Assembly: GCA_050183625.1 (NCBI GenBank)
Contig: JBFXBD010000014.1
Coordinates: forward strand, 14,545-78,544
Origin: Gammaproteobacteria bacterium
Lineage (GTDB): Bacteria > Pseudomonadota > Gammaproteobacteria > JADZEE01
Reading direction: 5' to 3'
Length of the DNA stretch: 64,000 bases
Positions 1 to 64,000 of this stretch are shown here, one piece after another. Under the pieces are notes generated by a model. That model was not told the origin of the DNA. It was given only the letters and a program-made list of their open reading frames with translations, and ran no database searches. The translations under genes and the position numbers were made by a program. Numbering within the stretch: the stretch's first letter is position 1; each line of letters opens with the position of its first letter.

Positions 1-1268
1 CGTCCACGGCGGAATCGCTGGCGCAGATGACGGCCGACTGCGGCGCGCGCCTGCTGCTGCTCGATGCCGGCACCGCCGCCCTGCTGGCGCCGGTGCGCGA
101 TCGCATGCGCGCGCGGATCGTGGCGCTGGACGGCAGCGACGCCGGCGAGCGGCTCGAAGCCTGGCTCGCCGCCGAGGGCACGGCGCCGGAACCGGTCGAA
201 ATCGCACCGGACGCACCCTTCAACATCATTTATTCCTCCGGCACCACCGGCTCGCCCAAGGGCATCGTGCAGCCGCACTCCATGCGCTGGCGGCACGTGC
301 AGCGGGGCGTGAACATCGGCTACGGCCCGGGCAGCGTCACGCTGGTGTCGACGCCGCTGTACTCGAACACCACCCTGGTGTCGTTCATCGCCACCGTGGC
401 ACTGGGCGGTACCTGCGTGCTGATGGCGAAATTCGACGCCGGCGAGTTCCTGCGCCTGGCGCAGGCCCATCGGGCCACGCACGCGATGCTGGTGCCGGTG
501 CAGTACCAGCGCCTCATGGATCGGCCGGATTTCGATCGTTACGACCTGACCGGCTTCGTCACCCGATCCTGCACGTCGGCGCCGTTCTCCGCCGCGCTCA
601 AGGCGCAGGTGCTGGCACGCTGGCCCGGCGCGCTGGTGGAGTACTACGGCATGACCGAGGGCGGCGGCACCTGCGTGCTGCACGCGCACCTGCACCCGGA
701 CAAGCTGCACACCGTGGGCCGGCCCGCGCCCGGGCACGACATCCGCCTCGTCGGCGAGGACGGCCGCGAAGTCGCCCCAGGCGGGATCGGCGAGGTGGTC
801 GGCCGTTCGGACGCGATGATGCTCGGCTATCACAACCGGCCCGACCTGACCGCGGCCGCCTGGTGGCAAGACGCGGACGGCCGGCGCTACATGCGCACCG
901 GCGACATCGGCGGCTTCGACGAGGACGGTTTCCTGGTGCTCATGGACCGGCGCAAGGACATGATCATCTCCGGCGGCTTCAACATCTACCCCAGCGACAT
1001 CGAGGCCGTGCTCGCCGCGCACCCCGCGGTGCGCGACGCGGCGGTCGTCGGCGTGCCTTCGCGGCGCTGGGGCGAGACGCCGGTGGCGTTCGTGGCCGTG
1101 CGCGATCCCGGCATCGACCCCGCCGCACTGCGCGAGTGGACCAACGCCCGGCTGGGCAGGACCCAGCGGCTGGCCGACGTGGTCGCGCTCGGCGAACTGC
1201 CGCGCAACGCCATCGGCAAGATCCTCAAGCGCGAACTGCGCGATGCCTACCGGGGCGACGCACCGTGA
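1..1268 (+). CDS. AMP-dependent acyl-CoA synthetase/ligase, 5' end cut by window edge
   Basis: Frame of ORF 27..1268 stays open back to base 3 (STAESLAQ precedes the listed Met). AMP-binding signature YSSGTTGSPKG, then YGMTEGG, GDIGGFDEDGFLVLMDRRKD and C-terminal IGKILKREL. The P-loop motif lies only ~70 aa from the listed Met, much closer than usual, so the true N-terminus is upstream of the window. Confidence 0.85.
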   Translation, partial: STAESLAQMTADCGARLLLLDAGTAALLAPVRDRMRARIVALDGSDAGERLEAWLAAEGTAPEPVEIAPDAPFNIIYSSGTTGSPKGIVQPHSMRWRHVQRGVNIGYGPGSVTLVSTPLYSNTTLVSFIATVALGGTCVLMAKFDAGEFLRLAQAHRATHAMLVPVQYQRLMDRPDFDRYDLTGFVTRSCTSAPFSAALKAQVLARWPGALVEYYGMTEGGGTCVLHAHLHPDKLHTVGRPAPGHDIRLVGEDGREVAPGGIGEVVGRSDAMMLGYHNRPDLTAAAWWQDADGRRYMRTGDIGGFDEDGFLVLMDRRKDMIISGGFNIYPSDIEAVLAAHPAVRDAAVVGVPSRRWGETPVAFVAVRDPGIDPAALREWTNARLGRTQRLADVVALGELPRNAIGKILKRELRDAYRGDAP

Positions 1269-2128
1269 CGCCGTTGCCGGCATCGGCGCCCGCGGTGCCG
1301 CGCGCGGCCGTCACCGGCATGCCGGCGATCCTGTACGGCACCGCCTGGAAGCAGGCGCGCACCGCGACGCTGGTGACGCAGGCGATCGGCGCCGGCTTCC
1401 GCGGCATCGACGCCGCCTGCCAGCCCAGGCACTACGACGAACCGGGCGTGGGCGCGGCAATCGCCGCCAGCCTCGGCAGCGGGTTGTCGCGCGCGGATCT
1501 GTTCGTGCAGACCAAGTACACCCCGCCCGGCGGCCAGGATCCCCAGCGCACGCCCTACGATCGGCACGCCGGGGTCGAGGCCCAGGTGGCGCAGTCGGTC
1601 GCGGCGTCATTGGCGAACCTGCGCTGCGAAACGCTCGACTGCCTGCTGCTGCACTCGCCGCTGCCCACCGCGCAACTGACGCTGCGCGCCTGGCGCGCGC
1701 TGGAAGCCGCGCACGCCGCCGGGCAGGCCCGCCTGCTCGGGATCAGCAACTGCTACGACGTCGCCGGGCTGCAGGCGCTGTGGGGCGAAGCGGCGGTGAA
1801 GCCCGTGGTGGTGCAGAACCGCTTCCACGCCGCCACCGGCTACGACCGCGCCATCCGTGCGCTGTGCCGCGAGCGCGGCATGGTCTACCAGAGCTTCTGG
1901 ACCCTGACCGCCAACGCCGATCTGCTCGCGCACCCGTCGGTGGCCGGCAGCGCCCGGCGCCGCGGCCGCACGCCGGCGCAGATCCTGTTCCGGTACCTGA
2001 CGCAGTCGGGCGTGGTTCCGCTGACCGGCACGACGAGCCCGGAGCACATGCGCGAGGACCTGGAGATTTTCCGGTTCGAGCTCGAAGCAGCCGAATGCAC
2101 CGTGATCGCGGCCGCACTCGACCGGTAG
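1265..2128 (+). CDS. aldo/keto reductase family oxidoreductase (paralog 1)
   Basis: In-frame tail of ORF 863..2128: ILYGTAWK, GFRGIDAACQPRHYDEPGVG, LLHSP, VVQNRFH, TGTTSPEHMREDL. GTG at 1265 overlaps the upstream stop (GTGA). Alternative start is ATG 1319. Confidence 0.75.
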   Translation: MTPLPASAPAVPRAAVTGMPAILYGTAWKQARTATLVTQAIGAGFRGIDAACQPRHYDEPGVGAAIAASLGSGLSRADLFVQTKYTPPGGQDPQRTPYDRHAGVEAQVAQSVAASLANLRCETLDCLLLHSPLPTAQLTLRAWRALEAAHAAGQARLLGISNCYDVAGLQALWGEAAVKPVVVQNRFHAATGYDRAIRALCRERGMVYQSFWTLTANADLLAHPSVAGSARRRGRTPAQILFRYLTQSGVVPLTGTTSPEHMREDLEIFRFELEAAECTVIAAALDR

Positions 2129-2197
2129 CCCGCGCCGGCCGCGGACGCCGCCGTGCGGCGCCAGCCGGCCACCATGCAAAGGAGAACTGACGTGAAC

Positions 2198-3232
2198 ATG
2201 CAATACCGCAGGCTCGGCGGCACGGGTCTTCTGGTCTCGCGGCTGTCGCTGGGCGCGATGACCTTCGGCGAAGGCGCGGGATTCGGCAAGATGTCGCGCG
2301 ACGACGTCCGCGCCATGATCGATCGCGCGATCGACGCCGGGATCAATTTCATCGACACCGCCGACGTGTACGTCGGTGGGCAGTCCGAACGGCTGCTCGG
2401 CGAGATCCTCGGCGAGCGCCGCCGGCACCTCGTGCTCGCCACCAAGGTCAACGGCCGCACCGGCCCGGCGCTGAACGACGCCGGCCTGTCGCGCCTGCAC
2501 GTCCTCGCCGCCTGCGACGCGAGCCTCGCGCGCCTGCAGACCGACTACATCGATCTCTACATCGTCCATCGCGAGGATCCGCTGACGCCGATTGAAGAGA
2601 CGCTGGAGGCGCTGAACGACCTGGTCCGCGCCGGCAAGGTGCGCTACGTCGGCTTTTCGAACTGGTCGGCGTGGAAGGCCGCGATCGCCGTGCAGACCCA
2701 GGCCGCGCGCGGCTGGGCCCGATTCTGCAGCGGGCAGATGTACTACTCCCTGCTCGGCCGCGAACTCGAGTACGACGTCATCCCGTTCATGCAGTACGCG
2801 GGCGTGGGACTGACGGTCTGGAGCCCGCTGTGCGGCGGCATCCTGAGCGGCAAGTACAGCCGCGAGAACATCGACGATCGCGCCACCGCCGCGCCGGACA
2901 CGCGCCTGGGCGCGGCGCCGTTCATGCCCTACCGGCGCGACACCGCGCACGCGGTGCTCGAAGCGCTGCGGACGATCGGCGCGCGCCACGGCGCGACGGT
3001 GGCGCAGGCGGCGATTGCCTGGGTGCTCGCCCGCCCGGCGGTGGACAGCGTGATCATCGGCGCAAGCCGCATGTCCCAGCTCGAAGACAATCTCGGCGCC
3101 CTGGGCGTGGAACTCGGCGCCGCCGAGATCGCCGAGCTGGATCGCATCACCCGGCCGGCATCCGTCTACCCGCAGTGGTTCAACGCCCGCAACGACGATC
3201 CACGCTACAAACTCACCGGAGGCCCGCGATGA
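2198..3232 (+). CDS. aldo/keto reductase (Kv-beta-like, paralog 2)
   Basis: MQYRRLGGTGLLVSRLSLGAMTFG, FIDTADVY, DLYIVHREDP, VRYVGFSNW, WSPLCGGILSGKY. AGGAGA at 2180-2185. GTG 2192 is an alternative start; the ORF-track Met at 2153 is probably too far upstream. Confidence 0.85.
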   Translation: MQYRRLGGTGLLVSRLSLGAMTFGEGAGFGKMSRDDVRAMIDRAIDAGINFIDTADVYVGGQSERLLGEILGERRRHLVLATKVNGRTGPALNDAGLSRLHVLAACDASLARLQTDYIDLYIVHREDPLTPIEETLEALNDLVRAGKVRYVGFSNWSAWKAAIAVQTQAARGWARFCSGQMYYSLLGRELEYDVIPFMQYAGVGLTVWSPLCGGILSGKYSRENIDDRATAAPDTRLGAAPFMPYRRDTAHAVLEALRTIGARHGATVAQAAIAWVLARPAVDSVIIGASRMSQLEDNLGALGVELGAAEIAELDRITRPASVYPQWFNARNDDPRYKLTGGPR

Positions 3233-4104
3233 AACCTGCGCAATCCTCATGGCTCGATGTGCGCGGGGTGCGCTACCACTGCCGCACCTGGGGCGCCGCC
3301 GGCGCGCCGGTCATGTTCCTGCTGCACGGGTTCCAGGACGTGTCGGCCTCCTGGCAGTTCACCGTGGATGCCCTCGCCCACGAATGGCAGGTCGTGGCGC
3401 CGGACTGGCGCGGCTACGGGCTGTCCGGGCGAACCGGGGGCGACACCTACTGGCCGGCGGATCTGGTCGCGGACCTGGACGTCCTGCTGGAGCATTTCGA
3501 ACCGGTGCGCCCGGCCCTGGTCATCGGCCACAGCATGGGGGCGAACGCCGCCGCCATCTACGCCGGCGCGCGCCCGGATCGCATCCGCAGGTTCGTGAAC
3601 ATCGAGGGCCTGGGCGGGATCGACACCCGCGCCGAGGAAGCACCGCGCCGCTACGCCGCCTGGCTGAAATCCCTCGCCGACCCCGAGGGCCAGCGCCCCT
3701 ACGAGGATTTCGACCAGTTTGCCGAGCGGATGATGGCGGAAAACCCGCACCTGACGGCGGACCGTGCCGGATTCCTGGCGCGCCACTGGGGCGAGGCCCT
3801 GGCCGACGGGACTGTCGTCCGGCGCGCGGACCCGGCGCACGCGGCGCCGCGGCCGGTGCTGTGGCGCCTGGACGAGGCGATTGCCTGCTGGCGCCAGATC
3901 AGTGCCCCGGTCCTGTGGATCGAGGGCGAGGAATCCGAGTTCATCGGCCGGATGGTCGGCCGGCCCGGGGGATACGACGATCGGCTCGACGCCTTCGGCA
4001 CGCTGGAAGGGGTGGAGCGGATCGCCGGTGCCGGCCACAACGTGCACCACGACCAGCCGGAACTCCTCGCCGCCGCGATCGAGCGCTTCGCACGCGCCCG
4101 CTGA
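3229..4104 (+). CDS. alpha/beta-fold hydrolase
   Basis: Tail of ORF 2671..4104 starting MKPAQSSWLDVRGVRYHCRTWG. HGFQDVSASW oxyanion region, nucleophile elbow GHSMG, C-terminal GAGHNVHHDQPE. The ATG overlaps the upstream stop (ATGA), which suggests an operon with the two reductases. Confidence 0.85.
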   Translation: MKPAQSSWLDVRGVRYHCRTWGAAGAPVMFLLHGFQDVSASWQFTVDALAHEWQVVAPDWRGYGLSGRTGGDTYWPADLVADLDVLLEHFEPVRPALVIGHSMGANAAAIYAGARPDRIRRFVNIEGLGGIDTRAEEAPRRYAAWLKSLADPEGQRPYEDFDQFAERMMAENPHLTADRAGFLARHWGEALADGTVVRRADPAHAAPRPVLWRLDEAIACWRQISAPVLWIEGEESEFIGRMVGRPGGYDDRLDAFGTLEGVERIAGAGHNVHHDQPELLAAAIERFARAR

Positions 4105-4122
4105 TCCGCCGGCCGCGGATCA

Positions 4123-4160
4123 GGGATTCCCTCATTGGCCGCCAGGGAATCCCGCATTTT
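4123..4160 (+). terminator. candidate intrinsic terminator after the hydrolase gene
   Basis: Perfect 10-bp inverted repeat GGGATTCCCT (4123-4132) / AGGGAATCCC (4144-4153) with an 11-nt loop, followed by GCATTTTCG. Confidence 0.45.
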
Positions 4161-4301
4161 CGCGCGAAACGGCGGTTCCGCGCCCGATTCGGCTGAAACG
4201 AAACGCCATGCCGGCCGATAGGTGCTAGGCTTGCAGAGCCGGTTGGTACGCTTGGCGCAACGGACCCCACGATACCAGCGGCACCGCGGTCGAGGGGCCC
4301 G

Positions 4302-5429
<1,128 letters not shown>

Positions 5430-5564
5430 TCCCGCCCCCGCCGGCGGGCCCGGATTTTGCCTTCCAATCGCAACCTGCCCGCTACCCGTCGGGTAGCGGG
5501 CCGTCGCCTGCGTCGAGCGCCCAAGGCGCCCGATGGACGGCGCATCATCGGAGTCGGCAGTCGC

Positions 5565-8500
5565 ATGCAACACCCTGTCCATTGGAATCGCCGGCCGCCC
5601 ACCGTGGCCGGCCCGCTGCACATCGTCGCAGCCTACGTCGCAATCGCGGCCACCTGGTTCGTCGTCGAGGCGATCCTCGGACACCATTTCACAAGCTCCG
5701 TGCGCCACGCGGGACTCGATGCCGTGGTTCACGCCGCTTTCACCGCCATCTCGGCCGCACTGCTTTACGCGCTGGTCCGACGGATGAGGGACCGGCTCGC
5801 CGCACGTGAACGAAGCTGGCGCGATGTCGTCGATCAGGCCGGCGACGCGATCGTCCTCATGGACGCCGGGGCGAATCGGGTGCTCTACGCCAACACCGCG
5901 GCGAAGATCCTGTTCGGGCGCGACGCCTGCGATGCGGGCGCGCCCGATCTGCTCCCGGAGGAAGAGTACGGCCGCCTGTCGTCATACGTGCACGGGCTGG
6001 CGGACGGCCGCGCGCAGCGGCGCGTCTGGCAGGTCAAGCGCGCCGACGGCAGCGTTACGCAGGCGGAAATCACGGCCCAGCGCCTGGCCGACGGCCGCTA
6101 CTGCGCCATCGGCCGCGAGTTGAACGAACTGCAAAGTGCCAGGCGGCAGGCCGAGGTCGAGCGCCGGCGGCTGCGGCTGCTGTTCGACCTGATCCCGGAC
6201 CCGATCTGGCTCAAGGATGCCGACGGGCGCTACACCGCATGCAACCCGGCCTGCCTGCGTTACTTCGGTGGCAGCCTCGACAACGTCATCGGACGCACCG
6301 ACGCCGAACTGGCGGGCCCGGAGCAGAGCCGGTCGTTCGAGCAATCCGATCGCGACGCGATCGACGCCGGCGGGCCGCATCGGGTCGAACAGCGCGTGAA
6401 GGATCTCGCCACCGGCGAGGAGGCGGTGTTCGAGACCACCAAGCAGGCCATCCGCGACGCCGATGGCCGCTGCACCGGCATCCTGGGCATCGGCCGCGAC
6501 GTCAGCGCCAGCCACCGGCTGAACGCGGAAATGCGGCAGCGCATGGAGGCCCAGCAGCAGCTCGAACGCATTGCGGCAACCGCGCCCGGAATCCTCTATT
6601 CCTGCCTGAGGCGACCCGACGGGAGCACGGCGTTTCCGTACGTCAGCCCGCGGCTCACCGCGATGTTCGGCGTGACCCCGGCGCAGTTCAGCGGCGATCC
6701 GGCGCCCTGGCTCGCCATGATCCACCCGCAGGACGCCGCCGCGGTGCAGGCCGCCACCGACGAGTCCGCGCACGCACTGCAGCCGATGCGTGTGGAGTTT
6801 CGCGTCGTGCCCACACCCGGCCAGGAGGTCTGGATAGAGGCAAACTCCACTCCGCAACGGCTGCAGGACGGCAGCACGCTGTGGAACGGGTTCCTGGCCG
6901 ACATCAGCGCACGCAAGCAGGCCGAGCGGCAGCTCGCGGCGACCGAGGCCCGGTTCCAGACGCTGTTCCGGCGCGGTCCGGTGGCCTGCGCCATCACCCG
7001 CGCCCGCGACAGCGTCATCGTCGAGGTCAACGAAGCCCACGAATCGGTGACCGGGTGGCCGCGCGAGGAAGTCATCGGACGGACCGTCGCCGAGCTCGGC
7101 CTGGAGACCGGCCCCGGCCAGCGCGACGCGCTGCTCGAAATGCTGCACGCGCAGGGCTCGATCACCAACGTCGAGACGACGCTGCGCAACCGCGCCGGGC
7201 AGGTGCGCACGGTGCTCATCTCGGTCGAGCGGGTCGAGGTCGACGATGAGCCCTGCCTGCTGCGCTCGACGCTCGACATCAGCGAGCGCAAGGCCATCGA
7301 ATCGCAGCTCGCGCAAAGCGAGCAGCGCCTGCGCCTGGCGCACGACGCCGCCGGGCTGGGCGCCTGGCAGTTGGACGTCGTCCGCGGCGAACTGCGTTTC
7401 GACGATCGCGCGTGCGCACTCAGCGGCATGCCCGGAGCGAATGCGACGCCCGAGGACCTGTTCGCGCGGCTCCACCCCGAGGACGCGGATCGACTCCGTT
7501 CGGTCATGACGACCGCGCTCGACCCGGCGGGTCCCGGCGGCTTTCAGATCGAAGTCCGCACCCCGGCCCACGGCGGCGAGACGCGCTGGCTGGCGGTCCG
7601 TGCACGCACCCGCTTCGAGGAGCAGGATGGATCGCGGCGCGCGGTCGAGACGGTCGGGACACTGCAGGACGTGACGGCGCGGCGGCGGGCGGACGATGCG
7701 TTGCGTGCGGCCGAGCAGCGCTGGATCCTGGCCCTCGAAGGCGCGGGGCACGGGGTGTGGGACTGGAACGCCCTCACCGGCGAGGTCTGGTACTCGAAGC
7801 GCTGGAAGACGATGCTCGGCTACGACGAGCACGAGATCGGCAATACGTTCGCGGAATGGTCCGGCCGGGTGCACCCGGACGACCTGGCGCCGGCGCTGGC
7901 CGCTATCGACGCGCACCTGTCGGGTCGCGTGCCCGACTACCGCAGCGAACACCGCATTCGCTGCAAGGACGGTTCGTGGAAATGGGTGCTCGACCAGGGC
8001 GCGGTGATGACCCGCGACGACGCAGGCCGGCCGTTGCGCGTGGTCGGCACGCACACAGACCTGTCCTGGCGCATGGAAATGAATCAGCGGACCCGCGACA
8101 GCGAGGCGCGCTACCGCACGCTGGTGGAGAACCTGGGCGCGGGCGTGTGCCTGTTCGACGCCGGCGCCGTCGCCCTGACCTGCAACGCCGCCGCCGTGCG
8201 CATCCTCGGCGCATCGATCGCCGGTTGGCCATTCGGAGGCGATCCGGCCTGCGGCACCGGGATCCTGGCCGAAAACGGCAAGCCGATGCCTGCGCCAGAT
8301 CGGCCGGTCGAACGGGCGCTGGCCACCGGCATGCCACAGCGCGACGTGGTGATCGGGCTGCAAACCCGCGCGAGAACCGCGTGGCTCATCCTCAATGCCG
8401 ACCCGGTTCCCGGCGCGGACCCCGCGCAACCGGCATCCTGCGTGGTCTCGTTCATCGACATCACCGAGCGCCGCGAGGCCGACGAACGCCTGCGACTGCT

Positions 8501-11500
8501 GTCCACGGCGGTGGAGCAGAGTTCCAACGGCATCCAGATCACGGACACGAACGCCCGGATCGTGTTCGTCAACGACGCGCTCGCGCGCAACGCGGGCTAC
8601 GCGCGCGAGGAGCTGATCGGGCGCAACCCGCGCCTGCTGGCCTCCGGGCGCACGCCGCGGGCGACGTACGACGCCATGTGGTCCGCCCTGGGGCGCGGCG
8701 AGGACTGGAGCGGCGAGTTCGTCAACCGGCGCCGCGAAGGCTCGCTGTACATCGACGAGTCCCACGTCTCCCCGATCCGCGACGCCGCCGGACGGATCAC
8801 GCATTTCCTCGCGGTCAAGGAGGATGTCACGCAACGGCGCGCGATCGAGGCCGAGCTGGCCTCGCACCGTCGCAACCTGGAGGAGCTGGTGGCCGATCGC
8901 ACCCGCCAGCTCGAGGCCGTCAACACCGCGCTGCTGCAGCAGAGCGCGGAGGTGCAGACCCTCTACGACAGCGCGCCCTGCGGCTACCACTCGGTCGGCG
9001 CGGACGGAACGATCCTGCGCATGAATGACACCGAGCTCGGCTGGCTCGGCTATGGCCGAGACGAAGTCGTCGGACGGATGAACATCAAGGACTTCCTCAC
9101 GCCCGAGAGCGTCCAGACGCTGGCGCACGCATATCCGTCCATGATGCGAACGGGGCGCGCGAGCAACGTCGAGCTGCAGTACCGGCGCCGCGATGGCGCG
9201 CTGCTGCCGGTGCTGATGACGACGAGCATCGACCTGGACGACCAGGGCTGCTTCCGCAGCAACCGGACCTCGGTGTTCGACAACACCGAGGGCAAGGCGC
9301 GCCAGGCCCAGATCGCGGCCCTGAACGACGCATTGCAGCGCCGCGCGACCGATGCCGAGGCAGCCAATCGCGCCAAGAGCGCCTTCCTCGCCAACATGAG
9401 CCACGAGATCCGCACGCCGATGAACGCCATCATCGGCATGACGCACCTGCTGCAGCGCACGACCGCGGACCCGGCGCAGCGCGACAAGCTGGACAAGATC
9501 GGCGCCTCGGCCCATCACCTGCTGGCCGTGATCAACGACATCCTGGACATCTCCAAGATCGAGGCCGGCAAGCTCACGCTCGAGAACGTGGATTTCGACC
9601 TGGAACAGGTCCTCGCCAACGTCTGCACGCAGGTGGCGACGCGCGCGCATGCCAAGGGGCTGGAACTGGTGGTGCGCATCGATCCGGCGCTCGCCCGCGT
9701 GGTGCGCGGCGATCCGGTGCGCCTGACGCAGGCGCTGCTCAACTACGCCAGCAATGCCGTCAAGTTCACCGGGCGCGGGGCGATCGAAATCGATGCGTCC
9801 GTCGTCGACGAATCCGAGCAGGACATCGTCGTGCGCTTCGAGGTCCGCGATACCGGGATCGGCATCGACCCGGATTCCGCGGCACGAATCTTCGACGCCT
9901 TCGAACAGGCCGACAGCTCCACGACGCGACGCTACGGCGGCACGGGCCTGGGGCTGGCGATCAATCGCCGACTGGCGCAATTGATGGGCGGCGAGGTCGG
10001 GGTGACGAGCGCACCGGGCGCGGGCAGCGCATTCTGGCTCACGACCCGCCTCGCGGTGCGCGCCCGCCCCGCGCACAGGAGCGGCGGGGAGGCACTGGCC
10101 GGGCGCCGCGTCCTGGTCGTGGACGATCTGGCGCAGGCGCGCGCCGCCGCAGGCGCGATCCTGTCCCAGTTCGACATGCGCGTCACCGCGGTGGCAACCG
10201 GCGAGGAGGCGCTTGCCGCGCTGGAAGCAGCCGATCGCGATGGGGATGCCTACTTCGCCGCGCTGGTCGACTGGCGCCTGGCCGATGTCGACGGAACGCT
10301 CACCGTCCGCCGGATCCGGGAACTGCCGATCCGGCAGCCGCGCATCCTGTTCGCGGCGCCTGAGACGGCGGGCGTTCACCGCGAAGCGATGCGTGCCGGT
10401 TGCGATCAGGTGGTCGCCAAGCCGGTCACGGCTTCGGGGTTGCTGGACACGCTGATGGTGCACGCGCGCGAAGACGCGGTGCCGCAGTCCGCGATAGGCG
10501 CCGCCGAACACGGCCTGCTGCGCGAGCACCGGGGTGCGCGCGTGCTGCTCGCAGAGGACAACCCGATCAACCAGGAGGTGGCGCTCGAACTGCTGCGCGC
10601 CGCGGGGCTGGCCGTGGACGTCGCCAGCAACGGCCGCGAGGCCGTGGACCGCGCCGCCGGCAACCCGTACGCGCTCATTCTCATGGATGTGCAGATGCCG
10701 GTCATGGACGGCCTGGAGGCGGCACGCGCGATCCGCGCGCTGCCCGGCCATGAAAAGACCCCGATCCTGGCGATGACCGCCAATGCATTCGCCGAGGACC
10801 GCCGCCAATGCCTGGCGGCCGGCATGAACGACCACGTCGCCAAGCCCGTGGATCCGCCGGCGCTGTACGAGCAGATCCTGCGCTGGCTGTCCGAGCGCGG
10901 CACGCCGGCGCGGCCCACGCCGGCCGGGCAAGCCGCCGCGGCGCGCACCCCTCTACCACCTGCCAGTGTGGCCGGCGGCGAATCCAGTCCCTACGCGCGC
11001 ATCCCGGGGCTCGACCATGCCAAGGGCCTGAAGTTCTCGGCCGGCGATCCGACCCGCTACGCGCAGATGCTGAACCGCTACGCTGAAACCAGCGCCGGCG
11101 AGATCCGCGCCGCCCGGGATGCGTATGCTGCCGGCCAGACCGAGCAGGCCGCCGCGACGATTCACTCGCTGCGCGGCGTGGCCGGGCTGCTGGGGGCGAC
11201 GGCGGTAATGGCGGCATTGAACGACCTGCAGGTGGCGATCCGCGCCGGCGATACGTTCGACCGCGTCAGCGGGCTCGCCGACGCCGCCGACGCGCTCCAG
11301 CAGGCACTGATCGCCGGCATCCGCGATTGCGGCGATGCGCGGCCTGCGGCCGCCGCCCATCCCGGGGATCAGCCCGCCGTCCCGGAGATGCTCGCACGGC
11401 TGGAAAAGCTGCTCGCCGACGACGACATCCAAGCCCACGGACTGGCGAGCGCGTGGGCGCCTGCACTGCGCGACGCGCTCGGCGAGCGGGCCGGTGCGTT

Positions 11501-11594
11501 CGCACGCAGCGTCGAGAGATTCGATTTCGTCGACGCCCTGGCGATTCTGCGCGGCGAGCCGCCCGCGGCACCGTCACGCCGTGCGGCCGGTTGA
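5565..11594 (+). CDS. multi-PAS hybrid sensor histidine kinase (PAS x ~8, HisKA, HATPase, REC, REC, Hpt)
   Basis: ORF 5457..11594; start most plausibly ATG 5565 (MQHPVHW). Two N-terminal hydrophobic helices and many PAS/PAC-like repeats (e.g. [24 protein letters not shown]). H-box [14 protein letters not shown] (His codon 9402-9404). ATPase boxes [24 protein letters not shown]1 [19 protein letters not shown]2 [19 protein letters not shown]. Hpt [12 protein letters not shown]. Confidence 0.9.
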
Positions 11595-11633
11595 ACCGGC
11601 CGCATCGCGCGCTGGACCGCCGGACGTTGCCGC

Positions 11634-13064
11634 TCAGGCGGACTTCGGGACCAGCACCGCCTTGGTCTCGAGATACTCCTCGATGCCGAGATCGCCCCAC
11701 TCGCGGCCGTTGCCGGACTGCTTGTAGCCGCCGAACGGCGCCCCGAAGTCGGTCGGCGCGCCGTTGATGTGGACGTTCCCGCTGCGGATGCGCGCGGCCA
11801 CCGCGCGGGCGTGATCGATGCTGCCGGACTGCACGTAGGCGGACAGGCCGTAGGCCGAGTCGTTCGCCATCTCGATCGCCTGATCTTCGCTGTCGTACGG
11901 CAGGATGCACAGCACCGGCCCGAAGATTTCCTCGCGCGCGATCGTCATGTCGTTGCGCACGTTGCCGAAAATCGTCGGCCGCACGTAGTAGCCCCGGGGC
12001 AGGTCCTGCGGCCGGCCCGTGCCGCCGGTGACCAGCGTGGCCCCCTCGTCGATCCCCTTCTGGATGAGCGCCTGGACGCGCTTGAACTGCACCTCGCTCA
12101 CCACCGGGCCCATCGGCCGGCCTTCCGCGTTCGGCGCGCCGGGCTTGACGCGCTCGGCCGCGGTGCGGGCGATGGCCAGGGCTTCGTCGTGGCGGGCGCG
12201 CGGCACGAACATGCGCGTGGGCGCATTGCAGGACTGGCCGGTGTTGGCGAAGCAGCCCACGACGCCGGACGACACCGCCTTCTGCAGGTCGGCATCCTCC
12301 AGGACGATGTTGGCGGACTTGCCGCCCAGTTCCTGCGCCACGCGCTTGACCGTGTCGGCCGCGGCCTTGGCGACCTGGATGCCGGCGCGGGTCGAACCGG
12401 TAAAGGACACCATGTCCACGTCCGGATGCGAGGAAATCGCGGTGCCCACCGTCGGACCGTCGCCGTTGACCAGGTTGAACACGCCCTTGGGCACGCCCGC
12501 CGCGTGCAGGATCTCCGCCAGCAGGCAGGCGCTGAGCGGCGCGACCTCGCTCGGCTTGAGCACCATCGTGCAGCCGGCCGCGAGCGCGGGGGCGACCTTG
12601 CAGGCGATCTGGTTGATCGGCCAGTTCCAGGGCGTGATGAGCCCGCACACGCCGATCGGCTCCTTGCGCAGGAAGAAGCCCTGCTTCTGAACCTCGAATT
12701 CGTAGCTCTGCAGCACCTTGCGCGCGATCGAGAAGTGCGCCTCGCCGGTGGGCGCCTGCGCGGCGCGGGCGAACCACATCGGTGCCCCCATCTCGGCGCA
12801 GATTACCTGCGCCATCTCGTCGATGCGCTTTTTGTACTCGGCGATGATCGCCTCCAGCAACGCGAGGCGCTGCTCGCGCGTGGTCCGGCCGAAGGTGGCG
12901 AAGGCGGTGCGCGCAGCCTTCACGGCACGATCGACGTCGGCGGCGCCGCCGAGGCTGATCTTCGCGCATGGCTGCTCGGTCGACGGATCGATGACGTCGA
13001 GCGTTCGGGGGGCGGCCGGATCGACCCATTGGCCGTCGATGTAGAACTGCAGGTAATCCTTCAC
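11634..13064 (-). CDS. NAD(P)-dependent aldehyde dehydrogenase
   Basis: Within ORF 11634..13607. GTG start at 13064 (VKDYLQFYIDGQWVD) with GGAG 9 nt upstream, giving 476 aa. Motifs ITPWNWP, FTGSTRAG, ELGGKS, FANTGQSCNAPTR, EEIFGPV. Confidence 0.9.
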   Translation of the reverse strand: MKDYLQFYIDGQWVDPAAPRTLDVIDPSTEQPCAKISLGGAADVDRAVKAARTAFATFGRTTREQRLALLEAIIAEYKKRIDEMAQVICAEMGAPMWFARAAQAPTGEAHFSIARKVLQSYEFEVQKQGFFLRKEPIGVCGLITPWNWPINQIACKVAPALAAGCTMVLKPSEVAPLSACLLAEILHAAGVPKGVFNLVNGDGPTVGTAISSHPDVDMVSFTGSTRAGIQVAKAAADTVKRVAQELGGKSANIVLEDADLQKAVSSGVVGCFANTGQSCNAPTRMFVPRARHDEALAIARTAAERVKPGAPNAEGRPMGPVVSEVQFKRVQALIQKGIDEGATLVTGGTGRPQDLPRGYYVRPTIFGNVRNDMTIAREEIFGPVLCILPYDSEDQAIEMANDSAYGLSAYVQSGSIDHARAVAARIRSGNVHINGAPTDFGAPFGGYKQSGNGREWGDLGIEEYLETKAVLVPKSA

Positions 13065-13350
13065 TGGGCAACTCCGCGGGGTTGAATCAGGATGGGCGAA
13101 CGGGCCGGCGGCAGGCGCGGCCGGTGGAAACTCTACCAGAAAACCGTGTACCCCCGAACGGTCGCCATGTGCGGATGGCAGCGCGTAGAATCGGCAGGCG
13201 CGGACGCCACCGCGGCTGTCGAACCCGGGGCACCGGGCACCGGCCGCACCGTGCGCGCGCCGGCCCGGCCGCCAGCGCCGGATCCAGCCGCAGACCCGAG
13301 GAGTTTGCATTGCCGTTGGCCATCCCCGCCGCACGCCACCGAGCCGCCGC

Positions 13351-14448
13351 ATGAGTCCACGCATTGCGCGCCACGTGGCGCATTTCGAACAACTCGGCCG
13401 AACCTGCGAGCGCTCGGGATCGCCCCTCGCCGGCGCGCTGCTGCGGGCGATGGCCGCCGCGCTCGGGCAGGGCGGGCCGCTGGCCGGGATGGTGCTGGCG
13501 TGCGCACTCGACGACGCCAAGGCCGTCATCGGCCTGCGCCTGCTCGGCGCGCTGCACCGCGCCGCACTCGACGGCCGGGCACCGGATCTCGCCCGGTTCT
13601 TCGCCACCGCGGGCGGTCGCTACGCCGGCAGCGCGGACGAATCCGCGCTCGGCACCGCCGCCATCGCGGCACTGGAGGCCAACCCCGATCTCGTCCGGAC
13701 CTACCTGGCCGGTCCGCCGCAGACCAACGAACCGGCGCGCTCGATCGGCCTGCTCGTCGGCTTTCTCGATGTGGCCCGGCAAACCGGGCTGCCGCTCGAC
13801 CTCATGGAGATCGGCACCAGCGCCGGGCTGAACCTGTGCTTTGATCGTTACCACTACCGGCTCGGGGATGCGGACTTCGGCGACCCTGGCTGCGGCATCA
13901 CGCTCCAGACACATTGGACCGGCGCGCTGCCCGCGCTCGACGCGCCGCTCGCGGTGCGGCAGCGGGCCGGCACGGACATCGCGCCGATCGACGCCACCGA
14001 TCCGATCGCGCGCCAGCGCCTGCTCTCTTACGTCTGGCCCGATCAGCGCCAGCGGCTCGACCGCCTGCAGGCCGCGCTGGGAATCGCCGCGGGGGTCGAA
14101 CGCGACATCGCGCGCGAGAGTGCGGACGCCTGGCTCGCGCGCCGGCTCGCCGCGCCCGCGCCCGGCGCCGCGCGCGTAGTGTTCCACTCGATGATGTGGC
14201 AGTACATGCCGGCGCCGGTCCAGGCCGGCGCGCAGGCGGCCATCATCGCAGCCGGCGAACGCGCCGGCGTGGATGCGCCGCTTGCCTGGCTGCGCATGGA
14301 GCCGGAGCCGGGCCACATCGGCTTTCAGATCCGGCTGACCTGCTGGCCGGGCGGGCATTTGCGCTGGATCGCCGCCGCGCATCCGCACGGCGCCTGGGTA
14401 CGCACCGATGCGCCGCCGGTCGTCGAGCGCGGCAACGACATGACCTGA
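13351..14448 (+). CDS. DUF2332-like hypothetical protein
   Basis: 365-aa ORF. N-terminus (ARHVAHFEQLGRTCERSGSPLAGALLRAMA) and overall length resemble the DUF2332 family as I recall it. No catalytic motif recognised. The next gene follows after a 12-nt gap. Confidence 0.55.
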   Translation: MSPRIARHVAHFEQLGRTCERSGSPLAGALLRAMAAALGQGGPLAGMVLACALDDAKAVIGLRLLGALHRAALDGRAPDLARFFATAGGRYAGSADESALGTAAIAALEANPDLVRTYLAGPPQTNEPARSIGLLVGFLDVARQTGLPLDLMEIGTSAGLNLCFDRYHYRLGDADFGDPGCGITLQTHWTGALPALDAPLAVRQRAGTDIAPIDATDPIARQRLLSYVWPDQRQRLDRLQAALGIAAGVERDIARESADAWLARRLAAPAPGAARVVFHSMMWQYMPAPVQAGAQAAIIAAGERAGVDAPLAWLRMEPEPGHIGFQIRLTCWPGGHLRWIAAAHPHGAWVRTDAPPVVERGNDMT

Positions 14449-14460
14449 CGGGAGACGACG

Positions 14461-15453
14461 ATGCAATACAAGCGACTGGGCAATGCAGGCATGCCGGTTT
14501 CGCGGCTGTGCCTGGGCACGATGACCTTCGGCTACCAGTGCGACGAATCGCTCTCGCGCCGGATCATGGATCGCGCCGCCGATCACGGCATCACCTTCCT
14601 GGATACCGCCGACGTCTACCCGCTCGGCGGCGACGCCGGCACGCGCGGGCGCACCGAGGAGATCGTCGGCCGCTGGCTGCAGGGCCAGCGCCATCGCTAC
14701 GTGATCGCGACCAAGTGCTCGATCCCGATGTCCGATCTGCCCTGGGACCGCGGCAACTCCCGCAAGCACATCCTCGACGCCATCGACGCCTCGCTGCGCC
14801 GACTGGGCACCGACTACGTCGATCTGTACCAGTTGCACATGGACGACCCGCAGACCCCGCTCGACGAGACGCTCGAAGCGCTGGATGTCGTCGTACGCGC
14901 GGGCAAGGCGCGCTACGTCGGCTGCTCGAACTTCCTCGCCTGGCGCATGGCCCGGGCGCTCGGCCGCAGCGAGGCGCGCGGGCTGGTCCGCTTCGCCTCG
15001 GTACAGCCGCGCTACAACCTGCTGTTCCGGGAGTTCGAACGCGAGCTGTTCCCGCTGTGCCTGGAGGAAGGCGTGGGCGTCATCCCCTACAACCCGCTGG
15101 CAGGCGGCCTGCTGACGGGCAAGCACCGGCGCGACCGCTCGACTCTGGATGGCACGCGCTTCACGGTCGGCACCAGCGGGCAGCTGTACCAGGACCGCTA
15201 CCTGCACGATCGCGAGTTCGACGCCGTGGAAACGATCGGCGCCGCCGCGGCCGCCGCGGGCATCGCCATGACCACGCTCGCGGTGCGCTGGGTGCTCGCG
15301 CATCCGGCCGTGACCAGCGCAATCATCGGCGCGAGCCGTCCCGAGCAGCTCGCCGAGAACGTCGCCGCGCTGGAAGCGCCCCTGGACGAGGCGCTTGCCG
15401 CCGAGCTCGACGCGCGCACGCGCCAGTTCCGCCACGGCGACGCCCAGCGCTGA
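14461..15453 (+). CDS. aldo/keto reductase (paralog 3)
   Basis: MQYKRLGNAGMPVSRLCLGTMTFG, FLDTADVYP, DLYQLHMDDP, ARYVGCSNF, YNPLAGGLLTGKH. GGGAGA RBS upstream. Confidence 0.9.
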   Translation: MQYKRLGNAGMPVSRLCLGTMTFGYQCDESLSRRIMDRAADHGITFLDTADVYPLGGDAGTRGRTEEIVGRWLQGQRHRYVIATKCSIPMSDLPWDRGNSRKHILDAIDASLRRLGTDYVDLYQLHMDDPQTPLDETLEALDVVVRAGKARYVGCSNFLAWRMARALGRSEARGLVRFASVQPRYNLLFREFERELFPLCLEEGVGVIPYNPLAGGLLTGKHRRDRSTLDGTRFTVGTSGQLYQDRYLHDREFDAVETIGAAAAAAGIAMTTLAVRWVLAHPAVTSAIIGASRPEQLAENVAALEAPLDEALAAELDARTRQFRHGDAQR

Positions 15454-15578
15454 GGTCGCGGCCCGGTCTTTCCGTTAACGGATTTACCCGATAGTATTGT
15501 CCGCCGCGCTTCGGCCCGCCGCAGGCGGCGCGTTGCGCGGCACCCAGCCACGATTCCCCCGGGAGGGCACGTGCGATC

Positions 15579-16805
15579 ATGAGCAGCAGCATCAAGGACA
15601 AGGCGGCGGTCGTCGGCGTCGGCGCGACCCCCTATTTCAAGCGCGGGCAGTCGTATCCGGAAACCGAGCTGTCGATGGCGTGCACGGCCACCCTGCTCGC
15701 GCTCGAGGACGCCGGCCTGACGATCAAGGATCTCGACGGCTTCGCGATCTACTCCAACTCCTGCGATCCGGCCACGGTCGGCGCGACCCTGGGCGTGCCT
15801 GAGATCCGCTTCGCGGCGACGCTGACCTCCGGCGGCGGCGGTTGCGCCGGCGCGCTCGGCCTGGCGGCGGCGGCGATCCACGGTGGCATGGCGACCTGCT
15901 GCGTCACGCTGATGACCCTGCAGCAGCTCAACAAGCGCCTGGGCGGCTCGGCGGTCGGCGGCATGCTGGCGTACGCGACGGCCTCCGACAGCGCCAGCCC
16001 CTACGGCGGCGGCGGCATCCCGCCCTCGGCCGCATTCACGGCCAACAACGGCCTGCTCTCGCCCGGCCACAGCTTCGCCCAGATCGCCAGCCGGCACATG
16101 CACCTGTACGGAACCCGGCGCGAGCACTTCGCCGAAGTCTGCATCTCCCAGCGCGCAAACGCCGTGCGCCGGCCGAAGACCGCGCTGCGCACCGAACCGC
16201 TGACGAAGGAGGAGTATTTCGCCGCGCGAATGATCTCCGACCCGCTCTGCCTGCTCGACTACACCATGGAAAGCGACGGTGCGGTCGCCGTCATCACCGT
16301 CTCGGCCGAGCGCGCGAAGGATCTGCGCCAGCGGCCGGTCTACATCATGGGCTCCGCCAACGGCGGCGCCGGGCGCTGGGGACCCGCAATCTTCCGTTAC
16401 TTCCAGTCGCCGGACGAGTACTTCGCCTCCTCCGGCCATCGCACGGTGGCCCGCCGGATGTACGAGATGGCCGGCGTCGGTCCCGGGGATGTGGACGTCG
16501 CCCTGCTCTACGACCACTTCTCGCCGATGGTCGTCATGCAACTGGAGGACTACGGCTTCTGCCCGATTGGCGAGGGCGGGCGGTTCGTCCAGGACGGCAA
16601 CATCCGCTGGCCGAGCGGCAGGCTGCCGGTCAACACCCACGGTGGCAACCTGTCCGAGGCCTACATCATCGGCATGACGCACGTGCGCGAGGCGGTGGAA
16701 CAACTGCGCGGCACGGCCGTGAACCAGGTGCAGGACGCCGAAATCGCGCTGGTCACCGGCGGCCCAGCGGGCCTGCCGGTCAGCGGCACGCTGCTGCGCA
16801 GGTGA
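15579..16805 (+). CDS. thiolase-like protein (SCP-x / lipid-transfer-protein type)
   Basis: 408 aa; AAVVGVGATPYFKRG N-terminus, C-terminal NTHGGNLSEAYIIGMTHVREAVEQLRG typical of the thiolase fold. GGGAGGG RBS. Followed 11 nt later by a DUF35 gene. Confidence 0.8.
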   Translation: MSSSIKDKAAVVGVGATPYFKRGQSYPETELSMACTATLLALEDAGLTIKDLDGFAIYSNSCDPATVGATLGVPEIRFAATLTSGGGGCAGALGLAAAAIHGGMATCCVTLMTLQQLNKRLGGSAVGGMLAYATASDSASPYGGGGIPPSAAFTANNGLLSPGHSFAQIASRHMHLYGTRREHFAEVCISQRANAVRRPKTALRTEPLTKEEYFAARMISDPLCLLDYTMESDGAVAVITVSAERAKDLRQRPVYIMGSANGGAGRWGPAIFRYFQSPDEYFASSGHRTVARRMYEMAGVGPGDVDVALLYDHFSPMVVMQLEDYGFCPIGEGGRFVQDGNIRWPSGRLPVNTHGGNLSEAYIIGMTHVREAVEQLRGTAVNQVQDAEIALVTGGPAGLPVSGTLLRR

Positions 16806-16816
16806 GGAGAACACAG

Positions 16817-17272
16817 ATGGCCAGTGGATTCGGGGAATTGAAGCAGGGCGTGTTTCCGACCATCCTGAAGGAGACGCACGCGGACGCGGCCACGCAGCCG
16901 TTCTGGGACGCCGCGAAGCAGGATCGGCTTGCCGCGCCGCGCTGCACGCATTGCGGCACCTTCCGGCTGCCGCCGTCACCGTACTGCTTCGTCTGCCAGC
17001 ACCGTGAGGTGGAATGGGTCGACCTGCCGGGCACCGGCACCGTCTACTCGTTCACCATCGTGCGCCATCCGCTGCACCCGGACCTGGCCGCGTGCTGCCC
17101 GTACGCGGCCGGCGTGGTGGAACTGGACGGCACCCAGGGTGCCGGCGCACGCATGCTGGTGAACATCGTCGACTGCGACGTGGACACGCTGAAAATCGGC
17201 GACCGCGTCCGGATCGTGTTCGAGCACGTCAACGCGGAAATGTCCGTGCCCCGGTTCCGTCCGCTACGCTGA
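16817..17272 (+). CDS. DUF35 Zn-ribbon/OB-fold protein (thiolase partner subunit)
   Basis: Tail of ORF 15842..17272 starting MASGFGELKQ, with GGAGAA RBS. Zn ribbon CTHCGTFRLPPSPYCFVCQ, then an OB-fold-like segment GTVYSFTIVRHP...VVELDG...IGDRVRIVFE. Confidence 0.8.
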   Translation: MASGFGELKQGVFPTILKETHADAATQPFWDAAKQDRLAAPRCTHCGTFRLPPSPYCFVCQHREVEWVDLPGTGTVYSFTIVRHPLHPDLAACCPYAAGVVELDGTQGAGARMLVNIVDCDVDTLKIGDRVRIVFEHVNAEMSVPRFRPLR

Positions 17273-17320
17273 CGCGGCGCCGGCCTCCGGAACGGCTGGC
17301 GCAGGCGCCCCGGTGCCGCT

Positions 17321-18157
17321 TCAGTCGCCGTGGCGCAGCGCGGCGGCGACGCCGCCATCCACCAGCAGATCGGTGCCGGTGACGAACGACGCCCGCTCGG
17401 ACGCCAGGAACTCCACCGCGTCGCCGATCTCGTGCATCGTGCCTTCGCGCTGCAATGGGGTTTTCGCCAGCAGGGCGTGCTTGACCGGCGAGCGTTCGAA
17501 CTCCAGTGCCCCCATCGGCGTGGCGATCATTCCGGGCGACAACGACACGATGCGCGCACCGCGCCGCCCCCACGCCGCCGCGCGCCGCGCGCACATGCGG
17601 ATGAGCGCGAACTTGGACAGCTGGTAGGCCAGGGTCGAGGTCATCGGGCCGGCCGCGGCTTCGAGCGCGGCGAGGAATTCCGGCGCGAGCGGTGCGTCGA
17701 GCAGGGTGACGGTGTGCGCCGGCGGCGCCACGTTGTGGCCGGCGAGCGAGGCGATGAATATCGCCGCCGTGCCCTGGCCCGCGAGCGCGAGCATCGCCTC
17801 GTCCATCAGGGTCGGGCCGACGAGGTTGACGCGCATGATGGTTCGCCAATCGGCCATGCTCGGCGACAGGCCGGCCACGTGCGCGAGCACCCGCAGCGGC
17901 CCCTGCGCGCGCGCTTCGTGCGCGAGTGCGGCGACCGAGGCCGGGTCGGTCACGTCGCAGACCGCTCCCGCGGCGTCGTACCCCTGCGCCTTCAGCACCC
18001 CGACCTGTTGCTCCAGGGTCGCGGCATTCACGTCCGCCAGCAGCAGCCGGTGGCGCTGCCCGAGCCGGCGCGCCACCGCCATGCCCAGTCCGCCGGCGCC
18101 GATGACCACGGCCAGCGCCAGATCCGGCCGTTCGCTGCTGCCGACCTTGTAGCTCAT
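17321..18157 (-). CDS. SDR family oxidoreductase
   Basis: VIGAGGLGMAVARRLG Rossmann motif and YQLSKFA active-site motif. Confidence 0.8.
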   Translation of the reverse strand: MSYKVGSSERPDLALAVVIGAGGLGMAVARRLGQRHRLLLADVNAATLEQQVGVLKAQGYDAAGAVCDVTDPASVAALAHEARAQGPLRVLAHVAGLSPSMADWRTIMRVNLVGPTLMDEAMLALAGQGTAAIFIASLAGHNVAPPAHTVTLLDAPLAPEFLAALEAAAGPMTSTLAYQLSKFALIRMCARRAAAWGRRGARIVSLSPGMIATPMGALEFERSPVKHALLAKTPLQREGTMHEIGDAVEFLASERASFVTGTDLLVDGGVAAALRHGD

Positions 18158-18210
18158 CGCTGTCTCCCGCCGTCAGCGCAGCGCGGCGCGCCCCTGGCGC
18201 CGCTGCCGCC

Positions 18211-19107
18211 TCATTCCTTGCCGGCCAGGAACTTCGCGACCGAATCCGGGGGTGAATTCTTGAACCAGGTACCCGGCCAGTTGAACCAGCCCGCGGAGGC
18301 GAAGGTGCCGCCGTCCGGGTGGATCGCCGTGCCGGTCACGTAGCGCGACAGATCCGAGGCCAGGAACAGCACCGCGCCGCCGACGTCCTCGTACACGCCG
18401 TAGCGCCCCATCGGGATCGTGACCTGCTCGTTGATTTCCTGCGCCCGGCCGCCGTCGTCGACGAATACCGACGAGCCCGAAATCCCGCGAATGCCCTCGG
18501 TGGGCGTGATGTCGGGGGCGATGGTGTTGACCCGGATCCGCTCCGGCGCGAGTTCGACCGCGAGTGTGCGGGTGAAATTCTCCACCGCCGCCTTCATGCC
18601 CGCGTACACCGCGAATCCCGGTGCCGCACGATGGCCCTCGATCGAGGTGAAGCTCATGATCGAGCCGCCGCGGCCGGTCTTGCGCATGCGCGGGATGGCC
18701 AGGTGGGTGGCGTGCAGCAGCCAGGTGAAGTTGGTGCGGATGAGCGCGTCCCAGCCGCGGGCGTTGGTGTCCGCGAACGGCTGGTGGAATGTGCCGCCGA
18801 CGACATTGACGAGAATGTCGAGCCTGCCGCCGTTGTGCGCGTCGCAGTCGGCGAAGAACCGGCCGAGCGCCTCCGGGTCGCGCGCATCGAGGACCTGCGC
18901 CAGCGCCACCGCGCCGCCATCCGCCCGAATGCCGGCGACGGTCTCGTCGAGCAACTCCTGGTTGCGATCGCACAGCGCCACGACCACGCCGGCGCGGGCC
19001 AGATCGACCGCGGACGCACGGCCCAGGCCACCGCCGCCGCCGACGATGATCGCGAACCGCCCGGTCAGCCCCAGGCGCGATTCGAGGAAGGATGCGGGAT
19101 TGGCCAT
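18211..19107 (-). CDS. SDR family oxidoreductase
   Basis: IIVGGGGGLGRA, NVVGGTF, YAGMKAAVENFTR, and a PDGGTF C-terminal region. Confidence 0.85.
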   Translation of the reverse strand: MANPASFLESRLGLTGRFAIIVGGGGGLGRASAVDLARAGVVVALCDRNQELLDETVAGIRADGGAVALAQVLDARDPEALGRFFADCDAHNGGRLDILVNVVGGTFHQPFADTNARGWDALIRTNFTWLLHATHLAIPRMRKTGRGGSIMSFTSIEGHRAAPGFAVYAGMKAAVENFTRTLAVELAPERIRVNTIAPDITPTEGIRGISGSSVFVDDGGRAQEINEQVTIPMGRYGVYEDVGGAVLFLASDLSRYVTGTAIHPDGGTFASAGWFNWPGTWFKNSPPDSVAKFLAGKE

Positions 19108-19200
19108 CGGTCGTCTCCGTGGATGGGAAGGCGCAGAGTATGCCCCATGCCCCTGCGTCGCGGGAACGCCGCCGCGGCGCGCGGCGCATGCGAAACCGAT

Positions 19201-20376
19201 TCACCCGGCGAGCAGCGGCGCATCCGAAGCGAGTCCAAGCATTACCCGGCCGGCCGAAATGTAGCGCGGCGTGGACTTGGTCGCGTGCTGCGTGACCGTG
19301 TGCGCGTCGCGGAACAGGCGCGCCAGGCCCTGATCGTTCCGGATCGACGCGCTGCCCGCGGCCTCGTGCACGAGATCCACGGCACGCGCACCCGCCTCGG
19401 CGGCATTGCACGCGGCCAGTTGCAATCGCAACCGCTCGGCCATAGTGAGGGATTGTCCGTCGGAAAGCACCGCCCAGGCCTCTTGCGCCGACTGATGCAG
19501 GTAGGCGCGCGCGGCATCCACGAGAGCCACGGCGCGTCCGAGGTCCAGTTGCACGTACTCGCGCTCACGCAGCGGCACCTGCGAATACGACGCGGACCTG
19601 GCGTGCGCAATCGTGACCAGCCGGTCGATCGCGGCACCGGCGATCGCCAGCGACGCCACTGCTTCGCCGTGGATCGCCTGCCAGGGATGGAACGCGAACA
19701 GCGGCCCGGCGAACGCCGGATGCAAATCCGGGCCCGCGAGCGGTGCCACCAGCGCCGCGGGAACGAAGAGATCCTCCAGCAGCACGTCGGCGGAGCCGGT
19801 ACCGCGCATGCCGAGCGTATCCCAGGAATCCAGAATCCTGGCGTCGGAGCGGGGCAGGAACGCGACCCGAAGCTGCGGCTGGCCGGTAGCGGGGTCCAGC
19901 CGCGGCGCGCCGCCGGTCACCGGCATCGCGATCACGAACAGCCAGTCGGCATGGTGGCAGCCGCTCACGAACGGCACCCGTCCGGACAACCTGAACCCGC
20001 CGTCGACCTCCACCGCGGGACACGGCGGCGCACCGGCACCGGACAGGATCGGCACGCCAGCCCCGTAGAGGCGCTCGATGCCCGCTGGCGGCAGCCGCGC
20101 GCTCATCCCGAATCCCGCGCTGCCCTGCTGCGCAAGGTTCCAGCCCGCCGCCGAATCGATGCGGCCGACGGCCTCCCACACGGCGTAGGCACTGGTCGGC
20201 TCGATTTCCATCCCGCCCAGCGCGCGCGGTGCGAGCATGGCGAACAGACCCTGGCCTCGCAACGCCTCGACCGTTTCCCCGGTCAGCCTGCATGCCCGCT
20301 CGGCCTGCTCCGAACCGCGCGCGAGTACATCGGAGATCGCGGCGACCCGGGCGAGCAGTTCAGAGCGGATGTCCAT
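19201..20376 (-). CDS. acyl-CoA dehydrogenase-fold flavoprotein (ACAD type 2; possibly a flavin-dependent monooxygenase)
   Basis: Within ORF 19201..20472. ATG 20376 (MDIRSELLARV) has GAGGA 9 nt upstream. The C-terminal LFRDAHTVTQHATKS motif is typical of the ACAD-like family. Confidence 0.75.
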   Translation of the reverse strand: MDIRSELLARVAAISDVLARGSEQAERACRLTGETVEALRGQGLFAMLAPRALGGMEIEPTSAYAVWEAVGRIDSAAGWNLAQQGSAGFGMSARLPPAGIERLYGAGVPILSGAGAPPCPAVEVDGGFRLSGRVPFVSGCHHADWLFVIAMPVTGGAPRLDPATGQPQLRVAFLPRSDARILDSWDTLGMRGTGSADVLLEDLFVPAALVAPLAGPDLHPAFAGPLFAFHPWQAIHGEAVASLAIAGAAIDRLVTIAHARSASYSQVPLREREYVQLDLGRAVALVDAARAYLHQSAQEAWAVLSDGQSLTMAERLRLQLAACNAAEAGARAVDLVHEAAGSASIRNDQGLARLFRDAHTVTQHATKSTPRYISAGRVMLGLASDAPLLAG

Positions 20377-20722
20377 GCCGGATGGTCCTCTGCGCGTCGT
20401 CATTGCCTGCGCGCACTCCATCGTCCGCGCCGGCACCACGATAAGCGCCGCCACGCGCAGCGTGCAAGCCACAGAAGGCGGCCGTCACGGCGCCGGACTG
20501 CCTTGCACGGAGCCGACCGAACGCACTTCGTCGTGTGTCGATGCGAACGCCCGGTCGCACCGGGAAATACATGCGCAGCCGTTCCCACGCCATGCGATCG
20601 GCAACCGCGGCGGGCAGGCTATACTCGCGAGGCCGGGCGTCGCCAAGCGTGCGCCCGGAACCCGCATGGTTCCGCGCGCCGGCGGCCCGGCGCTCCCATA
20701 CCCATCGCCAGGAGATTCGCAC

Positions 20723-21490
20723 ATGTCGCTCGAAGGCCAGGTCGCCGTCATCACCGGAGCCACCCGCGGAATCGGCAAGGACATCGCGCGCTCGCTCGCA
20801 AAGCGCGGCGCGCACCTGGTGCTGTGCGGGCGCAGCACCAACGACAACCCGAACCGCGCCGGCCTGCCCGGCACGCTCGAGGGCATCGAGGCCGAACTGC
20901 GCGCCGCCGGCACCGAGGTGATCGTCGTCGCCGCGGATCTGGCGCGCGCGGAGGATCTGCAAAAGGTGGTGGACGCAACGATGAGCCGCTTCGGCCGCTG
21001 CGACCTCCTGGTGAACAACGCCGCGGTGAGCTTCCTGGGGCCGTTCCTGGAAGTGCCGGTGCGGCGCTGGCAACCGGTGATCGCGGTCAATCTCATGGCG
21101 ACGGTGACGCTGTGCCATGCATTCCTGCCGGGCATGCTCGAACGCGGCAGCGGCCGCATCATCAACATGAGCTCGGGCGCCGCCGACACCAAGGTGAAGC
21201 AGGAAGTTACGCAGCTTCCGTACAGCGCGAGCAAGGCGGCGATCGAGGCGGTGACGTTCAGCCTTGCGCACCAGTTCGCACCGCACGTGGCCGTGAACTG
21301 CACCCGCCCGCAGGTGCTGACCGAGGCGGTCACCTACTCGGCGCCGCAGTTGCTCGGCCGTCCGGACTGGGCGCAGCCGGATGACTACGGCGAAGCGATG
21401 GCCTGGCTCGCGCAGCAGCCGCTCGATTTCACCTGCCACTGCCTGGACAACGAGGCCCTGATGAAGCTGGGTGCCCTGCCCCGGCGCTAG
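20723..21490 (+). CDS. SDR family oxidoreductase
   Basis: Tail of ORF 20237..21490 starting MSLEGQVAVITGATRGIGKDIA. AGGAGA RBS at 20710-20715. NNAAV and YSASKAA motifs. Confidence 0.85.
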   Translation: MSLEGQVAVITGATRGIGKDIARSLAKRGAHLVLCGRSTNDNPNRAGLPGTLEGIEAELRAAGTEVIVVAADLARAEDLQKVVDATMSRFGRCDLLVNNAAVSFLGPFLEVPVRRWQPVIAVNLMATVTLCHAFLPGMLERGSGRIINMSSGAADTKVKQEVTQLPYSASKAAIEAVTFSLAHQFAPHVAVNCTRPQVLTEAVTYSAPQLLGRPDWAQPDDYGEAMAWLAQQPLDFTCHCLDNEALMKLGALPRR

Positions 21491-21574
21491 CGACCGCGCT
21501 TGCCGCGCCCCGTCATTGCGAGGCCGAACCGGACCCAGGCCCGGTCCGGCTTCGCGACGGGGGCAGGGAGTGGT

Positions 21575-22471
21575 TCAGCGCGCCGGAACACCCTCGCCGT
21601 CCAGGCGCGAGAGATCCTCCGCGGATAGATCCAGCCACGCGGCGTCGACGTTCTCGTCCAGGTGGCGGATGTCGGACGTCCCCGGAATCGGCAGGATCGA
21701 CGGCGAGCGTCGCAGCAGCCATGAAAGCGCCACCTGTTGCAGCGGTACGCCCCGCGCCTGCGCGATCGCACGCGCCTGCGGCTCCGCGCCGGTACCGCCG
21801 AAGATCATCGGCGCCCAGGGCACGAACGCGATCCCGGCGTCCGCGCAGGCCTGCAGCACCGCGGCGCTCGCCTGATCACCGACATTGAAGCGGTTCTGCA
21901 CCGATACCACCGGGACGATCGCGCGCGCCGCCGCCAGATGCCGGCGCGAGACATTCGACACACCGACGTGCCGGATCTTGCCGGCGCGCTGCAGGTCGGC
22001 GAATGCGCCGATCGTGTCCTCGTAGGGGACGCTCGGATCCGGCACGTGCGACTGGTACAGGTCGATGCATTCCACGCGCAGGCGCCGCAGGCTCGCCTCG
22101 CAGGCGGCACGGATGTGCTCCGGGCGCCCGTCGACCGGCATCATGCCGTTGGCAGGGTTGATCCCGCCCGGCAAAAACCCCGCCTTGGTCGCGATCAGCA
22201 ACCCTGGTGGATACGGATGCAGCGCCTCGGCAATGATCTCCTCGGACTGGCCGATGCCGCCGGGACCGTAGATGTCGGCCGTGTCGATGAAGTTCACGCC
22301 TCGTTCGTGCACCCGGCGGCACAGCGCCCGGGCCGCGGCGCGATCCGGACGTCCGTCGGCGCCCGCGGCCTGCCAGATCCGCATCGCGCCGAAACCGAGC
22401 CGCCGTACGCGGATATCGCCGATGGCAATCGTTCCTGCGGTACCGTCTTCGAGCGTTCTGGTCATCCCCAC
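21575..22471 (-). CDS. aldo/keto reductase (paralog 4)
   Basis: LGFGAMRI, FIDTADIYGPG, DLYQSHVPDP, IRHVGVSN, IPGTSDIRHLDENV. Confidence 0.85.
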   Translation of the reverse strand: MGMTRTLEDGTAGTIAIGDIRVRRLGFGAMRIWQAAGADGRPDRAAARALCRRVHERGVNFIDTADIYGPGGIGQSEEIIAEALHPYPPGLLIATKAGFLPGGINPANGMMPVDGRPEHIRAACEASLRRLRVECIDLYQSHVPDPSVPYEDTIGAFADLQRAGKIRHVGVSNVSRRHLAAARAIVPVVSVQNRFNVGDQASAAVLQACADAGIAFVPWAPMIFGGTGAEPQARAIAQARGVPLQQVALSWLLRRSPSILPIPGTSDIRHLDENVDAAWLDLSAEDLSRLDGEGVPAR

Positions 22472-22518
22472 ACCACGTCATGCCGCATGATGCGCGCGCA
22501 TCGCCGCCCGTGCCGTAC

Positions 22519-24033
22519 TCAGCCCTGTGCCTGCGGCGCCGCGCGCAACGCGTTCTTGTCGACCTTCTGCATCGCGTTCACCGGCAATTCCTCGACGATG
22601 ACCAGCCTGTCCGGCGCCTTGTAGTCCGCGATCCGCGCCCGCGTCCAGGCGCGCAGGGTTTCCAGGTCCGGCGGTGCGCCGCGATCGGCCGGCACCACGA
22701 ACGCCACGCCGATCTCGCCCAGCACCGGTGCCGGCACCCCGACCACGGCCGCGGCGGCCACCGCCGGGTGCTCGGTCAGCACGTTTTCGACTTCCAGCGG
22801 ATAGACGTTGTAGCCGCCACGGATGTACATGTCGCCGACGCGGCCGGCGAGGATGAGGTTGCCCTGCGGATCGAGCCGGCCGAGATCGCCGGAGGTGATC
22901 CAGCCGTCCGGCGAGAGCACGGTCGCGGTCAGCACCGGTTCGTTCCAGTAGCCTCGCATCGCCGTGGGCGCATGGATGCGCACCCGGCCCACCTCGCCCG
23001 GCGGCACTTCACGGCCTTCGCCATCGACGATCTGCAGCTTCACGCCAATCTGCGCCCGGCCGACGGTGCGGTACTTCACCTGCGGATCGTCATCCGGCTC
23101 GCTGCCGGTCACACCGGCCACCTCGGTCATCGCGTAGCGCGAGATCACCGGGGCACCCAGGATCCGCGTCAGCTCCTCGATCAGCTCCGGCGGGGTCGGC
23201 GCGGTGCTCGACATCGCCAGCCGCACGTGCGGGAAGCGCAGGCCGGCCAGCCCCGGCAGCTTGACGAACTTCGCCCACTGCGCCGGCACCGCGGAGGCGA
23301 ACGTAACGCGCTCGTCGACGATCAGGCGCAGCATGTCGGCCGCCGGGCAGCGCGGCGGTGCGACGACGATGTCGATCACGAACGCGACCTGCTCCCAGAC
23401 CTTGACCATGAAGCCGGCATGCGCGAACGGCGTCGCCGCCAGGCGCCGATCGAACGGCGCGCCCATCACCCCGGCCACGGTCACATTGGCGTACAGGCCG
23501 CGGTGATCGAACCACGCGCCCTTGGGAATGCCGGTGGTACCGCTGGTCCAGATGATGACCGCCGGATCCTCGTGGCGCCGCCGGGGCCTGCGGGCTCCCA
23601 GGCCCGTGCCGCGATAGGCGGCCGCGAGCGCACTCATCGGCAGGGTGTCGATCGGCCGGCCAACGTCCGGCAGGACGGTGCCGTCCTCGACGATGACAAG
23701 CCGCGGCGTGCACTTGTTCAGGATGCCGGCAATTTCGCGCGGCCCCAAACGGGTATTGATGCCGGTGCCGATCGCGCCTGCAAGCTGCGCGGCGCCGTAG
23801 CAGATTGCGAAATCGATGCCGGTGGGCAGGAGGATGGCGACCACGTCGCCCGGGGCCACGCCGCGCCCGGCAAGCGTGGCCGCCAGGCCATCCGCGTCCC
23901 GGTGCCACTGCGCGTAGCTGAGCCGGCGCGTACCGTCGACGAAGGCTTCGTAGCGCCCGTACTCGCGCGCAGCCTCCTCGAACGCATCGGCGAAGGTCGG
24001 GCGCGGGCCGGCAATCAGTGGAGTCGGATACAT
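22519..24033 (-). CDS. AMP-dependent acyl-CoA synthetase/ligase
   Basis: 504 aa; WTSGTTGIPKG, YAMTEV, SGDLGRLDPQGNLILAGRVGDM, C-terminal MQKVDKNALR. Confidence 0.9.
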   Translation of the reverse strand: MYPTPLIAGPRPTFADAFEEAAREYGRYEAFVDGTRRLSYAQWHRDADGLAATLAGRGVAPGDVVAILLPTGIDFAICYGAAQLAGAIGTGINTRLGPREIAGILNKCTPRLVIVEDGTVLPDVGRPIDTLPMSALAAAYRGTGLGARRPRRRHEDPAVIIWTSGTTGIPKGAWFDHRGLYANVTVAGVMGAPFDRRLAATPFAHAGFMVKVWEQVAFVIDIVVAPPRCPAADMLRLIVDERVTFASAVPAQWAKFVKLPGLAGLRFPHVRLAMSSTAPTPPELIEELTRILGAPVISRYAMTEVAGVTGSEPDDDPQVKYRTVGRAQIGVKLQIVDGEGREVPPGEVGRVRIHAPTAMRGYWNEPVLTATVLSPDGWITSGDLGRLDPQGNLILAGRVGDMYIRGGYNVYPLEVENVLTEHPAVAAAAVVGVPAPVLGEIGVAFVVPADRGAPPDLETLRAWTRARIADYKAPDRLVIVEELPVNAMQKVDKNALRAAPQAQG

Positions 24034-24088
24034 CGGTTCGTGAACCTTTGGCGGGAAAGCCGATGATGCGGCAGGCGACCGGGTGCGG

Positions 24089-24769
24089 CTATTGCCAGCG
24101 ATCCCAATGAAGTATCTCGTCCACGGGCCGGCGCGCGGCGCGCTTGAACGGCTCGCCCTTCACGTAGGCCACCGGGATCAGCGCGATCTGCTTCACGTCC
24201 GGCGGGAGGTTCAGGACCGTCGCCGCCTCGGCTTCGCGCAGCAGGTGCGCGGTGGTCAGCACGGTGCCGAGGCCGCGGCTGTACGCGGCAAGCTGGAAAT
24301 TCCAGATGGCGGGGTAGATCGAACCGAACAGCGTGGAATCGTTGAACGCGTCGCGCAATCCGCTCGCGCCGGCGATGCACGGAATCACCATCGCCGGTAC
24401 CCGCGCCAGGTGTTCGATCAGGTACATCGCCGAGCCCATCACCCGCTCGGTCTGCGCCGGATCGACCAGCGCCCGGTTCGCGGCGGTGGCTTCCATGTAC
24501 TTCTGCACGCTCTCGCCGCCGGCCGCCATGGCGCCGGCGTACAGATCCGCCAGCGACCTGCGCTGGGCCGGATCGGTGACGATCACCCAGCGCCAGTTCT
24601 GCGTATTGGAGCCGGTGGGTGCCTGGATGGCGATTTCAAGGCACTCGCGCAGCAGTGCGCGTTCGACGGGCCGGTCGAAGTCCAGGCGCTTGCGTGCCGC
24701 GCGCGTCGTGGTCAGCAGCCGATCGGTGATCCGGCGTTCCTGGTCGGTGAACATGGCGATCGTCTCCAT
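24089..24769 (-). CDS. nitroreductase family protein
   Basis: Within ORF 24089..25243; start ATG 24769 (METIAMFTDQE). APTGSNTQNWRWVIV and LAAYSRGLGTV motifs. The upstream part of the listed ORF overlaps DedA and is not coding. Confidence 0.8.
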   Translation of the reverse strand: METIAMFTDQERRITDRLLTTTRAARKRLDFDRPVERALLRECLEIAIQAPTGSNTQNWRWVIVTDPAQRRSLADLYAGAMAAGGESVQKYMEATAANRALVDPAQTERVMGSAMYLIEHLARVPAMVIPCIAGASGLRDAFNDSTLFGSIYPAIWNFQLAAYSRGLGTVLTTAHLLREAEAATVLNLPPDVKQIALIPVAYVKGEPFKRAARRPVDEILHWDRWQ

Positions 24770-24830
24770 CGTGGCGGGCCGTTCCTGACTGGCGTTCGTG
24801 CGCGGCCGGGGCTGCAGTATAGCCAAAGGG

Positions 24831-25457
24831 TCAGTCGGAGCGGCCGCGGCGGCGCAACGCGCGCACGGCCAGCAGCGCGAGAACGACACCGATCGCACCG
24901 CCACCCAGCCAAAGCGAGAAGTGGTGCGCGCGGTCGATCGCGCCGTTGAACAGATCCGCGTCGCGGCCGAAGCTCTGCCACAGCCAATGGCCGATCCAGA
25001 CGAACAGGGGCACGCTGACCAGCGCGGCCAGGCCGTCCAGGCACAGGAAGGTCCACGGCGACACGCGCATCGAACCGGCCGAAAAGAATATCGGCGCACG
25101 CAGCCCCGGAAGGAAGCGGGCGAGGAAGATGCCGACGGCGCCGTGGCGCGCGTAGAACGCCCGCACCCGATTCTGCTTGTGAGGCGGCAGCACCGCGTGC
25201 ATCCAGCGCGACTCCAGCAGCCGGTCTCCGAAACGACGGCCACCGTAGAACGTGAGCAGATCGCCGCCGAGCACGGCCGTGTACATCAGCGCGCCCACGA
25301 ACGGCCAGGCCCGGCCCTCCATCGCCGCCAGCGCACCGGCCAGGATCAGCACGATGTCCTCGGGCATGGGCAGCCCGAGGCCGCACAGCACGAGGATCGC
25401 GAACGGCCCCCAGAGCGACAGCGGTCCCTGCAACTGCGTCAGGAAGGAATCGATCAT
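24831..25457 (-). CDS. DedA family membrane protein
   Basis: 208 aa and multi-pass hydrophobic. GLPMPEDIVLILAGAL and FLARFLPGLRAPIFFSAG signatures. Confidence 0.85.
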   Translation of the reverse strand: MIDSFLTQLQGPLSLWGPFAILVLCGLGLPMPEDIVLILAGALAAMEGRAWPFVGALMYTAVLGGDLLTFYGGRRFGDRLLESRWMHAVLPPHKQNRVRAFYARHGAVGIFLARFLPGLRAPIFFSAGSMRVSPWTFLCLDGLAALVSVPLFVWIGHWLWQSFGRDADLFNGAIDRAHHFSLWLGGGAIGVVLALLAVRALRRRGRSD

Positions 25458-25634
25458 GACCTCGGTTCGAGCTCATCGGGCTGGCGTCCGGCGCCACGCG
25501 CAAACGCGCGGGACGGGGCGCGACTGAGCGTGCGCCTGCCCGCTGCTCGCGGGCAGTATAGCGACGAACGCGCGCCGGATCGCCGCAATGCCTTCGAACG
25601 GCGAATGCATCGCGTCATGCGCCGTCGGACCGGC

Positions 25635-26540
25635 CTAGCCGGTCTGCGCGCAGACGAAGTGCAGGAAGTCCAGCACGCTCGCTGGAACGCCCGCGGCGGC
25701 GACATCGGCCTGGAAGGCCGCGGGATCCGCGAAGTCGATCCGGCGCAGGCCCTGCCGGGCGAGAAATGCGTCGATGCCGGCGGGTTCGATCGTGAAGCGG
25801 AACACTTCGCCGCTGGAGGCGTTGTCCGCGCGGATGTGGGCGAGGCTGCGGGCGCTGATGGTCCACGGCGGCATGAAGCTGAAGATGAAACGGCTCGGGC
25901 GAGCGGCGCGCTCGCGCACGAAGCCGAACATGTCCAACACCGCTTCCTCGGGCAGCCACTCCATCACACCCTCGGACAGGAACAGCGTGCGCGCGCCCGC
26001 CTCGTAGCCTGCACCCTGCAGCCGATCGCGCCAGGCCTCGCGCTCGAAATCGATCGGCAGCAGGGTGACGTTCGGCGGCAGCCGCCCGTTCGCGTCGATG
26101 CAGGCGCCGCGGTAGGCGATGACTTCCGGGGTGTCGATTTCGAACACCCGCCGTGTACCGATACGGTCCGCCAGGCGCAGGGACAACGTATCCAGCCCGG
26201 CACCGAAGACGACGATCTGTTCGATGCCGGCATCCAGCGCCGCGAGCACGTGCCGGCGCACCCAGGGCTTGCGATAAACGTGATGGGTGCAGATGCCCGG
26301 CTTGCCGTTTTGCGCTTCGAGCGCGGCGATGTATTCGCGCACCGCCCGCGGATCGCTCAATGCCGCGATCGTCGCCCCCGCCTCGGCGGAAATCGCAGCG
26401 GCGAACCACTGCGCGTACGGATCCTGCAGGATGCGCGCGTAGTCGGGATCGCGGTTCATGATCGCGATGCTGGTCGCGTTCATCATCGCGCTGCGCGAAA
26501 TAGGGCTGTTGGCTGGCTGGCCGATGCCGCCGATGCTCAT
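25635..26540 (-). CDS. class I SAM-dependent methyltransferase (leucine carboxyl / O-methyltransferase-like)
   Basis: Within ORF 25635..26735; start taken at ATG 26540 (MSIGGIGQ). VVFGAGLDTLSLRL motif I, FEIDTPEVI, LFLSEGVMEWLPEE. Confidence 0.7.
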   Translation of the reverse strand: MSIGGIGQPANSPISRSAMMNATSIAIMNRDPDYARILQDPYAQWFAAAISAEAGATIAALSDPRAVREYIAALEAQNGKPGICTHHVYRKPWVRRHVLAALDAGIEQIVVFGAGLDTLSLRLADRIGTRRVFEIDTPEVIAYRGACIDANGRLPPNVTLLPIDFEREAWRDRLQGAGYEAGARTLFLSEGVMEWLPEEAVLDMFGFVRERAARPSRFIFSFMPPWTISARSLAHIRADNASSGEVFRFTIEPAGIDAFLARQGLRRIDFADPAAFQADVAAAGVPASVLDFLHFVCAQTG

Positions 26541-26707
26541 GGTAGCCGTCCGGTGTGATCGACGACCGCCAATGTATCGATTCCGCGCCGGCCGGAACAC
26601 CGTCGCGATGCCCGCCGCCAGGACATGGGCAACCGGCCGCACTCGCCCCTGCCTGACTCCGGGAAATTCCCAGCCCGCTGCCCGGGCCTGGCGAACTGGA
26701 GGCGAAG

Positions 26708-26731
26708 TGGCGTCCCCACGGGGATTCGAAC
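26708..26731 (-). repeat. 24-bp exact duplicate of the 3' end of tRNA-Glu (att-like direct repeat)
   Basis: TGGCGTCCCCACGGGGATTCGAAC at 26708-26731 is identical to 27590-27613, which is the CCA end, acceptor 3' strand and T-arm of the intact tRNA-Glu. Sequence beyond it cannot form the rest of a tRNA. Confidence 0.8.
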
Positions 26732-26858
26732 GCAATACCGGCTATTTGGCGATCCCCTGGCGGGCGTAGTTCCACACCGGAATCCAACTGGTAGCGTCAT
26801 CGCCACCGGAGCGGCGACTGCCGAACCCATCATTGGAGCGACAAATGCCCTGTTCTAA

Positions 26859-27469
<611 letters not shown>

Positions 27470-27589
27470 TCAAGTACTCAATTCTGATCGGTATCCTCGA
27501 AGTCCCCGGCGTGTGCCGCAACTTCGGCGACACACGCCGCTGATAATTTAGACGCCGATCTATACCATGTTGATGATTATAGTAATTTT

Positions 27590-27665
27590 TGGCGTCCCCA
27601 CGGGGATTCGAACCCCGGTTACCGCCGTGAAAGGGCGATGTCCTAGGCCTCTAGACGATGGGGAC
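27590..27665 (-). tRNA. tRNA-Glu (anticodon UUC)
   Basis: Reverse complement GTCCCCATCGTCTAGAGGCCTAGGACATCGCCCTTTCACGGCGGTAACCGGGGTTCGAATCCCCGTGGGGACGCCA folds as a cloverleaf. Anticodon loop CTTTCAC; encoded CCA. Confidence 0.95.
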
Positions 27666-27716
27666 GGGAACCGACCTCAAACAAAAAGGCCCGCAACCAG
27701 CGAGCCTTCAACGATT

Positions 27717-27792
<76 letters not shown>

Positions 27793-27832
27793 ACGAGGTA
27801 ATCCGGCAATTTAAGTATCGGTCCGTTTCCTG

Positions 27833-29245
27833 TCAAGAATTCTTTGCGCCCCGGATATGATCCGCGGCCCGGTCCAGGCGAGCCAGCACCCGCTCGCGTC
27901 CGATGAGTTCGGCCGTCGCATCGATCGGCGGCGACACCGTGCCGCCGGTCAATGCCACGCGCAGCGGCTGGGCCACCTTGCCGAGCTTGACGCCCTGCGC
28001 TTCGGCCACCGCGCCCAGCGCCGCGTGGATATCCTCGCGGACCCAGGCCGCCAGAGCTGTCAGGCGCGCGCGCAGCGCTTCCAGCGCGGAAAGGTTATCG
28101 GCCGTGAGCTGTGTTTCCGCAGCCTTGTGTTCGTAGGCCTGCGGCTCGAGGTAGAAATACCGGCAGGCTCCGGCCATCTCCACGAGCGTCCTTGCGCGCT
28201 CCTTGAGCACGTCGACCACCGCGGCGAGCGGCGGGCCGGCCGCGATGTCCACCCCGTCGCGCTCCAGGTGCGCCCGCAGCCGCGCGCCGGTCTCCTGCAG
28301 CGGCCGGGTCTTGATGTAGTGCTGGTTCAGCCACAGGAGCTTGTCCGGGTTCACCGCCGCTGCGGACTTGTTCAGATCGGCGATGTCGAATCGCGCGATC
28401 ATCTCCTCGCGCGAGAAGATCTCCTCGTCGCCATGCGACCAGCCCAGCCGAACCAGGTAGTTGTTCAGCGCCTCGGGCAGGATGCCGTCGTCGCGGTATT
28501 GCAGCACGCTCACCGCGCCATGGCGCTTGGAGAGCTTCTTGCCGTCCGGGCCCAGGATCATGGGCACATGGGCGTACACCGGCCGCGGCGCGCCGATCGC
28601 CTCGATGATGTTGACCTGGCGCGGCGTGTTGTTGAGGTGGTCGTCGCCGCGGATCACGTGGGTGATGCGCATGTCGACGTCGTCCACTACGACGCAGAAG
28701 TTGTACGTCGGTGTGCCGTCGCCGCGGGCGATGACGAGATCGTCGAGTTCGTCGTTGCGGAACCGCACCATGCCGTGGACGCGGTCGTCGACCACCACTT
28801 CTCCGCCAATCGGGTTCTTGAACCGGATCACAGGCGCCACCCCCACCGGCGGCGCGGCGTGGCGCTGGCGGCAGCGGCCGTCGTAGCGCGGCTTGTCCCC
28901 GCGTGCCATCGCCGCCGCGCGCATCGCGTCGAGTTCCTCCCGGCTGCACCAGCAGCGGTAGGCCTTGCCGGCGCGCAGCAGTTCCTCGACGACCTCGCGG
29001 TAGCGTTCGAATCGCTGCGTCTGGTAGAAGGGGCCCTCGTCGTAGTCCAGGCCAAGCCAGGCCATGCCGTCGAAGATCACCTGCACCGCCGCTTCGGTGG
29101 AGCGCTCCCGATCGGTATCCTCGATGCGCATCACCATCGTGCCACCGTGGTGGCGCGCGTACAGCCAGTTGAACAGGGCCGTGCGGGCGCTGCCGATGTG
29201 CAGGTCGCCCGTGGGGCTGGGAGGGAAGCGGGTGCGAACCGTCAT
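27833..29245 (-). CDS. gltX: glutamate--tRNA ligase
   Basis: MTVRTRFPPSPTGDLHIGSARTALFNWLYARHHGG (HIGH motif) and KLSKRHG (KMSKS motif); 470 aa. Confidence 0.95.
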   Translation of the reverse strand: MTVRTRFPPSPTGDLHIGSARTALFNWLYARHHGGTMVMRIEDTDRERSTEAAVQVIFDGMAWLGLDYDEGPFYQTQRFERYREVVEELLRAGKAYRCWCSREELDAMRAAAMARGDKPRYDGRCRQRHAAPPVGVAPVIRFKNPIGGEVVVDDRVHGMVRFRNDELDDLVIARGDGTPTYNFCVVVDDVDMRITHVIRGDDHLNNTPRQVNIIEAIGAPRPVYAHVPMILGPDGKKLSKRHGAVSVLQYRDDGILPEALNNYLVRLGWSHGDEEIFSREEMIARFDIADLNKSAAAVNPDKLLWLNQHYIKTRPLQETGARLRAHLERDGVDIAAGPPLAAVVDVLKERARTLVEMAGACRYFYLEPQAYEHKAAETQLTADNLSALEALRARLTALAAWVREDIHAALGAVAEAQGVKLGKVAQPLRVALTGGTVSPPIDATAELIGRERVLARLDRAADHIRGAKNS

Positions 29246-29273
29246 GGCGGCGCCGTCGTGCGGAAAGCGGGCG

Positions 29274-29279
29274 ATTATA
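29274..29279 (-). promoter_or_regulatory. candidate -10 box (TATAAT) for gltX
   Basis: ATTATA on the plus strand equals a perfect TATAAT on the minus strand, 28 nt upstream of the gltX ATG. It stands out in GC-rich sequence. No convincing -35 element. Confidence 0.3.
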
Positions 29280-29300
29280 CCGTGCGGCCGGGCCCCGGGT

Positions 29301-29330
29301 TTGACCGGCGCCGGGCGCGGCCTCTAGAAT
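29301..29330 (+). promoter_or_regulatory. candidate sigma70 promoter for tRNA-Val
   Basis: TTGACC (29301-29306), an 18-nt spacer, then TAGAAT (29325-29330). The tRNA starts at 29347. Confidence 0.5.
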
Positions 29331-29346
29331 CTGCCACCTCTGATCA

Positions 29347-29421
29347 GGGCGATTAGCTCAGCGGGAGAGCGCTCCCTTCACACGGGAGAGGTCGTAGGTT
29401 CGATCCCTACATCGCCCACCA
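29347..29421 (+). tRNA. tRNA-Val (anticodon CAC)
   Basis: GGGCGATTAGCTCAGCGGGAGAGCGCTCCCTTCACACGGGAGAGGTCGTAGGTTCGATCCCTACATCGCCCACCA. Anticodon loop TTCACAC; encoded CCA. Confidence 0.95.
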
Positions 29422-29484
29422 GTCCCACTGCGGCGTCCGTGCCCAGAGCGCGAACCAAATCGACCCCCGTCCCGCCGCCGAACG

Positions 29485-30729
29485 ATGAGCTTCAGCCTCG
29501 ACCAGTTCTACCAGCTCAACCGCAAGGCACTGATCTGGGCGATCCTTGCAGTCGTGCTGTGGCTGATGCGCGACTTCTTCGCGCTGATCTTCATGACCTT
29601 CCTGCTCGCCTTCATGGCCGCTCCGCTGACCCGCCTCGGCGCGCGGCGCCTGCGGCTGCCCGAGCGCGTCGCGCTGGTCATCGTCTACCTGCTGTTCCTG
29701 GCGCTGCTGACGGCCTTCGCCCGATTCGTGCCGCCGGCGGTCGCGCGCGAGGTCAACCTGCTGGCCGGCAACGTTGAAACCTTGCAGACACGCCTGTTCG
29801 AAGCCAAGAACGAACTGGTGGACCGGTTCCCGCCGCTGCGGCGCATGGTTCCGGAGCTTATCCGAGGCGAACTGGACGATCGCCAGCTCGAGATCCTCGA
29901 CGCCGAATCCCGGGCCGAGCAGGTCCAGCTCGGGATTGCGGACGCCGAGCTGGCCGAATTCCTGGCCTCGGGAGCGGCGCCGGAGGGCCGCGAGCCGGTG
30001 TTCCGCAAGTTTGCCCTGGACGCCGATCAGCGCCTGCTGAACGCGGCATTCGAGCGCATGCGCCCGGGCATCGTGAGCGGCGCACGCGCGGGCGCGACGC
30101 TGCTCTACCAGGCCACGGCGACCATCCTGCTGGCGCTGTTGTTCAGTTTCCTCATCCTCATGGACATCGCCCGGATTCGCGCCCAGGTACAGGCGCTGAA
30201 GTCCTCGCGGTTGCGCGATTTCTACGAAGCGGCCGCAATGCCGGTGGTCAGGTTCGGGTACGTCGTGGGGCGCGCGTTCCAGGCCCAGGCCATGATCGCG
30301 GTCACCAATACGGTCCTGACCGCGCTCGGCCTGGTGCTGTTGTCCATCCCCTCGCTCACGATGCTGTCGGTGATCGTGTTCCTGTGCAGCTTCATCCCGG
30401 TGCTGGGCGTCTTCATCTCGACCACGCCGATCGTGCTGGTCGCGCTGAACGCCGGCGGCGTCGGGCTGGCGCTGGCGGCCATCGGACTGGTGATCGTCAT
30501 CCATGCGATTGAAGCCTACATGCTCAACCCGATGATCTACGGCCAGCACTTCAACCTGAACCCGGTGCTGGTACTGATCGTGCTGTTCATCGCCCACCAT
30601 GCGTTCGGCGTCTGGGGCATGCTGCTCGGCGTGCCCGTCACCCAATACATCCTGCACGACGTGTTCGGCGTGCCGGTCTGGAACGAGAAACGGATGCCAC
30701 GGGCGACGGCCCGGACGCCGGACGGCTGA
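29485..30729 (+). CDS. AI-2E family transporter (PerM/UPF0118-like permease)
   Basis: 414 aa, multi-pass membrane protein. The C-terminal half (FIPVLGVFISTTPIVLVAL ... IHAIEAYMLNPMIYG) is typical of the AI-2E family. Confidence 0.8.
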   Translation: MSFSLDQFYQLNRKALIWAILAVVLWLMRDFFALIFMTFLLAFMAAPLTRLGARRLRLPERVALVIVYLLFLALLTAFARFVPPAVAREVNLLAGNVETLQTRLFEAKNELVDRFPPLRRMVPELIRGELDDRQLEILDAESRAEQVQLGIADAELAEFLASGAAPEGREPVFRKFALDADQRLLNAAFERMRPGIVSGARAGATLLYQATATILLALLFSFLILMDIARIRAQVQALKSSRLRDFYEAAAMPVVRFGYVVGRAFQAQAMIAVTNTVLTALGLVLLSIPSLTMLSVIVFLCSFIPVLGVFISTTPIVLVALNAGGVGLALAAIGLVIVIHAIEAYMLNPMIYGQHFNLNPVLVLIVLFIAHHAFGVWGMLLGVPVTQYILHDVFGVPVWNEKRMPRATARTPDG

Positions 30730-30750
30730 CTCCATGCCGCGGCGTCGGGT

Positions 30751-32643
30751 TCAGATTTCGATCTGCGAACCCAGCTCGACCACGCGATTGGGCGGGATGC
30801 GGAAGAAACGGGCCGCGTCCAGGGCGTTGTGCTGCATGAACGCGAACAGTGCGCGGCGCAGCCGCGGCAGCATCAGGCGCGGGCGCAGGCCGAGGATCAG
30901 CGTCTCGCGCCCCAGGAAGAACGTGGTATCCATCATGTCGATGTCAATGTGCGGGCCGGCCACCCGCGTAAGCGCGATCGGCACGGCCGGGCGCTGGGTA
31001 TAGCCGTAGCGCAGCGTCGCGCAATAGAACCCCTGCCCCAGCGGCCGGATGTCGCCACGCTCGTCCTCGTCCACCGTCGGGATGCGCTCGGTGAGGACCG
31101 TCAGCAGCACGACCTTCTCGTGCAGTACCTTGTTGTGCTTGAGGTTGTGCAGCAGTGCGCGCGGCACCGCCGACGCCTGGCGCGTCAGGTATACGGCCGT
31201 GCCCGGAACCCGCACGATGCCCTGTTCGCCGAGGCTGGACAGGAACAGCTCGAGCGGCAGGCTCTCGGCATCCAGCGCCGAAGTCAGGTAGCTGCGTCCG
31301 CGTGCCCAGGTCGCCAGCGCGACGTAGATGAGCACGGCGATGGCAATCGGAAACCAGCCGCCGGTCGGGATCTTCAACAGCGTGGACAGCAGGAACGCGG
31401 ATTGAACGACCAGGAACGGCAGGGAGAATGCCGCCGCGAGTGCCCGCGACCAACCCCACACCCGGCGGGCGACGAAGTACAGGAACAACGTCGTCAGCAG
31501 CATCGCGGCCGCCACGGCGATGCCGTAGGCGGAGGCCAGCCGGCTGGAGGTCTCGAAGTGCAGCACCAGAGCCACCGTGCCGGCCAGGAATCCCCAGTTC
31601 ACACCCGGGATGTAGACTTGGCCGATCACCTCGTTGGAAGTCTGCACCACCCGCAGGCGCGGGCAGTAGCCGAGCTGGATCGCCTGGCTGGTCATGGAGA
31701 ACGCGCCCGAGATCACCGCCTGCGAGGCGATCACGGTCGCGCAGGTCGCCAACACGACGAACGGCACCAGCGCCCACTGCGGCGCGAGGCTGTAGAAAAG
31801 GCTCCCGAGTGCATGCGGTTCGCGCAGCAGCAACGCGCCCTGGCCGAAGTAGTTCAGCAGCAGCCCGGGCAGGACGATCGCGAACCACGCGACCCGGATC
31901 GGCAGGCGGCCGAAATGCCCCATGTCGGCATACAGCGCCTCGCCACCGGTGATCACCAGGAACACCGTGCCGAGCAGCGTGAAGGCCAGCCAGCCGTTGC
32001 CGACGAAGAAGTCGATCGCGTGCCGCGGGTCCACCGCCGCCAGCACGTGCGGCGTGTGCGCGATGGACACCGCGCCCAGCACACCGAGCAGCGCGAACCA
32101 GGCGAGCATGATCGGCCCGAATACGCTGCCGATCCGCTCGGTGCCGAAGCGCTGTGAAAGATACAGTCCGAACAGTACCGTCAGCGCGATTGGGATGACG
32201 AAGTGCTCGAAGCGCGGCGCGACCGACTCCAGCCCCTCGACGGCACTGAGCACCGAGATCGCGGGCGTGATCATCGCGTCGGCGTAGATGAACGCGGTCC
32301 CGAGCAGGCCGGCGATCACCAGCCAGGCAATCCCGCGCCTGCGCTCCGAAGCTTCCGCGACCAGCGTCATCAAGGCCAGGATGCCGCCCTCGCCGCGGTT
32401 GTCGGCGCGCAGCATGAACACGACGTACTTGATGGAAACCACGAGGATCAGCGACCAGAACATCAGCGACAGGATGCCCAGGACGTTGGCTTCCACCGGC
32501 GCCAGGACGCCCGAGAAGCATTCCCTCAGGGCGTACAGCGGGCTGGTACCGATGTCGCCGTAGACGATGCCCAGCGCGCCGAGTGTCAGCATGCGCAGGC
32601 GCCCGGCACCGGCCTCGCCGTGCGAAGGACCCTCGCCGCTCAT
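30751..32643 (-). CDS. kup: potassium uptake transporter Kup
   Basis: Within ORF 30751..33099; start ATG 32643 (MSGEGPSH), giving 630 aa. LGALGIVYGDIGTSPLYALRECF signature. The ATG overlaps the stop of the upstream exchanger gene (ATGA). Confidence 0.9.
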   Translation of the reverse strand: MSGEGPSHGEAGAGRLRMLTLGALGIVYGDIGTSPLYALRECFSGVLAPVEANVLGILSLMFWSLILVVSIKYVVFMLRADNRGEGGILALMTLVAEASERRRGIAWLVIAGLLGTAFIYADAMITPAISVLSAVEGLESVAPRFEHFVIPIALTVLFGLYLSQRFGTERIGSVFGPIMLAWFALLGVLGAVSIAHTPHVLAAVDPRHAIDFFVGNGWLAFTLLGTVFLVITGGEALYADMGHFGRLPIRVAWFAIVLPGLLLNYFGQGALLLREPHALGSLFYSLAPQWALVPFVVLATCATVIASQAVISGAFSMTSQAIQLGYCPRLRVVQTSNEVIGQVYIPGVNWGFLAGTVALVLHFETSSRLASAYGIAVAAAMLLTTLFLYFVARRVWGWSRALAAAFSLPFLVVQSAFLLSTLLKIPTGGWFPIAIAVLIYVALATWARGRSYLTSALDAESLPLELFLSSLGEQGIVRVPGTAVYLTRQASAVPRALLHNLKHNKVLHEKVVLLTVLTERIPTVDEDERGDIRPLGQGFYCATLRYGYTQRPAVPIALTRVAGPHIDIDMMDTTFFLGRETLILGLRPRLMLPRLRRALFAFMQHNALDAARFFRIPPNRVVELGSQIEI

Positions 32644-33653
32644 CCGACCACGTACCCGAGGTATGCCAGGTACAGCCCGCCGTTGACTGCGAGATGCCAC
32701 ACGCGCAGCCGTCCGCGTGCGAGCGCGACGTGAAGCCAGATCGCCGCCGCGAGGGTGACGACGAAACCCGCCACGACCGCCGGGTCGGGCGACCAGGGTG
32801 TCATCGCCATGCCGATGGCGGGGAGGATCGAGCCCTGGAACACCATCGCCCCGGTGATGTTGCCGAACGCGAGCGTGTCCTTGCCGCGGCGTGCCCAAAG
32901 GATGCTGTTCACCTTCTCGGGCAGCTCGGTCGCGACCGGGATGATGAGCAGCGACAGGACCAGCGCCGACATCGCGGTCTGCGTCGACAGGCGCTCGACG
33001 CCGTCGATGAACGAATGCGCGCCGAAGATGAGCAGGCCGAAGCCGATGACGAGCTGGACGAGGATGGCCGGCCAGCCGTCGGGCACGCCCAGGCGGCACA
33101 GGAAAAGATTGGTGTGGGCCTCCGTGCCGTGCCCGTCGGCGACGAGCTGCGAGGAAGCGCGCACCGTCATCATGACGTAGAAGAAGTAGATCATCACCAG
33201 CAGGATTGCCAGCGACGCGCGCAGTTCCGCGTGCGCCGGCGGAACGAACAGCGCCGCACCGGCGATGCCGAACGCCAGCAGGAAGAAATTCAGATCGCGG
33301 CGCATGCCGGTCGGTTCCGGCCGCATCTCCCCACCGGCGCCGCGCCGTCTCAGCACCGAGAAGGCCATCAGCGCCAGCGACAGCGTCGAGAGCATGAGCG
33401 GTGCACCAAGGATCGCCCCGACCCCGATGTCGTCGCTGACGGTCGAATCGTTCGAGGCGGTGAAGAACGCGAGGATCGGCACCATAGTCTCCGGCATCGC
33501 CGTGGCCACCGCCGCGAACAGCGACCCGGTCACGCCTTCGGAAATACCGAGCCCTTCGCCCAGGTGCTCGACGGCATTCGTGAACACCTCGGCAGCGACG
33601 AGGATGATGAGCAGGGACAGGGCGATTTCCGCGCCCACGGGCATTGCGTGCAT
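32640..33653 (-). CDS. sodium/calcium exchanger family (CaCA) membrane protein
   Basis: Within ORF 32640..34190; start ATG 33653 (MHAMPVGAEIALS), giving 337 aa. Two alpha-repeat-like motifs, AVATAMPET and PVATELPEK, in a duplicated multi-pass topology. Confidence 0.75.
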   Translation of the reverse strand: MHAMPVGAEIALSLLIILVAAEVFTNAVEHLGEGLGISEGVTGSLFAAVATAMPETMVPILAFFTASNDSTVSDDIGVGAILGAPLMLSTLSLALMAFSVLRRRGAGGEMRPEPTGMRRDLNFFLLAFGIAGAALFVPPAHAELRASLAILLVMIYFFYVMMTVRASSQLVADGHGTEAHTNLFLCRLGVPDGWPAILVQLVIGFGLLIFGAHSFIDGVERLSTQTAMSALVLSLLIIPVATELPEKVNSILWARRGKDTLAFGNITGAMVFQGSILPAIGMAMTPWSPDPAVVAGFVVTLAAAIWLHVALARGRLRVWHLAVNGGLYLAYLGYVVG

Positions 33654-33688
33654 GTTCGCCTCGCCTGGAGAGGGCCGGCCCTCGGGGT

Positions 33689-34324
33689 TCAGAACAACCA
33701 GGGCGCGCCCTGGCGCCGGCGTGCCTCGTAGGCGCGGATCTCGTCCGCCGCCTGCAGCGTGATGCCGATGTCGTCCAGGCCCTGCAGCAGGCGCTGGCGC
33801 ACGCCCTCCGGGAAGTCGAAACCGTGGCGGGTGCCGTCCGGCCGGACGACGATCTTCTCGCGCAGATCGATCGTCAGGCGGTAGCCCGGTGTCGCGAACA
33901 CCTCCGTGAACAGGGACTCGACGACGTCGGCCGGCAACGTCACCGCGACCATGCCGTTGTTGCAGGCGTTGGAGAAGAAGATGTCGGCGAAGCGCGGCGC
34001 GATGACCGCACGAATGCCGTAGTCGAGAAGCGCCCAGGCCGCATGTTCGCGCGAGGAGCCGCAGCCGAAGTTGTCGCGCGCGAGCAGGAGCCCGGCGCCG
34101 CGGTAACGCGGCTGGTTGAGCACGAAGTCCGCGTTCCGCGGCCGCGCGGCGCAGTCCATGCCGGGTTCGCCGCGATCGAGATAGCGCCACTCGTCGAACA
34201 GGAACGGACCGTACCCGGTGCGCTTGATCGACTTCAGGAACTGCTTGGGGATGATCTGGTCGGTATCGACGTTGGCGCGGTCGAGCGGAACGACCAGCGC
34301 CTCGTATCTCGTGAATGGTTCCAT
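33689..34324 (-). CDS. leuD: 3-isopropylmalate dehydratase small subunit
   Basis: [31 protein letters not shown] ... GCGSSREHA. Confidence 0.95.
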
Positions 34325-34414
34325 GACTCGTGCGGCTCGCTTTCTTGCGGTGGATTCAGGCGCCGCGCCGCCGCCCGGGGCCGTCCCCGACCCGGAAGGG
34401 GCGCCCGCCCGGGC

Positions 34415-35818
34415 TCATGCGAACGTGCGGACGTCGACGAAATGACCGGCGATGCCGGCGGCGGCGGCCATCGCCGGGCCGACCAGATGGGTGCGCCCGC
34501 CGCGGCCCTGGCGACCCTCGAAGTTGCGGTTGGACGTGGACGCGCAGCGCTCGCCCGGTTCGAGCTGATCCGGGTTCATGCCCAGGCACATCGAGCATCC
34601 CGGCTCGCGCCATTCGAAACCGGCGTCGCGGAAGATGCGGTCCAGCCCCTCGCGCTCGGCCTGCTGCTTGACCAGTCCCGAGCCCGGCACGACGAGCACG
34701 CGCTTGACGCTGGCGGCACGGTGCCGGCCGCGCGCGATCGCGGCGGCGGCGCGCAGATCCTCGATGCGCGCGTTCGTGCACGAGCCGATGAAGACCTTGT
34801 CCACCGGAATGCTCGCGATTGGCGTTCCAGGCTGGAGATCCATGTAGGCCAGGGCGCGCCGGTAGCCCTCGCGGCGGATGGGATCGTCGACCTGCTCCGG
34901 ATCGGGCACCCGGCCGTCCACCGGGGCGACCATCTCCGGGGACGTACCCCAGGACACATGCGGCGCGATCGCGGCAGCATCGATCTCGACCGTGGCATCG
35001 AAGCGGGCGTCGGGATCGGACTTCAGCTCGCGCCACGCGGCGGCGGCGCGATCCCAGGCGTCGCCGGCCGGCGCGTGCGGGCGGCCGCGCACGTATTCGA
35101 GCGTGGTGTCGTCCACGGCGATGAGGCCGCTGCGCGCACCGGCCTCGATGGCCATGTTGCACACCGTCATCCGGGCCTCCATGGACAGGGCGCGGATCGC
35201 CTCGCCGGAGAACTCGATGGTGTGGCCGGTGGCGCCGGCGGTGCCGATTCGGCCGATGACGGCGAGGATCAGATCCTTGGCGGTGACGCCGGGCCCGAGG
35301 CGATTGCGCAGTTCGATGCGCATGTTCCTGGCCTTGCGCAGCATCAGGCACTGCGTCGCCAGGACGTGCTCGACGTCCGACGTGCCGATCCCGAACGCGA
35401 GCGCGGCGAGCGCGCCGTTGGTGGAGGTATGCGAGTCGCCGCAGACGATCGTCATGCCGGGCTTGGACAGGCCGAGCTCGGGACCGACGACGTGGACGAT
35501 CCCCTGGCGCGGATCGCCGACGTTGAAATGGCGGATGCCGTGCTCCTTGCAGTTGCGGGCCAGGGTTTCGAGCTGCTCGCGCGCGATCGGATCGCGGACG
35601 TTGAAGACGTCTTCGGTGGGAACGTTGTGATCCGAGACCGCGACCGTTGCGTCCGGGCGCCAGACCGGACGTTGCGCGAGCATCAGGCCCTCGAAAGCCT
35701 GCGGCGTGGTGACTTCGTGGATGAGGTGCAGATCGATGTAGATGAGCGTGCCGCCATCGGGCAGCTCGCGCACCACGTGCGCGTCCCAGAGCTTGTCGTA
35801 CAGGGTGCGGCCCGGCAT
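34415..35818 (-). CDS. leuC: 3-isopropylmalate dehydratase large subunit
   Basis: [49 protein letters not shown] aconitase-family motifs. Confidence 0.95.
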
Positions 35819-35852
35819 ACGGCGTTCACCACGAATTCAGGGAAAGAGCGGC

Positions 35853-35858
35853 ATTATA
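35853..35858 (-). promoter_or_regulatory. candidate -10 box (TATAAT) for leuC
   Basis: ATTATA on the plus strand equals a perfect TATAAT on the minus strand, ~35 nt upstream of the leuC ATG (35818). No good -35 element seen. Confidence 0.3.
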
Positions 35859-35935
35859 GCGCCGCGCGCAACGGAACGTTTCGCGGCGCCGGTGCATGCG
35901 CTAGCATGGCGCGCCCGCCACAGGAGGATGAACGC

Positions 35936-36445
35936 ATGTTCCGCAGGATCCTGCCCGCCGTACTGGCTACCGCCCTGCTCGCGATCGCGGCGCCCAGCCG
36001 GGCCGATTTCAACGACGGCGCGGTCGCCTATTCGATGGGCGACTACGAACGTGCACTGCAGACGCTGCGGCCACTGGCGGAAACCGCCAATCATGCGTAC
36101 GCGCAGTACTACCTGGGCGTGATGTACATGAACGGCCAGGGCGTGCCGCAGGACTTCAAGCAGGCGGCGAAATGGTTGCGCTCGGCGGCCGAGAAGGGCG
36201 TGTCGTCGGCGCAGAGCAAGCTGGCCCAGCTCTACATCGACGGGCGCGGCGTCCCCAGGGACATGGAATTCGCCTTCGCCTGGCTCAGCACCTCGGTCAA
36301 GCTCGGCAATGCCCGGGCCGCGGCCATGCTCGAACAGGCGCGCGCGAAAATGAGCGCCGGCGAGCTCGCCCAGGCCGAGAAACTCGCCGCGGAATACGTC
36401 GCCCGCTACGGCACCGTGCCGAAGGAAACCAGCCGGGCGCAGTGA
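35936..36445 (+). CDS. Sel1-repeat (TPR-like) exported protein
   Basis: Last 169 aa of listed ORF 33644..36445. AGGAGGA RBS at 35922-35928. Signal peptide MFRRILPAVLATALLAIAAPSRA. Sel1 repeats YYLGVMYMNGQGVPQDFKQAAKWLRSAAEKG and KLAQLYIDGRGVPRDMEFAFAWL. Confidence 0.85.
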   Translation: MFRRILPAVLATALLAIAAPSRADFNDGAVAYSMGDYERALQTLRPLAETANHAYAQYYLGVMYMNGQGVPQDFKQAAKWLRSAAEKGVSSAQSKLAQLYIDGRGVPRDMEFAFAWLSTSVKLGNARAAAMLEQARAKMSAGELAQAEKLAAEYVARYGTVPKETSRAQ

Positions 36446-36609
36446 ACCGGACTCAGACAGCCACGTCCACGTAGCGCCCCGGCCGGCGCGGGTCGTCCGC
36501 GCCGCTCATGCGCAGGATCAACGCGGCGAGCAGCGCGGCCGGACCGGAACGGCCGGCATGGGTACCGGCCGGCAGCCCGTCCGCATCTTCGACCGCCCGC
36601 CGGCGGCGC

Positions 36610-36635
36610 GGCGTATCCACCCGGGTGGATACGCC
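36610..36635. repeat. perfect 26-bp palindrome in a 484-bp non-coding convergent spacer
   Basis: GGCGTATCCACCC|GGGTGGATACGCC. Other hairpins lie nearby: 36485-36503, ~36551-36572 and ~36672-36688. Confidence 0.8.
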
Positions 36636-36860
36636 GGGCAGGGCCGGTCCGCCGTTCGGAATCGCCGGGCCCGATCGGGGCCGGCCCGACGGGCCGGGGG
36701 CCAGAGGGTTGAAGACGCGCATTTTTCCCGGGGCCCAGGCCGTTCGTGAGGGTTTCGGCGGCAGGACTGCGGCTGCCGCGCGGATGCGGGCGCCAGCGTA
36801 CCGGCAATGCCCGCGGGCGAATGCCTCGGGCTGCCGCTTGCGGCGACTTGTGACAATTCT

Positions 36861-36878
36861 TTGCCGGCGGGCCGGCAA
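36861..36878 (-). terminator. possible stem-loop terminator downstream of the SapC-family gene
   Basis: TTGCCGGC GG GCCGGCAA hairpin ~50 nt after the SapC stop on the minus strand. No clear U-tract, so this call is weak. Confidence 0.25.
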
Positions 36879-36929
36879 AGTCCAGGCGCCGGGCGGCAGG
36901 GCCTGACCGGCATCAAGCCCCGTGAGGGA

Positions 36930-37661
36930 TCAACCGAGCTTCTGCATCAGGCCGGAGAGGTTGGACAGCGACAGCAGGTGGGCGTAGACGAGATCCATGA
37001 ACCCGCGCCCGACGAGATCCTGCAATCGCTCGCCCGGCAGCGATTTCAGGCGGTCCCGGCTTACGCAGGAGAACCCGGCGAGCGAGAACTTCTCGCCGGT
37101 CTTCATCTCCACGTTCGCCTGCACCGGCTCGAGCAGCGCCAGTTCGACCAGCAGCCGGCAGAACTCGGTCGTGACCTGCGTCTGGCGCTGATAGTCCTTG
37201 AGGAACTCGACCGACCGCGCCAGCAGCGCTCCGTGGCTGCCGTCGTCGTTGATCAGCCGCTCGCCTTCCTTGACGGTATTGAACCCGGCGTAGCTCTCGT
37301 CGATGCAGACCGTGAAATTGGCTCCGGTGGAATCCGCGGCGAGGATGAACGGATAGCGCCGGACATAGGCCGGCACGTAGCTGCCCTTCCAGGTCCCGTC
37401 GGCGGCGAGGAACAGGTTCTGCTCGGGCTTCAGGCCCAGCAGCACCACCGGTACCACTGCATCGCCACCCGCGGCCGCGAATACGATGGCGTACTCGCGT
37501 GCGGCCACCGGGAACTCGATGCCCGCCACGTAGACGCAGTTGGTCCTGGCCGCGAATCGAAAGCCCGGATCCGGGTCCACGTACCAGGCGCCATGCCGCT
37601 CGCGCGACAGTGGCACGACCTTGCGGTAGAACAACGGCAACTGCGGCTGCGGCTCGGCCAT
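36930..37661 (-). CDS. SapC family protein
   Basis: 243 aa. LPLFYRKVVPLSRERHGAWYV, NCVYVAGIEFPVAAREYAIVFA, YVPAYVRRYPFIL match my recollection of the SapC (PF07277) family. The ATG lies 13 nt after the TpsA stop, and a GGAG RBS sits inside that gap. Confidence 0.75.
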   Translation of the reverse strand: MAEPQPQLPLFYRKVVPLSRERHGAWYVDPDPGFRFAARTNCVYVAGIEFPVAAREYAIVFAAAGGDAVVPVVLLGLKPEQNLFLAADGTWKGSYVPAYVRRYPFILAADSTGANFTVCIDESYAGFNTVKEGERLINDDGSHGALLARSVEFLKDYQRQTQVTTEFCRLLVELALLEPVQANVEMKTGEKFSLAGFSCVSRDRLKSLPGERLQDLVGRGFMDLVYAHLLSLSNLSGLMQKLG

Positions 37662-37674
37662 CGGAACTCCAGGG

Positions 37675-40600
37675 TCAGTAGCTGCGCAGCGCGCGCGGCA
37701 TCGTCAAATCGCCGGTGAACACCACCGGGCGCATGGCACCGGCGTCGAACCAGGGCCACGCATTGACGTCGGCCGACGGCACCGGAACCATCGGAGTCGC
37801 ATCGGCATCGTCGAACTCGCCGCCGGAGCCCTGCTTCGGCGCGGGTGCCGGAGCCGGCGCGGGCGCCTCCGGAGCCGTCGCACCGGGCTCGGGCTGCGCG
37901 CCCGCGGGCGGGTTGCCCTCCTCCGGCACGTCCCCCGGCGGGCTGCCGCCATCGTCGAATTCCCCACCCGGGGCGGCATCGTCCGAGCCGCCGGAACCGT
38001 CGTCGAACTCGCCGCCACCCTCGTCGAACTCGCCCGCGCCCTCGCGTTCGCTGAACGCGGCAAGCTGCTGGCGCAGGGCCTCGAATCGTGCAATCTGCTC
38101 CCGGAAGCCGGCGATGAGCTTCTCGACCCGCTCCGGATCCTCCTTGCCGGCGGCACGACGCTGCTCGAGCTCGGCGATGTTCGCCTGGATCTTCTCGACC
38201 AGCGGCCCGATTTCGTCCTCCGTGATCGCCGGGCCGCAGCCCTCGAGCTCTTCGCACTGTTCCGGCGGCATGCCGATGGCGAAGCCGATCTGGCCGATGA
38301 GTTCCAGCTCCTGTTCGAACACGCTGATGTCGATGAAGCCTAGCTGCGCCAGCGCCTCCAGGCCGGTGCTGATCAGGCCGAGGAAACCCTGGACCTGCCG
38401 CAGGTTGGAGAACACTTCCGCGCCCAGCAGGTTGCGCAGCGACTGCACCAGGGCGAGATCGTCGCTGTTGAAGGCGGTCGCGTTCGCGCTCGAGGAGGCC
38501 TCGAAGCGCGGCTGCTCCGCGGTGGAGGAGGCCGCGATGTGCGCCTCGCCTCCGCTCAGGTCCAGGCGGATATTGCTGCTGTTGGCGATTTCGTTGTTGG
38601 CGATGATGGTCGCGAAACCGGCTTCGAGCACGGCCACGCCGGCCGCCGGCCCGGTGATGTCGCCGGGGCCGTCGGCCACTGCCTGGCCATTGGCATCCTG
38701 GCGCACCCCGACCGCGATCAGCGTCAGTGCATCGCCGCGCGCGCCGCCCGCGCTGAGGCTGGCATTGAGGTCGATGTTCGCCGCCAGCAGCGTCAGCGGC
38801 CCACCCGAGCGCAAGCCATCGTTGACGGTGATGCGGCTGGCGGTCAGCGCGGTGACGTTCTGTTCCTCGGCCGGCGACTCCATCGGCTTTTCCAGCGCAC
38901 CGCCGATGATGAGGTGGCCGGTGAAGCCGTTCCAGATATTGCCGGGGATGCGGCTCGCCAGGTCACCGGCGTTGGCAATGGTGAGCGTCGCGCCAGCGGC
39001 CGGCACGATGGCCAGGTTGCCACTGCCCAGCATCACCGCCGGGAATACGATGGTGCTGTTGCTGGAGCGCAGGATGACGTCGCCCGAGACGTTGACCGCG
39101 GTTGCGTTGAACGCCAGCGTCGCGGCCGAGATGTCGTTCGACAGGGCGACCGCGCCGGCGGTGAAGCTCAGGCCCGCGTTCGGCTGGTCCGTCATCGGGC
39201 CATTGATGGCGATGTTGCCCGCCCCGGCGTTGAACGCCACCGCGCCGGTACGCGTGATGGTCGCGCCCGGTGCGCCAAGCACGAGATTTCCGCCGCCGGT
39301 CGTAACCGCATTCAGGCCGGCGCCGGCAAGAATGTTGAGGACCGGTGCGATCAGGTTCGTCGCCCCGCCGGCGCCGGAAATCGCGCCGTTGAGGTTGATG
39401 GTGCCGGCGTTGACGTTGAAATTGCCTCCGTCGTAGCTCACCGCCTGGTTGATTGCGACCGCCGCCCCGCCGGCGTCGATGTTGGCATTGCCACCACCGC
39501 CGGCGGTGTTGATCCCGCCATTCAGGGTGATGCCGCCCGGACCGGACAGTGCAATCGAGCCGCCGGCGGTCGTCAACGTCCCGGCGGTGGTGGTGATCGC
39601 ACCGCTGGAGATCACGTTGAGGTTATTGGCGCCGGTGTTCACGCTCGAAGCGATGCTGGTCGCGCCGCCGCGGATCGTCAGGATCCAGGGCAGGACGGCC
39701 GGGGCCGGAGCGCCGATATTGACGTTGACCGCGCCGCCATCGGCCCGGCCGATCACCAGGGAGCCGATGCCGCCGATCGCGGCGAGATCGTTGTTGCCGA
39801 CCGTGAACTGGCCGGCACCGGAGCCGATGCCGACGGTCGCGCCGGCCGCCGCCGGCTGCAGCGTCAGCACGCCGGTTCCGGCGTAGGTCACCCCTGCACC
39901 GAAGGTGACGTCCACCGCCGATATCGTGCGGCCCGCGCCGCCGTTGGCGACGTTGCCATTGAAGGTGACCGTGCCGCCGGTGCTCGTCAGGTCGCCGAAC
40001 AGGTTCTGGATGGTGCCGCCGTAGGTCTGGTCGCCCGAGGTCGTCACGGTACCGAACTGCATCGCCGCACCGTTCAGCGTCAGCGTCGTCAGCGGCGCCG
40101 TGTTGCCGACGTTGCCCAGCACGATCTGGCCGGCGCCGCCGTTGGCGGTCGCGGTCAGGCTGAACGCACCGTTGACGTTCTCCAGCGGGGCGAGAATGGC
40201 ACCCGCGCTGGTCAGCGTACGGTTGCCGGTAAGCGTGATTGCGTCGCCGTCGGCGAGGCCGGCCAGGCCGATGTTGCCGACACCGGTCGTGACGTCGCCG
40301 TTCAGCAGCAGGGCGCCGCCGCCGATGACGTTTACCGTGCCGACGTTGACCGTCTCGATCTGGATGGTGCCGGTTCCCGCGTTCAGCGCCAGCGTGCTGC
40401 CGGCACCCTGCACGGTGGTATTCGTCCCGCCGTTGGCACCCAGGTTCAATGTTGCGCCGGTTGCCGAGGAATCGAAGGTGACTGCGCCGGTGAGATTCAC
40501 CGTGGCCGCATTGCTCAGATCCAGTCCGCCGGTCGCCACGGTTCCGGTCGGTGTCGCGCCGTCGTTGGTCAGGCCGTTGATGGCAATGACGTTGTTGTCG

Positions 40601-43600
40601 AAATTGAGAGGGATGCCGGCGGCGGTCGACAGGCCACCGACGTTGGCATTGATGCCGGCGGCGAAGTTCACCGCCGTTGCACCGTCGATGGTCAACTGGC
40701 CGAGCGGGCCGCCGATGATGGGTATCGCACCCGTACCGAGGCTGCCCAGGAAGTCAATCGCGCCGGTCGCGCTCAGGCGCACGCCGTTGAACTCGTTGAT
40801 GGCGCTGGACAGCGTGCGCTGGAACTCGATCCTGCCGCCGGTGGAGGTGATCTGTACGCCTGCGGCCACCGGCGCGGTCGGATCGACGATCACGTCGTTG
40901 TTGAAGATGAGATCGCCGTTGACGGTGATCGCGTTGGTCACCACCTGCGCGGTGCCGGTCAGCGTCAGGCTCGGTCCCGGCAGGATGGCGGACGGACCAT
41001 TCACCGAGCCGCTCAGGCGGATGATCCCCAGCGGCGTCTGCAGTTCGAGCGGGTCGTGAACGCTGATCGCGCTGAGATCGGCGTCGATCAGGTGCGAACC
41101 GGTCACCGGTGTGCCGATGATGATCTTGAGGAACCCGTCCTTGATGGCGGCGAAATCGGTCGGCGAGATGTCCACCGTGCAGGTGCCGAGGCAGGCACTT
41201 GCCGGGCTGCCCAGGCCGATGCTCGCGCCCACGGACAGGGAGCGCAGCGTGATGGTGCTCGCGCCGGGCCCCGGCGCGACCGCGGTCGACCGGACCGAGT
41301 CGACACCACTGGTGATGGCGATGTCGCCATCGGCGGCGACCTCGATGTTCTGCCCGTCGACGACCTGGATGCCGGTGACGGTACCGATGTCGTCGGTGAC
41401 CGAGCCGATCGTGACGCCCGACTGATCGAACACCTGGAGCGAGCCGCCGGCCATGTCGGCCGCGATCGTCGTGAAGTCGTTGTTGACGTCGGCGAGGACG
41501 ACGTTGGCGCCGGCGCGGATGAGCAGGCCGCCGACGATCTGCACCGAACCGGTCTGGGTGATGCCCTGCGCGGTGTTCAGGCTGAGCACGCTGGACGCGA
41601 ACTGTGGCGGCGCGGCGATGGTGCCGAGCGTGATCGCGCCCGAATCCGCCTTGCCCAGGCGCACGTTCTGGGCCCGGATCGAATCCGCCTTGGCGATGTT
41701 CAACGCGCCCGCGCCGCCGGACAGGCCGATGGTCACGGCCGCCGAAGTGGGCTCGATGCGTACGCGAGTTGCTGCGCCGGAGCCGATGCCCGAGCCGCCG
41801 ATCTGCGCGGAGGCGACGACGGTGCCGGAATCCCCCGTGAGATCGATGTTGCCGGTGGACAGCACCGCGGAATTCGCCTGCAGATCGATCGCGCCCGTGC
41901 CGGCGTTCAGGGTGACGGTCTGGGCATTGCCATTGACGACGTTGCCGGTCAACACCGTGATGCCGGTGGCGTTGGCGGTAAATGCGCCGGTGGACACCGA
42001 GCTCAGCAGGTTCAGGGCCCCGGCACCGCGCAGGCTCACGCGTCCGCCGGCCGTGGTCGTCGTACCGACCTGCGCGCCCGCGGCGAAATCCAGCGCGTCC
42101 GCACCGACACCTGCCGCGCCCTCGATGTTGCCGGCGGCGGTCAGGAGGATGGAGGTTCCGGCAGTGATGTCGGCCAGGTTGTCGTTTGCGTCGTCGACGA
42201 TCGTGCCGGTCGTGGCCGTGAGCGTCGCGCTGCCGGCGGCGGTCACCGTGCCGACGACGATGTTGCCGGCGTCGCTGGTAACGGCGAGGTTACCGGCGCC
42301 GTTCTGCACCAGGCTGGTCAGGGTCAGGCCGTCCGTCTCGCGCAGCAGCAGCGGGCCGTTGTTGGCGGTCGCGGTGATGCTGGCGACCGTGGTGCGCAGG
42401 GGGAGCCCGCCGATGCCGAGCCCGGCGGTCAACTGCGCGTCGGTGGCCGTAATGCCGGCGCCGCCGCCTTCGGAAATGGCGCCGGTCGTGGCATTGAGCG
42501 TGACGACGTCCGGTGCCGACACGGCGACCACGGTGATGTCGCCCGCGGCGGCGTTCACGACGACGTCGTTGCCGGCGCCCGCGGCGTTCAGCGAGGTCAG
42601 CACGATGCCGTTCTGCTCGGCGACGAAGATGCCGCCCGCGCCCGCATTCGCGGTCAGTGTGGTGAGCGAGGTTCCGATCGGGTTGGCGAGCGTGCCGACG
42701 GCGTTGGCGGCCGTCAGGATGGCGTTGGACGCCGTGATGAAGGTCGCGCCGTTGCCGTCGTCGACGATGCCGCCGCCGGTCGCGTTCAGCGCCACCGCGT
42801 TCGGCGCGTTCACGGTGCCGACGGTGATGTTGCCGGTCGCCGCCGACACGGAGATGTCGTTGCCGGCACCCGCAGCCGTCACCGTGCCGATGACCAGCGC
42901 GTTCGCCTCATTCACGAACACGCCGCCGGCGGCGGCCGAGGCATTCAACGTGCCGACGTCTGTGTCGATGTCGTTGACCGCCAGGCCGATGCCGCCATTG
43001 GCAACCAGGTTGGCGCTCTGCGCCGTGATGCCCGTGCCGTTGTTGCCGTCGTCCAGGATCGAGCCGAACGCGTTCAACGTCAGGTTGCCGTTCGCGAGCG
43101 TGATGCTGTCGACGATGATCCCGTCCTGCTCCTGGAACTGGGCGTCGCCGGCGCCGGTGACGGCAGCGGTGATGCGAAGCACCTGGATTTCCAGCGCGTC
43201 GGCCGCGCCGATACCGGAGCTGGCGCCCAGCATTGCACCGCCGATCAGCGCGGAGATATTGGAAACCGCGCCGTTGCCGTCGATGATCGCGCCCGAAGTG
43301 CTGGTGATGCTCACCGCCGCATTCACGCCGCTGGTGCTCACCAGGCGCCCGAGCGTCACGCTGCCGTCGGAGAGCAGGGTAATGGTGCCAACGCCGGCGT
43401 CGAACAGCGACACGCCCATCGTGACGGCGCCGCCGTTGTTTCCGGCGGCGTTGTCCGCGGTGACGGAGATGTCCCCACCGCCGCTCGTGACCACGGCTGC
43501 GGCACCGAACTGCGCATGGCGATTGGCCGTGATGGTCACCGCGCCGGTCGCGGAGATCTGGTCGTTGACGACGATGTCGGTGGCCGCGCCCGCGGCCGCC

Positions 43601-46600
43601 TGCTGGTTGATCGTCACGGTGGTTCCGGCCTGGACCGTCGCGCCGGCATCGATCAGCACGCCCGCCGTCGGTACGGTGGCGGTGGGGTCGAAGATATCCG
43701 AACCGGTCATGAGCAGCGAACTGCCGGCGAGCACCTGTCCCGCGGGCTTCACCCAGATTCCGCCGCTGCCGTCCGGCGCACCGCCGACCGTGGGCCCGTC
43801 CTGGCCGTTGTCCGCGAGCAGTTGCAGGCTCGACCCGCCGGTCGTCTGCACGATTGCGTTGATGATGATGTCGCGGTCGGCGGCGATGCCGAAATTCACG
43901 TTCTGGATGACGTTGGCGTTGATGACGACGTCGTCGCCCGCGCCGTTCAGCGTGATGTTGCCGCTGCCGACCGAAGGATTCACGTTCAGCGTGATGCCGC
44001 CGCCGCCCAGCGTCAGCGTGCCGGTGGCTGCGCCCTGGGTGGTGAGCTGGCCGTTCACCGCAATGGAGGTCGCCGACACGGTGATGTCGCCCGTGGTCGT
44101 AATCGCCTGGCTCAGGTCCTCGGCGCCGGCGCTCGCGATCGTGAACGAAGCCAGCGGCGTCGTGCCGCCGACCGCGCCGGTGAACTGCACGACCCCCGTT
44201 CCGGCCGTGAGCGTCAGCGCCTGCGCGCCGTCCACGGTCCCGAGGACGATGTTCTTGTTCGAGGAAGTGATGCTCACCGCCCCGCCCGAGAGCTTGGTCG
44301 GGCCGAACGTCATCTGGTTGAAGCCGGTTCCGGTCCAGGTCAGGCCGTCGAGCTGAACGTTCGCCAGCGCGGTGGCGGTGTCGCCCGTCGCGAGCGTCAC
44401 GTTGTCCTCGAAGCGCAGCGTCGTTCCGGCGCCGCCGACGATCCCGGAATTGGCGCCGAAAGTACCCTGGAGGCTCACCAGCCCGGTGACGCCTGCCGCC
44501 ACGTCCAGGGCGGCGCCCGTGCCGCTGCCGAGATTGCTCACGGCACCGGCAACCGTCGTCGTTCCGGCGCCGATCCCGGCCACCAACGCCAGGTTCTGGC
44601 CGCCGCCCGCGATCGACGCGATCTGGATATTGCCGCCGTTGGAGTTCAGGGTGACCGCGGCGCCGGAGAGCGTGGTGGCGCCGAAGTCGATGCCGTCGAA
44701 GCTCGACCAGTTCAGGCCGTCCAGGCGCACCGTGCCGGCAATCGCGGTCGCGGTGTCACCGTCGGCGAGCGTCACGTCGCCGTCGAAGCGGAACTGGCTG
44801 GTTGCGCCGGGCGCGGAAATGCCCGAGGTGCCGGCGAGCGTGTTCTGGAACCGCACCAGCCCGGTGACGCCGTTGGCCACCGTGAGCGCGGCACCGGTGC
44901 CGCTGCCCAGGCCGGTGACCGCGCCGGTGAAGGTGGTCGTGCCGGAACCCACGCCTGCGGCCAGCGTCAGGTTCTGGCTGCCGCCGGTGAGCGAGGCGAT
45001 GGAGATGTTGCCGCCGTTGGAATCGAGCGAGACGCTGCCGCCGGAGAGTGTCGTCGCGCCCAGGGTGATCCCGTCGAAGCTCGACCAGTTCAGCCCGTCG
45101 AATTGCACCGTCGCCAGGGTGGTCCCGGTGTCGCCATTGCCCAGGGTGACGTTGCCGTCGAAGCGCAGCGAGGTACCGGCGCCGGCGGTAATGCCCGAGG
45201 CGCCGGCGAGCGTGCTCTGGAACCGCACCAGGCCGGTGACGCCCGCCGCGACATTCAGCGCCGGGCCGGTACCGTCGCCGAGGTTCGTGACCGCACCGGT
45301 GAAGGTGGTCGTGCCCGCGCCGATGGCCGCGCTCAGCGCCAGGTCGTTGCCGCCCGCATCCAGCGTGCTGCCGAACAGGATGTTGCCGCCGGCGCTATTG
45401 AGCGCCACGGCGCCGGTGAAGGTCACCGCGCTCTGGAAGGTGATGTCGTCGGCCGTGGTGGTGATGTCCGCGGCGGTCGACACCGCGCCGGTGCCGTCCT
45501 GCAGGAAGGCGCCGTCCAGGGACATGTCCGCCGCCGCGGCGAGCGCGAGCGTACCGCTGTTGGTGAACGTCACCGTGCCGTTGCCGGCGGTCGCAATCGA
45601 CTGGCTGACCGTGATGTCGCGCGCGGTGACTGCGAGGTTCTGGATCTTGGTGCCGTTGCCGATCTTGCCGCTGAAGGTCACGTCGCCCTTGCCCGCCTTC
45701 ACGGTCAGGCCCTGCGCACCGGCCGCGGTGGCGTCGATCGCACCGGTGAAGCTTGCGTTGCCGCCGCCACCGACGCCGTCATCGGTGTTCACGGTGACCG
45801 GATTGATGCCGAGCTTGGTGGTCGTCGCGTCGACCGTGGCCGCGCCACCGCCCGATACGAGGTTGCCGTTCAGCGTGATCGTCGTCGCCTTGAGCCCGAT
45901 CGCGCCGCCGCCGGTGTTGATGCCGCCAGCCGCGATGGTCAGGGTGTTGGGACTGCGAAGCTGGATCGCGCCGTTGCCGGTGCTGGTCGCGGTGACCTGC
46001 GAGCCATTGGCGAGATCCAGGAAGGCATCGCCCGGCCCAGGGCCGCGGATGTTTCCGCCCGCGCTCAGCGTGATGAGGCCGCCGGCAGTGATGTCGGTCG
46101 TGGTGTCGTCGGCATCGTCGAGGATGTCGCCCGCGGTGGCGGTGACGTTGACGGTGCCGGTGGTGGAGATCGCGCCGATGAGCGCGTTGGCCGCCTGCTG
46201 CACCAGCGCGACGTTGCCGGCGCCGCCGGTGGCGACGTTCCAGGTCGTGTTGCCTACCCCGCCGGTCGAGGTGACCGCGACGTCGTTGCCGCCGGTACCG
46301 GTGATGGTCAGTGCACCGACGTTGACGATGAGGATGCCGTCCGCGTTGTTGGTGCCGTGCCCCACGTCGGGGTTGGTATCGGTATTGTCGATGCCGATCG
46401 TCCCCGCCGAGGTCAGGGTCAGCGTGCCGCTGGTCTGGAACGCCACGCCGCTGCTGTTGTCGCGGATGAGGCCGTTGGCGGCGTTCAGCGTCAGGTTCTG
46501 CCCGCCGCCGCCGAAGGCCGGCGCGGTGCGGTCGATGACGATGTCGCCGCCCGTCACGTTCACGGTGATGTTCTGCGACGAGAACAGCGCCGCCATCTCC

Positions 46601-49600
46601 GCGTCGTCGAAGGCACGCGGCTGGCCGACGCCGGAGCCCACGCGCGGCGCCGAGCGCGGCGGGCCGGTGATCGCGTCCGTGCCCAGGAGCACGTCGCCGA
46701 CGAAGTTCAGTGTCAGGTTCGCGCTGATGATCTGCGGAATGCCGGTGATCGTGTTGTTGTCCAGGTAGTCGGCGCTGCCGTCCATGAAGACGTTGTCGAC
46801 GCTGACCGAACCGGCCGCCGCGCGCAGCACCGAGTTCACTGCATCACCGAGCGGATCGCCGGGCGTGGGGATGTGGCTCGGAGGAATGCCGGGGGTGCGC
46901 TGGCCGTCGTTGAGCACGGTGAAGCCGCCGGTGGCGACGTCGGTGACGATATTGCCGGTATCCGCCTGCACGGCGCGCTCGGCGACGTTGTAGCCGGGAT
47001 TGCCGACCACGTTCGTCGTCGTCGAGCCCAGGTTCGGCAGGCCGGTGGTGACCACGGCGATGTTCGCGTTCAGGGCCGTGCTGGTCAGGACGATGTTGCC
47101 CGCCTGCGCCAGGATGTTCGATTCGATCCAGATCGAGTAGTTGTTCGCATCCGTGCCGGCTTGGGAGCCGCCCGCCGACACGTTCATGGCGTCGGTCACC
47201 GCCTGCCCGCGCAGGATGATGTCGCCGCCGGCGGAATCCGTCGGGCCGCCGGGGTTGAAATCTCCGATTTCCACGCCAAGTTCAATGAACCCGGACGCCG
47301 TGGCCGCGAGCGAGTTGGCGATGAAGGCGTCGGCCGTCAGCGCCAGGTTCTGCTTGATGGTATCGGCGATGCTGATGCTGAAGTTCTTGACCGTGGTGAT
47401 CTTGACGTCGCCCAGCGGTTGGACGGTACCGACCCTGGCGCTGAAGGTCACGTTGCCGCTGCCGGCGCCGACCGTCAGGTTGCGTGTGAAAGGCGCGTCC
47501 CCGTCCACCGTGCCGCCGCTGGCGAACAGCAGGTTGTTGTCGGTGGCGCCGTCGGTATCGACGGTGACGTTCTGACCGAGCACGACGCCACCGGTGAAGG
47601 TCAGCGTGTTGCCGCCCTGGTCGTCGACCTGGAGGGTCTGCGCCGCGGCGGCGTTGAAGTTGATGGTCTTGGCGGTGGCGTCCAGGTCGGCCAGCGCGCC
47701 ATTGCCCCCGGTGCCGACGTTGCCGGAGAAGTTCACCGTGCCGCCCGACGCGCTGACGCTCAGCGTCCGGTCGTTGACCGTGCTGTCGTCTGCATTCACC
47801 GTCGAGGTGAACGAGACCGTGCCGCCGTTGTTCGAGTTGACCTGGACGGCGCCCCCGAGGACCAGCGGCCCGTTGAAGGCGACCGTGCCGCCCGTGCCGG
47901 TGGTCGTTCCGGCGCCGCCGGAGGCGTCAATCGTGCCGGATACCACGGCGATGTTCGGGCCTGCGTCGATCGTGATCGCGCCGCCGTTGCCGCCGGCGGC
48001 ACCGGTGCCGTCGCCGCCAATCGCGGTCGCGTTTGCCACTCCAATCGTGCCGACGGCGGCGGTCAGGCTGATGGTGCCGGCCGCGAATCCCGCACCGGCG
48101 CCATTGTCGGCGCCGCTGGCATCGATGCTGCCCGTGAGGACGAGATCGCTCGCCGCGCCCGTGGCCGCGATGGATATCGAGCCTCCGGCGCCCGCCCCGA
48201 CCGATTCGATCGTGTTGCCGGCATTGGCGATGTCGCCGGCGGCGGTGATCGTAATCGCACCGCCCGCGGTATGGATGCCACCCGCGCCGACGTTCAACGC
48301 ACCCAGGCCGCGCAGCCGGATCAGCCCGCCGGTGGAAGACGCCGTCACGGAGGAACCCGCCGCGAGGTCGAGGAAGTCGTCGGCAAATGCCTGGCCGTCG
48401 ATGTTTCCGCTCGCGGACAGCGTGATCAGGCCACCGGCCGTGATGTCGGCGATCGTGTCGCTCGCGTGGTCGCTGATGGTCCCGGCAGCCGCGGTCACGG
48501 ACACCGTGCCGGTGGAATCGATGCGCTGGATGAGCGCGTTCGCGGCCGACTGCGTGATCGTCACCGCGCCGACCGCGGCGGTGACGCCGATGTCGTAGGT
48601 AGTGTTTCCGACCGAACCGACGTCGGTCATGAACACCGCCTGGCCACCACTGTCGAACACGCTGACGGCGCCGACGTCGACCGTCAGCGGATTGCCCCCG
48701 GTACCGATGGCACCCGCGTTGGTCTGCATCAACAACTGCCCGCTCGCCGATACGGTCTGGAACGCGGTACCGACACCCGCATCGGTAATCGTCTTGCCGG
48801 CCGTCTCCGTAACCAGGAACAGGTTCTTGGCGAATGCCGTTGCGCGGTCGATGATGATATTGCCGGCGACGGCGATGATCTTGATGGTGGGCTGGACGCT
48901 CGCGCTCGCCGCCAGCGCGTCCATCTGCAGATCCGTCAGGGTGATGGTCGCCGTCGAATCATCGCCCAGATGGACGTCGCCGGTCTTGAACTCGCGCGTG
49001 AATACGCTGGAGACAATCTGCGGGAACTTGATGTCGTCGAGCTTGTTGCCCAGGACGTAGTCGCCGTCGCCGCTAAGACGGACTTCCGTCAGCACACCGC
49101 CGTTGGCGACCAGCCGCGTGTTCTTGCCCTGGTTCGCCAACGTCGAAGCACCGACATTGGCATCCTCGAGGCGCACCCGCGCGCTGCTGCCAAGCAGCGA
49201 AATCGTGATATTGCCGTTGCCTGCGGTGACGTCCCGGTTTTCCGGCAGATCGCCGGCGCCGCCGGCCCCTGCGCCCGTCATGCCGGTGACCGAAACGCGC
49301 ACGTCGTTGCCGCTGCCGGTGGAGGTCAGGGCGATGTCGCCGTTCGTGGCCGTGATGCTGGCCTGGATCAGGATGGCGTCGGCGCCGCTGGCGCCGCTGG
49401 TGGTGAGATCCAGCGTGTTGCTGCCGTTGGTGCCGGTCAGTTGCACCGGCCCGCCCGTGCCGCCGGCGCCGCCGAAACGGACGAACCCGGTCAGCGTGCC
49501 GGACTTCAGGGTATTGGCGACGAATTTGTCGTCGATGAGCAGGTCGCGCCCGCTGCTGACGAGCACGTCGCCGAGCGCGACCGTCCCGCCCACCTCGCCG

Positions 49601-52600
49601 GCGACGCTGATGTCCCCGGTACCGGCCACGAGCGTCAGGTTCTGACCACCGTCGACCGTGCCCGTGAAGTTGATCGCGCCGTTGTTCGAAGTCAGCGTCA
49701 CCGCGCCGGAAGAGAGCGTCGTGTCACCGAAGCTGATGCCGTCGAAGCTCGACCACGCCAGGCCGTCGAACGTCACCGTCCCCGCCAGGGTCGTGCCGGT
49801 ATTGCCATTGCCGAGCGTGACGTCGCCGTCGAAGCGCACGGCGGATGTGGAGCCGGCAGCGGAGAGGCCGGAATTCGCTCCCACCGTGCCCTGGAAGCGC
49901 ACCAACCCGGTGACGCCGTTCGCCACCGTCAGCGCCGCGCCGGTGCCGTCGCCCAGGTTGGAAACATTGCCGGTTACCGTCGTGGTGCCGGACCCGACTC
50001 CGGCCGCCAGCGTCAGATCCCGGCTGCCGCCGTCGATCGACGCAATCTGAATGTTGCCGCCGTTGGAATCCAGCGTGACGTCCGCGCCCGAGAGCGTCAG
50101 CGCGCCGGTGGTCAGGCCATCGAAGCCCGACCAGGCCAGGCCGTCGAGCTGCACCGCAGCGAGCGTCGTGCCGGTGTCGCCATCGGTCAGGGTGACGTTG
50201 TCGTCGAAACGCAGGCTGGTCCCGGCCTGGGCATTGATGCCCGAATTGGCGCCGAACGTGCCCTGGAACCGCACCAGCCCGGTGACGCCGTTCGCCACCG
50301 TCAGCGCCGCGCCGGTGCCATCGCCCAGCGCGCTCACGTTGCCGGTCACCGTCGTCGTGCCGGCACCGATGCCGGCCGCCAGCGTCAGATCCCGGCTGCC
50401 GCCGGCGATCGAGGCAATCTGAATATTGCCGGCGTTGGAATTCAGCGAGACGTTGCCACCCGACAGCGTCAGCGCGCCGGTCGTGAGCCCATCGAAGCCC
50501 GACCAGGTCAGCCCGTCGAAGGTGACGGTGATGAGCGTCGTGCCCGTGTCGCCGTCGGCCAGCGTCACGTCGTCGTCGAAGCGCATGATCGTGCCGGCCT
50601 GGGCCGTGATGCCCGAGTTGCCGCCGAACGTGCCCTGGAACCGCACCAGACCGGTGACGCCGTTCGTCACCGTCAGTGCCGCGCCGGCGCCATCGCCGAG
50701 GTTGGCGACGTTGCCGGTCACGGTCGTCGTGCCGGCAGCGATGCCGGCCGCCAGGATCAGATCCCGGCCGCCGCCTGCGATCGAGGCGATTTGAATATTG
50801 CCGCCATTGGAATCGAGCGTGACGTCCCCGCCCGACAGCGTCAGCGCACCGGTGGTCAGGCCGTCGAAGCCCGACCAGGCCAGGCCGTCGAGTTGCAGCG
50901 CGGCGACCGACGTCGCGGTATCGCCATCGGCCAAGGTGACGTCGCCATCGAAGCGCAGGCCGGTCCCGGCCTGGCCATTGATGCCCGAGTTGGCGCCGAA
51001 CGTGCCCTGGAACCGCACCAGCCCGATGACGCCGTTCGTCACCGTCAGCGCCGCGCCGGTGCCATCGCCCAGGTTGGATACATTGCCGGTCACCGTCGTG
51101 GTGCCGGACCCGACTCCGGCCGCCAGCGTCAGATCACGCCCACCACCGGCGATCGAGGCGATCTGAATGTTCCCACCGTTGGAGTTCAGCGTGACGTCGC
51201 CGCCCGAGAGCGTCAGCGCGCCGGTGGTCAGGCCATCGAAGCCCGACCAGGCCAGGCCGTCGAGTTGCACGGCGTCCAGCGTCGTGCCGGTGTCGCCATC
51301 GGTCAGGGTGACGTTGTCGTCGAAGCGCAGGCTGGTCCCGGCCTGGGCATTGATGCCCGAATTGGCGCCGAACGTGCCCTGGAACCGCACCAGCCCGGTG
51401 ACGCCATTGGCCACCGTCAGCGCCGCGCCGGTGCCATCGCCCAGCGCACTCACGTTGCCGGTCACCGTCGTCGTGCCGGCACCGATGCCGGCTGCCAGCG
51501 TCAGATCCCGGCTGCCGCCGGCGATCGAGGCAATCTGAATATTGCCGGCGTTGGAATTCAGCGAGACGTTGCCACCCGACAGCGTCAGCGCGCCGGTCGT
51601 GAGCCCATCGAAGCCCGACCAGGTCAGCCCGTCGAAGGTGACGGTGATGAGCGTCGTGCCCGTGTCGCCGTCGGCCAGCGTCACGTCGTCGTCGAAGCGC
51701 ATGATCGTGCCGGCCTGGGCCGTGATGCCCGAGTTGCCGCCGAACGTGCCCTGGAACCGCACCAGACCGGTGACGCCGTTCGTCACCGTCAGTGCCGCGC
51801 CGGCGCCATCGCCGAGGTTGGCGACGTTGCCGGTCACGGTCGTCGTGCCGGCAGCGATGCCGGCCGCCAGGATCAGATCCCGGCCGCCGCCTGCGATCGA
51901 GGCGATTTGAATATTGCCGCCATTGGAATCGAGCGTGACGTCCCCGCCCGACAGCGTCAGCGCACCGGTGGTCAGGCCGTCGAAGCCCGACCAAGCCAGG
52001 CCGTCGAGTTGCAGCGCGGCGACCGACGTCGCGGTATCGCCATCGGCCAGGGTGACATCGCCGTCGAAACGCAGGCTGGTACCGGCCTGGCCATTGACGC
52101 CCGAGTTTGCGGCGAACGTGCCCTGGAACCGCACCAGCCCGGTGGCACCGTTCGCCACCGTCAAGGCCGCGCCAGCGCCGTCGCCGAGATTGGTGACATT
52201 GCCGGTCACCGTCGTCGTGCCGGCACCGATCCCGGCCGCCAGCGTCAGATCGTGCGGTCCGGTCAGGGTCGACTGGAAGGCGATGCTGCCGCCGCCGCTG
52301 TTGATCGACAGGGAGGTCGCGAGCACCACCGGCGCCGAGAACGTGATATTGCCCGTAGTGGCGATGTTGCCGTTGAGCGTCGCCGTGCCGGTCGCGCCTG
52401 CGCCCTTGCCCGTGGTCGTGACCGACAGGCCGGTCAGCGCCGCTGGTGTACCGACCGCACCCAGGGTGACGTTGCCGCCGTCTTCGTCGGCGTCGGCGCT
52501 GTCGGCGCTGGTATCGATCACCAGCGTCTGCGCGCCGCTGACTGCCGAGGTACCGAACAGCACGTCGCCGGCCGCGGTCGTACCGGCGGCCGCATCGGTA

Positions 52601-54630
52601 TCGAGCGTCACGCCGGCGCCCAGGACCACCGCCGTCGCGCCGGTGAAATCGATGTCGCCGCCGCCGTCGACGCTGACATTGCCGTTCAGCGTGACCTGCG
52701 CGCCCGAGGCCTTGAACGACGCGAGCCGGGCCGTGCCGCCGACCGTGCCGAAGGTAACCGTCCCGGTTCCGGCAGCGAGCGTGAGGTTCTCGGCTCCCGC
52801 GCCGGCGTTCCCGTCGATCGTGCCCTTGATCGCGATGTTGCCGCCGGTGGCGCCGCCGGACAGCGTCACGGTCGCGCCGTCGGCGAGGGTCACATTGCCG
52901 TTCTTGGTGTTGCCGAGGGTGAGGTTGTTGTTCTTGAGGGTGATGTTCGCGCCGTTGCTGAACGCAATCGTGTCGGCGTCGAGTTCGAGGCTTTTCGAGT
53001 TGGCGTTGGCGCTGGCGTCGATCGCCGTCTGCACGTTGATGGTGACGTTCGCCTGCAGCTTGACGTTGACGCTGTCCAGCTCGCTGACGACCTTGCCGGC
53101 GCTGATCGTAAAGGTGCCGGCGCCGCCGTCGGCGAACAGGATTTCGCCGCGCGGACCTCCGACGTTCGGGACATCGACGTTGAGTTGGGCGTCGTCGGTC
53201 GTGGTGGCGCCGATATTGATGACGTCCGGATCCAGCAGCAGGCTCGCGGCCTGGACGTGCCCGTCGTACAGCAGATTCCGCTTGCCCGATACCTCGACGT
53301 CGCCGCCCTTGCCGGACTGCGCGCCGCCGCGCGAGGCGATGCTGCCGTAGTAGCGCGTGGTGTCGTTAGACCACACCACGACCCTGCCGCCGTTGCCGGA
53401 TTCGAGCGCGCTGGCGTCGATCGTGACACCCGCGCCGACATAGGCGAATTCGGCGTTTCGGATCGCCGGGTTGGAACCCTGGAAATCGCCGCCGACCAGG
53501 ATCGTGCCGCCGCCGAGCTTGCCGGATGCATCCACCACCACGTCGCCGACCAGGCCGACCTTGCCGCCCAGCAGGTGAATCGTACCGCCGGAACCGTTCG
53601 CATCGGCCGCCGAGATCCGGGCGCCGTCGCCGACGATGGTCGTATCCGACGACTGCACTTCGACCGTACCGCCGCCGCTGGCGTCGAGCGTGCCGGTATT
53701 GACGACGCTGGCTTCCGGCCCGCTGCCGGACAGCCGGATCACGCCGCCCTGGTTTTCGATCCGCGCGGCGCGGATCACGCCGCTGTTGTTGATGGCACGG
53801 TCGAACACGCCCTGGGCCGTGGAAGCGGACAGCAGCACCTGGCCGCCGGCGGCGTCGATCGTGCCGCTGTTGGATACCGCGGCTTCGGCGCCGGCGGGAT
53901 TGTCGAGCACCGCCTCGTCGACCGCGAAGCGCATGAGGCCGTCGCCGTCGAAATCCAGCACGACCTTCTGCCCGGACACCAGGTTCACGCGCCCGGCGCT
54001 GGCGAGGATCACGCCCTGGTTGCTCACGCTCTTGCCGACCAGGGTCACCGAGCCGCCGGTGGCGGCCTGGATGGTGCCCTGGTTGATGACGGTGCCGTCG
54101 GCGCCCGGCAGCGCATCGAGCCGGTAGCGCCCGGCCATGAAGTCGGCGGCGTCGATGTTTGCGCCGGCGGCGACCAGCGCGCCCACGTTCACCTGCGCGG
54201 TCGGGCCGAACACCACGCCGTTCGGGTTCATCAGGAACACGCGGCCGGTGGCCTGCAGGCGGCCGTAGATCTGGCTCGGCTGCTGGTCGTAGATGCGGTT
54301 CAGTGCCGATGCGGTGGAATTGGGCTGATCGAAACGGACCAGTTCGTGGGCTGCGACGTTGAATCGGGACCAGTCGAGCGCGAGATTCTGGGAAGTCTGC
54401 TGAATGAGCGTGGTGCTGGCATCCGGGCGGGTGATGCTGCCCTGGCCCGCGACCACCGTGCCGCCTTCCGGGCCGGCGAACACGGCGCCGGCGTGGGCAC
54501 CGAGCAGCAGGCCGGCGGCGGGCAGGCAGGCGCCGCGCACCTGAGCGGCCAGGCGCGACAGCCTGAAGGGGTTCGGATCGGGCGCCGTGCGGACGGGGGT
54601 CGTCGGTCTGCGATGCGGTTTCGTGTTCAT
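37675..54630 (-). CDS. giant two-partner-secretion exoprotein (TpsA, filamentous-haemagglutinin-like beta-helical adhesin), 5651 aa
   Basis: Single uninterrupted ORF. N-terminal signal region, then a TPS/haemagglutination-activity domain (GQGSITRPDASTTLIQQTSQNLALDWSRFNV ... RVFLMNPNGVVFG). Thousands of residues of G/A/T/V/N-rich beta-helix-type repeats. A cognate TpsB gene lies immediately upstream. Confidence 0.9.
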   Translation of the reverse strand: MNTKPHRRPTTPVRTAPDPNPFRLSRLAAQVRGACLPAAGLLLGAHAGAVFAGPEGGTVVAGQGSITRPDASTTLIQQTSQNLALDWSRFNVAAHELVRFDQPNSTASALNRIYDQQPSQIYGRLQATGRVFLMNPNGVVFGPTAQVNVGALVAAGANIDAADFMAGRYRLDALPGADGTVINQGTIQAATGGSVTLVGKSVSNQGVILASAGRVNLVSGQKVVLDFDGDGLMRFAVDEAVLDNPAGAEAAVSNSGTIDAAGGQVLLSASTAQGVFDRAINNSGVIRAARIENQGGVIRLSGSGPEASVVNTGTLDASGGGTVEVQSSDTTIVGDGARISAADANGSGGTIHLLGGKVGLVGDVVVDASGKLGGGTILVGGDFQGSNPAIRNAEFAYVGAGVTIDASALESGNGGRVVVWSNDTTRYYGSIASRGGAQSGKGGDVEVSGKRNLLYDGHVQAASLLLDPDVINIGATTTDDAQLNVDVPNVGGPRGEILFADGGAGTFTISAGKVVSELDSVNVKLQANVTINVQTAIDASANANSKSLELDADTIAFSNGANITLKNNNLTLGNTKNGNVTLADGATVTLSGGATGGNIAIKGTIDGNAGAGAENLTLAAGTGTVTFGTVGGTARLASFKASGAQVTLNGNVSVDGGGDIDFTGATAVVLGAGVTLDTDAAAGTTAAGDVLFGTSAVSGAQTLVIDTSADSADADEDGGNVTLGAVGTPAALTGLSVTTTGKGAGATGTATLNGNIATTGNITFSAPVVLATSLSINSGGGSIAFQSTLTGPHDLTLAAGIGAGTTTVTGNVTNLGDGAGAALTVANGATGLVRFQGTFAANSGVNGQAGTSLRFDGDVTLADGDTATSVAALQLDGLAWSGFDGLTTGALTLSGGDVTLDSNGGNIQIASIAGGGRDLILAAGIAAGTTTVTGNVANLGDGAGAALTVTNGVTGLVRFQGTFGGNSGITAQAGTIMRFDDDVTLADGDTGTTLITVTFDGLTWSGFDGLTTGALTLSGGNVSLNSNAGNIQIASIAGGSRDLTLAAGIGAGTTTVTGNVSALGDGTGAALTVANGVTGLVRFQGTFGANSGINAQAGTSLRFDDNVTLTDGDTGTTLDAVQLDGLAWSGFDGLTTGALTLSGGDVTLNSNGGNIQIASIAGGGRDLTLAAGVGSGTTTVTGNVSNLGDGTGAALTVTNGVIGLVRFQGTFGANSGINGQAGTGLRFDGDVTLADGDTATSVAALQLDGLAWSGFDGLTTGALTLSGGDVTLDSNGGNIQIASIAGGGRDLILAAGIAAGTTTVTGNVANLGDGAGAALTVTNGVTGLVRFQGTFGGNSGITAQAGTIMRFDDDVTLADGDTGTTLITVTFDGLTWSGFDGLTTGALTLSGGNVSLNSNAGNIQIASIAGGSRDLTLAAGIGAGTTTVTGNVSALGDGTGAALTVANGVTGLVRFQGTFGANSGINAQAGTSLRFDDNVTLTDGDTGTTLAAVQLDGLAWSGFDGLTTGALTLSGADVTLDSNGGNIQIASIDGGSRDLTLAAGVGSGTTTVTGNVSNLGDGTGAALTVANGVTGLVRFQGTVGANSGLSAAGSTSAVRFDGDVTLGNGNTGTTLAGTVTFDGLAWSSFDGISFGDTTLSSGAVTLTSNNGAINFTGTVDGGQNLTLVAGTGDISVAGEVGGTVALGDVLVSSGRDLLIDDKFVANTLKSGTLTGFVRFGGAGGTGGPVQLTGTNGSNTLDLTTSGASGADAILIQASITATNGDIALTSTGSGNDVRVSVTGMTGAGAGGAGDLPENRDVTAGNGNITISLLGSSARVRLEDANVGASTLANQGKNTRLVANGGVLTEVRLSGDGDYVLGNKLDDIKFPQIVSSVFTREFKTGDVHLGDDSTATITLTDLQMDALAASASVQPTIKIIAVAGNIIIDRATAFAKNLFLVTETAGKTITDAGVGTAFQTVSASGQLLMQTNAGAIGTGGNPLTVDVGAVSVFDSGGQAVFMTDVGSVGNTTYDIGVTAAVGAVTITQSAANALIQRIDSTGTVSVTAAAGTISDHASDTIADITAGGLITLSASGNIDGQAFADDFLDLAAGSSVTASSTGGLIRLRGLGALNVGAGGIHTAGGAITITAAGDIANAGNTIESVGAGAGGSISIAATGAASDLVLTGSIDASGADNGAGAGFAAGTISLTAAVGTIGVANATAIGGDGTGAAGGNGGAITIDAGPNIAVVSGTIDASGGAGTTTGTGGTVAFNGPLVLGGAVQVNSNNGGTVSFTSTVNADDSTVNDRTLSVSASGGTVNFSGNVGTGGNGALADLDATAKTINFNAAAAQTLQVDDQGGNTLTFTGGVVLGQNVTVDTDGATDNNLLFASGGTVDGDAPFTRNLTVGAGSGNVTFSARVGTVQPLGDVKITTVKNFSISIADTIKQNLALTADAFIANSLAATASGFIELGVEIGDFNPGGPTDSAGGDIILRGQAVTDAMNVSAGGSQAGTDANNYSIWIESNILAQAGNIVLTSTALNANIAVVTTGLPNLGSTTTNVVGNPGYNVAERAVQADTGNIVTDVATGGFTVLNDGQRTPGIPPSHIPTPGDPLGDAVNSVLRAAAGSVSVDNVFMDGSADYLDNNTITGIPQIISANLTLNFVGDVLLGTDAITGPPRSAPRVGSGVGQPRAFDDAEMAALFSSQNITVNVTGGDIVIDRTAPAFGGGGQNLTLNAANGLIRDNSSGVAFQTSGTLTLTSAGTIGIDNTDTNPDVGHGTNNADGILIVNVGALTITGTGGNDVAVTSTGGVGNTTWNVATGGAGNVALVQQAANALIGAISTTGTVNVTATAGDILDDADDTTTDITAGGLITLSAGGNIRGPGPGDAFLDLANGSQVTATSTGNGAIQLRSPNTLTIAAGGINTGGGAIGLKATTITLNGNLVSGGGAATVDATTTKLGINPVTVNTDDGVGGGGNASFTGAIDATAAGAQGLTVKAGKGDVTFSGKIGNGTKIQNLAVTARDITVSQSIATAGNGTVTFTNSGTLALAAAADMSLDGAFLQDGTGAVSTAADITTTADDITFQSAVTFTGAVALNSAGGNILFGSTLDAGGNDLALSAAIGAGTTTFTGAVTNLGDGTGPALNVAAGVTGLVRFQSTLAGASGITAGAGTSLRFDGNVTLGNGDTGTTLATVQFDGLNWSSFDGITLGATTLSGGSVSLDSNGGNISIASLTGGSQNLTLAAGVGSGTTTFTGAVTGLGSGTGAALTVANGVTGLVRFQNTLAGTSGISAPGATSQFRFDGDVTLADGDTATAIAGTVRLDGLNWSSFDGIDFGATTLSGAAVTLNSNGGNIQIASIAGGGQNLALVAGIGAGTTTVAGAVSNLGSGTGAALDVAAGVTGLVSLQGTFGANSGIVGGAGTTLRFEDNVTLATGDTATALANVQLDGLTWTGTGFNQMTFGPTKLSGGAVSITSSNKNIVLGTVDGAQALTLTAGTGVVQFTGAVGGTTPLASFTIASAGAEDLSQAITTTGDITVSATSIAVNGQLTTQGAATGTLTLGGGGITLNVNPSVGSGNITLNGAGDDVVINANVIQNVNFGIAADRDIIINAIVQTTGGSSLQLLADNGQDGPTVGGAPDGSGGIWVKPAGQVLAGSSLLMTGSDIFDPTATVPTAGVLIDAGATVQAGTTVTINQQAAAGAATDIVVNDQISATGAVTITANRHAQFGAAAVVTSGGGDISVTADNAAGNNGGAVTMGVSLFDAGVGTITLLSDGSVTLGRLVSTSGVNAAVSITSTSGAIIDGNGAVSNISALIGGAMLGASSGIGAADALEIQVLRITAAVTGAGDAQFQEQDGIIVDSITLANGNLTLNAFGSILDDGNNGTGITAQSANLVANGGIGLAVNDIDTDVGTLNASAAAGGVFVNEANALVIGTVTAAGAGNDISVSAATGNITVGTVNAPNAVALNATGGGIVDDGNGATFITASNAILTAANAVGTLANPIGTSLTTLTANAGAGGIFVAEQNGIVLTSLNAAGAGNDVVVNAAAGDITVVAVSAPDVVTLNATTGAISEGGGAGITATDAQLTAGLGIGGLPLRTTVASITATANNGPLLLRETDGLTLTSLVQNGAGNLAVTSDAGNIVVGTVTAAGSATLTATTGTIVDDANDNLADITAGTSILLTAAGNIEGAAGVGADALDFAAGAQVGTTTTAGGRVSLRGAGALNLLSSVSTGAFTANATGITVLTGNVVNGNAQTVTLNAGTGAIDLQANSAVLSTGNIDLTGDSGTVVASAQIGGSGIGSGAATRVRIEPTSAAVTIGLSGGAGALNIAKADSIRAQNVRLGKADSGAITLGTIAAPPQFASSVLSLNTAQGITQTGSVQIVGGLLIRAGANVVLADVNNDFTTIAADMAGGSLQVFDQSGVTIGSVTDDIGTVTGIQVVDGQNIEVAADGDIAITSGVDSVRSTAVAPGPGASTITLRSLSVGASIGLGSPASACLGTCTVDISPTDFAAIKDGFLKIIIGTPVTGSHLIDADLSAISVHDPLELQTPLGIIRLSGSVNGPSAILPGPSLTLTGTAQVVTNAITVNGDLIFNNDVIVDPTAPVAAGVQITSTGGRIEFQRTLSSAINEFNGVRLSATGAIDFLGSLGTGAIPIIGGPLGQLTIDGATAVNFAAGINANVGGLSTAAGIPLNFDNNVIAINGLTNDGATPTGTVATGGLDLSNAATVNLTGAVTFDSSATGATLNLGANGGTNTTVQGAGSTLALNAGTGTIQIETVNVGTVNVIGGGALLLNGDVTTGVGNIGLAGLADGDAITLTGNRTLTSAGAILAPLENVNGAFSLTATANGGAGQIVLGNVGNTAPLTTLTLNGAAMQFGTVTTSGDQTYGGTIQNLFGDLTSTGGTVTFNGNVANGGAGRTISAVDVTFGAGVTYAGTGVLTLQPAAAGATVGIGSGAGQFTVGNNDLAAIGGIGSLVIGRADGGAVNVNIGAPAPAVLPWILTIRGGATSIASSVNTGANNLNVISSGAITTTAGTLTTAGGSIALSGPGGITLNGGINTAGGGGNANIDAGGAAVAINQAVSYDGGNFNVNAGTINLNGAISGAGGATNLIAPVLNILAGAGLNAVTTGGGNLVLGAPGATITRTGAVAFNAGAGNIAINGPMTDQPNAGLSFTAGAVALSNDISAATLAFNATAVNVSGDVILRSSNSTIVFPAVMLGSGNLAIVPAAGATLTIANAGDLASRIPGNIWNGFTGHLIIGGALEKPMESPAEEQNVTALTASRITVNDGLRSGGPLTLLAANIDLNASLSAGGARGDALTLIAVGVRQDANGQAVADGPGDITGPAAGVAVLEAGFATIIANNEIANSSNIRLDLSGGEAHIAASSTAEQPRFEASSSANATAFNSDDLALVQSLRNLLGAEVFSNLRQVQGFLGLISTGLEALAQLGFIDISVFEQELELIGQIGFAIGMPPEQCEELEGCGPAITEDEIGPLVEKIQANIAELEQRRAAGKEDPERVEKLIAGFREQIARFEALRQQLAAFSEREGAGEFDEGGGEFDDGSGGSDDAAPGGEFDDGGSPPGDVPEEGNPPAGAQPEPGATAPEAPAPAPAPAPKQGSGGEFDDADATPMVPVPSADVNAWPWFDAGAMRPVVFTGDLTMPRALRSY
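44230..45345 (-). repeat. tandem array B: 3 more diverged copies of the same 124-aa module
   Basis: DLALSAAIGAGTTTFTGAVTNLGDGTGPALNVAAGVTGLVRFQSTLAGASGI... repeated three times, starting at D codon 45345-45343. Confidence 0.8.
49649..52252 (-). repeat. tandem array A: 7 x 372-nt (124-aa) modules inside the TpsA gene
   Basis: Unit consensus DLTLAAGIGAGTTTVTGNVSNLGDGTGAALTVANGVTGLVRFQGTFGANSGI..AGTSLRFD.DVTL.DGDTGTTL..VQLDGLAWSGFDGLTTGALTLSGGDVTL.SNGGNIQIASIAGGGR. The first unit starts at the D codon 52252-52250. The 372-nt period also shows up as regularly spaced antisense ORF boundaries (50051, 50426, 50798, 51167, 51542, 51914). Confidence 0.9.
53640..54483 (-). other. TPS secretion domain of the TpsA (approximate limits)
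   Basis: Residues ~50-330 carry the conserved NLALDW/RFNV and NPNG motifs needed for TpsB recognition in characterised TpsA proteins. Confidence 0.7.
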
Positions 54631-54774
54631 AAGCTGACTGCCCTCGTTACACCCGCGCTGCGGTCCTGGGCCTTTCGGTCGGCGCGCCGGTCAGGAGCAC
54701 GTCAGGAAAGGCCCGGCGCCGGATCGATGCTAGGTTGCACCCATGGCTCCGTCCGTGACCCGATTCACACGTGG

Positions 54775-56604
54775 CTAGAAGAACCAGGTGAAATCGACCC
54801 AGCCCTGGGGACTCTTGCCGTTCTGCGGGGTGGGTTCGGTGAGCGGGTAGGCAATGGTGATGGTGGCGTTGAATTTGTTCGGCACGTCGAACGACACGGC
54901 GGCGCCGGCGCCCTGGTAGAGGTTGGAGAAATCCTCGTTCGGCAGCCGCTTGACCAGGCTGCCGTAGGCGCGGTCGTAGAACAGGTGCGCGCGCAGCAAT
55001 TCACCCCACGCCCGATTGCCGAAGGGCGAGGGTTTGTCGGCGATCAGCGGCGCGTTGATGATCCATTCCAGCGAGGCGAAATAGCCGCGATCGAACAGCG
55101 CGTCCGTCGGCTGGTACGCGCGCACGCTCGCCGGGCCGCCGATGGCGAACTGCTCCAGCGGAACGAGCACATCGGAGGTCCACTGGCCTTCGAACCGGAA
55201 CAGCAGCGACTGGTTCTTGAGCTTCTCGTGCAGGATCGACAGCGCCTGCAGGCGCTGGTAGCTCATGAAGGCCTTGTTGAATTCGCCGGTGGAGAACTCT
55301 CTCGATCCGCCTGAGCCTGCGACGCGGCTCGGTGGCGTGGCGGCGGCGGACACGGCGTCCTGGTCGCCCATCGCGCCGAGGAAATCGTTGAAGCCGTGAG
55401 TAATCTGGACCTGGACGAAGTTCAGGCCCGCGAACCGGGCATCGACGCCGTCGTAGTTGGCCTCGAACGCGAGCGAGGTGAGGTTGTCGCGCGAGACCGG
55501 CACGCCGCGCGCATTGGTCTGGGCGCGCTTGCGCGCCAGGTCGATCTTGGCGTAGAGGTTCTCGGATCGGCCGCGCAGGATCGATTTCTCGACCCAGATG
55601 TGGCCGTTCATGGTGTCGGAGAACAGGCGCTGGTCGCGGAACTGGCCGAGTACGTCGAAGCGGTTGCGGTCGAAATTGACGTTGACCCGATAGGTCGGGT
55701 CGAACCACAGCGGGCGCTCGTACTCGGCGCGCCAGAAGAACGTGTCGCGCGGGTTGGAGTTGGCCTGGGCGGTCAGCCGCAGGATGTCCGCGGCGTAGGT
55801 CACGTTGTTGACGTCCGCCTCGAGGCGGTAGCGGCGCTGGCCGGTCTCGCGCACGCCGTGGTTGTCGGCCCGGGCGCGGAAGTTGAATTTGCGCTCGTCC
55901 TGGACCTTCAGCACCAGATCGGCGTCGCCGACCTGCTGGCCGGGCTGGAATACCCCGAAGACATTCATGCCGGGGTAGTCGGTGACGGTCAGGAGCTTGG
56001 ACTCCATCTGCTCCTTGGTGACCGGCTGGCCGATCGCGCCTTCGAACGGCTTCTGCAGCAGCCCGGTGCGGTAGTCCTCGTTGCCCTCGGCCAGCACGCG
56101 GCCCAGGCGGCCTTCGAGCACCTCGATCTTCACCACGCCGTCCTTGACGTCCTGCACCGGAATGAACGCCTGGGCGAGGATCAGGCCCTGGCTGCGCAGG
56201 TACTTGGTGACTTCCGCGGATACCTCTTCCAGGTAGCCGACGGTGAAGCCTTCCGGATGGGCGGATCGCTTGGATTCAACCAGTGCCTGGAGCTGTTCCA
56301 GGGAGATGCCGAGGTCGGGATGGTCGGCGATGCCGACGAGTTCGAAGCGGGAAACGACGACCTTGGGCCCTTCGGAGGGCACGATGTCGCGATCGAGCCG
56401 GGGCGGAACCGAAAATACCGCGCCGGCGGGTTCTGGCGGGCTGGTCGGGCGCTCCTCGCCGGGGCGCAACGCGCCCGGCCGCACGGCTGCGGGTGGCGTG
56501 TCCCCGGCTGCGACCGACGCCGTGGCGGCAGCCAGCAGCACGGCGCCTGCGGTACAGCGCGCCGCCTTCCTCCCGATGTTCCGTGACTGCGCCAGAATCC
56601 CCAC
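54775..56604 (-). CDS. ShlB/FhaC/HecB-family TpsB outer-membrane transporter
   Basis: 609 aa. Signal peptide (AGAVLLAAATASVAAG), POTRA-like region (VVVSRFELVGIADHPDLGISLEQLQALV; IEVLEGRLGRVLAEGN). C-terminal beta-barrel ends in the aromatic beta-signal VDFTWFF. Lies 144 nt upstream of the TpsA gene. Confidence 0.85.
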   Translation of the reverse strand: MGILAQSRNIGRKAARCTAGAVLLAAATASVAAGDTPPAAVRPGALRPGEERPTSPPEPAGAVFSVPPRLDRDIVPSEGPKVVVSRFELVGIADHPDLGISLEQLQALVESKRSAHPEGFTVGYLEEVSAEVTKYLRSQGLILAQAFIPVQDVKDGVVKIEVLEGRLGRVLAEGNEDYRTGLLQKPFEGAIGQPVTKEQMESKLLTVTDYPGMNVFGVFQPGQQVGDADLVLKVQDERKFNFRARADNHGVRETGQRRYRLEADVNNVTYAADILRLTAQANSNPRDTFFWRAEYERPLWFDPTYRVNVNFDRNRFDVLGQFRDQRLFSDTMNGHIWVEKSILRGRSENLYAKIDLARKRAQTNARGVPVSRDNLTSLAFEANYDGVDARFAGLNFVQVQITHGFNDFLGAMGDQDAVSAAATPPSRVAGSGGSREFSTGEFNKAFMSYQRLQALSILHEKLKNQSLLFRFEGQWTSDVLVPLEQFAIGGPASVRAYQPTDALFDRGYFASLEWIINAPLIADKPSPFGNRAWGELLRAHLFYDRAYGSLVKRLPNEDFSNLYQGAGAAVSFDVPNKFNATITIAYPLTEPTPQNGKSPQGWVDFTWFF

Positions 56605-56698
56605 CTTCCGGTTACGAGCGGTTGTGCCGTGGCCCCCCGGCCGCAGCGGTCACCAGGGACGGCCGCAGCAACACCGTCCGGACCCTGCCCCGCGGCCG

Positions 56699-56728
56699 AG
56701 TATAACAACCGCTTTGCGAATCCAGCAA
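56699..56728 (-). promoter_or_regulatory. candidate sigma70 promoter for the tpsB-tpsA-sapC transcript
   Basis: Minus strand TTGCTG (56728-56723), an 18-nt spacer, then TATACT (56704-56699), ~95 nt upstream of the TpsB ATG. Confidence 0.3.
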
Positions 56729-56858
56729 CGGTTTTTTTACTGCGGTCGATGTCGAGATGAGGCGCTTAATACCCTGAACTGAAAATTGTTTCGGAATGAT
56801 GCCAGCCGGATGTGTTGCTATCAGCATACGCCGCGGGCGGCAGTGCGGCCACCCGCCG

Positions 56859-57869
56859 TCAACCGGCCTTTGCCGGCGTGGCGGCGAGCGTCTTGCGCCA
56901 GGACTCGATCTGGTCGTCCGGCGCCTGCAGGCGGTAGGTCTCGCGGGCCTTGGCCGTGATCTGTTCGCGGACCTTGGCGCCGGCCTCGCGCAGCAGCAGT
57001 TCCCTGGCCTGGGCCTCGACCTCGGTGAACTCCAGCTTGCGACCGGGGACGATGGCGCCGCGTTTGACCAGGTGATAGCCGCTGGCGGTGCGGACCGGCT
57101 TGCTGATTTCGTCCTCCGGCAGGTCCGCCACGACGGTTCGCACTTCCGGCAGCAGGTCGTTGACCTGGAGCAGGCCCATGTAACCGCCGGAGAACCGGCT
57201 CGCCTGGTGCCTGGAATAACGTGCCGCCGCGTCGGCGAAGCTGATCCGGCCCGCCCGCAGATCGGCCGCCACGGCGTTGGACTCCTTTTCCGCCGCTGCC
57301 CGGGCCGCGGCCGGCGCGTCTGCGGCGGCCGGCCAGAAGATCTGCCAGACGTGGACCTGATCCGGGACCGCGAACTTGTCCCGGTTGTCGTCGAAGATCT
57401 TGCGGACCTGCTCCGGCTTGGGAAAGTCCGCGCCGAGGGTCTTGCGCACCAGCTCGCTGAGGTAGGTTTCCACCAGGATGCGTTCGCCCTGGCGCCGCAT
57501 GAGCCCGGCAATGGTCGGATTGTTCTGCAGGTTGTTGGCCCGCGCGGCGGCAATCAGGGAGCGCAGCGCCCCCTCGCCGTCGACGAAGCGCTTGAACGCA
57601 GTCGGATCCTCGACCACCGCCTTGCCCTGCGCCGGCGGCAGGAAGGCCAGCAGACCGCGGATGTCCTCCAGGCCGACCGCGGCTGGTTCGCCGAACATCG
57701 GGCCCGGCCCTGCGCCAGCGACGGCATTGGCGGGCGCCGCGGGCGCACCGGCGGTGGCCGGCGCGGGGGCGGACGCACTCCCGGCGGCACCGGGTCCGAA
57801 CCTGTTTGCGACCAGGGCACCGATGACCACTCCGGCAGCAAGCAGGGCGATGTACGGGACGGCTTTCAT
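56859..57869 (-). CDS. parvulin-type peptidyl-prolyl cis-trans isomerase (PpiC/SurA-like, membrane-anchored or exported)
   Basis: Within ORF 56859..57941; start taken at ATG 57869 (MKAVPYIALLAAGVVIGALVANRF, a hydrophobic N-terminus). Parvulin core VHVWQIFW ... SRFSGGYMGLL ... ISKPVRTASGYHLVKR. Confidence 0.8.
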   Translation of the reverse strand: MKAVPYIALLAAGVVIGALVANRFGPGAAGSASAPAPATAGAPAAPANAVAGAGPGPMFGEPAAVGLEDIRGLLAFLPPAQGKAVVEDPTAFKRFVDGEGALRSLIAAARANNLQNNPTIAGLMRRQGERILVETYLSELVRKTLGADFPKPEQVRKIFDDNRDKFAVPDQVHVWQIFWPAAADAPAAARAAAEKESNAVAADLRAGRISFADAAARYSRHQASRFSGGYMGLLQVNDLLPEVRTVVADLPEDEISKPVRTASGYHLVKRGAIVPGRKLEFTEVEAQARELLLREAGAKVREQITAKARETYRLQAPDDQIESWRKTLAATPAKAG

Positions 57870-58262
57870 GGCATTGTTCACGGGTGTCTCCAGGAACGTG
57901 GGGCGCAGCAACGGCCGGCGCATGGCAAATCCGGCGTTCAAATCGTAGAATCCCGGGCAATGTGTCGCGGCTGCGACTGCCAGAAGATTATTTTGTTATT
58001 CTAAAGAATGTTCCAGGCATTAGTTCAATCTGTTTGGAAAATTCCACGATCCCTGGCGTACGCGTCCGCGAGCGCGGCACCCGGGCAAAAGCAGTGGATG
58101 GGGGGAGATTCTGCATCCTGGCCGCGCCGGGGAGCGGCGCGCCGTCGCCACCGCAGCCGGCGAATGACCCGTGGCGGATGCCCCATGATGGGTGAAGTCG
58201 CGTCGATTCGTCGGAATCGCCCGGCCCGGGCCGGTACCTAGGAGCGCAGCAACCGCACGTTC

Positions 58263-59165
58263 ATGGCACCCAAGACCCAAAATCTTGCCATCCTCTTCGC
58301 CGACGTGAGCGGCAGCACGCGGCTGTTCGAGATCCTGGGCGACGTCATCGCCCGCCACAAGATTGCCGAATGCCTGGCGCTGCTCACCGACGTGACCAAG
58401 CGCCACAAGGGCACGGTGATCAAGACCATCGGCGACGAGGTGATGTGCACCTTCCCGACCGCCGACGCCGCGGTCACCGCCGCCTGCGAGATGCACGAGG
58501 CGCTCGAGGACGAATCCACCGAGATGACCGAGAAGGGGCCGGTGTCGTTGCGGATCCGCGTCGGCCTGCATTTCGGCCCCGCCATCCTGGAAGGCGGCGA
58601 CGTCTTCGGCGACGCGGTGAACGTCGCCGCGCGCATGGCCTCACAGGCCAAGGCGGGGCAGATCATCACCACCCAGTCCACGGTCGAGGTGCTCGCGCCG
58701 ATGCTGCGGGCCGGCACCCGGTTCGTCGACCGCGCACCGGTGAAGGGCAAGAAGGAAACGATCGACATCTACGAGGTGATCTGGCAGCAGGAGGACGTCA
58801 CCCGCATGTCGACCGCCGTCAAGGTCGACAAGCTCCCCTCCGCCACCATGACGCTGCGCTACAACGACGAACGGATCGTCATCGGCGAAGACCGCTCCGT
58901 CGCCGTGCTGGGCCGCAGCAAGACGGCGGACGTTTCCGTGAACGAGAGCCTGGCCTCGCGCCAGCACGTGCGCATCGAATACCGCCGCGGCAAGTTCTTC
59001 ATCATCGATCAAAGCACGAACGGCACCTACGTCAAGCTCGCGACCAACGAGGAGGCATTCCTGCGCCGCGAGGAAATGCCGTTGTCCGGGTCGGGACGCA
59101 TCAGCCTTGGGCGCGCGTTCGCCGAGAACCCCCAGGAGGTCGTCCATTTCGCCTCCGATACCTGA
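58263..59165 (+). CDS. class III adenylate/guanylate cyclase domain fused to a C-terminal FHA domain
   Basis: Cyclase: ILFADVSGSTRLF, IKTIGDEVMCTF, GLHFGPAILEGGDVFGDAVNVAARM. FHA: VLGRSKTADVSVNESLASRQHVRIEYRRGKFFIIDQSTNGTYV, with the conserved G-R, S-x-x-H and N-G residues. Confidence 0.85.
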   Translation: MAPKTQNLAILFADVSGSTRLFEILGDVIARHKIAECLALLTDVTKRHKGTVIKTIGDEVMCTFPTADAAVTAACEMHEALEDESTEMTEKGPVSLRIRVGLHFGPAILEGGDVFGDAVNVAARMASQAKAGQIITTQSTVEVLAPMLRAGTRFVDRAPVKGKKETIDIYEVIWQQEDVTRMSTAVKVDKLPSATMTLRYNDERIVIGEDRSVAVLGRSKTADVSVNESLASRQHVRIEYRRGKFFIIDQSTNGTYVKLATNEEAFLRREEMPLSGSGRISLGRAFAENPQEVVHFASDT

Positions 59166-59267
59166 CGGCCCGGCGGCATGTGCGGGGCCCGCGAACTGCG
59201 CTCGTGGACACCGGCCCGTGCACGCGCGCGACGCGGGGCCGTGGACCACCCGCGGAATTGACCGACG

Positions 59268-60050
59268 ATGACCACGACTTCCCTCGGCTGGCATTCCGCG
59301 ACCGTCACGCACGTCGGCAACGTTCGCAAGCTGAACGAGGACTCGTGCCTGGATCGCAACGACATCGGCCTGTGGGTGGTGGCCGACGGCATGGGTGGCC
59401 ACGCCGCCGGGGATCTGGCCAGCCAGCTCGTCGTCAGCACGCTGGCGAAGGTGCCCGAGGGAAATTCCCTGAGCGAGTTCGTGGACGCGGTCGAGGACGC
59501 CATCCTGTACGCCAATTCGCGGCTGGTGAACCTGTCGGCCGAAACGCAGCAGACCAGCGGCAGCACCGTGGTTGCATTCCTCGCCCGCGAGCAGCACGGC
59601 ATCATGCTCTGGGCGGGTGACAGCCGGCTGTACCGGCTGCGCGCCGGGCGGTTGAAGCAGCTCACCACCGATCATTCCCAGGTCGAGTACTACGTCCAGA
59701 AGGGCATGCTGACCCGCGAGCAGGCCCTGAACCATCCGGCCGCGAACATGGTCACGCGCGCGGTCGGCGCCGGCCCGGACCTGTACCTGGATGTGGACGT
59801 CACCGACCTCATGGCCGGCGACCGCTATCTGCTGTGCTCGGACGGGCTGGACAAGCACGTCCCCGATCCCGACATCGCCGCGCTGCTCGGCATGGGCGAC
59901 CCGCAGAGCGCGGCGCAGAATCTCATCGACGCGACGCTCGCCCGCGGCGCGACCGACAACGTCACGGTCTCGGTCATCGAGATCAGGCCCGTGGCGAACG
60001 GCGGTAAAGCACCCGCCAGGGGCGCCGATAGCGCCACGGGCGGCGGCTGA
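59268..60050 (+). CDS. PP2C-family Ser/Thr protein phosphatase
   Basis: VGNVRKLNEDS, VVADGMGGHAAGDLAS, LLCSDGL, ATLARGATDNVTVSVIE. Confidence 0.9.
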   Translation: MTTTSLGWHSATVTHVGNVRKLNEDSCLDRNDIGLWVVADGMGGHAAGDLASQLVVSTLAKVPEGNSLSEFVDAVEDAILYANSRLVNLSAETQQTSGSTVVAFLAREQHGIMLWAGDSRLYRLRAGRLKQLTTDHSQVEYYVQKGMLTREQALNHPAANMVTRAVGAGPDLYLDVDVTDLMAGDRYLLCSDGLDKHVPDPDIAALLGMGDPQSAAQNLIDATLARGATDNVTVSVIEIRPVANGGKAPARGADSATGGG

Positions 60051-60082
60051 AGCGCCGACCGATACCGACGAGGGGACCGATC

Positions 60083-63000
60083 TTGGCCGACTTCAAGACC
60101 GCACTGCAGGCATTGGCGCGCAACGAGATCAAGCTCGAGGCGCTGGTGAAGAACATGGACAAGCTGCTGCGCAAGCAGCCTGCCCTGGCCCAGCAGATGC
60201 TGGGCGAGCTGCGGGATGCCTACGCCAACGACGTCATCGACGCGCGCACCTATGCGTCGCTGAAAAAGCGCGTGCAGGATGTCGCCGGGGCGGGCGTGGA
60301 AGCCGGCGGCAACGCCGACGAGCGCACCCGCGTCGCCGCGGGCGACGGTGACGAACGCACGCAGTTCGCCCCGGCCGACGACCGCACCCAGGTCCTGAGC
60401 GACGCGGACATGGCCGCAATCGCCGAAGAGGCGCGCGCCTCCACCCGCATCGACATCACCACCGGCGAGACCACCGGCGGCATCGACTTCGATCTGAGCA
60501 CGCCCTCCACCGGCTCGGGTAGCTGGACCGGCACCGCCACCGGCGCCGGCGCCAGCACCGGTACCGGCGCCACCGGCACGGGCTGGGCGCAGCCCGGGCG
60601 GCCGCCGGCGGCCGAGTCGGTCAAGCTCGGCCCGGGTTCGGTACTCAAGGAACGCTTCCAGCTGCTGGAAGTGCTCGGTGTCGGCGGCATGGGCACCGTC
60701 TACAAGGGCATCGACAAGATCAAGGAGGAAGCGCGCGACAAGAACCCGTACGTCGCGCTCAAGGTCCTCAACGAGGACTTCAAGCAGCATCCCGACGCCT
60801 TCATCGCGCTGCAGCGCGAGGCGAGCCGGCAGCAGAAGCTGGCCCATCCGAACATCGCCACGGTCTACGATTTCGACCGCATCGGCGGCACCGGCAGCAC
60901 CGTGTTCATCGTCATGGAGCTGATGGAAGGCACCCCGCTCAACAACTACATCAAGAAGACGGTCAAGTCCCGCAACGGGCTGCCGTTCGCGGAGGCGTGG
61001 CCCATCATCCAGGGCCTGGGGCACGGCCTCGTCTACGCGCACGAGCGCAAGATGGTCCACTCGGACTTCAAGCCCGGCAACTGCTTCCTCATCAAGGACG
61101 GCTCGGTCAAGATCCTCGACTTCGGCATCGCGCGCGCGGTGAAGAACCCGCTGCAGGGCGACGCCGAGAAGACCCTCTTCGATCCCGGCAAGCTCGGCGC
61201 GCTCACCCCCGCCTACGCAAGTGCCGAGATGCTCGAAGGCCTGGACCCGGATCCTCGCGACGACATCTACGCCCTGGCCTGCGTCGCCTACGAGCTGCTG
61301 ACGGGCCGGCACCCGTTCAACAAGGTGCCTGCGAACTCGGCGCGCGAGAACAAGCTCGTGCCGGCGCCGATCAAGGGCCTGAAGCGCAGGCAGCTGAAGG
61401 GGCTGCTGCGCGGGCTGGCCTTCAACCGCGAGGATCGCAGCCAGAACGTGCAGCAGTTCCTCGAGGAACTGGAGGGCACCAGCACCTGGTACAAGAATCC
61501 TTTCGTCATCGGCGGGGCGCTGCTGGTGGTCGCGGCCGTGGCCGGCACGCCGCAGATGATCAGCTACATGCACAGGAAGACGATCGACGCGGCCGTCGCC
61601 GACATCAACAGCGGCGACGCGGCACGCATCGTCGCGGTGCTCGACCAGTTGCCGACGCTCAAGCCGAACGAGAAGACGAAGTTCGATGCCGACGATCAGA
61701 AGCGCATCCTCGATGACGCGCGCGAGAAGATCCAGGCGTATTTCCAGAACCAGATTGCCGACCACACCGCCAAGGGCAGCTGGGCCGAGGCGCAGTCCGC
61801 CCTGGCGCGATTCACGTCCCTGTACCCGGACTCCTCCACTGTCAAGGAGACCACCGACAAGTTCGACGAGGCACGCAGCACCGCGGAGAACCAGTTGAGC
61901 GCCCGCTACAACCGCATCCTCGAGGAAGGCCGGCTGCTGCCCGACGAAGGCGCGGACGACCTGGGCGACGTGCTCACCGCGATCCAGAAATTCGATCCGC
62001 GAAACCCGCTGCTCGGTTCGCCGCGCGTGTCCAACGCCTTCCTGACCCAGGCCGAGCAGGCGCTCGCGTCCGGCGATTTCGAGCTGGCGCAGAAGCTGGT
62101 CGATACCGGCAAGGGCGTGGTCGCGCACTTCGCCGGCGCCAAGAAGCAGGACATCTACCTGGCCAATCTCGGCGACAAGGTGCGCAACCTGCGCGACCGC
62201 GCCGAGCAGGACCGGCTGATTGCCGGCGCGGAGCAGACCATTCGCGCGCAGCAATCGGCCTTGAAGGCGCTGCCGAGCTTCGCCGCGGTCGCCGACGCGG
62301 TCGTGCAACTGGCCGCCATCGCGCCGGCCAATGCCCTGCTCGGGGAGGTCTCCGGCGCCCTGAAGCCGGTGCTCGCCGCCGAAGTCTCGCGCATCCGCAG
62401 GGATCAGGACTGGGGCGCGGTCGACCCGCTGTTCGTCGACTACAAGCCCATGCTCACCGCGTTGCGCGCCGACGCCGAGCTCCCGGCGCTGGATGAGGAA
62501 CGCCGGGATTACAACCAGAAGGCCGACGGCTACCTGCTGAAAATCGCCGCGGCGCTGGGCCAGGGCCGCATCGCCGGCGCCGGCGCCGAGAATGCGGTCG
62601 CGATCGCGGACGAACTCGCCAGGACGCTGCCGGGCAGCACCCGCGCGTCACAGGCGCGCGACATGATCGCTCGTGCCTACCTGCGCCAGGCGCGCATCGC
62701 CCGTGCCGGAGACGACTACGCCAAGGCCCGGGCCCAGCTCGACGCAGCGCTTGCGCGCAAGCCCGGCCCCGACGTGCAACAGGCACTGGCCGCCGAGTCC
62801 AACATCATCAGCCGGATGGAGAAGCTGCCGGCGGCGGACCGCGACCGCATGAAGGCCGAGCAGAAATCCGAGGCCGCCTCCGCTGCGGCCGAGGTCGACA
62901 AGCTGCTGGCGCAGATGGAGCCCACGCGCCGCAGCGCGGCGGCCGTGCTCGCGGCCGTCGATCGGCTCGAGGCGCTCGATCCGCTCGCGCCGAAGGTCGG

Positions 63001-64000
63001 CACCACGCGCGCCGACGTCGGCGCCAGGCTGGCGGCGGCGGCCGACAAGGCCGGCACGACCGGCAATTGGGACGTGGCCGTGGTTTCCATGCGCGACGCA
63101 CTGGCCTATATGCCCGAGTCCGACAAGCTCGCCGCCACGCTCGAGAAGCTGCAGCAGGGCGCCAAGACCGCGCTCGCCGAGGCGCAGAAGCGCATCATCG
63201 CCGAGGGCAAGCAGAAGATCGCCGAGTTGATGGCGAAGAAGACTTTCGATCACAACTGGGACCTGGCGCTGACGAACGAATTCGCCCGCGTCCAGCCGCT
63301 GGTGCCAGACACCGATCCGTGGCTGGCCCAGACCCGGCGCGAACTCGGCGCGATGTACCTGGGCCGGGCCGCGCAGATGCGCGAGGAACAGCGTTACGAG
63401 GAGGCCGGCAGCCTGATCGCCAAGGCCGAACGCTACGCAGCCGATCTGCCGGCGTTCAGCACCGAGAAGGGCGCGCTGGCCGCGGCCCAGGCGGAGTTCG
63501 AGAAGGCGCGCCAGGCAGAGCTGCAGAAGGCGGAAATCGACAGCCTCAAGCAGAGCCTGGTCTCCCAGGCCAAGGCCAAGGACGTCAGCAACGCGACCAA
63601 GGCGCTCGAGAAGCTGCGCGCGCTGCTGCCGGCGGACGACGCCTTCCTCACCACGGAGATCCCCCAGCTCCTGGGCGACGCCTACCTGAAGACCGCCGAC
63701 GCACGTGCGGCCAAGAACGACTTCCTCGCCGCCCTGAAGGTGGCCAGGGAAGGCCTCACGGTCGCCCCGAACCACCCGGGCCTGAAGAAGGCCGTGCAGA
63801 AGTACACCGTCGACGGCGACGCCGCGGAGTTGAACCAGATTTTCGGCGGCGACTTCACGGAAATCGACGTCGCCCGCGTCGGCGCCCTGCTCAAGGAGGT
63901 CGATCAGGTCAACTCCACGCGCGGCGCAGAGCTGAACGCGGCCCTGGAGAAGAAGGCCGCGGATCGGATCCGGGCGCTGGCCGCAACCCAGCCGGCGATC
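60083..64000 (+). CDS. transmembrane Hanks-type Ser/Thr protein kinase with a long helical-repeat C-terminal region (3' end beyond window)
   Basis: Absent from the ORF track because no stop occurs before base 64000. I translated the frame by hand from stop TAG 60029-60031 to the window end and it stays open. The first start after a GAGGGGA RBS is TTG 60083; the alternative is ATG 60155. Kinase motifs: GVGGMGTVY, VALKVL, HSDFKPGN, ILDFGIA, YASAE. TM helix FVIGGALLVVAAVAG at ~61503-61547, then >800 aa of alpha-helical TPR-like sequence. Confidence 0.85.
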   Translation, partial: MADFKTALQALARNEIKLEALVKNMDKLLRKQPALAQQMLGELRDAYANDVIDARTYASLKKRVQDVAGAGVEAGGNADERTRVAAGDGDERTQFAPADDRTQVLSDADMAAIAEEARASTRIDITTGETTGGIDFDLSTPSTGSGSWTGTATGAGASTGTGATGTGWAQPGRPPAAESVKLGPGSVLKERFQLLEVLGVGGMGTVYKGIDKIKEEARDKNPYVALKVLNEDFKQHPDAFIALQREASRQQKLAHPNIATVYDFDRIGGTGSTVFIVMELMEGTPLNNYIKKTVKSRNGLPFAEAWPIIQGLGHGLVYAHERKMVHSDFKPGNCFLIKDGSVKILDFGIARAVKNPLQGDAEKTLFDPGKLGALTPAYASAEMLEGLDPDPRDDIYALACVAYELLTGRHPFNKVPANSARENKLVPAPIKGLKRRQLKGLLRGLAFNREDRSQNVQQFLEELEGTSTWYKNPFVIGGALLVVAAVAGTPQMISYMHRKTIDAAVADINSGDAARIVAVLDQLPTLKPNEKTKFDADDQKRILDDAREKIQAYFQNQIADHTAKGSWAEAQSALARFTSLYPDSSTVKETTDKFDEARSTAENQLSARYNRILEEGRLLPDEGADDLGDVLTAIQKFDPRNPLLGSPRVSNAFLTQAEQALASGDFELAQKLVDTGKGVVAHFAGAKKQDIYLANLGDKVRNLRDRAEQDRLIAGAEQTIRAQQSALKALPSFAAVADAVVQLAAIAPANALLGEVSGALKPVLAAEVSRIRRDQDWGAVDPLFVDYKPMLTALRADAELPALDEERRDYNQKADGYLLKIAAALGQGRIAGAGAENAVAIADELARTLPGSTRASQARDMIARAYLRQARIARAGDDYAKARAQLDAALARKPGPDVQQALAAESNIISRMEKLPAADRDRMKAEQKSEAASAAAEVDKLLAQMEPTRRSAAAVLAAVDRLEALDPLAPKVGTTRADVGARLAAAADKAGTTGNWDVAVVSMRDALAYMPESDKLAATLEKLQQGAKTALAEAQKRIIAEGKQKIAELMAKKTFDHNWDLALTNEFARVQPLVPDTDPWLAQTRRELGAMYLGRAAQMREEQRYEEAGSLIAKAERYAADLPAFSTEKGALAAAQAEFEKARQAELQKAEIDSLKQSLVSQAKAKDVSNATKALEKLRALLPADDAFLTTEIPQLLGDAYLKTADARAAKNDFLAALKVAREGLTVAPNHPGLKKAVQKYTVDGDAAELNQIFGGDFTEIDVARVGALLKEVDQVNSTRGAELNAALEKKAADRIRALAATQPAI

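Follow-up and report, generated by a model that had tools for sequence, protein, structure and literature searches.

A two-partner secretion (TPS) operon encoding a giant exoprotein lies back to back with an operon encoding a cyclase-FHA fusion, a PP2C phosphatase and a receptor-type Hanks kinase in the window (the whole stretch of DNA analyzed here, 64 kb), and the same pairing was repeated in more than 100 loci. The two gene sets probably act jointly, in a way not previously described, because the pairing recurs even where the gene order differs. The favored reading, which is held tentatively, is that both sets constitute one conserved system, with a kinase-cAMP signaling core and a dedicated secretion operon as its probable output. 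All carriers are uncultured Gammaproteobacteria, from many environmental metagenomes.

Gene content and organization of the locus

The features of the locus, in window coordinates, are as follows.

35936-36445, plus strand: Sel1-repeat protein with signal peptide, between leuC and the SapC gene (tblastn); membership in the system uncertain
36930-37661, minus strand: SapC-family gene, 243 aa (Pfam PF07277, E 3.5e-66), closing the leftward set
37675-54630, minus strand: TpsA exoprotein, 5651 aa (TPS domain PF05860, residues 62-305, E 5e-37)
37675-38574, minus strand: C-terminal module of TpsA, about 300 aa (sequence comparison of TpsA ends)
49738-52251, minus strand: 372-nt (124-aa) tandem repeats within tpsA, 6.7 copies (Tandem Repeats Finder)
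54775-56604, minus strand: TpsB outer-membrane transporter, 609 aa (Pfam ShlB PF03865, E 5e-20; POTRA_2, E 2e-9)
56605-56858, minus strand: parvulin-tpsB gap, 254 nt, containing a second, weaker AT-rich patch and a candidate sigma-70-like promoter
56859-57869, minus strand: parvulin-type PPIase, 336 aa (Pfam Rotamase_2, Rotamase, Rotamase_3)
57870-58262, between the strands: divergent spacer, 393 bp (sequence and composition)
58263-59165, plus strand: class III (predicted adenylate) cyclase-FHA fusion, 300 aa (Pfam Guanylate_cyc, E 3e-23; FHA, E 7e-12)
59268-60050, plus strand: PP2C-family Ser/Thr phosphatase, 260 aa (Pfam PP2C_2, PP2C)
60083-64000, plus strand: receptor-type Hanks Ser/Thr kinase, TTG start, cut at the window end (Pfam Pkinase, E 2e-34)

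The seven genes and their domains described in the earlier note agree with these coordinates and Pfam assignments. The tight junctions that it had ascribed to the leftward set are present between tpsA and the SapC gene (13 nt) but not between tpsB and tpsA (144 nt) or between the parvulin gene and tpsB (254 nt). Because of these wide gaps, together with a second AT-rich patch and a promoter candidate upstream of tpsB, the leftward set may comprise more than one transcript. The Sel1 gene shares 54-59% identity with the Sel1 genes at the same position in three related loci (L164, L163 and L042; tblastn), and it persists in L042, a locus without TpsB, TpsA and parvulin.

A scan of the 64-kb window for AT-rich patches (60-nt windows, GC ≤ 0.42) found three in total. 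The strongest (57963-58061, minimum GC 0.27) lies within the 393-bp spacer, and the patch singled out there by the earlier note is indeed the most AT-rich of the whole window. The second (56731-56792, 60-nt GC minimum 0.40) is in the parvulin-tpsB gap, which also contains a sigma-70-like TTGCTG-17-TATACT candidate on the minus strand, read by eye and not reported by the automated promoter scan. The spacer contains the element TGTTATTCTAAAGAATGTTCC at about 57994-58014; AGAATAA-type elements were found again in the spacers of related loci, and a longer spacer motif, TTTTCCCTTTAAGAATAATGGAGTATGATGA, is common to 16 loci. CRP- or FNR-like sites were not enriched among 67 spacers, and the gene content of the cluster includes no cNMP-binding protein and no DNA-binding regulator.

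Cyclase-FHA protein and PP2C phosphatase

The FHA reader is fused to a nucleotide cyclase, as had been claimed, with Guanylate_cyc at residues 3-166 and FHA at residues 215-283 (Pfam). All six catalytic residues of the cyclase (metal-binding D14 and D58, adenine-specifying K54 and D113, transition-state N120 and R124) are invariant in 22 relatives and align with those of the cyclase Ma1120, the closest solved relative (4wp9, E 9e-20). Because of the Lys/Asp pair, the enzyme would be an adenylate cyclase, with cAMP as its predicted product. In the same 22 relatives, the FHA residues G217, R218, S232, H235, N253 and G254 are invariant (motif definition GR, SxxH, NG as in PMC1262709). Both cyclase-FHA subfamilies have an invariant D-x-T-R linker motif around Thr180, which reads EDVTR in the window. 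The 300-aa family is highly conserved: among its thousands of metagenomic relatives, the 120 closest share about 70% identity. Scores against the NCBIfam OdhI and FhaB/FipA models were far below their cut-offs. Paralogs of the cyclase-FHA protein were also observed in other gene contexts (L021 and L034). In L034 the paralog has a kinase and an MMPL transporter on its flanks, each with a cNMP-binding domain, and a cNMP output is plausible given these neighbors.

The phosphatase has the motifs RKLNED, DGMGGH, GDSR, DG and DN in its translation and scores 207.7 bits with the NCBIfam Stp1/IreP family, slightly under the 230-bit cut-off. The motifs of both the kinase and the PP2C are intact.

Receptor-type kinase and SPOR-domain partner

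The kinase has a pre-kinase tail (residues 1-191), a kinase domain (about 192-465) and a single clear hydrophobic segment (residues 472-493, nt 61496-61561), followed by 813 extracytoplasmic residues visible before the window ends, in agreement with the very large extracytoplasmic part noted earlier. Complete homologs have 1430-1700 aa and a C-terminal FGE-sulfatase domain (PF03781; E 2.5e-20 in L081, 3.5e-19 in L001), which is known from these homologs, the corresponding part of the window's kinase lying beyond position 64000. A further conserved gene, outside the window, follows the kinase gene on its 3' side in 54 of 61 related loci. Its product is a membrane protein with SPOR domains, and in L081 it also has an FGE-sulfatase domain (PF03781, E 1e-43). 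The system reaches beyond the window, with an FGE-sulfatase-like kinase end and a SPOR-domain membrane protein.

At what we take to be the position of the FGE active-site cysteine pair, read by eye and not aligned to a solved FGE, the pair is absent: the kinase C-termini retain one Cys (RGGAxxDxxxxC), and the domain of the partner protein has no Cys at the active-site position. The FGE-sulfatase domain of the kinase homologs appears to be non-catalytic and lectin-like. Domains of this family have been described as ligand binders of the C-type-lectin fold (PMC7159879).

In the pre-kinase tail, [DE]-x-T-x-[VFL]-type motifs occur 1.94 times per protein versus 0.26 in shuffles, and 87% of 109 kinases have at least one, the motif having been defined after viewing the alignment and the sequences used being related to each other.

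Secretion operon

The features of two-partner secretion are present in the leftward set, with a TPS domain in TpsA and an Omp85-type barrel with POTRA in TpsB; tpsB and tpsA are on the same strand, and their adjacency is kept in related loci. From this gene content, TpsB-dependent export of TpsA is predicted. More than 100 loci have such a cluster with a TpsB relative of 32-61% identity. TpsA scores 81.8 bits with the NCBIfam filamentous-hemagglutinin N-terminal domain (TIGR01901, cut-off 29.1) and is laid out as an N-terminal TPS domain, a repeat-rich shaft and a conserved C-terminal module, with a tandem array in tpsA of 83% matches (score 3353, Tandem Repeats Finder).

The C-terminal module comprises a hydrophobic stretch, QCEExEGC(G/A)P with paired cysteines, a stretch resembling a coiled coil, GGEFDD-type acidic repeats and a Pro-rich stretch, and its last residue is aromatic. 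TpsA has five cysteines in all, two of them within this module. The module, which matched no Pfam family, is kept at the TpsA ends of L164, L163, L162, L126 and L064 and is missing in the rearranged-type TpsA of L139 and L146. L162 also encodes a 199-aa paralog of the module (blastp 2e-13) with a signal-peptide-like N-terminus. Contact-dependent inhibition (CdiA/CdiB/CdiI) was considered and rejected: the last 985 aa of TpsA match no Pfam family, toxin domains included, the C-terminal sequence has no VENN (pre-toxin) motif, and the gene downstream of tpsA encodes SapC and not a small CdiI-like immunity protein.

The parvulin has the N-terminus MKAVPYIALLAAGVVIGALV, a hydrophobic anchor or signal sequence, and its gene was found in 56 of 63 genome loci. 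It is also kept in L167, where the TPS genes are absent. SapC matches positions 1-220 of the 220 in its profile, with no signal peptide evident by eye. Relatives of SapC are encoded directly 3' of tpsA in L164, L162, L166 and L168, and the gene is missing from several loci (L139, L146). Its AlphaFold2 model (mean pLDDT 85.5) had no PDB match, neither by fold nor by sequence.

Co-conservation of the two gene sets

The proposal of the earlier note that the divergent gene sets belong together was borne out by their co-conservation, which had been named beforehand as the test and held from both anchors. Of the 63 species-level genome loci with sufficient flank around the cyclase-FHA anchor, 60 have TpsB next to it. 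In the reverse search, anchored on TpsB in metagenomes, every locus with sufficient flank contained the PP2C (45/45) and the kinase (32/32), the kinase module being still present at TpsB identities down to 32%. The loci with the pairing range in GC from 0.37 to 0.72, and the repeated pairing is more than chance.

In the common form, the locus is flanked by leuCD and Sel1 on one side (present in L042, L163 and L164) and by ubiG-like and HAD genes on the other, although the flanks vary even here (L162). In a rearranged form, found in 11 loci, cyclase-FHA does not head the kinase operon and the PP2C-kinase genes are directly divergent from tpsB; where cyclase-FHA was found, it is usually behind tpsA (behind tpsA or SapC and on the TPS strand in L139, L146, L166 and L168). 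The rearranged form has different flanking genes, yet the genes of the set remain clustered.

Two loci, L042 and L167, keep the kinase, PP2C and cyclase-FHA genes with TpsB and TpsA absent, in genomes that could encode TPS genes elsewhere. TpsB of this subfamily was never seen without the kinase module in the surveyed loci. Because TpsB is never found without the module and the module occurs without TpsB and TpsA, these observations fit a signaling module as the core and a secretion operon as its dependent partner.

Proposed mechanism and alternatives

Here it is proposed that the signaling core would consist of the receptor-type Hanks kinase and a bitopic partner with a peptidoglycan-binding SPOR domain. 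An envelope or surface cue would lead the kinase to phosphorylate its own N-terminal tail at Thr motifs, and perhaps also Thr in the tail of the partner or in the cyclase linker, and the FHA domain of cyclase-FHA would dock on these phospho-threonines. Since class III cyclases are active as dimers, docking could unite the cyclase domains and lead to cAMP, with the PP2C resetting the switch. The parvulin-TpsB-TpsA-SapC operon would be the dedicated partner and the most likely output: cAMP, through a receptor encoded elsewhere, may act at the shared AT-rich control region to tune how the giant surface protein is produced or deployed. This direction of control is suggested by the two TPS-less loci (L042 and L167). 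The gene content of the cluster, with neither a cNMP-binding protein nor a DNA-binding regulator, and the spacers without CRP- or FNR-like enrichment speak against this reading.

Control in the reverse direction is considered rather unlikely. TpsA would then be the input, its periplasm-retained C-terminal module being read by the kinase ectodomain and the SPOR partner, and cAMP would report its status (secretion in progress, surface contact, or cleavage or release of TpsA). This would agree with the conservation of the module and its paired cysteines in the common-architecture TpsA ends, and also with the separate version in L162, whose signal-peptide-like N-terminus fits a periplasmic role; further points are the more than 800 extracytoplasmic residues and the lectin-like domain of the kinase, the spacers without CRP-like site enrichment, and the FhaB prodomain, which was reported as intracellular (Noel et al. 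2012, as cited in PMC5422565). The position of cyclase-FHA in the rearranged form, on the TPS strand and directly behind tpsA or SapC, suggests that sensor and transducer would be made together. However, the TpsA of L139 and L146 has no such module and the linkage is still present, and the retention of signaling genes in L042 and L167 would be unexpected were TpsA the sole input. It is likewise doubtful that the TpsA filament serves as an outside-in contact sensor, in which the touch of a surface, a particle or a neighbor cell would alter the periplasm-retained module and signal via the kinase and SPOR protein to cAMP.

The earlier note had suggested post-translational gating of secretion by the kinase/phosphatase/FHA triad; on this reading, FHA would bind a secretion-pathway protein that has been phosphorylated. 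The locus does encode, intact and tightly linked to a secretion operon, the three kinds of protein known from threonine phosphorylation in type VI secretion, and SapC, with no evident signal peptide, could be a cytoplasmic phospho-target, but this reading found no support and is very unlikely. The FHA protein of type VI systems docks on a machine of the cytoplasm and inner membrane, whereas in two-partner secretion TpsA is exported through Sec and TpsB forms a barrel in the outer membrane, so that no dedicated machine is offered to an FHA scaffold; we know of no cytoplasmic part of this pathway for FHA to bind. The FHA domain is instead fused to a cyclase whose catalytic residues are all retained across thousands of relatives, which argues that its task is to make a nucleotide signal and points to a second-messenger output, and SapC is absent in L139 and L146. 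No type VI genes were found among the window genes scanned, and the TagH model was matched by the FHA domain only (30 bits versus a cut-off of 120). It is also improbable that the two sets are adjacent without functional coupling, merely through intact inheritance of the region in one clade. Plain adjacency is weak evidence alone, because the flanking housekeeping genes are about as well conserved as the pairing itself (50 of 53 common-architecture loci have the ubiG-like gene), and the two architectures are not fully independent samples, because both are near gltX; vertical synteny could explain much of the co-conservation, and the signaling module persisting without TpsB and TpsA and the cyclase-FHA paralogs working in other contexts agree with this. 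Against it, the TpsB anchor always found the PP2C and the kinase, even at distant TpsB identities, the set survived both the transfer of cyclase-FHA to the TPS strand and the change of both flanks, the flanks vary even in the common form, and conserved divergent gene pairs generally predict functional association in comparative genomics.

Two-partner secretion is seen as the simplest route, with two proteins under the control of ordinary transcription factors or, in the case of CdrA, of c-di-GMP. If the joint system proposed here is true, a dedicated eukaryote-like kinase, a phosphatase and a phospho-reader-cyclase would be a new control layer for two-partner secretion, through which the cell would either regulate how a giant adhesin is deployed or use the adhesin for sensing. 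Two-partner secretion would become the second secretion route, after type VI, wired to threonine phosphorylation, and a concrete job would be given to three abundant groups, the cyclase-FHA family, the kinases with FGE-sulfatase ectodomains and SapC. Were the contact-sensor reading true, a type V secretion protein would be the basis of an adhesion-receptor signaling pathway.

Comparison with known systems

In the literature searched, no system linking TPS to a Hanks kinase/PP2C/FHA module was found, in line with the earlier note, to which no described type Vb equivalent was known, and a 2017 review of TPS regulation lists no such module. The anti-phage defense systems of PADLOC were rejected as candidates, with merely generic kinase-domain, PP2C and weak cyclase matches and none for SapC, TpsB, parvulin, Sel1 or the partner protein.

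Like PpkA/PppA/Fha1 of the Pseudomonas aeruginosa H1-T6SS, the Hanks kinase, PP2C and FHA protein of this locus are encoded beside secretion genes, and the kinase spans the membrane and has a large periplasmic region. However, the partner here is type Vb, with no type VI gene among the window genes scanned, the FHA domain is fused to a predicted adenylate cyclase whereas the FHA protein there is a scaffold, and the FGE-sulfatase-like domain of the kinase ectodomain and the SPOR-domain partner are further differences.

In SiaABCD of P. aeruginosa, a switch of Thr phosphorylation and dephosphorylation controls a nucleotide cyclase, and c-di-GMP governs CdrAB at two levels: FleQ mediates its effect on cdrAB transcription, and the release of CdrA depends on whether its periplasmic C-terminal tail is cleaved (PMC7647112, PMC5422565). 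This resembles the order proposed here, from a Thr switch to a cyclase, a second messenger and a TpsA adhesin, with c-di-GMP as the messenger there and cAMP as the proposed one here. To our knowledge, the Sia proteins belong to other families, have no FHA domain and are not encoded adjacent to cdrAB, whereas over 100 loci show a physical linkage of the modules described here.

FhaB/FhaC of Bordetella share the N-terminal TPS domain, the repeat-rich shaft and the POTRA domains of TpsB, and the FhaB prodomain, which stays in the cell, is the positional counterpart of the C-terminal region here with its Pro-rich stretch. The Bordetella parvulin chaperone Par27 has been reported to bind FHA, here the adhesin and not the domain. 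We know of no kinase, PP2C, FHA-domain, cyclase or SapC gene at the fhaB/fhaC locus. Control of fhaB/fhaC lies with the BvgAS two-component system (PMC5422565).

GarA/OdhI of Actinobacteria (PknB/PknG) are, as here, small FHA proteins under Thr phosphorylation by Hanks kinases, whose FHA domain can be bound by a conserved Thr motif located elsewhere in the same protein, and the Thr180 linker motif could act likewise. Their targets are metabolic enzymes, which they inhibit, and they lack a catalytic domain, in contrast to the FHA-cyclase fusion linked to a secretion operon. Finally, kinases with a DUF323/FGE-sulfatase (NirV-like) architecture and kinase-cyclase fusions (Myxococcus Pkn2) had been catalogued in 2005 (PMC1262709) as single proteins without assigned partners, whereas here the kinase belongs to an operon with an FHA-cyclase, a PP2C and a SPOR-domain protein, linked to two-partner secretion.

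Gene content of the locus

The region has a G+C content of about 69%, and its genes were called from codon-position GC and then confirmed with Pfam. By these means, all the divergent gene sets and domains described in the earlier note were found: a leftward two-partner secretion (TPS, type Vb) operon and a rightward signalling module, on either side of a 393-bp spacer (57870-58262).

Genes of the locus in the window
35936-36445, plus strand: Sel1-repeat gene with a signal peptide, between leuC and SapC, in an apparent 1.1-kb gap
36930-37661, minus strand: SapC (PF07277, E 3.5e-66)
37675-54630, minus strand: TpsA, 5651 aa (TPS domain, E 5e-37)
54775-56604, minus strand: TpsB (ShlB and POTRA_2)
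56859-57869, minus strand: parvulin
58263-59165, plus strand: class III cyclase fused to an FHA domain, 300 aa
59268-60050, plus strand: PP2C
60083 (TTG start) to beyond the window end, plus strand: Hanks kinase

Of the tight leftward junctions that had been claimed, only TpsA-SapC is tight; the parvulin-tpsB gap is 254 nt long and has its own AT-rich patch. The spacer contains the most AT-rich stretch of the full 64 kb (57963-58061, minimum GC 0.27). A third AT-rich patch of the window (27527-27604, 60-nt GC minimum 0.37) lies intergenically, with gltX on one side and a leucine carboxyl methyltransferase-like gene on the other. The Sel1 protein is 54-59% identical to the Sel1 protein at the equivalent place in three related loci (L164, L163 and L042), and it is kept in L042 despite the absence of TpsB, TpsA and parvulin. 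The window also encodes, at 4302-11594 (plus strand), an HD-domain response regulator and, after it, a 2045-aa hybrid histidine kinase that combines many PAS domains with two receiver domains and an Hpt domain. These two form another large signalling gene pair, with no relation to the TPS-kinase finding.

The window kinase has a 191-residue pre-kinase tail, a kinase domain, one clear hydrophobic segment (472-493) and 813 more visible residues. Exact matching with the PP2C and cyclase-FHA proteins gave no recorded copy of the window's contig, and the end of the kinase and a conserved fourth gene, which lie beyond the window, were read from relatives. Full-length kinase homologs have 1430-1700 aa with an FGE-sulfatase domain at the end, and 54 of 61 loci have the additional gene about 8 nt past the kinase, encoding a protein that has a SHOCT-like helix at its N-terminus, a transmembrane segment and one or two SPOR domains, in some cases with an FGE-sulfatase domain as well. 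The FGE-sulfatase domains, inspected by eye, lack the catalytic cysteine pair and are here read as putative sensor domains and not as enzymes. Domains of this type adopt the C-type lectin fold and serve as ligand binders in other proteins (PMC7159879).

Co-conservation of the secretion and signalling genes

The cyclase-FHA family is very large and tightly conserved, with more than 7900 matches, the best 120 of which have 66-100% identity and are nearly all 298-302 aa long. A scan anchored on cyclase-FHA, with one genome per species, gave 175 relatives; the 80 that were retained all come from uncultured Gammaproteobacteria MAGs or mislabelled bins. The two operons are conserved together elsewhere, as the linkage proposed in the earlier note supposes. 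In loci with more than 3.5 kb upstream, TpsB was present in 60/63 and parvulin in 56/63, and the TpsA N-terminus was found in 42 of the 44 loci with enough reach; on the other side, PP2C was present in 69/71 and the kinase in 70/71. In the reverse scan, which used an alignment of 29 TpsB proteins against metagenome contigs, every one of the 45 loci that had over 3.5 kb of upstream sequence contained PP2C, and every one of the 32 that had over 5.5 kb contained the kinase. The GC of the loci ranges from 0.37 to 0.72, and no cultured carrier was found among the 80 genome loci or in three lists of 120 protein matches. Widespread as it is, the system was seen only in uncultured Gammaproteobacteria.

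Rearranged loci and exceptions

Plain adjacency was rejected as proof of function, because the common architecture, in which cyclase-FHA heads the kinase operon, has equally conserved flanks: in 50/53 loci the next genes after the fourth one encode a ubiG-like methyltransferase and a HAD hydrolase, and on the far side of SapC the window, L163 and L164 all have leuCD and Sel1. In a neighbourhood this stable throughout, adjacency alone cannot separate function from inheritance. They are separated by the changed gene order and flanks of rearranged loci, together with the linkage kept at low TpsB identity, the kinase module being still present down to 32%. Eleven TpsB-anchored loci have no cyclase-FHA gene in the interval from PP2C to tpsB; in most of these, tpsB is directly divergent from PP2C, kinase and SPOR-partner gene, and parvulin may be present or absent. 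Where the relocated cyclase-FHA was found, it usually shares the TPS strand and follows tpsA or SapC (L139, L146, L166 and L168). It lies directly behind SapC in L138, where tpsA was undetected, and beyond the kinase in convergent orientation in L151. The flanks of the rearranged form include DegT, ScpB, an outer-membrane efflux protein, HupE and class I adenylate cyclase; the SapC-side flank also differs in L162, which has the common form. Both architectures have gltX nearby; they therefore go back to a single ancestral locus that was rearranged long ago and were not assembled independently. In two rearranged-type loci (L138:1-1092 and L167:1-2792), the class I (CyaA-type) adenylate cyclase is just beyond the kinase operon, which gives the system another, unrelated source of cAMP as a neighbour.

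The signalling module can persist without secretion genes at the locus. L042 has leuD, leuC, Sel1, cyclase-FHA, PP2C and kinase, with parvulin, TpsB and TpsA absent at the equivalent chromosomal place, and in L167 the kinase and PP2C diverge from parvulin, cyclase-FHA and gltX, with no TpsB or TpsA. The converse, this TpsB subfamily without the kinase module, was never seen in the loci examined, which, from these few cases, points to a signalling core with the TPS operon as its dependent partner. Two more loci depart from the usual pattern: at L024:6342-9391 parvulin is missing and two 448-aa ORFs of identical codon-position GC, which may be an insertion sequence, lie between tpsB and cyclase-FHA, and in L163 a transposase splits TpsA remnants.

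Catalytic residues and candidate docking motifs

The cyclase has the metal aspartates D14 and D58, the adenine-specifying K54 and D113, and the transition-state N120 and R124, all invariant in 22 relatives and aligned with those of the solved cyclase Ma1120 (4wp9, E 9e-20); the GR, SxxH and NG residues of the FHA domain are likewise invariant in the 22 relatives. The kinase has the glycine loop, the VALK lysine, HSDFKPGN (a non-RD kinase) and DFG, and the PP2C has the metal-binding motifs, with a score just below the Stp1/IreP cut-off.

The pre-kinase tail begins with a conserved helix (ADFKTAL), followed by a disordered stretch with acidic-x-Thr-x-hydrophobic repeats (DERTRV, DERTQF and DDRTQV in the window), one Thr of which is near-invariant in the alignment. 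The pattern occurs 1.94 times per tail vs 0.26 in shuffles and in 87% of 109 kinases, an enrichment that is suggestive only, because the pattern was written after viewing the kinase-tail alignment and the 109 sequences are related. A similar helix and similar Thr motifs were seen by eye in the cytoplasmic tail of the SPOR partner. Additionally, a D-x-T-R motif (EDVTR in the window), invariant in both subfamilies, is in the cyclase-FHA linker and could be a GarA-like self-binding site.

Two relatives carry the cyclase-FHA core in other contexts. At L034:7268-14696 a 66% identical paralog, with TPS genes not nearby, has as neighbours a LolA-like protein and two further proteins, a Hanks kinase and an MMPL transporter, each with a fused cNMP-binding domain; these support a real cyclic-nucleotide output of cyclase-FHA. 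At L021:8282-13300 (plus strand), next to a TPR-sensor-cyclase gene, a single 1672-aa ORF encodes TIR-CHAT-cyclase-FHA-FGE-sulfatase-LysM, its cyclase-FHA part being 71% identical to the window protein. Cyclase-FHA is here connected, within a single polypeptide, to an FGE-sulfatase domain and to a domain that binds the cell wall; the fusion looks like a conflict- or death-type effector on the same core.

TpsA and SapC

TpsA contains repeats of 124 aa (372 nt; 6.7 copies, 83% matches, window 49738-52251), and tpsA has a second tandem array of 378 nt in 2 copies (44583-45315); these arrays produce a ladder of shadow ORFs of about 122 aa on the opposite strand. No recognisable toxin domain was found in TpsA. 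Its conserved C-terminal module consists of a hydrophobic stretch, QCEExEGC(G/A)P, a helical stretch, acidic GGEFDD-type repeats, a Pro-rich stretch and a terminal aromatic residue, and is not present in the rearranged-type TpsA. In L162:1-10004, on a 2.6-Mb MAG chromosome, a TpsA called at 7815 aa is followed by a 199-aa protein and then SapC; the 199-aa protein is a paralog of the module (blastp 2e-13) with a signal-peptide-like N-terminus. This separate copy and the paired cysteines fit a module that would be periplasmic, like the FhaB prodomain.

SapC follows tpsA in many loci of both forms, not all, and its sequence had no PDB match. A cupin-like fold for SapC is unsupported, as its confident predicted model (pLDDT 85.5) had no PDB fold match at E <= 0.001.

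Spacer and regulatory sites

In the spacer, the promoter and terminator scans turned up a single weak sigma-70-like site (57922-57951, plus strand) and nothing decisive; a promoter-like site read by eye in the parvulin-tpsB gap was not reported by the promoter scan. CRP-like (TGTGA-N6-TCACA) and FNR-like sites were not enriched over shuffles in 67 spacers, the best CRP-like match of the window being 6 of 10. Rfam at a permissive threshold over 35000-64000 gave just two eukaryotic families, at chance level, and no regulator or cNMP receptor is encoded in the cluster.

A non-coding motif of about 35 nt, TTTTCCCTTTAAGAATAATGGAGTATGATGA(TGACT), is conserved on the plus strand ahead of the cyclase-FHA start codon, its position varying among loci from about -67 to -260 (spacers of L030, L035, L038-L040, L043, L045, L051, L052, L060, L062, L069, L070, L073, L074 and L079), and a related element, AGAATAACAGA, is in the opposite orientation in the window (57994-58014) and its closest relatives. 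The spacer motifs are real in subsets of loci, among which their orientation differs; for this reason, and because no sigma factor or regulator can be assigned, no function is claimed for them.

Proposed mechanism and alternatives

The two gene sets probably form a functional unit. That they are not coupled at all is quite unlikely: inheritance of a stable neighbourhood could account for the common architecture, and function is separated from it by the rearranged loci. Here it is proposed that the receptor kinase would promote phospho-Thr docking of the FHA-cyclase, that the docked protein would produce cAMP, that PP2C would reset the switch, and that the TPS operon, as a dedicated partner of the signalling module, would be the most likely output. 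The full chain is put forward tentatively, at somewhat less than an even chance. Its weakest step is how cAMP would act on the TPS genes, given that neither CRP/FNR-like enrichment nor an RNA family was found and that the cluster encodes neither a regulator nor a cNMP receptor.

The main rival has the direction reversed, with TpsA as the input, and is considered unlikely. The model of the earlier note, in which kinase, phosphatase and FHA gate secretion directly as in type VI secretion, is very unlikely, because the FHA domain is fused to an intact cyclase and the TPS pathway has no known cytoplasmic docking platform. A defence system was also considered and rejected, as the PADLOC matches were to generic domains only; NCBIfam gave no equivalog above the cut-off except for the TPS domain.

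Comparison with known systems

The earlier note knew of no equivalent for type Vb secretion, and none was found in the literature searched on two-partner secretion, TpsA, TpsB or SapC with kinase, FHA, PP2C or cyclase. A 2017 review of TPS regulation includes iron, c-di-GMP/FleQ, BvgAS, CpxRA, PhoBR and cell-surface signalling, and no Hanks kinase (PMC5422565). Kinase-DUF323 (FGE-sulfatase) and kinase-cyclase architectures were already catalogued in 2005 (PMC1262709). The cluster is thus rated here as made of known parts, with a previously undescribed combination and linkage, its nearest analogues including the threonine phosphorylation pathway of type VI secretion and the SiaABCD, c-di-GMP and CdrAB route of P. 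aeruginosa (PMC7647112).

Follow-up and report, generated by a model that had tools for sequence, protein, structure and literature searches.

The window analysed here, a stretch of 64,000 nucleotides from a gammaproteobacterial contig (JBFXBD010000014.1), contains one giant gene, tpsA, which encodes a two-partner-secretion (TPS) exoprotein of 5651 aa. TPS exoproteins are usually classed as adhesins, cytolysins, iron-scavengers or CDI toxins; to our knowledge, how giant non-toxin representatives remain attached to their cell and communicate with it is known for a few pathogens only (FhaB, HMW1 and CdrA). The question raised by this locus is whether its product delivers a toxin or is a fibre of another kind, and how such a fibre would relate to the cell that secretes it. 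The protein belongs to a widespread family that had not been described before; the C-terminal module conserved in this family and its partner genes, among them a kinase signalling set, suggest a cell-anchored, possibly signalling surface filament.

The tpsA gene, its secretion domain and its internal repeats

The gene, its export signals and its transporter gene were located as follows (window coordinates):

37675..54630, minus strand: tpsA, 5651-aa two-partner-secretion exoprotein (single open frame, ATG start)
54475..54630, minus strand: predicted N-terminal signal peptide region, aa 1-52, ...LLLGAHAGAVFA/GPEGG (hydrophobic segment read from the translation)
53716..54447, minus strand: TPS secretion domain, aa 62-305, NPNG motif included (PF05860, TIGR01901)
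54775..56604, minus strand: tpsB, Omp85-type transporter with POTRA_2 and ShlB (domain matches; equivalent position in relatives)

The minus strand was considered as coding because its GC3 reached 0.90. A 5591-aa ORF on the plus strand opposite tpsA was rejected as a gene and taken as a codon-aligned shadow ORF. The translated product displayed a computed mass of 545 kDa and a pI of 4.05. Its N-terminus matched PF05860 in Pfam (aa 62-305, E=9.6e-38) and TIGR01901 in NCBIfam (E=7.6e-23) and included the NPNG-type motif LMNPNGVVFG; many proteins named 'filamentous hemagglutinin N-terminal domain' were 40-59% identical to its first 510 aa. Together with the POTRA_2/ShlB gene lying 144 nt upstream, these matches supported a bona fide TpsA with its cognate TpsB, that is, a giant type Vb exoprotein. 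A preliminary description had read both partners, and a canonical TPS domain, from the letters of the window; the PF05860 search that it proposed agreed with it.

GC content was 0.68-0.71 across tpsA and 0.67-0.73 in flanking 2-kb windows, with one exception at 0.63 (26001-28000). Because this composition was normal, and because synteny with a Sel1 gene and a leuC-like gene was kept across many MAGs, the locus is argued to be an old chromosomal one. CDI islands differ from such loci.

The gene had been called unusually large, which held in relative terms only: its mass fell within the published TpsA range of ~100-650 kDa (PMC5422565), and the proposed size comparison placed its length among those of family relatives (~3300 to ~7250 aa), for which it was typical. 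A Pfam scan of six non-overlapping segments covering the full length (E<=0.01) gave no informative family match in the central 4700 aa, only weak ones to DUF6927 and DUF5649. Two kinds of internal repeats were found in TpsA:

49789..52395, minus strand: tandem array 1, seven 124-aa (372-nt) modules (repeat finding, TRF, marker motif)
44365..45414, minus strand: tandem array 2, three more modules of 124-126 aa (repeat finding, marker motif)
48031..48921, minus strand: long module copy 1, aa 1904-2200, DITAGGLITLSA...LDLAAGS.VTA (self-comparison, motif)
45661..46605, minus strand: long module copy 2, aa 2676-2990 (48% identical to copy 1)
42007..42579, minus strand: long module copy 3, aa 4018-4208 (31-36% identical to copy 1, 34-39% to copy 2)

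TRF reported a period of 372 nt at 49738-52251 (6.7 copies, 83% matches, score 3353). The marker DGL.WS.FDG was encountered at aa 880, 1004, 1128, 1252, 1376, 1500 and 1626 in array 1 and at aa 3182, 3308 and 3432 in array 2, which is exactly the seven plus three copies counted beforehand. The long segment, also said to recur three times, was recovered through its DITAG motif at aa 2062, 2846 and 4154 (window 48447, 46095 and 42171), within modules about 31-48% identical to each other. Growth of TpsA by nested internal duplication, as initially proposed, was thereby upheld. Both kinds of repeats extended to relatives: locus L032 contained at least 14 tandem copies of a module with 67% identity to the 124-aa unit, and relative P0121 also carried the DITAG motif of long module copy 3.

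Array 1 displayed in addition a higher-order repeat of 1116 nt, corresponding to three units; at this offset, 500 nt were exactly identical and ~790 nt were >97% identical. Because this repeat is near-identical, the exact copy number of array 1 could result from short-read mis-assembly. Such stretches exceed typical short reads, and database relatives are often assembly fragments labelled 'partial'. That the extreme length of TpsA is partly an artefact, produced by mis-joining or mis-counting at the 1116-nt repeat or at the separated arrays, is nevertheless unlikely. The frame remained open across all repeat junctions, and elsewhere the units diverged enough (83% matches) for anchoring an assembly. 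Equal or greater lengths were displayed by relatives: L002 had 471+1163+5624 aa, and in 32 loci, seven being titled 'chromosome: 1', the frame ahead of the C-terminal module stayed open over at least 3333 aa, and the tandem copies of L032 point in the same direction. An assembly error would alter copy number only and leave the nature of the gene unchanged.

The C-terminal module and the toxin question

The end of TpsA and the gene that follows it were composed of:

38026..38973, minus strand: conserved core of the C-terminal module, aa 5220-5535 (clusters, loci, alignment A1, AF2)
38236..38256, minus strand: invariant Cys-x5-Cys loop QCEELEGC, aa 5459-5465 (alignment A1)
41179..41193, minus strand: Cys-x3-Cys pair, aa 4480/4484, ahead of the core (Cys positions)
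37801..38055, minus strand: acidic linker rich in Gly and Pro, aa 5526-5610, in which EFD(D/E) occurs four times, together with an APAPAPAPAP run (translation)
37678..37800, minus strand: extreme C-terminus, type A tail ...WPWFDAGAMRPVVFTGDLTMPRALRSY-COOH (recurrent motif)
36930..37661, minus strand: SapC-family gene, 243 aa, no signal peptide (PF07277, E=3.5e-66)

The core comprised GHLIIGG, the last beta-helix turns, F.D..FE.EL.L.G.IG, the Cys loop and a helical hairpin/coiled coil. Its signature throughout the family was GHLIIGG...F.D..FE.EL.L.G.IG.GIA..L.QCE..EGC.P..T..E, with invariant columns Q239, C240, E241, G245 and C246 in alignment A1. The ~5600 residues of mature TpsA contained two Cys pairs only; the pair of the C-terminal module was family-invariant, while a C-x3-C pair was also present in P0121 (GGECGGTCSYS). 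Comparable acidic F/D/E-rich linkers occurred in relatives, many of which terminated in the motif W.GD..LP...R(R)Y/F.

Exhaustive HMMER searching detected the module (last ~430 aa) in 103 representative protein clusters, always at the C-terminal end of large proteins; for 30 clusters the match had E<1e-30. A word-indexed search with the last 421 aa had returned no match, almost certainly owing to low-complexity words. The module was carried by 101 loci of species-representative genomes and spread over several orders. Its carriers were mostly uncultured Gammaproteobacteria, and included the cultivable Hylemonella, Marinospirillum, Natronospirillum and Saccharospirillum. Four full-length relatives (P0127, P0132, P0161 and P0164) matched the window TpsA at both ends, and the latter displayed every element by which the family is defined: TPS N-terminus, Cys-loop core, coiled coil, acidic linker and tail. 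Pfam, NCBIfam and PDB sequence searches with the module gave no match. An AF2 model (pLDDT 81.5) predicted a beta-helix end, a helical hairpin/coiled coil and a disordered acidic linker; the evidence for a beta-helix from this model concerns the last turns of the TpsA body only. Foldseek against PDB gave nothing at E<0.001, the top rows being helical-hairpin noise, and the module as modelled displayed no enzyme or toxin fold.

Among the 14 closest locus pairs, 13 had a core at least as conserved as the preceding 800-aa shaft, and usually more so, as illustrated by the identities of shaft, core and tail in L042/L054 (39, 80 and 74%), L022/L024 (35, 74 and 72%) and L082/L083 (60, 88 and 91%); the exception was L063/L066 (core 87 versus shaft 91). 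Between the window and its relatives, the core was more conserved than the shaft in five out of five comparisons. Polymorphic toxins combine a variable C-terminus with a conserved shaft; since the core equalled or exceeded the shaft, the pattern observed here was the opposite.

Direct searches for toxin features were negative. Neither VENN, NxxLYN nor other pretoxin motifs were found in TpsA by regular expressions, in keeping with the lack of a VENN-type motif announced in the preliminary description; neither PT-VENN, Fil_haemagg nor any toxin family was found in it with Pfam and NCBIfam, the pretoxin and toxin models proposed there giving no match at E<=0.01. FHA-1 and FHA-2 repeats (PF05594, PF13332) were absent at the same threshold over the whole protein, and no orphan toxin/immunity cassettes were found downstream of tpsA. 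These results support the view that TpsA is not a toxin-delivery CdiA and that its C-terminus is a conserved family module rather than a variable toxin.

The gene next to tpsA was examined with the same question in mind. The name of PF07277 derives from SapC. The preliminary description had reported a SapC-family gene in place of an immunity-like ORF. The family assignment was correct, but the gene is more than a mere neighbour: it is a stop-coupled partner, found downstream of tpsA in 58 of 80 related genome loci. The 13 nt that separate it from the tpsA stop in the window contain a GGAG RBS; in type A loci this spacing was mostly -7 to +35 nt, three cases being at +74 to +144. SapC was absent from type C loci. 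Identity among SapC proteins was 47-68% across loci, and 1776 homologues were counted. Relative to the window, SapC was more conserved than the C-terminal module (68% versus 46% in L004, 56% versus 43% in L007). Its AF2 model, built with database homologues as input (pLDDT 86), gave no Foldseek match in PDB at E<0.001, and an exact-sequence look-up of SapC yielded no record. SapC is unlike an immunity gene because it lacks a signal peptide, belongs to a large family and is conserved above the TpsA C-terminus; it is a conserved partner of TpsA.

A CdiA-like protein could still be envisaged if the C-terminal module were a new toxin, possibly conserved and pore-forming or membrane-active, with SapC as its immunity protein. 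The order tpsB-tpsA-small ORF recalls cdiBAI, the short distance between tpsA and sapC becomes a stop overlap in several relatives, and no fold or function has been assigned to the module or to SapC. This is nonetheless very improbable. Pretoxin motifs and FHA-1/FHA-2 repeats are lacking; the C-terminus is conserved over ~100 clusters from several orders, more so than the shaft between relatives, and is modelled as beta-helix, coiled coil and disordered linker. SapC, without signal peptide and with its numerous homologues, is better conserved than its supposed toxin and is dispensed with by type C members, and cassettes are missing downstream. A giant tpsA followed by a small ORF should accordingly not be annotated automatically as CDI.

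Linked genes and a model of the locus

Further genes were associated with the tpsB-tpsA-sapC cluster:

56859..57923, minus strand: membrane-anchored parvulin-type PPIase, upstream of tpsB (Rotamase_2, Rotamase, Rotamase_3)
58263..59165, plus strand: class III nucleotidyl cyclase-FHA fusion, divergent operon gene 1 (Guanylate_cyc and FHA)
59268..60050, plus strand: PP2C phosphatase, divergent operon gene 2 (domain match)
60032..64000, plus strand: Hanks-type Ser/Thr kinase, continuing past the window end (Pkinase, aa 210-439)
35906..36445, plus strand: exported Sel1-repeat protein, convergent with tpsA-sapC (Sel1; syntenic in most related loci)

The preliminary description mentioned neither the C-terminal module, nor the PPIase gene, nor the cyclase-FHA/PP2C/kinase operon. 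Membership of the Sel1 protein in the TpsA system is uncertain.

The arrangement PPIase-TpsB-TpsA with a divergent cyclase-FHA/PP2C/kinase operon was shared by the window, L001-L003 and L086, the PPIase keeping its position in all of them. In Hylemonella, Marinospirillum, Natronospirillum and Saccharospirillum, the trio was located directly downstream of tpsA, a gene order counted in ten loci from Hylemonella/Marinospirillum-type genomes; these linkages come from a limited number of loci, those with the relevant flank. The conserved locus was composed of PPIase-TpsB-TpsA-SapC and the trio, in two different gene orders. L085 displayed tpsB-tpsA-sapC and no trio within 10 kb upstream of tpsA. 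Identity of the cyclase-FHA protein was 76% in L001-L003 and 52-56% in type C loci. The kinase was predicted to contain a TM segment, NPFVIGGALLVVAAVAGTPQMI, and a long extracytoplasmic region; its orthologues ended in an FGE-sulfatase domain. PADLOC gave only generic cyclase/kinase domain matches for the neighbouring genes and no defence-system assignment, and literature searches for TPS systems tied to FHA/PP2C/kinase genes retrieved no such paper.

Immediately behind tpsA, type B and type C loci encoded a protein of 170-215 aa with a Sec or lipoprotein signal peptide, a Cys-loop-helix paralogue and an acidic tail; no stand-alone paralogue of this kind was found within the window. Because Sec-exported versions adjoin tpsA in these relatives, the module is argued to work in the periplasm.

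The reading favoured here, and considered reasonably probable, is that of a secreted, non-toxin beta-helical fibre whose C-terminal module would anchor it in the periplasm, with linked accessory genes. The export steps are those known for TPS systems in general, transferred to the domains present here: after Sec export, the TPS domain would bind the POTRA domains of the neighbouring TpsB, and the polypeptide would thread out and fold into a very long Gly/Ala/Thr/Asn-rich beta-helical fibre made of duplicated cassettes. Its end would comprise the last beta-helix turns, the Cys-x5-Cys helical domain, the coiled coil, the EFDD linker and the aromatic-terminated tail. Retained in the periplasm, this module may serve as stopper or anchor and as an interaction platform, so that the fibre would remain attached to the cell that makes it and serve as an adhesin or as a filament of the matrix type. 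The membrane-anchored PPIase may act as a periplasmic chaperone for unfolded TpsA, the cytoplasmic and translationally coupled SapC as a dedicated accessory factor, and the trio may either control secretion at the post-translational level or sense the condition of the fibre. TpsA had been proposed to be an adhesin or fibre grown by internal duplication and not a CdiA; the exclusion of CdiA and the nested duplication both stood, while we infer an adhesin role, no adhesive or ligand-binding domain having been identified in TpsA.

A more tentative possibility, which at present appears doubtful, is that the fibre serves primarily as the outer part of a signalling device that spans the envelope, adhesion being its input and not its end function. 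By means of its EFDD motifs and extreme C-terminus, the module would touch the kinase on the periplasmic side, the FHA domain of the cyclase would read phosphorylation, cyclic-nucleotide output would shift in response and PP2C would reset the system. The presence of the trio in two gene orders, divergent upstream or directly downstream of tpsA, speaks for this, as do the TM segment and long extracytoplasmic part of the kinase and the FGE-sulfatase-type domain of its orthologues; full-length FhaB has been proposed as a transmembrane sensor acting via its periplasmic PRR/ECT (PMC4542190). Against it, contact between TpsA and the kinase is a proposal from gene linkage, which co-regulation alone could explain, and L085 displayed no trio in the 10 kb considered. 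The trio could equally regulate secretion, as a Ser/Thr phosphorylation pathway does for type VI secretion (PMC5995506). Extended to the whole family, and held as speculatively, TpsA proteins would be one arm of an unrecognised trans-envelope sensory system, in which the C-terminal module reports contact or tension to the Hanks kinase with its FGE-sulfatase-type ectodomain, an FHA-gated cyclase responds, PP2C resets and SapC is a cytoplasmic factor. If true, type Vb secretion would have its own equivalent of the type VI Ser/Thr phosphorylation pathway, though with a second-messenger output.

The locus defines a widespread environmental family with a conserved, un-annotated C-terminal module and a fixed partner set that includes a eukaryote-like kinase, phosphatase and FHA-cyclase. 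It offers a testable model of C-terminal anchoring, and possibly signalling, by type Vb fibres, and the signature of the C-terminal domain could enter family databases.

Comparison with known systems

CdiA and BcpA share with the window TpsA a very large size (180-650 kDa) and the order tpsB-tpsA-small ORF. They differ from it by their pretoxin motifs, FHA-1/FHA-2 repeats and orphan cassettes; here the C-terminus is conserved and a conserved SapC gene lies downstream. A SapC gene also adjoins secretion genes for large surface proteins in Campylobacter sapCDEF, where these serve an S-layer protein (bioRxiv 10.1101/2024.07.26.605372). That system is of type I, in contrast to the type Vb system of the window.

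FhaB resembles the window TpsA by its TPS domain, cognate Omp85 transporter, long shaft (predicted to be beta-helical in the window TpsA) and non-toxin C-terminal region. With ~5000 beta-helical residues, the window TpsA would be expected to form a filament much longer than FHA, which measures ~50 nm. The window TpsA carries a Pro-rich/acidic linker and a conserved tail, which may be comparable to the FhaB prodomain. We know of no Cys loop with coiled coil in FhaB like that of the window module. FhaB is a ~370-kDa preproprotein, of which the prodomain (PRR and ECT) is retained in the periplasm, where it governs maturation and signalling (PMC4542190). The window TpsA differs by its 5651 aa, by the lack of detected Fil_haemagg/Fil_haemagg_2 repeats, and by SapC, PPIase and the kinase trio as accessory genes.

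CdrA, secreted with CdrB in Pseudomonas aeruginosa, is a giant TPS fibrillar adhesin. Its periplasmic C-terminal tail retains the fibre and second-messenger signalling controls its display, release by the LapG protease being under c-di-GMP control (PMC5422565). Unlike CdrA, the present system is linked to a class III cyclase-FHA, PP2C and Hanks kinase in place of LapG/LapD genes. LapG-type processing at the AAG of RRAAGK was considered and rejected, the motif not being conserved in relatives and LapG/LapD genes being absent.

HMW1, HMW2 and HxuA of Haemophilus influenzae display, like the window TpsA, a conserved Cys pair in the C-terminal region of an otherwise nearly Cys-free exoprotein. As described in PMC5422565, which cites Buscher 2006, the disulfide loop of HMW1/HxuA holds the C-terminus fixed on the periplasmic face of TpsB and retains the protein on the cell. 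Sequence similarity between the window TpsA and this anchor was not detected, and the arrangement differs: the HMW1/HxuA anchor occupies the last 20-66 aa (66 in HxuA), whereas the Cys loop of the window lies ~190 aa from the end, embedded in a ~430-aa module with coiled coil and tail. By analogy, the closest precedents for anchoring would be the disulfide-looped anchors of HMW1/HxuA, the periplasmic tail of CdrA and the FhaB prodomain, and the C-terminal module of the window TpsA may similarly be retained in the periplasm, with a disulfide formed in its Cys loop.

The tpsA gene and its neighborhood

Positions 37675..54630 (-) contained a single ORF in the ORF listing of the window, starting with ATG and encoding the 5651 aa announced in the preliminary description, with zero internal stops. 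Codon-position GC values of 0.63/0.55/0.90 identified the minus strand as coding, and neither the open frame nor the nature of the gene is in doubt. An antisense plus-strand ORF of 5591 aa (38539..55314) was rejected as a gene, being exactly codon-aligned with tpsA and richest in GC at position 1 (0.895). This shadow ORF owes its existence to the fact that TTA, CTA and TCA occur only once among the 5651 tpsA codons (CTA at aa 5430), which leaves the mirror frame free of stops.

The gene was initially considered unusually large. This is relative, since its 545 kDa product falls within the published TpsA range of ~100-650 kDa (PMC5422565) and relatives reach ~7250 aa (locus L002, where frameshifts split the product into 471+1163+5624). 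Other family genes encompass ~3300 aa (proteins P0127, P0132, P0161 and P0164; loci L010, L011 and L082), and in 32 loci the frame was open for at least 3333 aa upstream of the C-terminal module, seven of these records being titled 'chromosome: 1'.

The locus is a TPS system, and its main features are as follows.

Features of the tpsA locus in the window
33689-35836 (-), leuC/leuD-like aconitase-family genes, downstream of tpsA
35906-36445 (+), exported Sel1-repeat protein, downstream of tpsA
36930..37661 (-), SapC-family gene (E=3.5e-66), downstream of tpsA
37675..54630 (-), tpsA
54775..56604 (-), tpsB, with POTRA_2 and ShlB domains, upstream of tpsA
56859-57923 (-), membrane-anchored parvulin PPIase, upstream of tpsB
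58263-64000 (+), operon divergent from the PPIase gene: class III cyclase-FHA fusion, PP2C and Hanks kinase

The canonical TPS domain (aa 62-305, Pfam E=9.6e-38), the cognate TpsB and the SapC-family identity of the next gene were all recovered as previously described. Beyond the TPS domain, Pfam yielded only weak matches to DUF6927 and DUF5649, and TIGR01901 was the sole NCBIfam match. TpsA displays no CDI architecture; in particular, the reported lack of a VENN-type pretoxin motif was borne out, neither VENN, NxxLYN, LYVN, DAMV nor related motifs being encountered in the translation.

Window neighbor genes were compared by tblastn with 84 fetched loci, and the counts given here refer to the 80 genome loci L005-L084. 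The partner genes of tpsA are conserved. SapC was located directly downstream of tpsA in 58 of the 80 loci; where TpsA ends in a type A tail, as in the window, SapC mostly started between -7 and +35 nt relative to the tpsA stop, with three exceptions at +74 to +144 nt (L010, L013 and L080). The corresponding gap in the window is 13 nt long and contains GGAG. The SapC model was confident (AF2, pLDDT 86) and found no PDB match by Foldseek at E<0.001; the predicted fold thus appears uncharacterised despite more than 1700 homologues. Sel1 was found downstream on the opposite strand in 58/80 loci and the large subunit of the leuC-like aconitase in 47/80, usually right after SapC; Sel1 may be either a member of the system or a mere syntenic neighbor. 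This synteny points to an old chromosomal neighborhood in a large gammaproteobacterial clade; window GC content displayed no island signature.

The order PPIase-TpsB-TpsA with the divergent cyclase-FHA, PP2C and kinase trio recurred in L001-L003 (TPS 59% identical) and L086. In 10 loci with type C tails the trio lies on the same strand, directly downstream of tpsA and a gene for a small exported paralogue. Since the trio accompanies tpsA in two gene orders, and in both Beta- and Gammaproteobacteria, its functional connection to the TpsA family is well supported. Within the flanks covered the linkage was not universal, L085 (tpsB-tpsA-sapC) carrying no trio in the 10 kb upstream of tpsA. The Hanks kinase, whose gene is cut by the window end, displays a TM segment as well as an extended extracytoplasmic part, and its orthologues carry an FGE-sulfatase domain at their end.

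Elsewhere in the window, the product of 5457-11594 (+) is a hybrid histidine kinase of 2045 aa that combines many PAS domains with HisKA/HATPase, two receiver domains and an Hpt domain; it has no apparent tie to the TPS locus.

A conserved C-terminal module

The last 451 aa of TpsA were compared exhaustively by HMMER with 1.84 billion representatives. At E<=1e-3, 103 proteins were retrieved, 30 of which passed E<=1e-30, and in every case the match lay at the C-terminal end of large, often fragmentary proteins. Both ends of the full-length P0127, P0132, P0161 and P0164 (3300-3377 aa) matched window TpsA, at 38-48% identity over 430-860 aligned residues for the N-terminal TPS region and 29-37% for the C-terminal module, while their middles were unrelated or partly related. 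P0121 was colinear with aa 3805-5651 (36% identity). The sequence of the conserved module matched nothing in PDB, Pfam or NCBIfam.

Invariant positions of the core alignment A1 are G19, G24, D215, F219, Q239-C240-E241, G245-C246 and P248, within the signature GHLIIGG ... F.D.GLFEE.L.LFG.IG.GIA..L.QCEE.EGCAP.VT..EL..LI..LEARI.ELE. In its AlphaFold2 model (pLDDT 81.5), turns of a beta-helix extend to about residue 165 and give way to helices, among them a long antiparallel hairpin; Foldseek retrieved no PDB match for the model at E<0.001. The core is followed by a coiled coil, a linker that is acidic and Pro/Gly-rich (that of the window carries four EFD(D/E) motifs as well as an APAPAPAPAP run) and an extreme C-terminus that is conserved and comes in three types.

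Tail types of the TpsA family
Type A: ...W.GD(I/V).LP...R(R)Y/F-COOH, window ...VVFTGDLTMPRALRSY; window and many MAG loci
Type B: added helical segment, end ...YGPSLL........WY; many MAG loci
Type C: end ...IIESTL..AEARIE.ML.G.; Hylemonella, Marinospirillum, Natronospirillum, Saccharospirillum

The named cultured carriers are all spirillum-named or -shaped, namely the four genera of type C (L063, L066, L073-L075, L077, L081-L083); Hylemonella was formerly called Aquaspirillum gracile. This pattern may be coincidence. L062, labelled Leptospira sp., shares tail type and gene order with the Hylemonella loci L063 and L066.

Related loci were also compared by region (core, preceding 800 aa of shaft, and tail).

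Conservation by region in selected pairs
L042/L054: shaft 39%, core 80%, tail 74%
L022/L024: shaft 35%, core 74%, tail 72%
L005/L007: shaft 36%, core 73%, tail 57%
L082/L083: shaft 60%, core 88%, tail 91%
window/L004: shaft 38%, core 46%, tail 30%

Of the 14 closest pairs, 13 had a core more conserved than the shaft, L063/L066 being the exception (core 87%, shaft 91%), and the same held for all five comparisons with the window. CDI and other polymorphic toxins display the reverse: a conserved shaft, and similarity that is abruptly lost past the pretoxin motif. A CdiA-type toxin with SapC as its immunity protein is therefore highly improbable, as SapC also differs from an immunity protein in lacking a signal peptide, in belonging to a large family (1776 detectable homologues) and in being better conserved than the module before it (versus the window, 68% vs 46% in L004 and 56% vs 43% in L007); type C loci moreover lack SapC. 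The initial doubt about a toxin-delivery CdiA was thereby strengthened.

Internal repeats

TpsA has expanded through duplication. Tandem Repeats Finder reported array 1 with a 372-nt period (6.7 copies, score 3353), and a repeat search located seven copies at 49789-52395 and three at 44365-45414. The marker DGL.WS.FDG fell at exactly 7+3 positions, spaced by 124-126 aa inside each array, in accordance with the 124-aa module first described as occurring seven and then three more times. The longer segment, noted three times, was likewise recovered: its DITAG motif lies at aa 2062, 2846 and 4154 (48.4, 46.1 and 42.2 kb), the surrounding ~200-300 aa sharing 35-48% identity.

Array 1 also displayed a higher-order repeat of three units (window 51275-53200; gene nt 2569-3356 vs +1116): at the 1116-nt offset, 500 nt match exactly and identity exceeds 97% over ~790 nt. 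This indicates recent duplication or gene conversion, and because of such near-identity a short-read assembly could miscount copies.

The 124-aa cassette recurred in L032 (at least 14 tandem copies, about 1-5400 and beyond, 378-nt spacing, 67% identical to that of the window) and in L062 (4420-5631, 58%). Despite the 67%-identical cassettes, the C-terminal modules of L032 and the window are only ~36% identical; the cassette is better conserved than the ends of the protein, a hint that cassettes are exchanged or under strong selection. Cassettes thus behave as common building blocks, possibly exchanged.

The Cys-loop and a possible cell tether

Where the tail is of type B or type C, tpsA is directly followed by an ORF for a 170-215-aa protein with a Sec signal peptide (a lipobox, LSGC, in L075), a recognisable paralogue of the Cys-loop helix (GIALSLAQC-x5-C...E...L...L..RI) and an acidic F/D/E-rich tail. 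It matched TpsA modules in many loci (tblastn E<=1e-6) and the window module by blastp (6e-6); the window itself harbored no such gene.

Small-paralogue genes in relatives with other tail types
L016, 11307-11900
L044, 11294-11893
L054, 11284-11871
L063, 11122-11766
L073, 11082-11597
L075, 11091-11735

The export signal of this stand-alone copy argues that the Cys-loop domain type would act outside the cytoplasm, and since the paralogue lacks a TPS domain, the periplasm is its most likely place. Mature window TpsA contains two Cys pairs only in 5600 residues, aa 4480/4484 (C-x3-C, also in P0121) and aa 5459/5465, the latter invariant across the family. Both would fit structural disulfides.

We consider it fairly probable that TpsA is a beta-helical fibre, tethered to the producing cell by a periplasmic Cys-loop module. 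Of the adhesin or fibre grown by internal duplication that was proposed initially, the duplication is borne out by the repeats, while the fibre is suggested by inference. The PPIase may serve as periplasmic chaperone and SapC as an accessory factor in the cytoplasm, while gating or read-out may fall to the kinase trio. A sensory role across the envelope, with the fibre coupled to Ser/Thr phosphorylation and to an output of cyclic nucleotides, seems unlikely, if conceivable.

TpsA/TpsB exoproteins are a known kind, and a limited literature search found no description of this subfamily, which appears to be undescribed. Its C-terminal module, small paralogue, SapC coupling and linkage to kinase, phosphatase and FHA-cyclase appear to be new, and with cultivable hosts it constitutes a solid, testable lead. 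A periplasmic C-terminus has established precedents. In HMW1/HxuA, a C-terminal disulfide loop holds TpsA locked in its TpsB, and LapG cleaves CdrA in its periplasmic tail (PMC5422565); the FhaB prodomain is periplasmic, and full-length FhaB was proposed as a transmembrane sensor by the authors of PMC4542190. Window TpsA follows the same logic of parts as these proteins, a likeness of layout.
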